Assembly (NCBI RefSeq): GCF_022045235.1
Contig: NW_027266341.1
Location: 53,320,001 to 53,384,000 of the forward strand
From: Haliotis cracherodii
Taxonomy: Eukaryota
Direction: 5' to 3'
DNA: 64,000 bases
Below, one piece after another: positions 1 through 64,000 of the stretch; positions within the stretch are counted from its first letter, which is position 1; the number at the start of each line of letters is the position of its first letter. The notes under the pieces were generated by a model. The model was given only the letters and a program-made list of their open reading frames with translations. It was not told the origin of the DNA and made no database searches. The position numbers and the translations under genes were made by a program.

Positions 1-189
1 GACACAGCAGCACAGCAATATAGAGGCAGCATTCACTTTTTAACAATATCCATATGAATTTATGTCACATGTTCGGAAATCTTGAGGATTTGGCCAATAT
101 TGCGATGCTGCTGTCGCCCATATATTATTAGCTGTAAGGAAGAAACACTGTAGAGAAAACAGACGACTTGTGTATACATTACAGAAACA

Positions 190-195
190 TTTATT
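190..195 (-). promoter_or_regulatory. Poly(A) signal of the array gene (repeated in units 1-13)
   Basis: Minus strand reads AATAAA, then ~20 nt later CA followed by GU/U-rich gtcgtctgttttctctacagtgtttcttcc. Confidence 0.55.
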
Positions 196-385
196 CAGAT
201 GACCGAAAGTCGAAAGTAATATGCCTCAAGGGAGATCCAAAAACGGGCCAAAATTGTATAGAAAGTATGGTCTTGTGCCATGCTAATAAACCAAGAGGTT
301 TGCCGAAAGGAAACTGAAGGTCGGGCCAAAACAGTGAGCCTAAAAATACGCCAAAAATACGCTAAGAGCGGGTATATGGAATGGT

Positions 386-387
<2 letters not shown>

Positions 388-476
<89 letters not shown>

Positions 477-1028
477 CATGTATGCTCGTTCATTTACTCT
501 AACTCTCACCTCTAACATACATACACTCTCCCTCTCATACATACAAACATACATACACACATTATTATGCATACATGCTCATTCACTCTCTCACACTCAC
601 ACGCAAATACACACACATACATGCATACAGACAGACAGACAGACATGCCAATTCAATCTTTCATTTACTCTCACACACACTCACACAATACACACACACA
701 CTCACACACAAATACACACACATACATGCATACAGACAGAAACAGACAGACATGCCAATTCAATCTTTCATTTACTCTCACACAAACGCACACATTACAC
801 ACACACACACACAAACATACATATTCATTCAGTCTCTCTTTCTCACACACATATACATACACACACATGCATGTTCATTCAAACTTATATTNNNNNNNNN
901 NNNNNNNNNNNNNNNNNNNNNNNNNNNNNNNNNNNNNNNNNNNNNNNNNNNNNNNNNNNNNNNNNNNNNNNNNNNNNNNNNNNNNNNNNNNNNNNNNNNN
1001 NNNNNNNNNNNNNNNNNNNNNNNNNNNN
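388..1028. repeat. (CT)n plus CA/CATA-rich compound microsatellite in the 3'UTR of the array gene (every unit; partly N-masked)
   Basis: Perfect (CT)n at 388-473, degenerate CA/CATA/CAGA tract, and a (CATA)n run visible unmasked in units 3, 4, 10 and 13. Confidence 0.95.
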
Positions 1029-1066
1029 TCACTTGCACACATTCAGACATTAAAAGGATAAGGAGT

Positions 1067-1830
1067 CTAAGAGAAGATCTTCCTAAAGAAGGCAGCCGCT
1101 CTCGTCAGCGCCTTTCTAAGGGGATGAATCTCTCTGTCATCCACAAAGCTGTGGTCGTCGTCGTCCTCGTACACCCAGTAGTCACTGTCATCGTCGTCAC
1201 TTGGGGCAGGATAGTAAGCGGCGTGGTTGATGGTGACAGGGGCGGGGAGCGTCTCACCGTAGACAGGGCGGGCCCAGAACGGAGTGAAGACGCTCAGGGG
1301 GTCGGGACAACGGGAAGGGGACACAGCCAGGGAACGCTACACATCGAGGGGTGGAGGGAGGGACAAAGGAAGTCAAGTCAGACAGAAATACGGGATAATT
1401 TTGCATAGAAAACGAATCACACTTTATTATAGGGACTGGGCAGACTTAATGTGCAACAAATCAGCTATACTAGACGGAAGAACTTATAGGGTGGGCAAGT
1501 AAAACTACATACACAGTCGGACTCCTCATCCTGAGACGGCCACAAACTCACAGCCGCAGGAGTGCCATAATAGCGAATTATGTCCTCCCGAGCTGAAAAA
1601 GAAAAACGAAAGCTAGCCTCAGTTAAATGTACGCCGACGGCTACGTTCAAAAAATCACAATTCATGACTTCTGACAGCTACAGTATCCCACTCGACCTCG
1701 GCCCTTTGACACCTCGAAGTCCAAGTGTATGTAGGGTTACAGGCTGTGCTGCAAGACGACATTTAACCAATAAAATGGGCCAAACAGCTCCCTTTCACGG
1801 AAAACGGGTTATCTTACATCTGTACAACAT
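1067..1830 (-). CDS. Array orphan gene copy 1, spliced join(1830..1818, 1592..1513 [alt. donor 1552], 1336..1067); MLYRSREDIIRYYGTPAA(VSLWPSQDEESDC)RSLAVSPSRCPDPLSVFTPFWARPVYGETLPAPVTINHAAYYPAPSDDDDSDYWVYEDDDDHSFVDDREIHPLRKALTRAAAFFRKIFS
   Basis: Donors are T|GTAAGA and GCT|GTGAGT or TGT|GTATGT. Acceptors are tttttctttttcag and pyrimidine-rich ...gatgtgtag. Phases are compatible (1, 0). Several between-copy differences are synonymous in this frame. Exon 1 and the ATG are less certain than exons 2-3. Confidence 0.65.
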
Positions 1831-1915
1831 CGCCCGACGCTATAATGTACGAACAGGTTTCATCTGAGAACTACATGTCAAGTTTACAATCTAACATTTT
1901 CAGTTATGACAATTG

Positions 1916-1935
1916 CAAATGGCGGCCGCCATCTT
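1916..1935. promoter_or_regulatory. Palindromic double YY1-type motif (caaATGGCGGCCGCCATctt) in the probable promoter/5' region of each unit
   Basis: Perfect 14-bp palindrome at 1919-1932 resembling the YY1 AANATGGCGG consensus on both strands. It lies ~90 nt upstream of the predicted ATG, with CCAAT motifs nearby. Confidence 0.45.
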
Positions 1936-2751
1936 CAGTCCCGATACTGCTGCCTAACAACGACCAATTTCACGTCTAATTTAGCATGTTAATACTGTTA
2001 AGTGGAATAATTGTGATCTTAAATACCTTGAATTTGAAGCCTTGTATTCATCTTGGAAGAAGACACACTTGGAATGATACAGCAGTGAGCGAAACGTAGA
2101 GGTCAGCGGAGCAAAAGCGATCGTTTTTCTGTTGAAAACAGAAGGGACGTCGATAACGGCAACGGTAACTACGTTACGGAGTTCGAGGAGTCAGAACGAG
2201 GCTCATCGCCAGCTTCCGGCGTGGTAAAGCCTAATGGCATTGCCAAGGGTGAAAACTGCCGGGTTTATTTCGTCTGAACACCGGGATTAAGTTGTATCTT
2301 ACAACTGAAACGTTGTCTACATCAGTTCAGAGTTTGAAAAAAATGTGCAGGTGAAACTAGGTGTTTTTCGTGCCTCCATTACTCGAAACAGGGTGAATTT
2401 TGTTCACTTTGATATGGACATTAACCTTAAACGTTTGCTAGGCCGAATAGCGATACCACATAACGACCCTCTATTATACTAACCTTCACAATACCTTTTA
2501 CATTCGACAAACTGACACGGGCTAGCAGGCTAGTAAGAATGCACATCTCTGATAATCCATGTGGGATTTGGGAATTATTCCCTATCCTACAGGGATAAAA
2601 TAAAAGTTAAATGGTACTGGTATTTTCCAACGTGTGCAGCGACAGTTCTTATTTGGTTTGATTTCTAATCTGGAAACACGATGACCACAGAAAATAGCTA
2701 ATAGGAGAGAAAGATAAATGACAAGCATATTGGTTTTTACTACACTAGGCC

Positions 2752-3054
2752 TGAGGGGCCGACCATTTCATGTTCGTTTGGAAGGGGGAGTGGGCGACGT
2801 TGGATTTTGTATGGAGACTAGATAGTTTTCAGCTACAAATGCAAAATCAGTTATAAACAATGAGCCTAAATAAAACATTTTTCAACAACCCACCTTGCAA
2901 CAACGTATTTTTGGTGGCCGACATGTTCTTTTTGTCCAACATATGGAAGCCTAATTAGTTTTCAATCAACTTTGGAGACAATATATTTTTTTTCTGAAAA
3001 AATCCTAGCCACCCACACACTCACAGCCAGAGAAATCCTATTGACCGTCCCATT
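2752..3054. mobile_element. Degenerate MITE-like non-autonomous DNA element in each unit
   Basis: Left end (t)aaggggccgaccattt (best preserved at ~45122) and a decayed right end atcctattgaccgtcccat. The cognate clean right end atcaaatggtcggtccctaa occurs at 53689-53708. Confidence 0.45.
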
Positions 3055-4043
3055 TTGGAAACCTTGATGTGGACGTACAGGGGTAGAATTCAGACCCCTT
3101 GTATCATTTAGGTATTTTTGTAGAATGCCAGATACGAATATTACGTCATATATATATATTAATCTACTCTTGCATACGAGTAGGTATCAATATAGGCTTT
3201 CTACTTGCGCCTGGCCTCGGCCTATGTATAAAAGCATGCCCTCTGCAATTTCTGAAGACCACGGGCCAAAAGACAAGCAGTGAGGTGATGAGACGAGTGG
3301 AATCCAATATTGACTGAGGCGAAGGGAGATCACTCTCAACCCCTTGTCCGACTACTGCTATTAGTTGGGTGAAGTGCTCGTAATATATCCCATGTGGCGA
3401 CACTTGTGTTTTAGAGAAGAAAGGCAATTCTCGATTCGCACTCCTTTAAAAGGAAGCCACGATTATTGTTACATTAGAAACGATTAGCTATTATATTGGA
3501 ATATAAAATTTATTCCAGATAACAAAGTATCAGAGAGCTGTCCTCAGAGAATATCCCGTGTCACAATTGTCGCCACATAAACATTTAGAAGTGTCTGATC
3601 TTAAGGTAACCCCACCTATTTAGAAATCTTCTGCTAAGTGCAGATCATGAAATTGGGACACAGCAGCACAGCAATATAGAGGCAGCATTCACTTTTTAAC
3701 AATATCCATATGAATTTATGTCACATGTTCGGAAATCTTGAGGATTTGGCCAATATTGCGATGCTGCTGTCGCCCATATATTATTAGCTGTAAGGAAGAA
3801 ACACTGTAGAGAAAACAGACGACTTGTGTATACATTACAGAAACATTTATTCAGATGACCGAAAGTCGAAAGTAATATGCCTCAAGGGAGATCCAAAAAC
3901 GGGCCAAAATTGTATAGAAAGTATGGTCTTGTGCCATGCTAATAAACCAAGAGGTTTGCCGAAAGGAAACTGAAGGTCGGGCCAAAAAGGTGAGCCTAAA
4001 AATACGCCAAAAATACGCTAAGAGCGGGTATATGGAATGGTAG

Positions 4044-4118
<75 letters not shown>

Positions 4119-4603
4119 CATGTATGCTCGTTCATTTACTCTAACTCTCACCTCTAACATACATACACTCTCCCTCTCATACATACAAACATACATACAC
4201 ACATTATTATGCATACATGCCCATTCACTCTCTCACACTCACACGCAAATACACACACATACATGCATACAGACAGAAACAGACAGACATGCCAATTCAA
4301 TCTTTCATTTACTCTCACACACACTCACACATTACACACACACACAAACATACATATTCATTCAGTCTCTCTTTCTCACACACATATACATACACACACA
4401 TGCATGTTCATTCAANNNNNNNNNNNNNNNNNNNNNNNNNNNNNNNNNNNNNNNNNNNNNNNNNNNNNNNNNNNNNNNNNNNNNNNNNNNNNNNNNNNNN
4501 NNNNNNNNNNNNNNNNNNNNNNNNNNNNNNNNNNNNNNNNNNNNNNNNNNNNNNNNNNNNNNNNNTCACTTGCACACATTCAGACATTAAAAGGATAAGG
4601 AGT

Positions 4604-5367
4604 CTAAGAGAAGATCTTCCTAAAGAAGGCAGCCGCTCTCGTCAGCGCCTTTCTAAGGGGATGAATCTCTCTGTCATCCACAAAGCTGTGGTCGTCGTCG
4701 TCCTCGTACACCCAGTAGTCACTGTCATCGTCGTCACTTGGGGCAGGATAGTAAGCGGCGTGGTTGATGGTGACAGGGGCGGGGAGCGTCTCACCGTAGA
4801 CAGGGCGGGCCCAGAACGGAGTGAAGACGCTCAGGGGGTCGGGACAACGGGAAGGGGACACAGCCAGGGAACGCTACACATCGAGGGGTGGAGGGAGGGA
4901 CAAAGGAAGTCAAGTCAGACAGAAATACGGGATACTTTTGCATAGAAAACGAATCACACTTTATTATAGGGACTGGGCAGACTTAATGTGCAACAAATCA
5001 GCTATACTAGACGGAAGAACTTATAGGGTGGGCAAGTAAAACTACATACACAGTCGGACTCCTCATCCTGAGACGGCCACAAACTCACAGCCGCAGGAGT
5101 GCCATAATAGCGAATTATGTCCTCCCGAGCTGAAAAAGAAAAACGAAAGCTAGCCTCAGTTAAATGTACGCCGACGGCTACGTTCAAAAAATCACAATTC
5201 ATGACTTCTGACAGCTACAGTATGACACTCGACCTCGGCCCTTTGACACCTCGAAGTCCAAGTGTATGTAGGGTTACAGGCTGTGCTGCAAGACGACATT
5301 TAACCAATAAAATGGGCCAAACAGCTCCCTTTCACGGAAAACGGGTTATCTTACATCTGTACAACAT
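4604..5367 (-). CDS. Array orphan gene copy 2 (3 exons)
   Basis: Same exon structure and intact splice sites as copy 1. Confidence 0.65.
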
Positions 5368-7579
5368 CGCCCGACGCTATAATGTACGAACAGGTTTCAT
5401 CTGAGAACCACATGTCAAGTTTACAATCTAACATTTTCAGTTATGACAATTGCAAATGGCGGCCGCCATCTTCAGTCCCGATACTGCTGCCTAACAACGA
5501 CCAATTTCACGTCTAATTTAGCATGTTAATACTGTTAAGTGGAATAATTGTGATCTTAAATACCTTGAATGTGAAGCCTTGTATTCATCTTGGAAGAAGA
5601 CACACTTGGAATGATACAGCAGTGAGCGAAACGTAGAGGTCAGCGGAGCAAAAGCGATCGTTTTTCTGTTGAAAACAGAAGGGACGTCGATAACGGCAAC
5701 GGTAACTACGTTACGGAGTTCGAGGAGTCAGAACGAGGCTCATCGCCAGCTTTCGGCGTGGTAAAGCCTAATGGCATTGCCAAGGGTGAAAACTGCCGGG
5801 TTTATTTCGTCTGAACACCGGGATTAAGTTGTATCTTACAACTGAAACGTTGCCTACATCAGTTCAGAGTTTGAAAAAAATGTGCAGGTGAAACTAGGTG
5901 TTTTTCGTGCCTCCATTACTCGAAACAGGGTGAATTTTGTTCACTTTGATATGGACATTAACCTTAAACGTTTGCTAGGCCGAATAGCGATACCACATAA
6001 CGACCCTCTATTATACTAACCTTCACAATACCTTTTACATTCGACAAACTGACACGGGCTAGCAGGCTAGTAAGAATGCACATCTCTGATAATCCATGTG
6101 GGATTTGGGAATTATTCCCTATCCTACAGGGATAAAATAAAAGTTAAATGGTACTGGTATTTTCCAACGTGTGCAGCGACAGTTCTTATTTGGTTTGATT
6201 TCTAATCTGGAAACACGATGACCACAGAAAATAGCTAATAGGAGAGAAAGATAAATGACAAGCATATTGGTTTTTACTACACTAGGCCTGAGGGGCCGAC
6301 CATTTCATGTTCGTTTGGAAGGGGGAGTGGGCGACGTTGGATTTTGTATGGAGACTAGATATTTTTCAGCTGCAAATGCAAAATCAGTTATAAACAATGA
6401 GCCTAAATAAAACATTGTTCAAAAACCCACCTTGCAACAACGTATTTTTGGTGGCCGACATGTTCTTTTTGTCCAACATATGGAAGCCTAATTAGTTTTC
6501 AATCAACTTTGGAGACAATATATTTTTTTTCTGAAAAAATCCTAGCCACCCACACACTCACAGTCAGAGAAATCCTATTGACCGTCCCATTTTGGAAACC
6601 TTGATGTGGACGTACAGGGGTAGAATTCAGACCCCTTGTATCATTTAGGTATTTTTGTAGAATGCCAGATACGAATATTACGTCATATATATATATTAAT
6701 CTACTCTTGCATACGAGTAGGTATCAATATAGGCTTTCTACTTGCGCCTGGCCTCGGCCTATGTATAAAAGCATGCCCTCTGCAATTTCTGAAGACCACG
6801 GGCCAAAAGACAAGCAGTGAGGTGATGAGACGAGTGGAATCCAATATTGACTGAGGCGAAGGGAGATCACTCTCAACCCCTTGTCCGACTACTGCTATTA
6901 GTTGGGTGAAGTGCTCGTAATATATCCCATGTGGCGACACTTGTGTTTTAGAGAAGAAAGGCAATTCTCGATTCGCACTCCTTTAAAAGGAAGCCACGTT
7001 TATTGTTACATTAGAAACGATTAGCTATTATATTGGAATATAAAATTTATTCCAGATAACAAAGTATCAGAGAGCTGTCCTCAGAGAATATCCCGTGTCA
7101 CAATTGTCGCCCACATAAACATTTAGAAGTGTCTGATCTTAAGGTAACCCCACCTATTTAGAAATCTTCTGCTAAGTGCAGATCATGAAACTGGGACACA
7201 GCAGCACAGCAATATAGAGGCAGCATTCACTTTTTAACAATATCCATATGAATTTATGTCACATGTTCGGAAATCTTGAGGATTTGGCCAATATTGCGAT
7301 GCTGCTGTCGCCCATATATTATTAGCTGTAAGGAAGAAACACTGTAGAGAAAACAGACGACTTGTGTATACATTACAGAAACATTTATTCAGATGACCGA
7401 AAGTCGAAAGTAATATGCCTCAAGGGAGATCCAAAAACGGGCCAAAATTGTATAGAAAGTATGGTCTTGTGCCATGCTAATAAACCAAGAGGTTTGCCGA
7501 ACGGAAACTGAAGGTCGGGCCAAAACAGTGAGCCTAAAAATACGCCAAAAATACGCTAAGAGCGGGTATATTGAATGGT

Positions 7580-7672
<93 letters not shown>

Positions 7673-8129
7673 CATGTATGCTCGTTCATTTACTCTAACT
7701 CTCACCTCTAACATACATACACTCTCCCTCTCATACATACAAACATACATACACACATTATTATGCATACATGCTCATTCACTCTCTCACACTCACACGC
7801 AAATACACACACATACATGCATACAGACAGAAACAGACAGACATGCCAATTCAATCTTTCATTTACTCTCACACACACGCACACATTACACACACACACA
7901 AACATACATATTCATTCAGTCTCTCTTTCTCACACACATATACATACACACACATGCATGTTCATTCAAACTTATATTTACACTCACACAAACGCACACA
8001 TACATACATACATACATACATACATACATACATACATACATACATACATACATACATACATACATACATACATACCTGCTCATTCATTCACTCACTTGCA
8101 CACATTCAGACATTAAAAGGATAAGGAGT

Positions 8130-8893
8130 CTAAGAGAAGATCTTCCTAAAGAAGGCAGCCGCTCTCGTCAGCGCCTTTCTAAGGGGATGAATCTCTCTGT
8201 CATCCACAAAGCTGTGGTCGTCGTCGTCCTCGTACACCCAGTAGTCACTGTCATCGTCGTCACTTGGGGCAGGATAGTAAGCGGCGTGGTTGATGGTGAC
8301 GGGGGCGGGGAGCGTCTCACCGTAGACAGGGCGGGCCCAGAACGGAGTGAAGACGCTCAGGGGGTCGGGACAACGGGAAGGGGACACAGCCAGGGAACGC
8401 TACACATCGAGGGGTGGAGGGAGGGACAAAGGAAGTCAAGTCAGACAGAAATACGGGATACTTTTGCATAGAAAACGAATCACACTTTATTATAGGGACT
8501 GGGCAGACTTAATGTGCAACAAATCAGCTATACTAGACGGAAGAACTTATAGGGTGGGCAAGTAAAACTACATACACAGTCGGACTCCTCATCCTGAGAC
8601 GGCCACAAACTCACAGCCGCAGGAGTGCCATAATAGCGAATTATGTCCTCCCGAGCTGAAAAAGAAAAACGAAAGCTAGCCTCAGTTAAATGTACGCCGA
8701 CGGCTACGTTCAAAAAATCACAATTCATGACTTCTGACAGCTACAGTATGACACTCGACCTCGGCCCTTTGACACCTCGAAGTCCAAGTGTATGTAGGGT
8801 TACAGGCTGTGCTGCAAGACGACATTTAACCAATAAAATGGGCCAAACAGCTCCCTTTCACGGAAAACGGGTTATCTTACATCTGTACAACAT
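8130..8893 (-). CDS. Array orphan gene copy 3 (3 exons)
   Basis: As copy 1; synonymous CCT>CCC Pro change in exon 3. Confidence 0.65.
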
Positions 8894-11110
8894 TGCCCGA
8901 CGCTATAATGTACGAACAGGTTTCATCTGAGAACCACATGTCAAGTTTACAATCTAACATTTTCAGTTATGACAATTGCAAATGGCGGCCGCCATCTTCA
9001 GTCCCGATACTGCTGCCTAACAACGACCAATTTCACGTCTAATTTAGCATGTTAATACTGTTAAGTGGAATAATTGTGATCTTAAATACCTTGAATTTGA
9101 AGCCTTGTATTCATCTTGGAAGAAGACACACTTGGAATGATACAGCAGTGAGCGAAACGTAGAGGTCAGCGGAGCAAAAGCGATCGTTTTTCTGTTGAAA
9201 ACAGAAGGGACGTCGATAACGGCAACGGTAACTACGTTACGGAGTTCGAGGAGTCAGAACGAGGCTCATCGCCAGCTTCCGGCGTGGTAAAGCCTAATGG
9301 CATTGCCAAGGGTGAAAACTGCCGGGTTTATTTCGTCTGAACACCGGGATTAAGTTGTATCTTACAACTGAAACGTTGCCTACATCAGTTCAGAGTTTGA
9401 AAAATATGTGCAGGTGAAACTAGGTGTTTTTCGTGCCTCCATTACTCGAAACAGGGTGAATTTTGTTCACTTTGATATGGACATTAACCTTAAACGTTTG
9501 CTAGGCCGAATAGCGATACCACATAACGACCCTCTATTATACTAACCTTCACAATACCTTTTACATTCGACAAACTGACACGGGCTAGCAGGCTAGTAAG
9601 AATGCACATCTCTGATAATCCATGTGGGATTTGGGAATTATTCCCTATCCTACAGAGATAAAATAAAAGTTAAATGGTACTGGTATTTTCCAACGTGTGC
9701 AGCGACAGTTCTTATTTGGTTTGATTTCTAATCTGGAAACACGATGACCACAGAAAATAGCTAATAGGAGAGAAAGATAAATGACAAGCATATTGGTTTT
9801 TACTACACTAGGCCTGAGGGGCCGACCATTTCATGTTCCTTTGGAAGGGGGAGTGGGCGACGTTGGATTTTGTATGGAGACTAGATATTTTTCAGCTGCA
9901 AATGCAAAATCAGTTATAAACAATGAGCCTAAATAAAACATTTTTCAAAAACCCACCTTGCAACAACGTATTTTTGGTGGCCGACATGTTCTTTTTGTCC
10001 AACATATGGAAGCCTAATTAGTTTTCAATCAACTTTGGAGACAATATATTTTTTTTCTGAAAAAATCCTAGCCACCCACACACTCACAGTCAGAGAAATC
10101 CTATTGACCGTCCCATTTTGGAAACCTTGATGTGGACGTACAGGGGTAGAATTCAGACCCCTTGTATCATTTAGGTATTTTTGTAGAATGCCAGATACGA
10201 ATATTACGTCATATATATATATTAATCTACTCTTGCATACGAGTAGGTGTCAATATAGGCTTTCTACTTGCGCCTGGCCTCGGCCTATGTATAAAAGCAT
10301 GCCCTCTGCAATTTCTGAAGACCACGGGCCAAAAGACAAGCAGTGAGGTGATGAGACGAGTGGAATCCAATATTGACTGAGGCGAAGGGAGATCACTCTC
10401 AACCCCTTGTCCGACTACTGCTATTAGTTGGGTGAAGTGCTCGTAATATATCCCATGTGGCGACACTTGTGTTTTAGAGAAGAAAGGCAATTCTCGATTC
10501 GCACTCCTTTAAAAGGAAGCCACGATTATTGTTACATTAGAAACGATTAGCTATTATATTGGAATATAAAATTTATTCCAGATAACAAAGTATCAGAGAG
10601 CTGTCCTCAGAGAATATCCCGTGTCACAATTGTCGCCACATAAACATTTAGAAGTGTCTGATCTTAAGGTAACCCCACCTATTTAGAAATCTTCTGCTAA
10701 GTGCAGATCATGAAATTGGGACACAGCAGCACAGCAATATAGAGGCAGCATTCACTTTTTAACAATATCCATATGAATTTATGTCACATGTTCGGAAATC
10801 TTGAGGATTTGGCCAATATTGCGATGCTGCTGTCGCCCATATATTATTAGCTGTAAGGAAGAAACACTGTAGAGAAAACAGACGACTTGTGTATACATTA
10901 CAGAAACATTTATTCAGATGACCGAAAGTCGAAAGTAATATGCCTCAAGGGAGATCCAAAAACGGGCCAAAATTGTATAGAAAGTATGGTCTTGTGCCAT
11001 GCTAATAAACCAAGAGGTTTGCCGAAAGGAAACTGAAGGTCGGGCCAAAACAGTGAGCCTAAAAATACGCCAAAAATACGCTAAGAGCGGGTATATGGAA
11101 TGGTAGTCTC

Positions 11111-11183
<73 letters not shown>

Positions 11184-11612
11184 CATGTATGCTCGTTCAT
11201 TTACTCTAACTCTCACCTCTAACATACATACACTCTCCCTCTCATACATACAAACATACATACACACATTATTATGCATACATGCTCATTCACTCTCTCA
11301 CACTCACACGCAAATACACACACATACATGCATACAGACAGAAACAGACAGACATGCCAATTCAATCTTTCATTTACTCTCACACACACGCACACATTAC
11401 ACACACACACAAACATACATATTCATTCAGTCTCTCTTTCTCACACACATATACATACACACACATGCATGTTCATTCAAACTTATATTTACACTCACAC
11501 AAACGCACACATACATACATACATACATACATACATACATACATACATACATACATACCTGCTCATTCATTCACTCACTTGCACACATTCAGACATTAAA
11601 AGGATAAGGAGT

Positions 11613-12376
11613 CTAAGAGAAGATCTTCCTAAAGAAGGCAGCCGCTCTCGTCAGCGCCTTTCTAAGGGGATGAATCTCTCTGTCATCCACAAAGCTGTGG
11701 TCGTCGTCGTCCTCGTACACCCAGTAGTCACTGTCATCGTCGTCACTTGGGGCAGGATAGTAAGCGGCGTGGTTGATGGTGACAGGGGCGGGGAGCGTCT
11801 CACCGTAGACAGGGCGGGCCCAGAACGGAGTGAAGACGCTCAGGGGGTCGGGACAACGGGAAGGGGACACAGCCAGGGAACGCTACACATCGAGGGGTGG
11901 AGGGAGGGACAAAGGAAGTCAAGTCAGACAGAAATACGGGATACTTTTGCATAGAAAACGAATCACACTTTATTATAGGGACTGGGCAGACTTAATGTGC
12001 AACAAATCAGCTATACTAGACGGAAGAACTTATAGGGTGGGCAAGTAAAACTACATACACAGTCGGACTCCTCATCCTGAGACGGCCACAAACTCACAGC
12101 CGCAGGAGTGCCATAATAGCGAATTATGTCCTCCCGAGCTGAAAAAGAAAAACGAAAGCTAGCCTCAGTTAAATGTACGCCGACGGCTACGTTCAAAAAA
12201 TCACAATTCATGACTTCTGACAGCTACAGTATGACACTCGACCTCGGCCCTTTGACACCTCGAAGTCCAAGTGTATGTAGGGTTACAGGCTGTGCTGCAA
12301 GACGACATTTAACCAATAAAATGGGCCAAACAGCTCCCTTTCACGGAAAACGGGTTATCTTACATCTGTACAACAT
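11613..12376 (-). CDS. Array orphan gene copy 4 (3 exons)
   Basis: As copy 1. Confidence 0.65.
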
Positions 12377-15189
12377 TGCCCGACGCTATAATGTACGAAC
12401 AGGTTTCATCTGAGAACCACATGTCAAGTTTACAATCTAACATTTTCAGTTATGACAATTGCAAATGGCGGCCGCCATCTTCAGTCCCGATACTGCTGCC
12501 TAACAACGACCAATTTCACGTCTAATTTAGCATGTTAATACTGTTAAGTGGAATAATTGTGATCTTAAATACCTTGAATTTGAAGCCTTGTATTCATCTT
12601 GGAAGAAGACACACTTGGAATGATACAGCAGTGAGCGAAACGTAGAGGTCAGCGGAGCAAAAGCGATCGTTTTTCTGTTGAAAACAGAAGGGACGTCGAT
12701 AACGGCAACGGTAACTACGTTACGGAGTTCGAGGAGTCAGAACGAGGCTCATCGCCAGCTTCCGGCGTGGTAAAGCCTAATGGCATTGCCAAGGGTGAAA
12801 ACTGCCGGGTTTATTTCGTCTGAACACCGGGATTAAGTTGTATCTTACAACTGAAACGTTGCCTACATCAGTTCAGAGTTTGAAAAAAATGTGCAGGTGA
12901 AACTAGGTGTTTTTCGTGCCTCCATTACTCGAAACAGGGTGAATTTTGTTCACTTTGATATGGACATTAACCTTAAACGTTTGCTAGGCCGAATAGCGAT
13001 ACCACATAACGACCCTCTATTATACTAACCTTCACAATACCTTTTACATTCGACAAACTGACACGGGCTAGCAGGCTAGTAAGAATGCACATCTCTGATA
13101 ATCCATGTGGGATTTGGGAATTATTCCCTATCCTACAGGGATAAAATAAAAGTTAAATGGTACTGGTATTTTCCAACGTGTGCAGCGACAGTTCTTATTT
13201 GGTTTGATTTCTAATCTGGAAACACGATGACCACAGAAAATAGCTAATAGGAGAGAAAGATAAATGACAAGCATATTGGTTTTTACTACACTAGGCCTGA
13301 GGGGCCGACCATTTCATGTTCGTTTGGAAGGGGGAGTGGGCGACGTTGGATTTTGTATGGAGACTAGATATTTTTCAGCTACAAATGCAAAATCAGTTAT
13401 AAACAATGAGCCTAAATAAAACATTTTTCAACAACCCACCTTGCAACAACGTATTTTTGGTGGCCGACATGTTCTTTTTGTCCAACATATGGAAGCCTAA
13501 TTAGTTTTCAATCAACTTTGGAGACAATATATTTTTTTTCTGAAAAAATCCTAGCCACCCACACACTCACAGTCAGAGAAATCCTATTGACCGTCCCATT
13601 TTGGAAACCTTGATGTGGACGTACAGGGGTAGAATTCAGACCCCTTGTATCATTTAGGTATTTTTGTAGAATGCCAGATACGAATATTACGTCATATATA
13701 TATATTAATCTACTCTTGCATACGAGTAGGTGTCAATATAGGCTTTCTACTTGCGCCTGGCCTCGGCCTATGTATAAAAGCATGCCCTCTGCAATTTCTG
13801 AAGACCACGGGCCAAAAGACAAGCAGTGAGGTGATGAGACGAGTGGAATCCAATATTGACTGAGGCGAAGGGAGATCACTCTCAACCCCTTGTCCGACTA
13901 CTGCTATTAGTTGGGTGAAGTGCTCGTAATATATCCCATGTGGCGACACTTGTGTTTTAGAGAAGAAAGGCAATTCTCGATTCGCACTCCTTTAAAAGGA
14001 AGCCACGATTATTGTTACATTAGAAACGATTAGCTATTATATTGGAATATAAAATTTATTCCAGATAACAAAGTATCAGAGAGCTGTCCTCAGAGAATAT
14101 CCCGTGTCACAATTGTCGCCACATAAACATTTAGAAGTGTCTGATCTTAAGGTAACCCCACCTATTTAGAAATCTTCTGCTAAGTGCAGATCATGAAATT
14201 GGGACACAGCAGCACAGCAATATAGAGGCAGCATTCACTTTTTAACAATATCCATATGAATTTATGTCACATGTTCGGAAATCTTGAGGATTTGGCCAAT
14301 ATTGCGATGCTGCTGTCGCCCATATATTATTAGCTGTAAGGAAGAAACACTGTAGAGAAAACAGACGACTTGTGTATACATTACAGAAACATTTATTCAG
14401 ATGACCGAAAGTCGAAAGTAATATGCCTCAAGGGAGATCCAAAAACGGGCCAAAATTGTATAGAAAGTATGGTCTTGTGCCATGCTAATAAACCAAGAGG
14501 TTTGCCGAAAGGAAACTGAAGGTCGGGCCAAAACAGTGAGCCTAAAAATACGCCAAAAATACGCTAAGAGCGGNNNNNNNNNNNNNNNNNNNNNNNNNNN
14601 NNNNNNNNNNNNNNNNNNNNNNNNNNNNNNNNNNNNNNNNNNNNNNNNNNNNNNNNNNNNNNNNNNNNNNNNNNNNNNNNNNNNNNNNNNNNNNNNNNNN
14701 NNNNNTTACTCTAACTCTCACCTCTAACATACATACACTCTCCCTCTCACACATACAAACATACATACACACATTATTATGCATACATGCCCATTCACTC
14801 TCTCACACTCACACGCAAATACACACACATACATGCATACAGACAGAAACAGACAGACATGCCAATTCAATCTTTCATTTACTCTCACACACACTCACAC
14901 ATTACACACACACACAAACATACATATTCATTCAGTCTCTCTTTCTCACACACATATACATACACACACATGCATGTTCATTCAAACTTATATTNNNNNN
15001 NNNNNNNNNNNNNNNNNNNNNNNNNNNNNNNNNNNNNNNNNNNNNNNNNNNNNNNNNNNNNNNNNNNNNNNNNNNNNNNNNNNNNNNNNNNNNNNNNNNN
15101 NNNNNNNNNNNNNNNNNNNNNNNNNNNNNNNNNNNNNNNNNNNNNNNNNNNTCACTTGCACACATTCAGACATTAAAAGGATAAGGAGT

Positions 15190-15953
15190 CTAAGAGAAGA
15201 TCTTCCTAAAGAAGGCAGCCGCTCTCGTCAGCGCCTTTCTAAGGGGATGAATCTCTCTGTCATCCACAAAGCTGTGGTCGTCGTCGTCCTCGTACACCCA
15301 GTAGTCACTGTCATCGTCGTCACTTGGGGCAGGATAGTAAGCGGCGTGGTTGATGGTGACAGGGGCGGGGAGCGTCTCACCGTAGACAGGGCGGGCCCAG
15401 AACGGAGTGAAGACGCTCAGGGGGTCGGGACAACGGGAAGGGGACACAGCCAGGGAACGCTACACATCGAGGGGTGGAGGGAGGGACAAAGGAAGTCAAG
15501 TCAGACAGAAATACGGGATACTTTTGCATAGAAAACGAATCACACTTTATTATAGGGACTGGGCAGACTTAATGTGCAACAAATCAGCTATACTAGACGG
15601 AAGAACTTATAGGGTGGGCAAGTAAAACTACATACACAGTCGGACTCCTCATCCTGAGACGGCCACAAACTCACAGCCGCAGGAGTGCCATAATAGCGAA
15701 TTATGTCCTCCCGAGCTGAAAAAGAAAAACGAAAGCTAGCCTCAGTTAAATGTACGCCGACGGCTACGTTCAAAAAATCACAATTCATGACTTCTGACAG
15801 CTACAGTATGACACTCGACCTCGGCCCTTTGACACCTCGAAGTCCAAGTGTATGTAGGGTTACAGGCTGTGCTGCAAGACGACATTTAACCAATAAAATG
15901 GGCCAAACAGCTCCCTTTCACGGAAAACGGGTTATCTTACATCTGTACAACAT
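15190..15953 (-). CDS. Array orphan gene copy 5 (3 exons)
   Basis: As copy 1. Confidence 0.65.
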
Positions 15954-18747
15954 CGCCCGACGCTATAATGTACGAACAGGTTTCATCTGAGAACCACATG
16001 TCAAGTTTACAATCTAACATTTTCAGTTATGACAATTGCAAATGGCGGCCGCCATCTTCAGTCCCGATACTGCTGCCTAACAACGACCAATTTCACGTCT
16101 AATTTAGCATGTTAATACTGTTAAGTGGAATAATTGTGATCTTAAATACCTTGAATGTGAAGCCTTGTATTCATCTTGGAAGAAGACACACTTGGAATGA
16201 TACAGCAGTGAGCGAAACGTAGAGGTCAGCGGAGCAAAAGCGATCGTTTTTCTGTTGAAAACAGAAGGGACGTCGATAACGGCAACGGTAACTACGTTAC
16301 GGAGTTCGAGGAGTCAGAACGAGGCTCATCGCCAGCTTCCGGCGTGGTAAAGCCTAATGGCATTGCCAAGGGTGAAAACTGCCGGGTTTATTTCGTCTGA
16401 ACACCGGGATTAAGTTGTATCTTACAACTGAAACGTTGCCTACATCAGTTCATAGTTAAAAAAAATGTGCAGGTGAAACTAGGTGTTTTTCGTGCCTCCA
16501 TTACTCGAAACAGGGTGAATTTTGTTCACTTTGATATGGACATTAACCTTAAACGTTTGCTAGGCCGAATAGCGATACCACATAACGACCCTCTATTATA
16601 CTAACCTTCACAATACCTTTTACATTCGACAAACTGACACGGGCTAGCAGGCTAGTAAGAATGCACATCTCTGATAATCCATGTGGGATTTGGGAATTAT
16701 TCCCTATCCTACAGGGATAAAATAAAAGTTAAATGGTACTGGTATTTTCCAACGTGTGCAGCGACAGTTCTTATTTGGTTTGATTTCTAATCTGGAAACA
16801 CGATGACCACAGAAAATAGCTAATAGGAGAGAAAGATAAATGACAAGCATATTGGTTTTTACTACACTAGGCCTGAGGGGCCGACCATTTCATGTTCCTT
16901 TGGAAGGGGGAGTGGGCGACGTTGGATTTTGTATGGAGACTAGATATTTTTCAGCTGCAAATGCAAAATCAGTTATAAACAATGAGCCTAAATAAAACAT
17001 TTTTCAAAAACCCACCTTGCAACAACGTATTTTTGGTGGCCGACATGTTCTTTTTGTCCAACAGATGGAAGCCTAATTAGTTTTCAATCAACTTTGGAGA
17101 CAATATATTTTTTTTCTGAAAAAATCCTAGCCACCCACACACTCACAGTCAGAGAAATCCTATTGACCGTCCCATTTTGGAAACCTTGATGTGGACGTAC
17201 AGGGGTAGAATTCAGACCCCTTGTATCATTTAGGTATTTTTGTAGAATGCCAGATACGAATATTACGTCATATATATATATTAATCTACTCTTGCATACG
17301 AGTAGGTGTCAATATAGGCTTTCTACTTGCGCCTGGCCTCGGCCTATGTATAAAAGCATGCCCTCTGCAATTTCTGAAGACCACGGGCCAAAAGACAAGC
17401 AGTGAGGTGATGAGACGAGTGGAATCCAATATTGACTGAGGCGAAGGGAGATCACTCTCAACCCCTTGTCCGACTACTGCTATTAGTTGGGTGAAGTGCT
17501 CGTAATATATCCCATGTGGCGACACTTGTGTTTTAGAGAAGAAAGGCAATTCTCGATTCGCACTCCTTTAAAAGGAAGCCACGATTATTGTTACATTAGA
17601 AACGATTAGCTATTATATTGGAATATAAAATTTATTCCAGATAACAAAGTATCAGAGAGCTGTCCTCAGAGAATATCCCGTGTCACAATTGTCGCCACAT
17701 AAACATTTAGAAGTGTCTGATCTTAAGGTAACCCCACCTATTTAGAAATCTTCTGCTAAGTGCAGATCATGAAACTGGGACACAGCAGCACAGCAATATA
17801 GAGGCAGCATTCACTTTTTAACAATATCCATATGAATTTATGTCACATGTTCGGAAATCTTGAGGATTTGGCCAATATTGCGATGCTGCTGTCGCCCATA
17901 TATTATTAGCTGTAAGGAAGAAACACTGTAGAGAAAACAGACGACTTGTGTATACATTACAGAAACATTTATTCAGATGACCGAAAGTCGAAAGTAATAT
18001 GCCTCAAAGGAGATCCAAAAACGGGCCAAAATTGTATAGAAAGTATGGTCTTGTGCCATGCTAATAAACCAAGAGGTTTGCCGAAAGGAAACTGAAGGTC
18101 GGGCCAAAACAGTGAGCCTAAAAATACGCCAAAAATACGCTAAGAGCGGNNNNNNNNNNNNNNNNNNNNNNNNNNNNNNNNNNNNNNNNNNNNNNNNNNN
18201 NNNNNNNNNNNNNNNNNNNNNNNNNNNNNNNNNNNNNNNNNNNNNNNNNNNNNNNNNNNNNNNNNNNNNNNNNNNNNNNTTACTCTAACTCTCACCTCTA
18301 ACATACATACACTCTCCCTCTCATACATACAAACATACATACACACATTATTATGCATACATGCTCATTCACTCTCTCACACTCACACGCAAATACACAC
18401 ACATACATGCATACAGACAGAAACAGACAGACATGCCAATTCAATCTTTCATTTACTCTCACACACACGCACACATTACACACACACACAAACATACATA
18501 TTCATTCAGTCTCTCTTTCTCACACACATATACATACACACACATGCATGTTCATTCAAACTTATATTNNNNNNNNNNNNNNNNNNNNNNNNNNNNNNNN
18601 NNNNNNNNNNNNNNNNNNNNNNNNNNNNNNNNNNNNNNNNNNNNNNNNNNNNNNNNNNNNNNNNNNNNNNNNNNNNNNNNNNNNNNNNNNNNNNNNNNNN
18701 NNNNNNNNNTCACTTGCACACATTCAGACATTAAAAGGATAAGGAGT

Positions 18748-19511
18748 CTAAGAGAAGATCTTCCTAAAGAAGGCAGCCGCTCTCGTCAGCGCCTTTCTAA
18801 GGGGATGAATCTCTCTGTCATCCACAAAGCTGTGGTCGTCGTCGTCCTCGTACACCCAGTAGTCACTGTCATCGTCGTCACTTGGGGCAGGATAGTAAGC
18901 GGCGTGGTTGATGGTGACAGGGGCGGGGAGCGTCTCACCGTAGACAGGGCGGGCCCAGAACGGAGTGAAGACGCTCAGGGGGTCGGGACAACGGGAAGGG
19001 GACACAGCCAGGGAACGCTACACATCGAGGGGTGGAGGGAGGGACAAAGGAAGTCAAGTCAGACAGAAATACGGGATAATTTTGCATAGAAAACGAATCA
19101 CACTTTATTATAGGGACTGGGCAGACTTAATGTGCAACAAATCAGCTATACTAGACGGAAGAACTTATAGGGTGGGCAAGTAAAACTACATACACAGTCG
19201 GACTCCTCATCCTGAGACGGCCACAAACTCACAGCCGCAGGAGTGCCATAATAGCGAATTATGTCCTCCCGAGCTGAAAAAGAAAAACGAAAGCTAGCCT
19301 CAGTTAAATGTACGCCGACGGCTACGTTCAAAAAATCACAATTCATGACTTCTGACAGCTACAGTATGACACTCGACCTCGGCCCTTTGACACCTCGAAG
19401 TCCAAGTGTATGTAGGGTTACAGGCTGTGCTGCAAGACGACATTTAACCAATAAAATGGGCCAAACAGCTCCCTTTCACGGAAAACGGGTTATCTTACAT
19501 CTGTACAACAT
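18748..19511 (-). CDS. Array orphan gene copy 6 (3 exons)
   Basis: As copy 1. Confidence 0.65.
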
Positions 19512-22309
19512 CGCCCGACGCTATAATGTACGAACAGGTTTCATCTGAGAACCACATGTCAAGTTTACAATCTAACATTTTCAGTTATGACAATTGCAAA
19601 TGGCGGCCGCCATCTTCAGTCCCGATACTGCTGCCTAACAACGACCAATTTCACGTCTAATTTAGCATGTTAATACTGTTAAGTGGAATAATTGTGATCT
19701 TAAATACCTTGAATGTGAAGCCTTGTATTCATCTTGGAAGAAGACACACTTGGAATGATACAGCAGTGAGCGAAACGTAGAGGTCAGCGGAGCAAAAGCG
19801 ATCGTTTTTCTGTTGAAAACAGAAGGGACGTCGATAACGGCAACGGTAACTACGTTACGGAGTTCGAGGAGTCAGAACGAGGCTCATCGCCAGCTTCCGG
19901 CGTGGTAAAGCCTAATGGCATTGCCAAGGGTGAAAACTGCCGGGTTTATTTCGTCTGAACACCGGGATTAAGTTGTATCTTACAACTGAAACGTTGCCTA
20001 CATCAGTTCATAGTTAAAAAAAATGTGCAGGTGAAACTAGGTGTTTTTCGTGCCTCCATTACTCGAAACAGGGTGAATTTTGTTCACTTTGATATGGACA
20101 TTAACCTTAAACGTTTGCTAGGCCGAATAGCGATACCACATAACGACCCTCTATTATACTAACCTTCACAATACCTTTTACATTCGACAAACTGACACGG
20201 GCTAGCAGGCTAGTAAGAATGCACATCTCTGATAATCCATGTGGGATTTGGGAATTATTCCCTATCCTACAGGGATAAAATAAAAGTTAAATGGTACTGG
20301 TATTTTCCAACGTGTGCAGCGACAGTTCTTATTTGGTTTGATTTCTAATCTGGAAACACGATGACCACAGAAAATAGCTAATAGGAGAGAAAGATAAATG
20401 ACAAGCATATTGGTTTTTACTACACTAGGCCTGAGGGGCCGACCATTTCATGTTCCTTTGGAAGGGGGAGTGGGCGACGTTGGATTTTGTATGGAGACTA
20501 GATATTTTTCAGCTGCAAATGCAAAATCAGTTATAAACAATGAGCCTAAATAAAACATTTTTCAAAAACCCACCTTGCAACAACGTATTTTTGGTGGCCG
20601 ACATGTTCTTTTTGTCCAACATATGGAAGCCTAATTAGTTTTCAATCAACTTTGGAGACAATATATTTTTTTTCTGAAAAAATCCTAGCCACCCACACAC
20701 TCACAGTCAGAGAAATCCTATTGACCGTCCCATTTTGGAAACCTTGATGTGGACGTACAGGGGTAGAATTCAGACCCCTTGTATCATTTAGGTATTTTTG
20801 TAGAATGCCAGATACGAATATTACGTCATATATATATATTAATCTACTCTTGCATACGAGTAGGTGTCAATATAGGCTTTCTACTTGCGCCTGGCCTCGG
20901 CCTATGTATAAAAGCATGCCCTCTGCAATTTCTGAAGACCACGGGCCAAAAGACAAGCAGTGAGGTGATGAGACGAGTGGAATCCAATATTGACTGAGGC
21001 GAAGGGAGATCACTCTCAACCCCTTGTCCGACTACTGCTATTAGTTGGGTGAAGTGCTCGTAATATATCCCATGTGGCGACACTTGTGTTTTAGAGAAGA
21101 AAGGCAATTCTCGATTCGCACTCCTTTAAAAGGAAGCCACGATTATTGTTACATTAGAAACGATTAGCTATTATATTGGAATATAAAATTTATTCCAGAT
21201 AACAAAGTATCAGAGAGCTGTCCTCAGAGAATATCCCGTGTCACAATTGTCGCCACATAAACATTTAGAAGTGTCTGATCTTAAGGTAACCCCACCTATT
21301 TAGAAATCTTCTGCTAAGTGCAGATCATGAAACTGGGACACAGCAGCACAGCAATATAGAGGCAGCATTCACTTTTTAACAATATCCATATGAATTTATG
21401 TCACATGTTCGGAAATCTTGAGGATTTGGCCAATATTGCGATGCTGCTGTCGCCCATATATTATTAGCTGTAAGGAAGAAACACTGTAGAGAAAACAGAC
21501 GACTTGTGTATACATTACAGAAACATTTATTCAGATGACCGAAAGTCGAAAGTAATATGCCTCAAAGGAGATCCAAAAACGGGCCAAAATTGTATAGAAA
21601 GTATGGTCTTGTGCCATGCTAATAAACCAAGAGGTTTGCCGAAAGGAAACTGAAGGTCGGGCCAAAACAGTGAGCCTAAAAATACGCCAAAAATACGCTA
21701 AGAGCGGNNNNNNNNNNNNNNNNNNNNNNNNNNNNNNNNNNNNNNNNNNNNNNNNNNNNNNNNNNNNNNNNNNNNNNNNNNNNNNNNNNNNNNNNNNNNN
21801 NNNNNNNNNNNNNNNNNNNNNNNNNNNNNNNNNNNNNNNNNNNNNNNNNTCATTTACTCTAACTCTCACCTCTAACATACATACACTCTCCCTCTCATAC
21901 ATACAAACATACATACACACATTATTATGCATACATGCTCATTCACTCTCTCACACTCACACGCAAATACACACACATACATGCATACAGACAGAAACAG
22001 ACAGACATGCCAATTCAATCTTTCATTTACTCTCACACACACGCACACATTACACACACACACAAACATACATATTCATTCAGTCTCTCTTTCTCACAAA
22101 CATATACATACACACACATGCATGTTCATTCAAACTTATATTNNNNNNNNNNNNNNNNNNNNNNNNNNNNNNNNNNNNNNNNNNNNNNNNNNNNNNNNNN
22201 NNNNNNNNNNNNNNNNNNNNNNNNNNNNNNNNNNNNNNNNNNNNNNNNNNNNNNNNNNNNNNNNNNNNNNNNNACTTGCACACATTCAGACATTAAAAGG
22301 ATAAGGAGT

Positions 22310-23073
22310 CTAAGAGAAGATCTTCCTAAAGAAGGCAGCCGCTCTCGTCAGCGCCTTTCTAAGGGGATGAATCTCTCTGTCATCCACAAAGCTGTGGTCG
22401 TCGTCGTCCTCGTACACCCAGTAGTCACTGTCATCGTCGTCACTTGGGGCAGGATAGTAAGCGGCGTGGTTGATGGTGACAGGGGCGGGGAGCGTCTCAC
22501 CGTAGACAGGGCGGGCCCAGAACGGAGTGAAGACGCTCAGGGGGTCGGGACAACGGGAAGGGGACACAGCCAGGGAACGCTACACATCGAGGGGTGGAGG
22601 GAGGGACAAAGGAAGTCAAGTCAGACAGAAATACGGGATAATTTTGCATAGAAAACGAATCACACTTTATTATAGGGACTGGGCAGACTTAATGTGCAAC
22701 AAATCAGCTATACTAGACGGAAGAACTTATAGGGTGGGCAAGTAAAACTACATACACAGTCGGACTCCTCATCCTGAGACGGCCACAAACTCACAGCCGC
22801 AGGAGTGCCATAATAGCGAATTATGTCCTCCCGAGCTGAAAAAGAAAAACGAAAGCTAGCCTCAGTTAAATGTACGCCGACGGCTACGTTCAAAAAATCA
22901 CAATTCATGACTTCTGACAGCTACAGTATGACACTCGACCTCGGCCCTTTGACACCTCGAAGTCCAAGTGTATGTAGGGTTACAGGCTGTGCTGCAAGAC
23001 GACATTTAACCAATAAAATGGGCCAAACAGCTCCCTTTCACGGAAAACGGGTTATCTTACATCTGTACAACAT
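22310..23073 (-). CDS. Array orphan gene copy 7 (3 exons)
   Basis: As copy 1. Confidence 0.65.
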
Positions 23074-25283
23074 CGCCCGACGCTATAATGTACGAACAGG
23101 TTTCATCTGAGAACCACATGTCAAGTTTACAATCTAACATTTTCAGTTATGACAATTGCAAATGGCGGCCGCCATCTTCAGTCCCGATACTGCTGCCTAA
23201 CAACGACCAATTTCACGTCTAATTTAGCATGTTAATACTGTTAAGTGGAATAATTGTGATCTTAAATACCTTGAATGTGAAGCCTTGTATTCATCTTGGA
23301 AGAAGACACACTTGGAATGATACAGCAGTGAGCGAAACGTAGAGGTCAGCGGAGCAAAAGCGATCGTTTTTCTGTTGAAAACAGAAGGGACGTCGATAAC
23401 GGCAACGGTAACTACGTTACGGAGTTCGAGGAGTCAGAACGAGGCTCATCGCCAGCTTCCGGCGTGGTAAAGCCTAATGGCATTGCCAAGGGTGAAAACT
23501 GCCGGGTTTATTTCGTCTGAACACCGGGATTAAGTTGTATCTTACAACTGAAACGTTGCCTACATCAGTTCATAGTTAAAAAAAATGTGCAGGTGAAACT
23601 AGGTGTTTTTCGTGCCTCCATTACTCGAAACAGGGTGAATTTTGTTCACTTTGATATGGACATTAACCTTAAACGTTTGCTAGGCCGAATAGCGATACCA
23701 CATAACGACCCTCTATTATACTAACCTTCACAATACCTTTTACATTCGACAAACTGACACGGGCTAGCAGGCTAGTAAGAATGCACATCTCTGATAATCC
23801 ATGTGGGATTTGGGAATTATTCCCTATCCTACAGGGATAAAATAAAAGTTAAATGGTACTGGTATTTTCCAACGTGTGCAGCGACAGTTCTTATTTGGTT
23901 TGATTTCTAATCTGGAAACACGATGACCACAGAAAACAGCTAATAGGAGAGAAAGATAAATGACAAGCATATTGGTTTTTACTACACTAGGCCTGAGGGG
24001 CCGACCATTTCATGTTCGTTTGGAAGGGGGAGTGGGCGACGTTGGATTTTGTATGGAGACTAGATATTTTTCAGCTGCAAATGCAAAATCAGTTATAAAC
24101 AATGAGCCTAAATAAAACATTTTTCAAAAACCCACCTTGCAACAACGTATTTTTGGTGGCCGACATGTTCTTTTTGTCCAACATATGGAAGCCTAATTAG
24201 TTTTCAATCAACTTTGGAGACAATATATTTTTTTTCTGAAAAAATCCTAGCCACCCACACACTCACAGTCAGAGAAATCCTATTGACCGTCCCATTTTGG
24301 AAACCTTGATGTGGACGTACAGGGGTAGAATTCAGACCCCTTGTATCATTTAGGTATTTTTGTAGAATGCCAGATACGAATATTACGTCATATATATATA
24401 TTAATCTACTCTTGCATACGAGTAGGTGTCAATATAGGCTTTCTACTTGCGCCTGGCCTCGGCCTATGTATAAAAGCATGCCCTCTGCAATTTCTGAAGA
24501 CCACGGGCCAAAAGACAAGCAGTGAGGTGATGAGACGAGTGGAATCCAATATTGACTGAGGCGAAGGGAGATCACTCTCAACCCCTTGTCCGACTACTGC
24601 TATTAGTTGGGTGAAGTGCTCGTAATATATCCCATGTGGCGACACTTGTGTTTTAGAGAAGAAAGGCAATTCTCGATTCGCACTCCTTTAAAAGGAAGCC
24701 ACGATTATTGTTACATTAGAAACGATTAGCTATTATATTGGAATATAAAATTTATTCCAGATAACAAAGTATCAGAGAGCTGTCCTCAGAGAATATCCCG
24801 TGTCACAATTGTCGCCACATAAACATTTAGAAGTGTCTGATCTTAAGGTAACCCCACCTATTTAGAAATCTTCTGCTAAGTGCAGATCATGAAACTGGGA
24901 CACAGCAGCACAGCAATATAGAGGCAGCATTCACTTTTTAACAATATCCATATGAATTTATGTCACATGTTCGGAAATCTTGAGGATTTGGCCAATATTG
25001 CGATGCTGCTGTCGCCCATATATTATTAGCTGTAAGGAAGAAACACTGTAGAGAAAACAGACGACTTGTGTATACATTACAGAAACATTTATTCAGATGA
25101 CCGAAAGTCGAAAGTAATATGCCTCAAAGGAGATCCAAAAACGGGCCAAAATTGTATAGAAAGTATGGTCTTGTGCCATGCTAATAAACCAAGAGGTTTG
25201 CCGAAAGGAAACTGAAGGTCGGGCCAAAACAGTGAGCCTAAAAATACGCCAAAAATACGCTAAGAGCGGGTATATGGAATGGT

Positions 25284-25363
<80 letters not shown>

Positions 25364-25869
25364 TCTCTCTCTCTCTCATACATGTATGCTCGTTCATTTA
25401 CTCTAACTCTCACCTCTAACATACATACACTCTCCCTCTCATACATACAAACATACATACACACATTATTATGCATACATGCTCATTCACTCTCTCACAC
25501 TCACACGCAAATACACACACATACATGCATACAGACAGAAACAGACAGACATGCCAATTCAATCTTTCATTTACTCTCACACACACGCACACATTACACA
25601 CACACACAAACATACATATTCATTCAGTCTCTCTTTCTCACAAACATATACATACACACACATGCATGTTCATTCAAACTTATATTTANNNNNNNNNNNN
25701 NNNNNNNNNNNNNNNNNNNNNNNNNNNNNNNNNNNNNNNNNNNNNNNNNNNNNNNNNNNNNNNNNNNNNNNNNNNNNNNNNNNNNNNNNNNNNNNNNNNN
25801 NNNNNNNNNNNNNNNNNNNNNNNNNNNNNNNTCACTTGCACACATTCAGACATTAAAAGGATAAGGAGT

Positions 25870-26633
25870 CTAAGAGAAGATCTTCCTAAAGAAGGCAGCC
25901 GCTCTCGTCAGCGCCTTTCTAAGGGGATGAATCTCTCTGTCATCCACAAAGCTGTGGTCGTCGTCGTCCTCGTACACCCAGTAGTCACTGTCATCGTCGT
26001 CACTTGGGGCAGGATAGTAAGCGGCGTGGTTGATGGTGACGGGGGCGGGGAGCGTCTCACCGTAGACAGGGCGGGCCCAGAACGGAGTGAAGACGCTCAG
26101 GGGGTCGGGACAACGGGAAGGGGACACAGCCAGGGAACGCTACACATCGAGGGGTGGAGGGAGGGACAAAGGAAGTCAAGTCAGACAGAAATACGGGATA
26201 CTTTTGCATAGAAAACGAATCACACTTTATTATAGGGACTGGGCAGACTTAATGTGCAACAAATCAGCTATACTAGACGGAAGAACTTATAGGGTGGGCA
26301 AGTAAAACTACATACACAGTCGGACTCCTCATCCTGAGACGGCCACAAACTCACAGCCGCAGGAGTGCCATAATAGCGAATTATGTCCTCCCGAGCTGAA
26401 AAAGAAAAACGAAAGCTAGCCTCAGTTAAATGTACGCCGACGGCTACGTTCAAAAAATCACAATTCATGACTTCTGACAGCTACAGTATGACACTCGACC
26501 TCGGCCCTTTGACACCTCGAAGTCCAAGTGTATGTAGGGTTACAGGCTGTGCTGCAAGACGACATTTAACCAATAAAATGGGCCAAACAGCTCCCTTTCA
26601 CGGAAAACGGGTTATCTTACATCTGTACAACAT
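25870..26633 (-). CDS. Array orphan gene copy 8 (3 exons)
   Basis: As copy 1; synonymous Pro change shared with copies 3 and 14. Confidence 0.65.
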
Positions 26634-29338
26634 CGCCCGACGCTATAATGTACGAACAGGTTTCATCTGAGAACCACATGTCAAGTTTACAATCTAACAT
26701 TTTCAGTTATGACAATTGCAAATGGCGGCCGCCATCTTCAGTCCCGATACTGCTGCCTAACAACGACCAATTTCACGTCTAATTTAGCATCTTAATACTG
26801 TTAAGTGGAATAATTGTGATCTTAAATACCTTGAATTTGAAGCCTTGTATTCATCTTGGAAGAAGACACACTTGGAATGATACAGCAGTGAGCGAAACGT
26901 AGAGGTCAGCGGAGCAAAAGCGATCGTTTTTCTGTTGAAAACAGAAGGGACGTCGATAACGGCAACGGTAACTACGTTACGGAGTTCGAGGAGTCAGAAC
27001 GAGGCTCATCGCCAGCTTCCGGCGTGATAAAGCCTAATGGCATTGCCAAGGGTGAAAACTGCCGGGTTTATTTCGTCTGAACACCGGGATTAAGTTGTAT
27101 CTTACAACTGAAACGTTGCCTACATCAGTTCAGAGTTTGAAAAATATGTGCAGGTGAAACTAGGTGTTTTTCGTGCCTCCATTACTCGAAACAGGGTGAA
27201 TTTTGTTCACTTTGATATGGACATTAACTTTAAACGTTTGCTAGGCCGAATAGCGATACCACATAACGACCCTCTATTATACTAACCTTCACAATACCTT
27301 TTACATTCGACAAACTGACACGGGCTAGCAGGCTAGTAAGAATGCACATCTCTGATAATCCATGTGGGATTTGGGAATTATTCCCTATCCTACAGAGATA
27401 AAATAAAAGTTAAATGGTACTGGTATTTTCCAACGTGTGCAGCGACAGTTCTTATTTGGTTTGATTTCTAATCTGGAAACACGATGACCACAGAAAATAG
27501 CTAATAGGAGAGAAAGATAAATGACAAGCATATTGGTTTTTACTACACTAGGCCTGAGGGGCCGACCATTTCATGTTCGTTTGGAAGGGGGAGTGGGCGA
27601 CGTTGGATTTTGTATGGAGACTAGATATTTTTCAGCTGCAAATGCAAAATCAGTTATAAACAATGAGCCTAAATAAAACATTTTTCAAAAACCCACCTTG
27701 CAACAACGTATTTTTGGTGGCCGACATGTTCTTTTTGTCCAACATATGGAAGCCTAATTAGTTTTCAATCAACTTTGGAGACAATATATTTTTTTTCTGA
27801 AAAAATCCTAGCCACCCACACACTCACAGTCAGAGAAATCCTATTGACCGTCCCATTTTGGAAACCTTGATGTGGACGTACAGGGGTAGAATTCAGACCC
27901 CTTGTATCATTTAGGTATTTTTGTAGAATGCCAGATACGAATATTACGTCATATATATATATTAATCTACTCTTGCATACGAGTAGTTGTCAATATAGGC
28001 TTTCTACTTGCGCCTGGCCTCGGCCTATGTATAAAAGCATGCCCTCTGCAATTTCTGAAGACCACGGGCCAAAAGACAAGCAGTGAGGTGATGAGACGAG
28101 TGGAATCCAATATTGACTGAGGCGAAGGGAGATCACTCTCAACCCCTTGTCCGACTACTGCTATTAGTTGGGTGAAGTGCTCGTAATATATCCCATGTGG
28201 CGACACTTGTGTTTTAGAGAAGAAAGGCAATTCTCGATTCGCACTCCTTTAAAAGGAAGCCACGATTATTGTTACATTAGAAACGATTAGCTATTATATT
28301 GGAATATAAAATTTATTCCAGATAACAAAGTATCAGAGAGCTGTCCTCAGAGAATATCCCGTGTCACAATTGTCGCCACATAAACATTTAGAAGTGTCTG
28401 ATCTTAAGGTAACCCCACCTATTTAGAAATCTTCTGCTAAGTGCAGATCATGAAATTGGGACACAGCAGCACAGCAATATAGAGGCAGCATTCACTTTTT
28501 AACAATATCCATATGAATTTATGTCACATGTTCGGAAATCTTGAGGATTTGGCCAATATTGCGATGCTGCTGTCGCCCATATATTATTAGCTGTAAGGAA
28601 GAAACACTGTAGAGAAAACAGACGACTTGTGTATACATTACAGAAACATTTATTCAGATGACCGAAAGTCGAAAGTAATATGCCTCAAAGGAGATCCAAA
28701 AACGGGCCAAAATTGTATAGAAAGTATGGTCTTGTGCCATGCTAATAAACCAAGAGGTTTGCCGAAAGGAAACTGAAGGTCGGGCCAAAACAGTGAGCCT
28801 AAAAATACGCCAAAAATACGCTAAGAGCGGGTATATGGAATGGTAGTCTCTCTCTCTCTCTCATACATGTATGCTCGTTCATTTACTCTAACTCTCACCT
28901 CTAACATACATACACTCTCCCTCTCACACATACAAACATACATACACACATTATTATGCATACATGCTCATTCACTCTCTCACACTCACACGCAAATACA
29001 CACACATACATGCATACAGACAGAAACAGACAGACATGCCAATTCAATCTTTCATTTACTCTCACACACACGCACACATTACACACACACACAAACATAC
29101 ATATTCATTCAGTCTCTCTTTCTCACACACATATACATACACACACATGCATGTTCATTCAAACTTATATTNNNNNNNNNNNNNNNNNNNNNNNNNNNNN
29201 NNNNNNNNNNNNNNNNNNNNNNNNNNNNNNNNNNNNNNNNNNNNNNNNNNNNNNNNNNNNNNNNNNNNNNNNNNNNNNNNNNNNNNNNNNNNNNNNNNNN
29301 TCACTTGCACACATTCAGACATTAAAAGGATAAGGAGT

Positions 29339-30102
29339 CTAAGAGAAGATCTTCCTAAAGAAGGCAGCCGCTCTCGTCAGCGCCTTTCTAAGGGGATGAA
29401 TCTCTCTGTCATCCACAAAGCTGTGGTCGTCGTCGTCCTCGTACACCCAGTAGTCACTGTCATCGTCGTCACTTGGGGCAGGATAGTAAGCGGCGTGGTT
29501 GATGGTGACAGGGGCGGGGAGCGTCTCACCGTAGACAGGGCGGGCCCAGAACGGAGTGAAGACGCTCAGGGGGTCGGGACAACGGGAAGGGGACACAGCC
29601 AGGGAACGCTACACATCGAGGGGTGGAGGGAGGGACAAAGGAAGTCAAGTCAGACAGAAATACGGGATAATTTTGCATAGAAAACGAATCACACTTTATT
29701 ATAGGGACTGGGCAGACTTAATGTGCAACAAATCAGCTATACTAGACGGAAGAACTTATAGGGTGGGCAAGTAAAACTACATACACAGTCGGACTCCTCA
29801 TCCTGAGACGGCCACAAACTCACAGCCGCAGGAGTGCCATAATAGCGAATTATATCCTCCCGAGCTGAAAAAGAAAAACGAAAGCTAGCCTCAGTTAAAT
29901 GTACGCCGACGGCTACGTTCAAAAAATCACAATTCATGACTTCTGACAGCTACAGTATCCCACTCGACCTCGGCCCTTTGACACCTCGAAGTCCAAGTGT
30001 ATGTAGGGTTACAGGCTGTGCTGCAAGACGACATTTAACCAATAAAATGGGCCAAACAGCTCCCTTTCACGGAAAACGGGTTATCTTACATCTGTACAAC
30101 AT
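29339..30102 (-). CDS. Array orphan gene copy 9 (3 exons)
   Basis: As copy 1; synonymous GAC>GAT (Asp) in exon 2. Confidence 0.65.
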
Positions 30103-32794
30103 CGCCCGACGCTATAATGTACGAACAGGTTTCATCTGAGAACCACATGTCAAGTTTACAATCTAACATTTTCAGTTATGACAATTGCAAATGGCGGCCG
30201 CCATCTTCAGTCCCGATACTGCTGCCTAACAACGACCAATTTCACGTCTAATTTAGCATCTTAATACTGTTAAGTGGAATAATTGTGATCTTAAATACCT
30301 TGAATGTGAAGCCTTGTATTCATCTTGGAAGAAGACACACTTGGAATGATACAGCAGTGAGCGAAACGTAGAGGTCAGCGGAGCAAAAGCGATCGTTTTT
30401 CTGTTGAAAACAGAAGGGACGTCGATAACGGCAACGGTAACTACGTTACGGAGTTCGAGGAGTCAGAACTAGGCTCATCGCCAGCTTCCGGCGTGGTAAA
30501 GCCTAATGGCATTGCCAAGGGTGAAAACTGCCGGGTTTATTTCGTCTGAACACCGGGATTAAGTTGTATCTTACAACTGAAACGTTGCCTACATCAGTTC
30601 AGAGTTAAAAAAAATGTGCAGGTGAAACTAGGTGTTTTTCGTGCCTCCATTACTCGAAACAGGGTGAATTTTGTTCACTTTGATATGGACATTAACCTTA
30701 AACGTTTGCTAGGCCGAATAGCGATACCATATAACGACCCTCTATTATACTAACCTTCACAATACCTTTTACATTCGACAAACTGACACGGGCTAGCAGG
30801 CTAGTAAGAATGCACATCTCTGATAATCCATGTGGGATTTGGGAATTATTCCCTATCCTACAGAGATAAAATAAAAGTTAAATGGTACTGGTATTTTCCA
30901 ACGTGTGCAGCGACAGTTCTTATTTGGTTTGATTTCTAATCTGGAAACACGATGACCACAGAAAATAGCTAATAGGAGAGAAAGATAAATGACAAGCATA
31001 TTGGTTTTTACTACACTAGGCCTGAGGGGCCGACCATTTCATGTTCGTTTGGAAGGGGGAGTGGGCGACGTTGGATTTTGTATGGAGACTAGATATTTTT
31101 CAGCTGCAAATGCAAAATCAGTTATAAACAATGAGCCTAAATAAAACATTGTTCAAAAACCCACCTTGCAACAACGAATTTTTGGTGGCCGACATGTTCT
31201 TTTTGTCCAACATATGGAAGCCTAATTAGTTTTCAATCAACTTTGGAGACAATATATTTTTTTTCTGAAAAAATCCTAGCCACCCACACACTCACAGTCA
31301 GAGAAATCCTATTGACCGTCCCATTTTGGAAACCTTGATGTGGACGTACAGGGGTAGAATTCAGACCCCTTGTATCATTTAGGTATTTTTGTAGAATGCC
31401 AGATACGAATATTACGTCATATATATATATTAATCTACTCTTGCATACGAGTAGGTGTCAATATAGGCTTTCTACTTGCGCCTGGCCTCGGCCTATGTAT
31501 AAAAGCATGCCCTCTGCAATTTCTGAAGACCACGGGCCAAAAGACAAGCAGTGAGGTGATGAGACGAGTGGAATCCAATATTGACTGAGGCGAAGGGAGA
31601 TCACTCTCAACCCCTTGTCCGACTACTGCTATTAGTTGGGTGAAGTGCTCGTAATATATCCCATGTGGCGACACTTGTGTTTTAGAGAAGAAAGGCAATT
31701 CTCGATTCGCACTCCTTTAAAAGGAAGCCACGATTATTGTTACATTAGAAACGATTAGCTATTATATTGGAATATAAAATTTATTCCAGATAACAAAGTA
31801 TCAGAGAGCTGTCCTCAGAGAATATCCCGTGTCACAATTGTCGCCACATAAACATTTAGAAGTGTCTGATCTTAAGGTAACCCCACCTATTTAGAAATCT
31901 TCTGCTAAGTGCAGATCATGAAATTGGGACACAGCAGCACAGCAATATAGAGGCAGCATTCACTTTTTAACAATATCCATATGAATTTATGTCACATGTT
32001 CGGAAATCTTGAGGATTTGGCCAATATTGCGATGCTGCTGTCGCCCATATATTATTAGCTGTAAGGAAGAAACACTGTAGAGAAAACAGACGACTTGTGT
32101 ATACATTACAGAAACATTTATTCAGATGACCGAAAGTCGAAAGTAATATGCCTCAAGGGAGATCCAAAAACGGGCCAAAATTGTATAGAAAGTATGGTCT
32201 TGTGCCATGCTAATAAACCAAGAGGTTTGCCGAAAGGAAACTGAAGGTCGGGCCAAAACAGTGAGCCTAAAAATACGCCAAAAATACGCTAAGAGCGGGT
32301 ATATGGAATGGTAGTCTCTCTCTCTCTCTCTCATACATGTATGCTCGTTCATTTACTCTTACTCTCACCTCTAACATACATACACTCTCCCTCTCACACA
32401 TACAAACATACATACACACATTATTATGCATACATGCTCATTCACTCTCTCACACTCACACGCAAATACACACACATACATGCATACAGACAGACACGCC
32501 AATTCAATCTTTCATTTACTCTCACACACACGCACACATTACACACACACACAAACATACATATTCATTCAGTCTCTCTTTCTCACACACATATACATAC
32601 ACACACATGCATGTTTATTCAAACTTATATTTACACTCACACAAACGCACACATACATACATACATACATACATACATACATACATACATACATACATAC
32701 ATACATACATACATACATACATACATACATACATACATACCTGCTCATTCATTCACTCACTTGCACACATTCAGACATTAAAAGGATAAGGAGT

Positions 32795-33558
32795 CTAAGA
32801 GAAGATCTTCCTAAAGAAGGCAGCCGCTCTCGTCAGCGCCTTTCTAAGGGGATGAATCTCTCTGTCATCCACAAAGCTGTGGTCGTCGTCGTCCTCGTAC
32901 ACCCAGTAGTCACTGTCATCGTCGTCACTTGGGGCAGGATAGTAAGCGGCGTGGTTGATGGTGACAGGGGCGGGGAGCGTCTCACCGTAGACAGGGCGGG
33001 CCCAGAACGGAGTGAAGACGCTCAGGGGGTCGGGACAACGGGAAGGGGACACAGCCAGGGAACGCTACACATCGAGGGGTGGAGGGAGGGACAAAGGAAG
33101 TCAAGTCAGACAGAAATACGGGATAATTTTGCATAGAAAACGAATCACACTTTATTATAGGGACTGGGCAGACTTAATGTGCAACAAATCAGCTATACTA
33201 GACGGAAGAACTTATAGGGTGGGCAAGTAAAACTACATACACAGTCGGACTCCTCATCCTGAGACGGCCACAAACTCACAGCCGCAGGAGTGCCATAATA
33301 GCGAATTATGTCCTCCCGAGCTGAAAAAGAAAAACGAAAGCTAGCCTCAGTTAAATGTACGCCGACGGCTACGTTCAAAAAATCACAATTCATGACTTCT
33401 GACAGCTACAGTATGACACTCGACCTCGGCCCTTTGACACCTCGAAGTCCAAGTGTATGTAGGGTTACAGGCTGTGCTGCAAGACGACATTTAACCAATA
33501 AAATGGGCCAAACAGCTCCCTTTCACGGAAAACGGGTTATCTTACATCTGTACAACAT
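32795..33558 (-). CDS. Array orphan gene copy 10 (3 exons)
   Basis: As copy 1. Confidence 0.65.
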
Positions 33559-36359
33559 CGCCCGACGCTATAATGTACGAACAGGTTTCATCTGAGAACC
33601 ACATGTCAAGTTTACAATCTAACATTTTCAGTTATGACAATTGCAAATGGCGGCCGCCATCTTCAGTCCCGATACTGCTGCCTAACAACGACCAATTTCA
33701 CGTCTAATTTAGCATCTTAATACTGTTAAGTGGAATAATTGTGATCTTAAATACCTTGAATGTGAAGCCTTGTATTCATCTTGGAAGAAGACACACTTGG
33801 AATGATACAGCAGTGAGCGAAACGTAGAGGTCAGCGGAGCAAAAGCGATCGTTTTTCTGTTGAAAACAGAAGGGACGTCGATAACGGCAACGGTAACTAC
33901 GTTACGGAGTTCGAGGAGTCAGAACGAGGCTCATCGCCAGCTTCCGGCGTGGTAAAGCCTAATGGCATTGCCAAGGGTGAAAACTGCCGGGTTTATTTCG
34001 TCTGAACACCGGGATTAAGTTGTATCTTACAACTGAAACGTTGCCTACATCAGTTCATAGTTAAAAAAAATGTGCAGGTGAAACTAGGTGTTTTTCGTGC
34101 CTCCATTACTCGAAACAGGGTGAATTTTGTTCACTTTGATATGGACATTAACCTTAAACGTTTGCTAGGCCGAATAGCGATACCACATAACGACCCTCTA
34201 TTATACTAACCTTCACAATACCTTTTACATTCGACAAACTGACACGGGCTAGCAGGCTAGTAAGAATGCACATCTCTGATAATCCATGTGGGATTTGGGA
34301 ATTATTCCCTATCCTACAGGGATAAAATAAAAGTTAAATGGTACTGGTATTTTCCAACGTGTGCAGCGACAGTTCTTATTTGGTTTGATTTCTAATCTGG
34401 AAACACGATGACCACAGAAAATAGCTAATAGGAGAGAAAGATAAATGACAAGCATATTGGTTTTTACTACACTAGGCCTGAGGGGCCGACCATTTCATGT
34501 TCGTTTGGAAGGGGGAGTGGGCGACGTTGGATTTTGTATGGAGACTAGATATTTTTCAGCTGCAAATGCAAAATCAGTTATAAACAATGAGCCTAAATAA
34601 AACATTTTTCAAAAACCCACCTTGCAACAACGTATTTTTGGTGGCCGACATGTTCTTTTTGTCCAACATATGGAAGCCTAATTAGTTTTCAATCAACTTT
34701 GGAGACAATATATTTTTTTTCTGAAAAAATCCTAGCCACCCACATACTCACAGTCAGAGAAATCCTATTGACCGTCCCATTTTGGAAACCTTGATGTGGA
34801 CGTACAGGGGTAGAATTCAGACCCCTTGTATCATTTAGGTATTTTTGTAGAATGCCAGATACGAATATTACGTCATATATATATATTAATCTACTCTTGC
34901 ATACGAGTAGGTGTCAATATAGGCTTTCTACTTGCGCCTGGCCTCGGCCTATGTATAAAAGCATGCCCTCTGCAATTTCTGAAGACCACGGGCCAAAAGA
35001 CAAGCAGTGAGGTGATGAGACGAGTGGAATCCAATATTGACTGAGGCGAAGGGAGATCACTCTCAACCCCTTGTCCGACTACTGCTATTAGTTGGGTGAA
35101 GTGCTCGTAATATATCCCATGTGGCGACACTTGTGTTTTAGAGAAGAAAGGCAATTCTCGATTCGCACTCCTTTAAAAGGAAGCCACGATTATTGTTACA
35201 TTAGAAACGATTAGCTATTATATTGGAATATAAAATTTATTCCAGATAACAAAGTATCAGAGAGCTGTCCTCAGAGAATATCCCGTGTCACAATTGTCGC
35301 CACATAAACATTTAGAAGTGTCTGATCTTAAGGTAACCCCACCTATTTAGAAATCTTCTGCTAAGTGCAGATCATGAAACTGGGACACAGCAGCACAGCA
35401 ATATAGAGGCAGCATTCACTTTTTAACAATATCCATATGAATTTATGTCACATGTTCGGAAATCTTGAGGATTTGGCCAATATTGCGATGCTGCTGTCGC
35501 CCATATATTATTAGCTGTAAGGAAGAAACACTGTAGAGAAAACAGACGACTTGTGTATACATTACAGAAACATTTATTCAGATGACCGAAAGTCGAAAGT
35601 AATATGCCTCAAAGGAGATCCAAAAACGGGCCAAATTTGTATAGAAAGTATGGTCTTGTGCCATGCTAATAAACCAAGAGGTTTGCCGAAAGGAAACTGA
35701 AGGTCGGGCCAAAACAGTGAGCCTAAAAATACGCCAAAAATACGCTAAGAGCGGNNNNNNNNNNNNNNNNNNNNNNNNNNNNNNNNNNNNNNNNNNNNNN
35801 NNNNNNNNNNNNNNNNNNNNNNNNNNNNNNNNNNNNNNNNNNNNNNNNNNNNNNNNNNNNNNNNNNNNNNNNNNNNNNNNNNNNNTTACTCTAACTCTCA
35901 CCTCTAACATACATACACTCTCCCTCTCATACATACAAACATACATACACACATTATTATGCATACATGCTCATTCACTCTCTCACAATCACACGCAAAT
36001 ACACACACATACATGCATACAGACAGAAACAGACAGACATGCCAATTCAATCTTTCATTTACTCTCACACACACGCACACATTACACACACACACACAAA
36101 CATACATATTCATTCAGTCTCTCTTTCTCACACACATATACATACACACACATGCATGTTCATTCAAACTTATATTNNNNNNNNNNNNNNNNNNNNNNNN
36201 NNNNNNNNNNNNNNNNNNNNNNNNNNNNNNNNNNNNNNNNNNNNNNNNNNNNNNNNNNNNNNNNNNNNNNNNNNNNNNNNNNNNNNNNNNNNNNNNNNNN
36301 NNNNNNNNNNNNNNNNNNNNNTCACTTGCACACATTCAGACATTAAAAGGATAAGGAGT

Positions 36360-37123
36360 CTAAGAGAAGATCTTCCTAAAGAAGGCAGCCGCTCTCGTCA
36401 GCGCCTTTCTAAGGGGATGAATCTCTCTGTCATCCACAAAGCTGTGGTCGTCGTCGTCCTCGTACACCCAGTAGTCACTGTCATCGTCGTCACTTGGGGC
36501 AGGATAGTAAGCGGCGTGGTTGATGGTGACAGGGGCGGGGAGCGTCTCACCGTAGACAGGGCGGGCCCAGAACGGAGTGAAGACGCTCAGGGGGTCGGGA
36601 CAACGGGAAGGGGACACAGCCAGGGAACGCTACACATCGAGGGGTGGAGGGAGGGACAAAGGAAGTCAAGTCAGACAGAAATACGGGATAATTTTGCATA
36701 GAAAACGAATCACACTTTATTATAGGGACTGGGCAGACCTAATGTGCAACAAATCAGCTATACTAGACGGAAGAACTTATAGGGTGGGCAAGTAAAACTA
36801 CATACACAGTCGGACTCCTCATCCTGAGACGGCCACAAACTCACAGCCGCAGGAGTGCCATAATAGCGAATTATGTCCTCCCGAGCTGAAAAAGAAAAAC
36901 GAAAGCTAGCCTCAGTTAAATGTACGCCGACGGCTACGTTCAAAAAATCACAATTCATGACTTCTGACAGCTACAGTATGACACTCGACCTCGGCCCTTT
37001 GACACCTCGAAGTTCAAGTGTATGTAGGGTTACAGGCTGTGCTGCAAGACGACATTTAACCAATAAAATGGGCCAAACAGCTCCCTTTCACGGAAAACGG
37101 GTTATCTTACATCTGTACAACAT
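36360..37123 (-). CDS. Array orphan gene copy 11 (3 exons)
   Basis: As copy 1. Confidence 0.65.
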
Positions 37124-39924
37124 CGCCCGACGCTATAATGTACGAACAGGTTTCATCTGAGAACCACATGTCAAGTTTACAATCTAACATTTTCAGTTAT
37201 GACAATTGCAAATGGCGGCCGCCATCTTCAGTCCCGATACTGCTGCCTAACAACGACCAATTTCACGTCTAATTTAGCATGTTAATACTGTTAAGTGGAA
37301 TAATTGTGATCTTAAATACCTTGAATGTGAAGCCTTGTATTCATCTTGGAAGAAGACACACTTGGAATGATACAGCAGTGAGCGAAACGTAGAGGTCAGC
37401 GGAGCAAAAGCGATCGTTTTTCTGTTGAAAACAGAAGGGACGTCGATAACGGCAACGGTAACTACGTTACGGAGTTCGAGGAGTCAGAACGAGGCTCATC
37501 GCCAGCTTCCGGCGTGGTAAAGCCTAATGGCATTGCCAAGGGTGAAAACTGCCGGGTTTATTTCGTCTGAACACCGGGATTAAGTTGTATCTTACAACTG
37601 AAACGTTGCCTACATCAGTTCATAGTTAAAAAAAATGTGCAGGTGAAACTAGGTGTTTTTCGTGCCTCCATTACTCGAAACAGGGTGAATTTTGTTCACT
37701 TTGATATGGACATTAACCTTAAACGTTTGCTAGGCCGAATAGCGATACCACATAACGACCCTCTATTATACTAACCTTCACAATACCTTTTACATTCGAC
37801 AAACTGACACGGGCTAGCAGGCTAGTAAGAATGCACATCTCTGATAATCCATGTGGGATTTGGGAATTATTCCCTATCCTACAGGGATAAAATAAAAGTT
37901 AAATGGTACTGGTATTTTCCAACGTGTGCAGCGACAGTTCTTATTTGGTTTGATTTCTAATCTGGAAACACGATGACCACAGAAAATAGCTAATAGGAGA
38001 GAAAGATAAATGACAAGCATATTGGTTTTCACTACACTAGGCCTGAGGGGCCGACCATTTCATGTTCGTTTGGAAGGGGGAGTGGGCGACGTTGGATTTT
38101 GTATGGAGACTAGATATTTTTCAGCTGCAAATGCAAAATCAGTTATAAACAATGAGCTTAAATAAAACATTTTTCAAAAACCCACCTTGCAACAACGTAT
38201 TTTTGGTGGCCGACATGTTCTTTTTGTCCAACATATGGAAGCCTAATTAGTTTTCAATCAACTTTGGAGACAATATATTTTTTTTCTGAAAAAATCCTAG
38301 CCACCCACACACTCACAGTCAGAGAAATCCTATTGACCGTCTCATTTTGGAAACCTTGATGTGGACGTACAGGGGTAGAATTCAGACCCCTTGTATCATT
38401 TAGGTATTTTTGTAGAATGCCAGATACGAATATTACGTCATATATATATATTAATCTACTCTTGCATACGAGTAGGTGTCAATATAGGCTTTCTACTTGC
38501 GCCTGGCCTCGGCCTATGTATAAAAGCATGCCCTCTGCAATTTCTGAAGACCACGGGCCAAAAGACAAGCAGTGAGGTGATGAGACGAGTGGAATCCAAT
38601 ATTGACTGAGGCGAAGGGAGATCACTCTCAACCCCTTGTCCGACTACTGCTATTAGTTGGGTGAAGTGCTCGTAATATATCCCATGTGGCGACACTTGTG
38701 TTTTAGAGAAGAAAGGCAATTCTCGATTCGCACTCCTTTAAAAGGAAGCCACGATTATTGTTACATTAGAAACGATTAGCTATTATATTGGAATATAAAA
38801 TTTATTCCAGATAACAAAGTATCAGAGAGCTGTCCTCAGAGAATATCCCGTGTCACAATTGTCGCCACATAAACATTTAGAAGTGTCTGATCTTAAGGTA
38901 ACCCCACCTATTTAGAAATCTTCTGCTAAGTGCAGATCATGAAACTGGGACACAGCAGCACAGCAATATAGAGGCAGCATTCACTTTTTAACAATATCCA
39001 TATGAATTTATGTCACATGTTCGGAAATCTTGAGGATTTGGCCAATATTGCGATGCTGCTGTCGCCCATATATTATTAGCTGTAAGGAAGAAACACTGTA
39101 GAGAAAACAGACGACTTGTGTATACATTACAGAAACATTTATTCAGATGACCGAAAGTCGAAAGTAATATGCCTCAAGGGAGATCCAAAAACGGGCCAAA
39201 ATTGTATAGAAAGTATGGTCTTGTGCCATGCTAATAAACCAAGAGGTTTGCCGAAAGGAAACTGAAGGTCGGGCCAAAACAGTGAGCCTAAAAATACGCC
39301 AAAAATACGCTAAGAGCGGNNNNNNNNNNNNNNNNNNNNNNNNNNNNNNNNNNNNNNNNNNNNNNNNNNNNNNNNNNNNNNNNNNNNNNNNNNNNNNNNN
39401 NNNNNNNNNNNNNNNNNNNNNNNNNNNNNNNNNNNNNNNNNNNNNNNNNNNNNNNNTTACTCTAACTCTCACCTCTAACATACATACACTCTCCCTCTCA
39501 TAAATACAAACATACATACACACATTATTATGCATACATGCTCATTCACTCTCTCACACTCACACGCAAATACACACACATACATGCATACAGACAGAAA
39601 CAGACAGACATGCCAATTCAATCTTTCATTTACTCTCACACACACGCACACATTACACACACACACAAACATACATATTCATTCAGTCTCTCTTTCTCAC
39701 ACACATATACATACACACACATGCATGTTCATTCAAACTTATATTNNNNNNNNNNNNNNNNNNNNNNNNNNNNNNNNNNNNNNNNNNNNNNNNNNNNNNN
39801 NNNNNNNNNNNNNNNNNNNNNNNNNNNNNNNNNNNNNNNNNNNNNNNNNNNNNNNNNNNNNNNNNNNNNNNNNNNNNNNNNNNNNNTCACTTGCACACAT
39901 TCAGACATTAAAAGGATAAGGAGT

Positions 39925-40688
39925 CTAAGAGAAGATCTTCCTAAAGAAGGCAGCCGCTCTCGTCAGCGCCTTTCTAAGGGGATGAATCTCTCTGTCATCC
40001 ACAAAGCTGTGGTCGTCGTCGTCCTCGTACACCCAGTAGTCACTGTCATCGTCGTCACTTGGGGCAGGATAGTAAGCGGCGTGGTTGATGGTGACAGGGG
40101 CGGGGAGCGTCTCACCGTAGACAGGGCGGGCCCAGAACGGAGTGAAGACGCTCAGGGGGTCGGGACAACGGGAAGGGGACACAGCCAGGGAACGCTACAC
40201 ATCGAGGGGTGGAGGGAGGGACAATGGAAGTCAAGTCAGACAGAAATACGGGATAATTTTGCATAGAAAACGAATCACACTTTATTATAGGGACTGGGCA
40301 GACTTAATGTGCAACAAATCAGCTATACTAGACGGAAGAACTTATAGGGTGGGCAAGTAAAACTACATACACAGTCGGACTCCTCATCCTGAGACGGCCA
40401 CAAACTCACAGCCGCAGGAGTGCCATAATAGCGAATTATGTCCTCCCGAGCTGAAAAAGAAAAACGAAAGCTAGCCTCAGTTAAATGTACGCCGACGGCT
40501 ACGTTCAAAAAATCACAATTCATGACTTCTGACAGCTACAGTATCCCACTCGACCTCGGCCCTTTGACACCTCGAAGTCCAAGTGTATGTAGGGTTACAG
40601 GCTGTGCTGCAAGACGACATTTAACCAATAAAATGGGCCAAACAGCTCCCTTTCACGGAAAACGGGTTATCTTACATCTGTACAACAT
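39925..40688 (-). CDS. Array orphan gene copy 12 (3 exons)
   Basis: As copy 1. Confidence 0.65.
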
Positions 40689-42901
40689 CGCCCGACGCTA
40701 TAATGTACGAACAGGTTTCATCTGAGAACCACATGCCAAGTTTACAATCTAACATTTTCAGTTATGACAATTGCAAATGGCGGCCGCCATCTTCAGTCCC
40801 GATACTGCTGCCTAACAACGACCAATTTCACGTCTAATTTAGCATGTTAATACTGTTAAGTGGAATAATTGTGATCTTAAATACCTTGAATGTGAAGCCT
40901 TGTATTCATCTTGGAAGAAGACACACTTGGAATGATACAGCAGTGAGCGAAACGTAGAGGTCAGCGGAGCAAAAGCGATCGTTTTTCTGTTGAAAACAGA
41001 AGGGACGTCGATAACGGCAACGGTAACTACGTTACGGAGTTCGAGGAGTCAGAACGAGGCTCATCGCCAGCTTCCGGCGTGGTAAAGCCTAATGGCATTG
41101 CCAAGGGTGAAAACTGCCGGGTTTATTTCGTCTGAACACCGGGATTAAGTTGTATCTTACAACTGAAACGTTGCCTACATCAGTTCAGAGTTTGAAAAAA
41201 ATGTGCAGGTGAAACTAGGTGTTTTTCGTGCCTCCATTACTCAAAACAGGGTGAATTTTGTTCACTTTGATATGGACATTAACCTTAAACGTTTGCTAGG
41301 CCGAATAGCGATACCACATAACGACCCTCTATTATACTAACCTTCACAATACCTTTTACATTCGACAAACTGACACGGGCTAGCAGGCTAGTAAGAATGC
41401 ACATCTCTGATAATCCATGTGGGATTTGGGAATTATTCCCTATCCTACAGGGATAAAATAAAAGTTAAATGGTACTGGTATTTTCCAACGTGTGCAGCGA
41501 CAGTTCTTATTTGGTTTGATTTCTAATCTGGAAACACGATGACCACAGAAAATAGCTAATAGGAGAGAAAGATAAATGACAAGCATATTGGTTTTTACTA
41601 CACTAGGCCTGAGGGGCCGACCATTTCATGTTCCTTTGGAAGGGGGAGTGGGCGACGTTGGATTTTGTATGGAGACTAGATATTTTTCAGCTGCAAATGC
41701 AAAATCAGTTATAAAGAATGAGCCTAAATAAAACATTTTTCAAAAACCCACCTTGCAACAACGCATTTTTGGTGGCCGACATGTTCTTTTTGTCCAACAT
41801 ATGGAAGCCTAATTAGTTTTCAATCAACTTTGGAGACAATATATTTTTTTTCTGAAAAAATCCTAGCCACCCACACACTCACAGTCAGAGAAATCCTATT
41901 GACCGTCCCATTTTGGAAACCTTGATGTGGACGTACAGGGGTAGAATTCAGACCCCTTGTATCATTTAGGTATTTTTGTAGAATGCCAGATACGAATATT
42001 ACGTCATATATATATATATTAATCTACTCTTGCATACGAGTAGGTGTCAATATAGGCTTTCTACTTGCGCCTGGCCTCGGCCTATGTATAAAAGCATGCC
42101 CTCTGCAATTTCTGAAGACCACGGGCCAAAAGACAAGCAGTGAGGTGAGGAGACGAGTGGAATCCAATATTGACTGAGGCGAAGGGAGATCACTCTCAAC
42201 CCCTTGTCCGACTACTGCTATTAGTTGGGTGAAGTGCTCGTAATATATCCCATGTGGCGACACTTGTGTTTTAGAGAAGAAAGGCAATTCTCGATTCGCA
42301 CTCCTTTAAAAGGAAGCCACGATTATTGTTACATTAGAAACGATTAGCTATTATATTGGAATATAAAATTTATTCCAGATAACAAAGTATCAGAGAGCTG
42401 TCCTCAGAGAATAGCCCGTGTCACAATTGTCGCCACATAAACATTTAGAAGTGTCTGATCTTAAGGTAACCCCACCTATTTAGAAATCTTCTGCTAAGTG
42501 CAGATCATGAAATTGGGACACAGCAGCACAGCAATATAGAGGCAGCATTCACTTTTTAACAATATCCATATGAATTTATGTCACATGTTCGGAAATCTTG
42601 AGGATTTGGCCAATATTGCGATGCTGCTGTCGCCCATATATTATTAGCTGTAAGGAAGAAACACTGTAGAGAAAACAGACGACTTGTGTATACATTACAG
42701 AAACATTTATTCAGATGACCGAAAGTCGAAAGTAATATGCCTCAAGGGAGATCCAAAAACGGGCCAAAATTGTATAGAAAGTATGGTCTTGTGCCATGCT
42801 AATAAACCAAGAGGTTTGCCGAAAGGAAACTGAAGGTCGGGCCAAAACAGTGAGCCTAAAAATACGCCAAAAATACGCTAAGAGCGGGTATATGGAATGG
42901 T

Positions 42902-42978
<77 letters not shown>

Positions 42979-43429
42979 CATGTATGCTCGTTCATTTACT
43001 CTAACTCTCACCTCTAACATACATACACTCTCCCTCTCATACATACAAACATACAAACACACATTATTATGCATACATGCTCATTCACTCTCTCACACTC
43101 ACACGCAAATACACACACATACATGCATACAGACAGAAACAGACAGACATGCCAATTCAATATTTCATTTACTCTCACACACACGCACACATTACACACA
43201 CACACAAACATACATATTCACTCAGTCTCTCTTTCTCACACACATATACATACACACACATGCATGGTCATTCAAACTTATATTTACACTCACACAAACG
43301 CACACATACATACATACATACATACATACATACATACATACATACATACATACATACATACATACATACATACATACATACATACATTCACTCACTTGCA
43401 CACATTCAGACATTAAAAGGATAAGGAGT

Positions 43430-44193
43430 CTAAGAGAAGATCTTCCTAAAGAAGGCAGCCGCTCTCGTCAGCGCCTTTCTAAGGGGATGAATCTCTCTGT
43501 CATCCACAAAGCTGTGATCGTCGTCGTCCTCGTACACCCAGTAGTCACTGTCATCGTCGTCACTTGGGGCAGGATAGTAAGCGGCGTGGTTGATGGTGAC
43601 ACGGGCGGGGAGCGTCTCACCGTAGACAGGGCGGGCCCAGAACGGAGTGAAGACGCTCAGGGGGTCGGGACAACGGGAAGGGGACACAGCCAGGGAACGC
43701 TACACATCGAGGGGTGGAGGGAGGGACAAAGGAAGTCAAGTCAGACAGAAATACGGGATACTTTTGCATAGAAAACGAATCACACTTTATTATAGGGACT
43801 GGGCAGACTTAATGTGCAACAAATCAGCTATACTAGACGGAAGAACTTATAGGGTGGGCAAGTAAAACTACATACACAGTCGGACTCCTCATCCTGAGAC
43901 GGCCACAAACTCACAGCTGCAGGAGTGCCATAATAGCGAATTATGTCCTCCCGAGCTGAAAAAGAAAAACGAAAGCTAGCCTCAGTTAAATGTACGCCGA
44001 CGGCTACGTTCAAAAAATCACAATTCATGACTTCTGACAGCTACAGTATGACACTCGACCTCGGCCCTTTGACACCTCGAAGTCCAAGTGTATGTAGGGT
44101 TACAGGCTGTGCTGCAAGACGACATTTAACCAATAAAATGGGCCAAACAGCTCCCTTTCACGGAAAACGGGTTATCTTACATCTGTACAACAT
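43430..44193 (-). CDS. Array orphan gene copy 13 (3 exons; P>R variant)
   Basis: As copy 1; one non-synonymous (PAPV>PARV) and two synonymous (Asp, Ala) changes. Confidence 0.65.
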
Positions 44194-46370
44194 CGCCCGA
44201 CGCTATAATGTACGAACAGGTTTCATCTGAGAACCACATGCCAAGTTTACAATCTAACATTTTCAGTTATGACAATTGCAAATGGCGGCCGCCATCTTCA
44301 GTCCCGATACTGCTGCTTAACAACGACCAATTTCACGTCTAATTTAGCATGTTAATACTGTTAAGTGGAATAATTGTGATCTTAAATACCTTGAATGTGA
44401 AGCCTTGTATTCATCTTGGAAGAAGACACACTTGGAATGATACAGCAGTGAGCGAAACGTAGAGGTCAGCGGAGCAAAAGCGATCGTTTTTCTGTTGAAA
44501 ACAGAAGGGACGTCGATAACGGCAACGGTAACTACGTTACGGAGTTCGAGGAGTCAGAACGAGGCTCATCGCCAGCTTCCGGCGTGGTAAAGCCTAATGG
44601 CATTGCCAAGGGTGAAAACTGCCGGGTTTATTTCGTCTGAACACCGGGATTAAGTTGTATCTTACAACTGAAACGTTGCCTACATCAGTTTCAAAACATT
44701 GTGCAGGTGAAACTGGGTGTTTTTCGCGCCTCCATTACTCGAAACAGGGTGAATTTTGTTCACTTTGATATGGATCATCTCTTGTAGACATTAACCTTAA
44801 ACGTTTGCTAGGCCGAATAGCGATACCATATAACGACCCTCTATTATACCAGCCTTCACAATACCTTTTACATTCGACAGACTGACACGGGCTAGCAGGC
44901 TAGTAAGAATGCCCATCTCTGATAATCCAAGTGGGATTGGGGAATTATTCCCTAGCCTACAGGGATAAAATAAAAGTTAAATGGTACTGGTAAATACCAA
45001 CGTGTGCAGCGACAGTTCTTATTTGGTTTGATTTCTAATCTGGAAACACGATGACCACAGAAAATAGCTAATAGGAGAGAAAGATAAATGACAAGCATAT
45101 TGGTTATTACTATACTAGACCTAAGGGGCCGACCATTTCATGTTCTGTTGGAAGGGGGAGTGGGCGACCTTGGATTTTGTATGGAGACTAGATATTTTTC
45201 AGCTTCAAATGCAAAATCAGCTAAAATTATGAGCCTAAATAAAACATTTTTCAAAATCCCACCTTGCAACAACGTATTTTTGGTGGCTGACATGTTCTTT
45301 TTGTCCAACAGATGGAAGCCTAATTAGTTTTCAATCAATTTCGGAGACAATATATTTATTTTCTGAAAAAATCCTAGCCACCCACACACTAACAGTCAGA
45401 GAAATCCTATTGACCGTCCCATTTTAAAAACGCTGATGTGGACATACAGAGGTAGAATTCAGTCTCCTTGTATTATTTAGGTATTATTGTAGAATGCAAG
45501 ATACGAATATTACGTCATATATATATACATCAATCTACTCTTGCATACGAGTAGGTGTCAGTATAGGCTTTCTACTTGCGCCTGGCCTCGGCCTATGTAT
45601 AAAAGCATGCCCTCTGCAATATCTGAAGACCACGGGCCAAAGGAACAGCAGTGAGGTCGACTCCTGTAAAGCCTCAATGATGAGACGAGTGGAATCCAAT
45701 ATTGACTGGAGCGAAGGGAGATCACTCTCAATCCCTTGTCCGACTACTGCTATTAGTTGGGTGAAGTGCTCGTAATATATCCCATGTGGCGACACTTGTG
45801 TTTTAGAGAAGGCAATTCTCGATTCGCACTCCTTTAAAAGGAAGCCACAATTATTATTGTTACATTAGAAACGATGAGCTATTATATTGGAATAAAAAAA
45901 TTATTCCAGATAACAAAGTGTCAGAGAGCTGTCCTCAGAGAATATCCCGTGTCACAATTGTCGCCACATAAACATTTAGAAGTGTCTGATCTTAAGGTAA
46001 CCCCACCTACTTAGAAATCTTCTGCTAAGTGCAGATCATGAAACTGGGACACAGCAGCACAGCAATATAGGGACAACATTCACTTTTTAACAATATCCAT
46101 ATGAATTTATGTCTCATGTTCGGAAACCCTGGGATTTGGGCAGATGCCNNNNNNNNNNNNNNNNNNNNNNNNNNNNNNNNNNNNNNNNNNNNNNNNNNNN
46201 NNNNNNNNNNNNNNNNNNNNNNNNNNNNNNNNNNNNNNNNNNNNNNNNNNNNNNNNNNNNNNNNNNNNNNNNNNNNNNNNNNTACTCTCACACAAACGCA
46301 CACATACATACAAACCTGCTTATTCATTCACTCACTTGCACACATTCAGACATTAAAAGGATAAAGGAGT

Positions 46371-46897
46371 CTAAGAGAAGATCTTCCTAAAGAAGGCAGC
46401 CGCTCTCGTCAGCGCCTTTCTAAAGGGATGAATCTCTCTGTCATCCACAAAGCTGTGGTCGTCCTCGTCCTCGTACACCCAGTAGTCACTGTCATCATCG
46501 TCACTTGGGGCAGGGTAGTAATCAGCGTGGTTGATGGTGACGGGGGCGGGGAGCGTCTCACCGTAGATAGGGCGGGCCCAGAACGGAGTGAAGACGCTCA
46601 GGGGGTCGGGACAACGGGAAGGGGACACAGCCAGGGAACGCTACACATCGAGGGGGTGGAGGGAGGGACAAAGGAAGTCAGGTCAGACAGAAATACGGGA
46701 TACTTTTGCAAAGAAAACGAATCACAGTTTATTATAGGGACTGGGCAGACTTAATGTGCAACAAATCAGCTATACTAGACGGAAGAACTTATAGGGTGGG
46801 CATGTAAATCTACATACACTGTCGGACTCCTCATCCTGAGACGGCCACAAACTCACAGCCGCAGGAGTGCCATAATAGCGAATTATGTCCTCCCGAG
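46371..46897 (-). pseudogene. 5'-truncated diverged copy 14 of the array gene (exons 2 and 3 only)
   Basis: Exon 3 ORF is intact, with V>I, A>D, D>E and L>F plus four synonymous changes. The exon 2 acceptor is retained. Exon 1 and the promoter are absent, replaced by TEP-pseudogene sequence after 46943. Confidence 0.7.
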
Positions 46898-47009
46898 CTG
46901 AAAAGAAATACGAAAGCTAGGCTCAGTTAAATGTACGCCGACGATACGATTAAGGATACGATTAAGGATGGCGAACAGGCGTGAGGTGCAAAAGGAAATG
47001 AGCTCTAAC

Positions 47010-48296
47010 CTTATCTGTGGTGATGTCATTGCCGGACTTGAGAAGAAGAACACTTTGGTCGACAGCCAGGAGGTTAACAGATGACACTAGGATCAGCGTT
47101 GACCAACACTGAAACTAAGATGTTGGCAACAACCTCCCCCGATGCCTTGATGTAGTAGGCGATGATGTGAGCTGTTGGGGCCATTAGGGCAGAGATGGGG
47201 ACATTGAAGTGGACAGGATTCTGCCCGCCAACAGTAACTTGATCAGTGATGTCAACAGTACCCCGGGATAACACCTACAAAGAAGAGACTTATAGGTTTC
47301 ATCATTTGTTGGCACAAGGGGATGACGTTTCAGCTTTATAAGGGCAGTGGCTCTCTGGGGGTACTGACGACAGACGACCGATAACGGACAACGCTTGCGG
47401 ACAAACACGTCATGATACGAGCTCACGTTTAGTCAGGTTAGCTAAAGATACACTAGAAGTGCTACACGAGAGTCAATCACAATTATCTCAGTATTATATT
47501 TTACCTTCAGTAAAGTCCCCATTAGCCATCACTACGGGAATTCTAAAAGAGTTGGTGTAGTCGTTCCATATGCGTTGCAGTTTCCACTTGCACATGGACG
47601 TTGTTGGTGGTGTTGAGGATGTCAATGCTGACGTTGAAGGGCATCCCACGTTGCAGATACTTGGAGGACGTTATCAGATACGAACCTCCAGAACTAGAGG
47701 AACAGTAAAAGTGTACCATTTGTTAAAAGATACTGATTATTCTGTGGCGTTGACTTTTCATTACATATATGTTTACATGTATATAGTAGTGAGTGAGTTG
47801 TATTTAACGCCCCTTTTAACAGTATTCCAGTTATATCGCGGCGTGTCAGCTTAATGTGGAAGGAAAGCCCGAAGTGATGCAGGTCTCAGACGTTTACCAC
47901 TTCGGTGAAACCAACGAGCATGGATATGGTGCTGACAAACCTAGAAACATGATCGGGGCGAAGCGGGATTCGAACCTACAATCCTAGGTTTCTGGCGTGC
48001 CAAGGGACGCAACTCTGTACAGCGAATCGCGGCGCCTTAGACGACTGGGCCACCCTTGCCCCCCATTGTATATAGTAAATAAGGTTACTTAATATATATT
48101 AATGAAGACGCTGCCTTTGAAACATATGAATTTGCTTGATGAATTCATTTTAGTCCATATGAGTCAGTTATAAAATTCAGACGCTTATTGATATTCTGCT
48201 GAAAGTGGTAATACTCATTAAAGATTACTTTCTAAACAAGCCCTACCTGTCGGCCGTGGTGAATCCTACACAGACTACAAAAAGGAGCCACAACAT
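47010..48296 (-). pseudogene. Thioester-containing protein (CD109/alpha-2-macroglobulin/TEP family) pseudogene fragment; exons 48296..48247 (signal peptide), 47693..47505 (MG1), 47274..47010 (A2M bait-region-domain-like, internally deleted)
   Basis: Translation MLWLLFVVCVGFTTAD|SSGGSYLITSSKYLQRGMPFNVSIDILN..., then VLSRGTV...FNVPISALMAPTAHIIAYYIKASGEVVAN...ADP / SSVNLLAVDQSVLLLKSGNDIT, which are typical CD109/TEP motifs. Splice sites are canonical. Exons 2 and 3 each have a +1 frameshift. The intervening MG-domain exons and the whole C-terminal part are missing. Confidence 0.85.
47789..48066 (-). mobile_element. Full-length tRNA-derived SINE (tRNA-Leu-like head), family A
   Basis: Minus-strand A box TGGCCCAGTCGTCTAAGGCG, B box GGTTCGAATCC, (ACTC)n tail; 11-bp TSD tgtatatagta at 47778-47788 and 48067-48077. 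Confidence 0.85.
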
Positions 48297-48662
48297 GGTG
48301 ATCTGAAAATTGAAAACAGAATGTCATCAAATAATCAGGAACTCTGAACACTAAAAGGTTAATAAAGAACCCCAACCTTAGTCGTAGTCGTACAGAAGCA
48401 TGTTCCAAAGAAAATGGAGGGAATAGATTCAATAATTCAATAAAACACTCGCGAATCATTGTAATCTGACTAACCAGATGTTTACGAGATAGGACAACCT
48501 GTCCCGCATTTGTCATGCAGAATGAACGGGTTCGGTGTGCAGTTGGTAACAGTATAACTGCACAAAACCAGAAAACAGATCTGTCCTGGTGTCAACCTCA
48601 TTCTCAAAGGTTGGCTCTGTCAGGTTGACCGACATTTGAGAAAGTCATTCACATATTAAGAT

Positions 48663-48904
48663 ACTCGCAAAGATCCGGGTTATAACAAGTCCTCGGCAAC
48701 CCATTCTTGTCGTAAGAGGCGAATTTGCTTGTCAGAAGGGGTGGTGGTCAGGCTGGGTGACTTGGTTGATGCATGTCATCGTAACTCAGGTGCTACGTTC
48801 GCTGTTCATGATGTCAATCACTGAATTGTTTGTGACTCGATTATTAGTGCCATCATGTAGCTGGAATATGGCTGAGTGCGGCGTTAAACCATAAACAAAC
48901 AAAC
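48663..48904 (+). mobile_element. SINE-like repeat, family C (GTCGTAAGAGGCGACTAA core, (CAAA)n tail), diverged
   Basis: Similar to the copies at 53009, 60844 and 61839. Confidence 0.75.
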
Positions 48905-49198
48905 ACATTAAGGAGTCATTTGGACCGATGAACATTGGATGCTAAATAAATGGTGTTCGAGAATAATATTCATGCAAACAAATCTGAAAGTGAGAAACGT
49001 TTTAAATGTTATCTGATAAACAGATTGCACATGCACAATTCATTCCTTATCAGCAATGAGTTCACGTCTTCCACTGGTGGAGCCTGTTTAGTGCACATGA
49101 CAATGTAATCACAAAATTATCTGACATATAGAACAGCTTCTGTTACTTGCTAAGCAGATTGCGGAGTTGAGATCCTAAAAGCAACATTTTAGAAATGA

Positions 49199-49422
49199 TT
49201 TGGTTGGTTGGTTTGTTGTTTAACGCCGCACTCAGCAATATTCCAGCTATGTGACGGCGGTCTGTAAATAATCGAGTCTGGACCAGACATTCCAGTGATT
49301 CATGTTATGAGCATCGATCCACGCAATTGAGATCGATGACATATATCAACCAAGTCAGCGAGCCTGACCCACGATCCCGTAAGTCGCCTCTTACGACAAG
49401 CATAGTCGCCTTTTACCGCAAG
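49199..49422 (-). mobile_element. SINE-like repeat, family C
   Basis: Reverse complement of family C (agtcgcctcttacgacaagcatagtcgcc; tail ttggttggttgg). Confidence 0.8.
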
Positions 49423-50056
49423 GAAAGTTGACCATTGGAAACTTGAAGTCACCCCTCTAGTCATACAGACTTTGTGAATATGTTTTGTCATTATTAATCA
49501 CTACAAAACTACAATGATTCCATCAGGAGTATGATGTCTATGGCCTGTCCTACGTCGAAGAAACATTAGGACTGTCCCTAGAATTTGTGATTGTGCAAGT
49601 ACAACATTGAGGTGCAAAGGGCATACATATTTTACTTTTGTTCACAATGAACCCATGTTAAAGATTACATGTACATTACCAAGATTGCTTAACATCAGTT
49701 TCGGTAACTCCAAGAAACGCCCACGCATTGATTAGTTATAATCACATTAAACCTAAATTGTTGTGCATTTACTTTGTGATTTCCATCCAAGGCCACACGT
49801 CAAGTTACGTCAATAACTTCAAAGACAGCTCTTCTGAGATGTTGTCTGATGTTATTATACCCAGAGCATTTAATAAGGTAGTCTTCCACACTTTCAGGTG
49901 TCTCCAAATTGCAATTGCCATATTTAGAAGTGGCAAATTTTATAACCAAATTTAACAGAGGTTCTACGTTTGGGCATATGTCGCGGGTAGTGCTAGCATC
50001 CCTCAAATGTTGAAAAGAGGTATATGGTTTAACATTAAAAAAAATTATGATTATTT

Positions 50057-50207
50057 TTTGTTTAACGCCGCAATATTCTAGTTATATAACCCAGTCTGGA
50101 CCAGCCAATCCAGTGAATGATATCATGAGCATCGGTCCACGCAATTGGGATACGAGGACATGCATCAACCAAGTTAGCGACCCTGAATACCCGATCTCGT
50201 TAGTCGC
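50057..50207 (-). mobile_element. Partial SINE-like repeat, family C
   Basis: tttaacgccgc...gtctggaccag...cgcaattgggatacga...ttagtcgc. Confidence 0.65.
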
Positions 50208-51084
50208 TGGTCGTTTGTCATGGTTTTTTAATAGTATTTATCCCCCACCCTACCCGACACCACCCAACCCGATCCCCTTAATTCGACATTGCTATAAGTA
50301 TTGTGTACGACCTATTCTATCGGAGAATATCCTCGCGACAATTATTTAAATCCAATCTCTTAGTTTCCACAAACCACCAACGTTGATACGACAGCGTTTT
50401 AGCGATTTCATATATTTGCAAATATATGGTTCTAAATACTTGAATAGAATTATATTAAATTCTGATGAAATAGGTTTTAACTGCGTATATACGACAACCT
50501 TAAGTATACACACAACAAAGGCAATAAACAGCGTATGTAGTTTTCACAACATGGGATATAAACAGTATATTGATACATCCAAGCCAATGCAGGGTATATA
50601 TAAAGTGTATTAGCATACCCAGACGAACCAGGTGTCTTGCCCTTGCCCGAACATATAATCGGCATAAGTTGTAGACCTGACTTGAGTAGCAGGTTTACCG
50701 TCCACGCTACCCGTCACGTCAACCCGGGTAGACCTCACAGTGAAGGGTCGACTGGCACTGAGCGATTAACGAGGATTAAACTGAAAGCGCTTTAGTTGGA
50801 GAGCGTGAATGGGCTAATATAGGACAACTGAAAGCGGTTTACGAGTGGCGTGTCACAATGACAACAGTTAGGGGGTATGTGCGGAGATACTAACACGGAC
50901 CGCGGTGCACGTAACAAGCTTGGTGACGGTCCAGGTGGGTAGCAGACGACAATTGCAGCAGACGACAAATGCAGTAGTGATTCTAGCACAACATTTTCGT
51001 TATTCACAGAGGATATACGACACTCATTCTGGATTATATATACCTCTACTGTGAATTTTACCCAAGCATTTGTGAATTGGCAAT

Positions 51085-54000
51085 ATGTATGTCATTGTGC
51101 GCTACGGAGGTAAGTACTTTCATAATGTATTTGTTGAGGGAGAAGTGTCCATGTTCTTAACAAAACCAGAGCTATCGATGCAATTTAGTCTGTGTACTTG
51201 TTTACATTGAGTTTGACTACAAAGAGCTCAACTTCATGACAGAATGTTTGAAAATTTCTGAATTGTTTACGGTAAGTTCGATGTACTGAAATGCAATGTC
51301 ACGGTACTCAATGAGTTTTTATTGAACATTATATTGTCAAATGAAATTATTCCTCATCTCTGAAATCATATTTTCAATTAGACGTCGTTTTGTACAATTG
51401 TTCAGCTATGAGTGCGTGAGTCTGGATTAACGCCGCTTTGAACAGTATTCCAGTTATACCGCAGCGTGTCAGCTTAATGTGGGAGGAAAGACCGAAGTGA
51501 TGCAGGTTTCAGACGGTTTTCAATTTGGTGAAACCCTTGAGCATGGGTATGGCACTGACAAACCAAGAAACATAATTGGGGCGAACCGGAATTCGAACCC
51601 ACCATCATAGGTGTCTGATCGGCCCAAGGGACGCAACTCTACAAAGCCTTGTACCCTGTTCAGCTATGAAATTGTCAGATATAAACAACATAATTTACAT
51701 GTTTATTTATTCTGACCTACCGAAATTCCTTTTCATTAAATATTAATTAAAGTAAAAGAACTGTTATTCGTTTCCTAATGTCGAAGAATTGGTTACTTGA
51801 GAGAGAAAAATCAGTTTCCCTAACCTAACCCTCGTAACCCTAAATAATTTTCAGAATTCACCACATAAATATGACATATTAAACACTTAAGACCAGGGTT
51901 GTCATGATTTGTTATATTTTTTTCTGAGTTGTTACGCCGAATCATCTTTTTAGATCCCCGATAATCCCTAATCACATTCCTAGGTTTGCCAACACCATAC
52001 CTTGTTGTTTTATACTAAGATGGTAAATGTCTAACATCTGCTTCACTGGGCTTTCATCCCACATCAAGCTGACACTATGACTGGAAGAATGATGAAAGCG
52101 GCGTTAAAGCCAGCTCACTCACTAAAACAGCGTTGGTTGTTCACTGATATATGTTACAAAATACTGTGCCATGCCATCTGACACATTTGTTACAGTAAGA
52201 TCAACCGCATCTGTAAATGTTTACAAAATGCTGCGAGCTGCGCAAGTTTACAGCTCAACGTAATAAGCAGAGTGTGTATTTTCAAGTGTATACTTTCTTT
52301 TGCCCGGCAGTTTATATGAATATGCAGGAGTGGCGCTAAACCTTTTTCAATGTGAATAATATTGTACAAACTCTACTTAACTAACTGAAGCCATTAGTGT
52401 AATTGTTTGTGAAACCTTTAAGCGGCTCCAATCGTCCGTAATCACTGTAAGGCGATTGCGTTACTAAACACATTTCATTCAATAGGCAAAATAGGCTTTC
52501 TGATGTATGTCACGCTAACTATTTAACTGCGTATATTATTATAATACATTTACAGTTTAATATACGGGGTGGCTATAATGTTCTTAACACGACGGATATA
52601 GTACAGGCTTACCCGTTTGCAGTATTAAGAACGATGCTTTCCTTGCTTACGGGCTGCAATTAAACAAAATGCACAACCAGGCAGCATATTTCTGCAGGCA
52701 TGCAAGTGACTATTATTCTCTGTTAATGAAAATGGACTTATTTGGCTACCGCGCTGTTATCAGGTATCTCCAAGTTAAATACTCCAACAGCCGGCCATGC
52801 GGACATGGTGTTAACTTTTGGAGATGGTGTTCCTTCCTTTGCCAACGTTAGGGGTGGGCAGCGGAGTTCAAAGGTGAGGAGAATACCTCGAAGATAAACC
52901 AAGAACAGGGAGATCTTTAAATATAATTGATTGAGGATGATCGACTCACTACACGTCACATGGCCAATACAGTAGGCCCCGCTCATGAAAGAGTGCAGAG
53001 CATTCTGATGTTTGTTTGTTTGTTTGTTGTTTAACGCTGCACTCAGCAATATTCCAGCTATATGACGGCGGCCTGTAAATAATCGAGTCTGGACAAGACA
53101 ATCCAGTGATTGACATCATGATCATCGATCCACGCAATTGGGTTCGATGGCATGCATCAACCAAGTCAGCGAGCCTGACCACCCGACCCTGTTAGTCGCC
53201 TTTTACGACAAGCATAGTCCTCTTTTCGGCAAGCATGGGTTGCTGAAGACCTATTCTACCCCGGATCTTCACGGGTCAAGAACGTTCTGAGGAATGAATT
53301 GGTTACGCCTGGCTCCAAGGTTTCTGACTCCTGGTCAGAAACGCTCCAGGTTCATCTTCTCTGGTGAGAAATTACGTCATTTTGAAACAGACCCAGCTGA
53401 TATTGTTGAGCGATTTGTAACCATGGATGAGTCTTAGGTTCACCTCTATCAGCCAGAGACAAAACAACACTCAAGAGTGTAAACATCTCCGCCGAAGAAG
53501 AAAGCAATATCTGTTCTGGGGATCTACGACTTTGTATGAAGATTAGATAGTTTTCGGCTACAGCTATAAGAGCACTTTTTTAAGCTGAACAATGAGCCTA
53601 AATATATATATATTTTTTAAACATCTTGAAAAATGTATTTATGATAACAGACAATTTAATTTTGTATCTGAACAGTATGAAGCACAATATCAAATGGTCG
53701 GTCCCTAAAGTCGTGTTGTTACTAGTGAAAAATGCACCTATGCACAAGTCTGTTGTCGCCATGGCTGCAATACATGACATCCGCATTCACCAGATTTGGC
53801 ACCGTCAGATTTCAACATTTTACCAAACTTGAAGAAAGAACTGTCTGGCAAGCATGATGCAAATGACGGTGACGACGACGACGATGATGATGATGATGAT
53901 ATTTAACGAGCGCGTCCGATTTCGCCCTCGGTGACGGTGACGTTAAGTCTGCTGTGGGTGAAATTTTTACACCACCAGCAGGACACCTTATACGCCAGTG

Positions 54001-57000
54001 GGGTCCAGGTACTCCAGCATCGTTGTGAATGGACATCAGAGGGGAGTATGTGAAAAAATAAGTAGCAACCAACTCCATCAACCCAAAGTAAGGCTCAGAC
54101 CTTCTCAGACACGCGTTTAGCCTAGATATTATCTCCATACGCCGACCCCCGTTTAGATCCGGGTCAGATTTGATCTGAAGCATCCCATGCTTGTAAGAGT
54201 CGATTAACGGGCTCGGGTGGTCAGGCCTGCTGACTTGACTGATTGTCACCGTATTCCAATTGCGTAGGTCGAGTCGCCTCCTACGACAAGAAAAGTTCTA
54301 TAGTTTGTTTGTTTATGGTTGCCGCGCACTCAGCATTATTCCAGCTATATGACGGCGGTCTGAAAATAATCCTGTCTGGACCAGACAATACAGTGATTGA
54401 CATCATGAGCATCGATCCACGCAATTGGGATACGATGACATGCATGAACCAAGTCAGCGAGCCCGACCACCCGATCCTGTAATCGCGTCTTACGACAAGC
54501 ATAGTCGCCTTTACGGGAAGCATAGGTTGCTGAAGACCTTTTCTACTCGGATCTCCACGGGTGAGTAGTGTAGTAGTGGTGATGGTGGTAGTGGAAGTAG
54601 TAGCAGTGGTGGTAATAGCAGTACGTGGGCGAGTGTAGAACCATTACGATACAACTCAGTACTATTATCACAGAAGCCTTACGTCAACCAGGACAAAACG
54701 TATTTGCCAAGTTGGTTACACGTTTTTCTTCTTGCATTGATAATAACATGAATACACATTCAATTGTGAGGCGCGCGAGCAACCTTGGTTAACCTCTGTC
54801 TTGAGACAGGATGAAGTTAACTGTGCCACTATTCAAACTGTCATATATCTCACCATACACACTGTTGACCCTTGCTGAAAACACATACTGTCGATCTCTT
54901 GTCGGATCTGAAAGACCGACATGGACACAATGCTACCATTGGGCGAGCCTCGACAGCAAGTCGTTCCCTTAAACACATATAATTGACAAAGCCCTGCCGG
55001 GCTATTATGTTCATATTATTCAGCTGTTTACGACACAGGTAGTAATTTCCTGGTGAATATGTTGTACCTATTCGCACTGATTTCCTATTAATACTGGCTC
55101 TGTACAAGTATTGTGTTGACTGTTTACCGAACTCAGCTGTGTTTATCAAAGGCTATATCCAGTTTGTATCAATCTAAACGCCAGCTGCATATCGTTATAT
55201 GCCTTGTTTATCTCGTGCTCTGGATACATAATATAAAAATGATTCTATGCTCTATTCCTTTGTGCGTGGGTATAATTAGACCACGAGGATCCGATGAAAT
55301 TGAAATGGTCAATAAAACCACGAAGTGCGGAGAGCCGATCGAAGTGTTCAACTGACCAATTTAACAATTTCACAATGTACCGTAAGAAATCATACGTTAT
55401 TAACGGGAATTTACTCCACACTGTATGTAAACATTAAATGTTTTACCCAGAAAATTACAACAGCCTAGATCAATCACTCCTTTTTTCTTCAATCTTCTTT
55501 TTCCTTTCCTCAGACACTCTGTCCTCTTCTGTCGTCACCTTCACGCCCTGCCGTGTTTCCCTTGAAGACCTACTCCAAATTTCCTGTCCGTTACCTTAGT
55601 CACCCTGTCCTTCACCTTAGTCACCCTGCCCTTTACGTCAATCGACATGCCCTTTACCTTAATCGCCATGTCCTTCACCTTAGTCACCCTGCCCTTTACG
55701 TCAATCGCCATGCCCTTCACCTTAATCGCCATGTCCTTCACCTTAGTCAACCTGTCCTTCACCTTAGTCGCCACTGTCCTTCCCCTTAGTCGCCCTGTCC
55801 TTCACCTTAGTCGCCCCTGTCCTTCACCTTAGTCTCCCTGTTCTTCACCTTAGTCGCCCTGTCCTTCACCTTAGTCGCCACTGTCCTGTACCTTAGTCGC
55901 CCTGTTATTTACCTTAGTCGCCCTGTCGTTCACCTTAGTCGACCTGTCCTTTACACTGGTCGCCCTGTCCTTCACCTTAGTCACCCTGTCCTTCACCTTA
56001 GTCGCCCTGTTCTTCACCTTAGTCGCCCTGTCCTTCACCTTAGTCGCCACTGTCCTGTACCTTAGTCGCCCTGTTATTTACCTTAGTCGCCCTGTCGTTC
56101 ACCTTAGTCGACCTGTCCTTTACACTGGTCGCCCTGTCCTTCACCTTAGTCACCCTGTCCTTCACCTTAGTCGCCCCTGTCCTTCACCTTAGTCTCCCTG
56201 TTCTTCACCTTAGTCACCCTGTTCTTCACCTTAGTCACCCTGTCCTTCACCTTAGTCGACCTGTCCTTTACACTGGTCGCCCTGTCCTTCACCTTAATCG
56301 CCACTGTCCTTCACCTTAGTCACCCTGTTATTTACCTTAGTCACCCTGTCCTTCCCCTTAGTCGCCCTGTTCTTCACCTTAGTCACCCTGTTCTTCACCT
56401 TAGTCACCCTGTTCTTCACCTTAGTCGCCCTGTCCTTCACCTTAGTCGACCTGTCCTTTACACTGGTCGCCCTGTCCTTCACCTTAATCGCCACTGTCCT
56501 TCACCTTAGTCACCCTGTTATTTACCTTAGTCGCCCTGTCCTCCACCTTAGTCGCCCTGTCCTGTACCTTAGTCGCCCTGTTATTTACCTCATTCGCCCT
56601 ATCCTTCACCTTAGACGCCACTGTCCTTCACCTTAGTCACCCTGTTATTTACCTTAGTCGCCCTGTCCTTCACCTTAGTTGTCCTGTCCTTTACCTGAGT
56701 CGCCCTGTCCTTCACCTTAGTCGACCTGTCCTTTACACTGGTCGCCCTGTCCTTTACCTGAGTCGCCCTGTCCTTTACCTTAGTCGCCCTGTCCTTTACA
56801 CTGGTAGCCCTGTCCTTTACCTGAGTCGCCCTGTCCTTTACCTTAGTCGCCCTGTCCTTTACACTGGTAGCCCTGTCCTTTACCTGAGTCGCCCTGTCCT
56901 TCACCTTAGTCGCCCTGTCGTTTACACTGGTCGCCCTGTCCTTTACCTTAGTCGCCCTGTCCTTCCCCTTAGTCGCCCTGTCCTGTACCTTAGTCGCCCT

Positions 57001-60000
57001 GTCCTTTACCTCAGTCGCCCTGTCCTTTACTCTGGTCGCCCTGTCCTTTACCTAAGTCGCCCTGTTATTTACCTCAGGAGCCATGTCAGGTGATCCGTCA
57101 TTTCGTCTCATCCTTTACATGATTAGGGCGGTCGGGTAGCCTAGTGGTTAAAGTGTTCGCTCGTCACGCCGAAGACCCGGGTTCGATTCCCGACATGGGT
57201 ACAATGTGTGAAGCCCATTTCTGGTGTCCCCCGCCGTGATATTGCTGGGATATTGCTAAAAGCGGCGTAAAACCATACTCACTCACTTTACATGATTACC
57301 TCAAGTGTTCGGTCATCTAAATTATTCGCCCTCTCCTTTACTTCATATTTTCCGTTTTTTTAATTACTCGCCCTATCCTATTACCTTATGTGTTCTATCA
57401 TTTATATTACTCGCCCTCTCCTTTACTTCATATTTTCCTTTTTTTTAATTACTCGCCCTATCCTATTACCTTATGTGTTCTATCATTTATATTACTCGCC
57501 CTCTCCTTTACTTCATATTTTCCGTTTTTTTAATTACTCGCCCTATCCTATTACCTTATGTGTTCTATCATTTATATTATTCGCCCTCTCCTTTACTTCA
57601 TATTTTCCGTTTTTTTAATTACTCGCCCTATCCTATTACATTATGTGTTCTATCATTTATATTACTCGCCCTCTCCTTTACTTCATATTTTCCGGTTTTT
57701 TAATTACTCGCCCTATCCTATTACCTTATGTGTTCTATCATGTATATTACTCGCCCTGTCCTTTACTTCACGTTTTCCGTTTTTGAATTACTCGCCCAAT
57801 CATTTTACCTTATGTGTTCTATCATTTATATTACTCGCCCTGTCCTTTACTTCACGTTTTCCGTTTTTGAATTACTCGCCCAATCTTTTTACCCTCATGT
57901 GTCCTTTACCTGTATTCCGTAAATTGAAATACTTGCCCTGTCCATTACCGCACGTGTTCCGTTATTTAAAATACTCTTCTTGTCTTAAATTACTCGCCCT
58001 GTATACTTCATGTGTTCCGTCATTTGAATTACTCGCCCTGACCTGTTCCTAGTCATCCTCAAAGGTAACTATGCTTGCAGGAAAAGGAGACTAACGGGAT
58101 CGGGTGGACAGGCTCGCTGACTTGGTTGGTGCATGTCATCGAATCCCAATTGCGTGGATCGATGCTCATGATGTCAATCACTGGATTGTCTGATCCAGAC
58201 TCGATTATTTACAGACTGCCGTCATATAGCTGGAATATTACTGAGTGCGGAGTAAACAACAAACAAACAAACAAAACAAACATGATCATCCCACATTATG
58301 CTGATACGCTGTGATAGAGCTGGAATAATGTTCAAAGCAGCGTTAAAATCAACTCACTTACGAACCATTACCTAAGCTTCCTGTCCTTTACATGATTCAC
58401 AGGAGCCCAGGTCTGATAAGAAGTAGTGGCTGAGCACACAGTGTTCTGTTGATATTGTCAGAGTGCGTGACTTTGAAATTATAGTCCAGTGTATTACGTA
58501 AGGAGAAAAGTGACCGAAACGTTTTCAACCTGTCTTCATTAGCACCTACGCTGTGTAAATGTCCGCAATACATGTGCAGTGAGATATTATACCCCTTGTT
58601 ATGTGAATTCGTCAAGACAGCTGAAGAGTTAATCCTTTCACTACACGTATACTATATTTGTTGAATTGATTAGCAGTTTAAACCCCTATCTATTTTCATC
58701 GGATTTGGCGTTTCTAGGATACTCGTTTTCAGATTCGTGTGCGTGTGGCCTTTCCTTTTCAAACAGGCATTCGTGAGATTTATTTTACTTGAGATTAGGC
58801 CTTCGTTCAACTGAAGTGTCTATCGTAATAGACCAAATTACCTGGAATACATTACACAATACACAGGTCGATACAAGCAGTATGGAAACGGTGTTCTATC
58901 ATTTCACACTGATAAAAACCAAAGTGTATTCCGAGTGGACAAAATTTACTGGCTGCTCTAGACACACATAACACCAATACCCCTTCCCAGTCACTTTACG
59001 TGTCAAAATGTGTCACTTACTCGAGCATGCGTTTTCTGATTAATCCGTGTCCTGGTTAGTATTATGAGGGCCAATGACCGGCCGTCATACGCAGTGCACA
59101 GTTGCGTACCTTAGTCTCACCAGGATCCTATAGTCTTGGGTTCGATTTCATAGTTATATGATACTAGGGTTGTCAGCACCAGACCCGTGGTCGTGGAGGA
59201 CACCAAAGTGGTACATGCCTAAGACCTGTTTCACTAAAAGCGTCATAAAACAAAACTCACAGGTTCCGCTTTTCATCCAGGGTCCACTTCCCCAAAGCGA
59301 TCTCAGCGCTCCGATTACCGTAACTCACTTTTTTTTAACATAGACTTTCGACAGTCGTAACGATAAGATCGAATTGTGAATAGGTCCCATGTGGCCGAAA
59401 ACCCAGTGTTTATGTGCTTATATAGAAATGTTGACTTCTTGCTCTCAGATCGACAACAGCACATCTTCAACCCCAACTGTCGGAGCAGCACTTTGCTGAG
59501 GAGCATCAGAGACAAATGCACCTGTGGAGATCCTGGTACGTAGATCTTAAGATTCATGAAATGTAAAAATAATTGAACAGGGAAACAGAAACCAAAAAGT
59601 GAGTGAGTGTTGTTTTAAGCCGCTTTTAGCCATGTTCCAGCAATATCTCATCGGGGTCACCAGAAATAGGCTTCACTCATTGTACCCATGTCGGTGAAAA
59701 CCAAAAAGACATAGATACCAGTATTGACGTCAAAAGGATGCCCTGTGAAGATCAACCATATTGAGGTCCCATCAATTGTGTTAAGGAATTTCTAAACTGG
59801 ATTCTTTTTCAAATATCACCATTTCTTTTCATGCAAATAAAAGCGACAGAACCATTTCCATAATCATAAGCAGTCTCTGCTAAAAGCTATCTCTTACAAT
59901 TCCGACAGCATCATTTGCATGAAGTCGTGTTCGCGGAAAGCTGAGCGTATACTTCCCCACTGGTGGCACCGTTATATGTCATTCGTGACCAACTCGTGTT

Positions 60001-63000
60001 ATACCGGGACAAGCCGAATAGCGAGTTACGGAAAGGGGCGAGTGGTGACGAATGCGTCATATGTGCGACGGGCAGAGATTTTGACAATTATGTACTTGGT
60101 CCCCGTTTTAAGCTACATAAAAGGCCGTGAAAATGTATCTTGACAACAAAGCATACACATCTGTGATAAACGACATGAAGGTCAAAATATAACATACAGT
60201 CAAGTCTCGTTAATCCGACATCGTTGGTTGCACATGATTGTGTCGGATTAATGAGTATGTGGGATTAACGAAATTAAGTTTGTGTACTCAATTTTATATG
60301 GTTAGTTTCAGCTCTGGGCATAACAGGTTCACGTTGATTGGATCCGTTTTCTATAAATAGTTGTTCAAATATCTATCAGGACCATCTTCTGGAATACAGT
60401 TGTATTCATCAGTTTTACCAAAATAGTGAGTGAGTTGGGTTTTAACGCCGCTTTTAACAGTATTCCAGTTATATCGCAGCGTGTCAGCTTAATGTGGGAG
60501 GAAAGTCCGAAGTGATGCAGGTCTCAGACGTTTACCACTTCGGTGAAACCCACGAGCACGGGTATGGTGCTGACAAACCTAGAAACATAATCGGGGCGAA
60601 CCGGGAGTCGAACCCACAATCATAAGTTTCTGGCGTGCCCCTTACCAAAATAAATCTGATTGATGATGTATGTATAATCCAGTAGCGGAGGACATCGAGC
60701 TGTCAGACGAGTGTGGGAACATCAAGTACCTCCGTGACGCACACAACAGATACGCTAATGAAGTGCTGGGGGAACGTGAGACGCTCGTGTTGCTCCGAGT
60801 GGACGGTGAGTTGACTGGGTTCCTGTCGTGTCACCTTGATGTGTGATTTGTTTGTTTGTGGTTTAACGCTGCAATCAGCAACATTTCAGCTATATGACGT
60901 CGGTCTGAAAAATAACCGTGTCTGGACCAGACAATCCAGTGATTGACATCATGAGCATCGATCCATGCAATTGGGATACGATGACATGCATCAACTAAGT
61001 CAGCGAGCCTGACCACCCCGGGGCCCGATCCCGTATGTCGCCTCTTACGACAAGCATAGTCGCCTTTTATGGCTGAAGACCTATTCTACCCCGGATCTTC
61101 ACGGGTCCCTTGATGTGCGAGGAAAGCTCGAAGAAGTGCAGGTCTTTGACGTTAATCACGCAAGGGTTTGGTTCTGGCAAACCAAAAAACACAATCAGTG
61201 CAAACGTTGCATACTTGTATGAAACAAGGGGAACAAAACTATTAGGATACCTGTGTACTCATGTTAGATATACTGTTATACAATATTCAGTTAGTGAATG
61301 AATGGTTTTAACAACACACTGACTAGCAACATCACGGTGAAGGGTGCGAACACAGCGAACCTATACAGGGAAGCCATATTAATTTAATTCTCAAAGCAAT
61401 CGGGTCTCGAACCGGCACATAAGTGGACGATAACTTGAGCATCGATTCATCCTTCCGGGGAACGCGGACACACAATCACCTTGTAAGCCTCAACGACATT
61501 AAATGGACAATGATTTGATTCCAATCTCAGTCCAGTCAGGAATAAGGCACTGGGAAACAATTCTCACCATGTTATCTTTCCGAAAAGGAGGTCCATCTGC
61601 TGTGAAGACAACATTTTGGCTTATCTTTACTTTGTTCTGCTTTGAGGACACTTACAATCAGATAAAATGTGCTCTTGTGCTTTTATAGATCTAAATGTGT
61701 ATGAGTTCAGGTGTATTTTGTCTTGACTAGTCTCCCCATGTATGTGTTTGTGATGCAGGTACGGAACACCCCTACCCCCGCTACACACCCCTACTGAAGG
61801 ACGAAGAGGCCATCACGGAGGAGTTCCTAGGTAAGGGACCCGTGAAGATCCGGGGTAGAATAGCAACCCATCCTTGCCGTAAAAGGCCACTATGTTTGTC
61901 GTAAGAGGCGACTAACGGGACCGGGTGGTCTGCTCGCTGACTTGGTTGATGCATGTCATCGTATCCCAAATCTGGGGATCGATGCTCATGATGTCAATCA
62001 CTGGATTGTCTGGTCCAGACTCGATTATTTCCAGACCACTGTCATATAGCTGGAATAATGATGAGTGCGGCGTTAAACAACAAACAAAACCGCACACAAA
62101 ATCCTAGGTGAGGGAGTTGGGTTTAACGTAATAATATCACAATGTGTCAGCTTGATGTCGGAGAAAATCCCAAACTGATGCGGGTGTTTGACATTTACCG
62201 CTTTGTTGAAACGCACGAGCAGGGGTATGGTGCTGGCAGCCATGGTAACATAAGTTAACATAAATATCACGTTTACGTCCAACAGTTTCGATACTCACTG
62301 AAACCCTTCTGGGCATGTGAGATAGGGATTTGCGAAACGCGGCTGACTGGCACTTTTTAGTAAATAAGAGTTATATATTCCAGAACATACTGGCAAAATT
62401 TAATTGAAGCGACAAGACACAAAACGTCCATTTATGGTGTGTGACGGGGGTATTCATGTGGGTGTGTTGGTGAGCGTGCGTGCCTGCGAGTGTTGGTTGG
62501 TCTGGCCAAACACATCTTTGACTTCCCCGTTCAGATAAACATAACTGTTAACTGGTCTGTCCCCTACGCTTGCTTCATCTTGAAATTATATATAACCAAA
62601 ATACGCATGTATAATGTTGACTTGTGAAAGTATTTTTCCGATTTAGTATATTATTCCACATCATTATTTTCTCATTAATTCAAACAGCCCGATGATGTTT
62701 TATTAAAAAACTCATTTGGTTTCAGATTCTTTTTTTCAAATATACTCGTTTGTGTTGCATTTTATATGAAACCATCATTTTAACTTCCACAATATTGGAA
62801 CTGTGATATATGATGATACTGCAAATGTGGTATATAACAATAAGTTAGCCGTATCTCACCATCTTTTCCAATATGGAGACACCATAACGTGACTTACTGC
62901 ATTTGGGTTTACATTAGGTTGTGGGTGACAATTGTGACAGAATGAACAAAATAATAAGCCTGCTGTCAGCGACAATTTATTACTACAATGGAGGTTATAT

Positions 63001-63222
63001 TTCGATAAAGCCAATGACTTTCTCTGCTCTGTAGCCCGGCTTGTGGTCAAGGATGAACCTGAGAGCCGACCCCAGAGCCTGCGAAAGGGCAAAGGCCGTG
63101 GACTGTCATCAGACAAGGAGAAGTCCAGCAAGGATAAGGTCAACAAGGACAAATCTCGTCAAACAAAGCATTCGCAGGAGAGGCCCGCGAGATCACGTTC
63201 CAGACAAGCACGAGAACAGTGA
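51085..63222 (+). CDS. CXorf65: CXorf65/C22orf15-like protein, 163 aa; join(51085..51109, 59449..59535, 60686..60805, 61759..61830, 63035..63222)
   Basis: Five GT-AG exons, all introns phase 1, give MYVIVRYGDRQQHIFNPNCRSSTLLRSIRDKCTCGDPAEDIELSDECGNIKYLRDAHNRYANEVLGERETLVLLRVDGTEHPYPRYTPLLKDEEAITEEFLARLVVK...RQAREQ*. The M-x-x-x-V-x-YG, FNPNC, ELSDE-G, YA-E-L--RE and YTPLL motifs and the basic tail match the CXorf65/C22orf15 family as I recall it. Confidence 0.85.
51412..51656 (-). mobile_element. 5'-truncated SINE, family A
   Basis: Colinear with the 47789 copy; 13-bp TSD tgttcagctatga at 51399-51411 and 51657-51669. Confidence 0.85.
52727..54115 (+). mobile_element. Decayed mariner (Tc1/mariner, D,D34D-type) transposase relic, interrupted by later insertions
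   Basis: Fragments MKMDLFGYRAVIRYLQVK, FGDGVPSFANVRGWAAEFK..LEDKPRTGR, APRFLTPGQKRSR, RFVTMDES*VHLYQPETKQ, NAPMHKSVVAMAAIHD, PHSPDLAPSDF..PNLKKELSG and GEYVKK*, with many stops and frameshifts. Confidence 0.85.
53009..53277 (-). mobile_element. Near full-length SINE-like repeat, family C, nested in the mariner relic
   Basis: Runs from the (tgtt)n tail to the ...ccggatcttcacgggtc head. Confidence 0.85.
54147..54290 (+). mobile_element. Partial family C repeat, inverted relative to the adjacent copy
   Basis: agatccgggt...cccatgcttgtaagag...gggtggtcaggc. Confidence 0.55.
54303..54562 (-). mobile_element. Near full-length SINE-like repeat, family C
   Basis: Colinear with the 53009 copy. Confidence 0.85.
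55590..57085. repeat. 21-bp minisatellite (consensus CCTTAGTCGCCCTGTCCTTCA), ~70 units
   Basis: Direct tandem repetition, with higher-order blocks of 169 and 190 bp. Confidence 0.95.
57126..57286 (+). mobile_element. Full-length short tRNA-derived SINE, family B
   Basis: A box TAGCCTAGTGG, B box GGTTCGATTCC, (ACTC) tail; 12-bp TSD tttacatgatta at 57114-57125 and 57287-57298. Confidence 0.9.
57320..58050. repeat. 85-bp minisatellite made of two ~42-bp subunits, degenerating rightwards
   Basis: Period of 85 (ORF starts 57388, 57473, 57558); each subunit contains ttactcgccct(c/a/g)tcct. Confidence 0.9.
58071..58270 (+). mobile_element. SINE-like repeat, family C (5'-truncated)
   Basis: gactaacgggatcgggtgg...gagtgcggagtaaacaacaaacaaac. 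Confidence 0.8.
59600..59697 (-). mobile_element. 5'-truncated SINE, family B
   Basis: Reverse complement of the 3' part of the 57126 copy; TSD aaaccaaaaag at 59589-59599 and 59698-59708. Confidence 0.75.
60195..60272. mobile_element. Possible end of a Tc1/pogo-type MITE
   Basis: TACAGTCAAGTCTCGTTAATCCGACA followed by the internal inverted subrepeat TGTCGGATTAATGAG; the other end is not seen. Confidence 0.4.
60426..60641 (-). mobile_element. 5'-truncated SINE, family A
   Basis: Colinear with the 47789 copy; 11-bp TSD ttaccaaaata at 60415-60425 and 60642-60652. Confidence 0.85.
60844..61107 (-). mobile_element. Full-length SINE-like repeat, family C
   Basis: 10-bp TSD ccttgatgtg at 60834-60843 and 61108-61117. 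Confidence 0.9.
61839..62101 (+). mobile_element. Full-length SINE-like repeat, family C, inserted at the exon-4 splice donor
   Basis: 14-bp TSD tcctaggt(a/g)aggga at 61825-61838 and 62102-62115. Confidence 0.88.
62113..62250 (-). mobile_element. Diverged partial SINE, family A
   Basis: gagttgggtttaacg...tgtgtcagcttgatgt...cacgagcaggggtatggtgctg. Confidence 0.6.
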
Positions 63223-63383
63223 TGTTATTACCACGTCACTTCCGGCAGCTATGAATATCAGCATAAACTTAACATTAGCATTCGACACTTTTCATTTTGG
63301 AAGCCAAGTTGCGTACACCAGTTCAACATATCAAAGACGTCTATGTACGGTGTCCATACACTGATATAAAGTTTTAAACATCA

Positions 63384-63509
63384 GTGAGTGAGTATGGTTT
63401 TACGCCGCTTTTAGCAATATTCCAGCAATATCACGGCGGGGGACACCAGAAATGGATCTTCGGCGTGACGAGCGAACGCTTTAACCACTAGGCTACCCGA
63501 CCGCCCCTG
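63384..63509 (-). mobile_element. SINE family B with an internal deletion, in the probable 3'UTR of the CXorf65-like gene
   Basis: Both ends of family B are present but the B-box region is deleted; TSD ttaaacatca at 63374-63383 and 63510-63519. Confidence 0.85.
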
Positions 63510-63686
63510 TTAAACATCAACTGTAAATGTATCGCGCCTTTGCGCAGAATTCAAAGGTCTTGTCTCCAGTAATGTCGTTATGTATGTCGAAAAACTCCAT
63601 AAAATGGAGCGGAAATGTCAGTTTGCGGATAACTTCTACCTGTGTGCATTTTTATTACCAATGCATGTAGAACCGTCGCCTTCCAG

Positions 63687-63692
63687 AATAAA
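63687..63692 (+). promoter_or_regulatory. Candidate poly(A) signal of the CXorf65-like gene (alternative AATAAA at 63874)
   Basis: First AATAAA downstream of the stop at 63222. Confidence 0.35.
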
Positions 63693-63924
63693 ACTCGATG
63701 GCCTATCGACTTTGGAGTAATTAATGTGAATATTACACGTACACGTAAAATGAAATAGTATATGTCATATATTTTATATTTTAGTTATCCATATAAAGGC
63801 ACCAAATATCTTACCAAACATTTTTATACAAGCATACGCTATAATATGAAATGAAAGTCGATGTAAGTTGTGTAATAAACGTCTACCAACATATATGTGT
63901 GTTCTGTCGTTTAAATTACCCGTC

Positions 63925-64000
63925 TATAGGAATAGGTCTTCAGCAACTCATGCTTGCAGTAAAAGGCGACTATGCTTCTCGTAAGAGGCGACTAACGGGA
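63925..64000 (+). mobile_element. Family C repeat running off the window edge
   Basis: aataggtcttcagcaac...gtaagaggcgactaacggga. Confidence 0.75.

What the first reader, a model, noticed from the sequence alone, without database searches (positions are those of the whole stretch)
1..46943. Gene-coding macrosatellite: at least 13 tandem intact copies of a small spliced orphan gene
Seen: each ~3.5-kb unit has three minus-strand exons with canonical, phase-compatible splice sites, a stop codon and a poly(A) signal, and all 13 full copies keep the frame. The ORF track shows only pieces of it. Established: 3-5 kb tandem units carrying a small ORF occur elsewhere (e.g. human D4Z4/DUX4, amplified germline or immune genes). 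Inference: this is a recently amplified, dosage-selected lineage-specific gene. I recognise no domain in it, and no rRNA, snRNA, tRNA or histone gene in the unit.
Basis: partly seen in the sequence, partly recalled or inferred. Interest (0 to 1): 0.8.

Follow-up and report, generated by a model that had tools for sequence, protein, structure and literature searches.

The report
Abalone orphan gene in tandem arrays
Each 3.5-kb repeat unit here carries one complete small gene known only from abalones, present in about two hundred selected copies in the black abalone genome, and its function is unknown.

Summary
Confirmed in the main, corrected in detail. Window 1-46943 is most of a 49.3-kb head-to-tail array of 3.46-3.58-kb units that are 99.3-99.9% alike. 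By scaffold lengths the genome is the black abalone assembly xgHalCrac1.

- **Gene model:** each of the 13 full units holds an intact three-exon minus-strand gene. It is ATG 2051 to 2027.
- **RNA evidence:** contigs of 4 of 4 runs show the joint 2027>1592 and none shows 1818>1592.
- **Product:** 124 aa (RefSeq also models 140 aa), called 'uncharacterized protein'. It is acidic, predicted disordered, has a basic amphipathic C-terminal helix and no known domain.
- **Family:** at least 185 copies on seven scaffolds. All 150 scored exon-3 copies are open, dN/dS is 0.15-0.22, splice sites are kept, and copies cluster by array.
- **Range:** found only in Haliotis.
- **Weak point:** intron-2 splicing was not seen in the laid contigs. 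It rests on conservation and on RefSeq models.

Function is unknown; high-dose supply is inferred. This scan had already met the family on another array (s1-829593). The N runs lie outside the gene and were not filled.

The parts
1..46943 (-). Tandem array as seen in the window. It holds the tail of a left-hand truncated unit, 13 full units (anchors 1029, 4566, 8092, 11575, 15152, 18710, 22272, 25832, 29301, 32757, 36322, 39887, 43392) and a right-hand partial unit at 46333-46943. The whole array is C78:53317630-53366943.
1067..2128 (-). Gene of unit 1. Exon 1 runs from about 2128 to 2027 (ATG 2051-2049). Intron 1 is 2026-1593 (GT..AG). Exon 2 is 1592-1513. Intron 2 is 1512-1337 (GTATGT..TAG). 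Exon 3 is 1336-1067, with stop TAG at 1069-1067.
   Evidence: The RNA joint 1592>2027 was seen in 4 of 4 runs, and contig X1 record 3 lies at 2027-2128. The 140-aa form (ATG 1665) equals RefSeq protein P0006, as judged by eye. The 124-aa exon layout follows P0010/P0013.
4604..5588 (-). Unit 2 coding span: exon 1 5588-5564, exon 2 5129-5050, exon 3 4873-4604.
8130..9114 (-). Unit 3: 9114-9090, 8655-8576, 8399-8130.
11613..12597 (-). Unit 4: 12597-12573, 12138-12059, 11882-11613.
15190..16174 (-). Unit 5: 16174-16150, 15715-15636, 15459-15190.
18748..19732 (-). Unit 6: 19732-19708, 19273-19194, 19017-18748.
22310..23294 (-). Unit 7: 23294-23270, 22835-22756, 22579-22310.
25870..26854 (-). Unit 8: 26854-26830, 26395-26316, 26139-25870.
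29339..30323 (-). Unit 9: 30323-30299, 29864-29785, 29608-29339.
32795..33779 (-). Unit 10: 33779-33755, 33320-33241, 33064-32795.
36360..37344 (-). Unit 11: 37344-37320, 36885-36806, 36629-36360.
39925..40909 (-). Unit 12: 40909-40885, 40450-40371, 40194-39925.
43430..44414 (-). Unit 13: 44414-44390, 43955-43876, 43699-43430. One amino-acid change in exon 3 (P33R), which matches RefSeq protein P0013.
46333..46943 (-). Terminal partial unit. Exon 3 is 46640-46371 (4 amino-acid differences) and exon 2 is 46897-46818. It has no exon 1. On the tree it falls outside the clade formed by the rest of the array.
2129..2220 (-). Conserved block upstream of exon 1, the putative promoter. With exon 1 and the first 118 nt of intron 1 (1909-2026) it forms one of only three blocks of the unit that align between the two subfamilies.
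   Evidence: alignment A2.
1917..1935 (-). Conserved GC-rich motif in intron 1 (GGCCGCCATTTGC core). It is kept in 7 of 7 arrays whose sequence covered it. The likeness to a YY1-type site is recalled, not tested.

Best explanation
The window holds one array of a large, abalone-restricted family of tandemly arrayed protein-coding genes.

**Shown**
- Every 3.5-kb unit is a complete transcription unit on the minus strand: a conserved promoter block and three exons of 25, 80 and 270 coding nt.
- It is transcribed, and intron 1 is spliced.
- The protein frame of exons 2 and 3 is under purifying selection.
- Copies within an array are nearly identical, while arrays differ. This is the signature of local amplification and homogenisation by unequal crossing-over or gene conversion (concerted evolution).

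**Inferred**
- The arrays exist because the cell needs a very high or very fast supply of the product.
- The product is a 124-aa acidic, largely disordered, non-secreted protein with two invariant motifs. It ends in a basic amphipathic helix, which is the likely docking element for a membrane or a partner protein.
- Where and when it is made is not known.
For: **Array and genome**
- Array structure.
- Genome identity: scaffold lengths 61,937,186, 82,358,895 and 89,134,964 match the RefSeq H. cracherodii records and the published largest scaffold.

**The gene is real**
- The exon-3 peptide is 99% identical to H. rufescens P0001 and 75% to H. asinina P0002.
- The H. cracherodii RefSeq proteins P0006, P0010 and P0013 sit on this scaffold.
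- The joint 1592>2027, CT..AC on the plus strand and so GT..AG on the minus strand, was seen in 4 of 4 runs from 4 studies.
- 19 of 21 listed runs, from 8 studies and 6 organism labels, hold part of the stretch.
- 13 of 13 units are intact.

**Family size**
- 150 of 150 scored exon-3 matches are open, out of 237 candidates.
- 185 motif hits against 0 for the reversed control.

**Selection**
- Exon-3 median dN/dS is 0.15-0.22 in the sense frame and 1.0-1.2 in the antisense frame.
- Between subfamilies, differences by codon position are 359, 401 and 933.
- Frames +1 and +2 carry stops in 24 of 24 representatives.
- Intron 2 varies from 166 to 340 nt, is mostly not a multiple of 3, and read-through hits a stop in 24 of 24.
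- Donor 2 and acceptor 3 are kept in 24 of 24 and acceptor 2 in 23 of 24.
- The exon 1 ATG and donor are kept in 8 of 8 arrays.
- Only exon 3, exon 2 and the exon-1/promoter block align between subfamilies.

**Concerted evolution**
- The array label needs 19 changes on the tree, where 17 is the minimum and shuffled labels average 55.7. None of 200 shuffles was as low.

**Protein**
- pI 4.5-4.9, and no hydrophobic segment.
- The C-terminal helix has a hydrophobic moment of 0.61 and charge +5.
- AlphaFold mean pLDDT is 56, with only helix 107-123 predicted.
Against: - **Intron 2 splicing not seen.** No joint 1513>1336 was listed. In X1, X2 and X5 single contigs run unspliced from exon 3 through intron 2 into exon 2 (records 1, 9 and 25). 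Only X3 shows lower depth in the intron-2 bin (142) than in the exon bins (2025-4913), and contig depth is a poor measure. Intron-2 splicing therefore rests on conservation and on RefSeq models, not on reads seen here.
- **RNA status guessed.** All runs were labelled 'RNA? (a guess)'. The spliced joint is what shows RNA.
- **No expression context.** There is no tissue, stage or protein-level evidence.
- **Dosage untested.** The dosage argument is an inference from copy number alone.
- **Dead copies exist.** One copy in the twin array has lost the acceptor of exon 2 (CG for AG), so not every copy is alive.
Confidence: 0.85

Rival explanations
1. One reading: exon 1 starts at ATG 1830 with its donor after 1818, giving proteins of 107/120 aa.
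For: The sites exist in this array and are phase-compatible. The GTAAGA donor is conserved in the paralogs.
Against: - The second codon is TAG in 18 of 18 rows from diverged arrays, and the ATG is lost in 8 of them.
- No such joint was listed in 4 runs, whereas 1592>2027 was seen in 4 of 4.
- The site lies outside the three blocks conserved between subfamilies.
- The database proteins start with the 2051 exon or at ATG 1665.
Confidence: 0.03
2. The unit is a selfish amplifying element, either transposon-borne or a rolling-circle/eccDNA reinsertion. Its ORF is a passenger with no function for the host.
For: Arrays lie at many places on 7 scaffolds, with unit lengths from about 3.0 to 5.3 kb. 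The intergenic parts of the unit turn over completely between subfamilies.
Against: - Purifying selection acts on the protein frame, and exactly the exons plus the promoter are kept.
- The few unit ORFs tested carry no transposon domain (only 2 non-gene ORFs of the unit were tested).
- The 280-nt segment that I suspected to be a mobile insert occurs only inside family arrays, 34 of 34 hits.
- Copies were found in arrays, not as scattered single insertions.
Confidence: 0.06
3. It is an ampliconic gene family driven by genetic conflict, such as a gamete-expressed driver and suppressor, rather than by a need for dose.
For: - Massive copy number, and arrays paired in opposite orientation on one scaffold (C78 53.32 and 53.96 Mb, C1 34.88 and 35.29 Mb).
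- Restriction to one genus.
- Two co-existing subfamilies.
Against: dN/dS is 0.15-0.22, with no sign of rapid protein change. There are no expression data, and no sex chromosome is known to me in abalones (recalled).
Confidence: 0.05
4. It is an assembly artefact: stutter of a single-copy region.
For: Very high identity between units.
Against: - Units differ at 117 of 2547 non-coding columns plus indels, in a nested pattern.
- The assembly is from HiFi reads with N50 of 16 kb at 37x (PMC9709981, section read).
- The same organisation recurs in many arrays.
- RefSeq lists many copies in two further species.
Confidence: 0.01

Closest known systems
RefSeq 'uncharacterized protein' genes of Haliotis cracherodii (e.g. 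XP_071087611.1 = P0006, 140 aa; P0010 and P0013, 124 aa), H. rufescens (LOC125376035 and others) and H. asinina (XP_067685017.1 and others)
   Same: They are the same genes. P0006 matches the window's exon-2 read-through ORF joined to exon 3 (compared by eye). P0013 matches unit 13.
   Different: The database gives no name, function or family. It models some arrays wrongly: P0029 chains nine exon-3 copies into one 655-aa protein. No paper was found.
Human gene-bearing macrosatellites: D4Z4/DUX4, and the GAGE, CT47 and TSPY arrays (recalled, not tested)
   Same: Kilobase-sized head-to-tail units each carry one small gene. GAGE-type products are likewise small, acidic and disordered.
   Different: - No homeobox or other domain and no sequence relatives outside Haliotis.
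- The family sits in dozens of arrays on seven scaffolds rather than at one locus.
- Germline-restricted expression is unknown here.
Tandem histone, 5S and snRNA gene arrays (recalled)
   Same: Many identical units evolve in concert and supply a high dose.
   Different: There is no histone fold, no Rfam family and no tRNA. The gene has two introns.
Multi-copy early-zygotic gene clusters, such as zebrafish miR-430 and mouse Dux/Zscan4 (recalled)
   Same: Short genes with short introns in tandem arrays, suited to burst transcription.
   Different: No stage data exist for this gene. This is an analogy only.

Membership tests
Gene-bearing macrosatellite / tandemly arrayed gene family | Head-to-tail units of more than 1 kb with high identity | tested here: met
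   14 anchors spaced 3456-3577 nt. Units 1-12 are 99.3-99.9% identical.
Gene-bearing macrosatellite / tandemly arrayed gene family | Each unit holds a complete gene | tested here: met
   13 of 13 full units have the ATG, three exons, GT/AG sites and a stop. A conserved promoter block is present.
Gene-bearing macrosatellite / tandemly arrayed gene family | The units are transcribed and spliced | tested here: inconclusive
   The intron 1 joint was seen in 4 of 4 runs. The intron 2 joint was not listed, and three contigs run through intron 2.
Gene-bearing macrosatellite / tandemly arrayed gene family | Concerted evolution within arrays | tested here: met
   Copies cluster by array: 19 label changes against a shuffled mean of 55.7. 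The edge copy has escaped homogenisation.
Gene-bearing macrosatellite / tandemly arrayed gene family | Copy number varies between individuals | not tested
Haliotis RefSeq 'uncharacterized protein' cluster (P0001/P0006) | Sequence identity of the product | tested here: met
   The exon-3 peptide is 99% identical to P0001 with 100% coverage. P0006 matches the window's translation, by eye.
D4Z4/DUX4-type array | Double homeobox ORF in the unit | tested here: not met
   No Pfam family even at E up to 10.
rRNA/5S/snRNA/tRNA/histone arrays | A structured RNA gene or a histone fold in the unit | tested here: not met
   Rfam gave 0 matches, ARAGORN 0 genes and Pfam 0 families.
Transposable element | Transposase, reverse transcriptase or Rep domain, and dispersed single copies | tested here: inconclusive
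   Only two further ORFs of the unit were scanned, with no family found. The suspected insert occurs only in family arrays. Copies lie in arrays. Array borders were not examined for terminal repeats.

The most novel reading that the evidence does not exclude
The roughly 200 arrayed copies form a burst-expression battery, comparable to early histone or first-wave zygotic gene arrays. On this reading they flood a particular cell type or stage (gamete, cleavage embryo or stressed tissue) with an abalone-specific acidic disordered protein. Its basic amphipathic tail would dock it to a membrane or a partner. That would make it a genus-specific cellular component needed in stoichiometric amounts, invented and then amplified within Haliotidae.
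Probability: 0.2. Interest if true: 0.75.

Novelty: new member of a known kind. Interest (0 to 1): 0.5.

Why it matters
**Scale and selection.** A protein-coding orphan kept in about two hundred intact, selected copies is unusual outside histone and RNA genes. It implies a strong and unexplained demand for one small disordered protein in abalones, a group of conservation and aquaculture importance.

**A model for concerted evolution.**
- The arrays show near-identical units within an array.
- An edge copy has escaped homogenisation.
- A twin array lies in opposite orientation on the same scaffold.
- Two old subfamilies co-exist.

**Practical consequences.** The arrays are likely sites of copy-number variation between individuals. 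They are also a trap for gene annotation: one RefSeq model chains nine units into a single protein.

Tried and rejected
**Searches that gave nothing**
- Tandem Repeats Finder cannot see the 3.5-kb period, because its longest period is 500. It gave only three short arrays.
- Rfam at gathering score and ARAGORN: nothing.
- Pfam on the exon 2 and exon 3 peptides and on two other ORFs of the unit: nothing.
- ESM Atlas: best scores 0.76 and 0.75, below any useful level.
- The AlphaFold model was too poor (pLDDT 56, pTM 0.17) for a fold search, so none was run.

**Ideas rejected**
- I thought 2541-2813, which is absent from the C12 units, might be a SINE/MITE insert. All 34 of 34 genome hits lie in family arrays, so it is a deletion in C12.
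- The long plus-strand ORF over exon 3 is open in 23 of 24 representatives. Its frame shows dN/dS of 1.0-1.2, so it is a by-product of the sense codons.

**Literature**
- No paper names the family. The listings gave 0 relevant hits.
- From PMC12627906 I read passages and section 3.3 only. It reports duplication-rich abalone chromosomes but not this gene.
- Supplements were closed and may hold gene lists that I could not see.

**Spliced model.** The model from the window was searched exon by exon. The joined step was left out. Full-length work used RefSeq proteins as the tools returned them (alignment A1).


Full report
**Observation**

The window is G000:C78:53320001-53384000 of a 1.18-Gb genome in 80 contigs. 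A 300-nt anchor recurs 14 times in register, at 1029, 4566, 8092, 11575, 15152, 18710, 22272, 25832, 29301, 32757, 36322, 39887, 43392 and 46333. The spacings are 3456-3577 nt, and the last is 2941 nt.

Over the first 2900 nt, units 1-12 are 99.3-99.9% identical and unit 13 is 96.5-96.9% identical to them. The 14th copy is homologous only for its first 611 nt. The array begins left of the window, at C78:53317630, inside exon 3 of a truncated unit. It ends at window 46943, in intron 1. Its total length is 49.3 kb.

**N runs**

- All lie in the CA-rich tail of the unit.
- None lies between a stop codon and the end of exon 1 in any of the 13 units.
- Units with and without N have similar lengths.
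- The published assembly has only 52 gaps per Gb (PMC9709981, section 'Nuclear Assembly' read).

They are therefore masks, and the coding parts are continuous. I did not fill them or look them up. The 3' untranslated end runs into one of them and is left open.

**Whose genome**

The exon-3 peptide hit RefSeq proteins of Haliotis rufescens (99%) and H. asinina (75%). The cluster members include H. cracherodii proteins on contigs of 61,937,186 and 82,358,895 bases. These are the lengths of C78 and C12. C1 (89,134,964) equals the largest scaffold of xgHalCrac1, a HiFi assembly with read N50 of 16 kb at 37x. The genome is the black abalone assembly.

**Gene model**

- The database proteins start differently. 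The 124-aa form begins with an 8-codon exon that I located at 2051-2027, with its donor GT at 2026. The 140-aa form starts at ATG 1665 inside intron 1 and reads through the acceptor.
- I laid contigs of four runs from four studies and organism labels on the whole readable unit, 1029-4415. A joint 1592>2027 (CT..AC on plus, so GT..AG on minus) appeared in 4 of 4 runs. No 1818>1592 joint was listed.
- Exon 1 reaches at least 2128 (X1 record 3).
- Under this model 13 of 13 full units are intact.
- ATG 1665 is lost in the diverged arrays, so the 140-aa form is local to this array.

**A weak point**

No 1513>1336 joint was listed. In X1, X2 and X5 single contigs run from exon 3 through intron 2 into exon 2. 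Only X3 shows a dip, with 142 in the intron bin against 2025-4913 in the exon bins.

**Selection**

The genome supplies its own comparison.
- *Copy number.* A protein search with exon 3 scored 150 of 237 candidates. All 150 are open, at 73-100% identity, in arrays on C78, C12, C1, C56, C34, C45 and C2. A degenerate 26-nt motif hit 185 times, against 0 for its reversed control.
- *Sampling.* I fetched 26 loci. 77 of 78 exon-3 copies have an exon 2 upstream, and the exception lies at a locus edge.
- *Splice sites.* In 24 array representatives, donor 2 (GTATGT) and acceptor 3 (TAG) are kept in 24 of 24. Acceptor 2 is kept in 23 of 24, with one dead-looking copy in the twin array.
- *Intron 2.* It is 166-183 nt in subfamily A and 292-340 nt in subfamily B, mostly not a multiple of 3. 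Read-through meets a stop in 24 of 24. Between subfamilies it is unalignable, with p-distance 0.41-0.57.
- *dN/dS.* The exon-3 median is 0.15 within subfamily A, 0.16 within B and 0.22 between them. It is 1.0-1.2 for the open antisense frame. Differences fall 359, 401 and 933 on codon positions 1, 2 and 3.
- *Conserved blocks.* Between subfamilies only three blocks of the unit align: 1056-1370, 1502-1606 and 1909-2220. These are exon 3, exon 2, and exon 1 with its upstream block and the start of intron 1.
- *Exon 1.* Its ATG and donor are kept in 8 of 8 arrays.

This supports a protein-coding gene with the corrected structure, including a true intron 2.

**Array dynamics**
- On a tree of 76 copies the array label needs 19 changes. 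The minimum is 17, the shuffled mean is 55.7, and 0 of 200 shuffles were as low.
- The two subfamilies split with full support.
- The window's array and an array in opposite orientation 0.6 Mb away (53.959-53.992 Mb) form one clade and share an identical copy.
- The terminal partial copy at 46371-46897 lies outside that clade. This is expected if array edges escape homogenisation.
- Within the window, variation is too low to show selection: 3 of 372 coding against 43 of 2681 non-coding columns in units 1-12.

**The protein**
- There is no Pfam family and no useful Atlas neighbour.
- A profile of 15 database proteins (A1) was run against 1.84 billion representatives. It found two Haliotis entries and three weak repetitive metagenome proteins.
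- One of the Haliotis entries, P0029, is a RefSeq model that chains nine exon-3 copies.
- The protein has pI 4.5-4.9 and no hydrophobic segment, hence no signal peptide or membrane span.
- AlphaFold gives mean pLDDT 56, with only helix 107-123 predicted.
- That helix is amphipathic, with hydrophobic moment 0.61 and charge +5.
- Invariant columns cluster in an N-terminal stretch, a proline/aromatic motif, an acidic run with a tryptophan, and the terminal helix.

**Mechanism**
- *Shown:* complete, transcribed, selected genes in arrays that evolve in concert.
- *Inferred:* the arrays are kept for dose, and the product acts through its conserved short motifs and docking helix.
- Timing and tissue are unknown, because run metadata were coded.

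**Novelty**

The genes are in RefSeq without a name. I found no paper, and supplements were closed. Another agent of this scan reached the same reading on the array at 55.63 Mb (s1-829593). I tested the claim independently here.

Noticed in passing
window 47074-47274 (-) and 47546-47722 (-): Directly upstream of the terminal partial unit, on the gene's strand, lies an exon-like ORF matching the alpha-2-macroglobulin bait-region domain (PF07703, E 7e-07, above its cutoff). A second piece matches MG4 weakly (E 0.056, below its cutoff). Whether a chimeric transcript exists was not tested.
   Followed up: partly
G000:C34, protein P0029 (XP_071118469.1): A 655-aa RefSeq model consists of nine exon-3 copies of subfamily B chained head to tail. 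It is either an annotation artefact of the array or splicing from unit to unit.
   Followed up: no
window 1428-1423 (-), inside intron 2: This is the only AATAAA in the gene, and it is kept in the subfamily A arrays aligned. One X3 contig (1391-1561) ends about 32 nt downstream of it. An intronic poly(A) site giving a truncated 50-aa product is possible.
   Followed up: no
window 2494-2533 and 2800-2835: RNA contigs of X1, X2 and X5 break here, with loose ends on both sides. The segment between is not a dispersed repeat. Unexplained.
   Followed up: partly
G000:C78:53959439-53991846: A twin array in opposite orientation lies 0.6 Mb away, 98-99% identical to the window's array. One of its copies is identical to window copies. 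Its last copy (L011:2285-2805) has lost the exon-2 acceptor (CG for AG).
   Followed up: partly
window 55583-57065 and 57295-57902: A minisatellite of 21-nt units (70 copies, 83% matches) and an 85-nt tandem repeat (7.2 copies) lie in a strongly C- and T-skewed stretch.
   Followed up: no
window 49300-62100, both strands: A short interspersed repeat recurs at least seven times. It is visible as similar ORF fragments, for example at 49303-49497, 50065-50199, 52952-53191, 54284-54643, 58075-58314, 60834-61085 and 61915-62107.
   Followed up: no
window 2129-2220 and 1917-1935 (-): Invariant non-coding blocks are shared by both subfamilies. Upstream of exon 1 there are blocks with AACGG cores (Myb-like, recalled). 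In intron 1 there is a GCCGCCATTT core (YY1-like, recalled). Neither was tested.
   Followed up: no
window 575-1408 (+) and the same place in each unit: A long plus-strand ORF lies antisense to exon 3 and is open in 23 of 24 array representatives. Its frame evolves neutrally (dN/dS 1.0-1.2), so it is a by-product of the sense codons. This explains why the ORF track showed 'only pieces' of the gene.
   Followed up: yes
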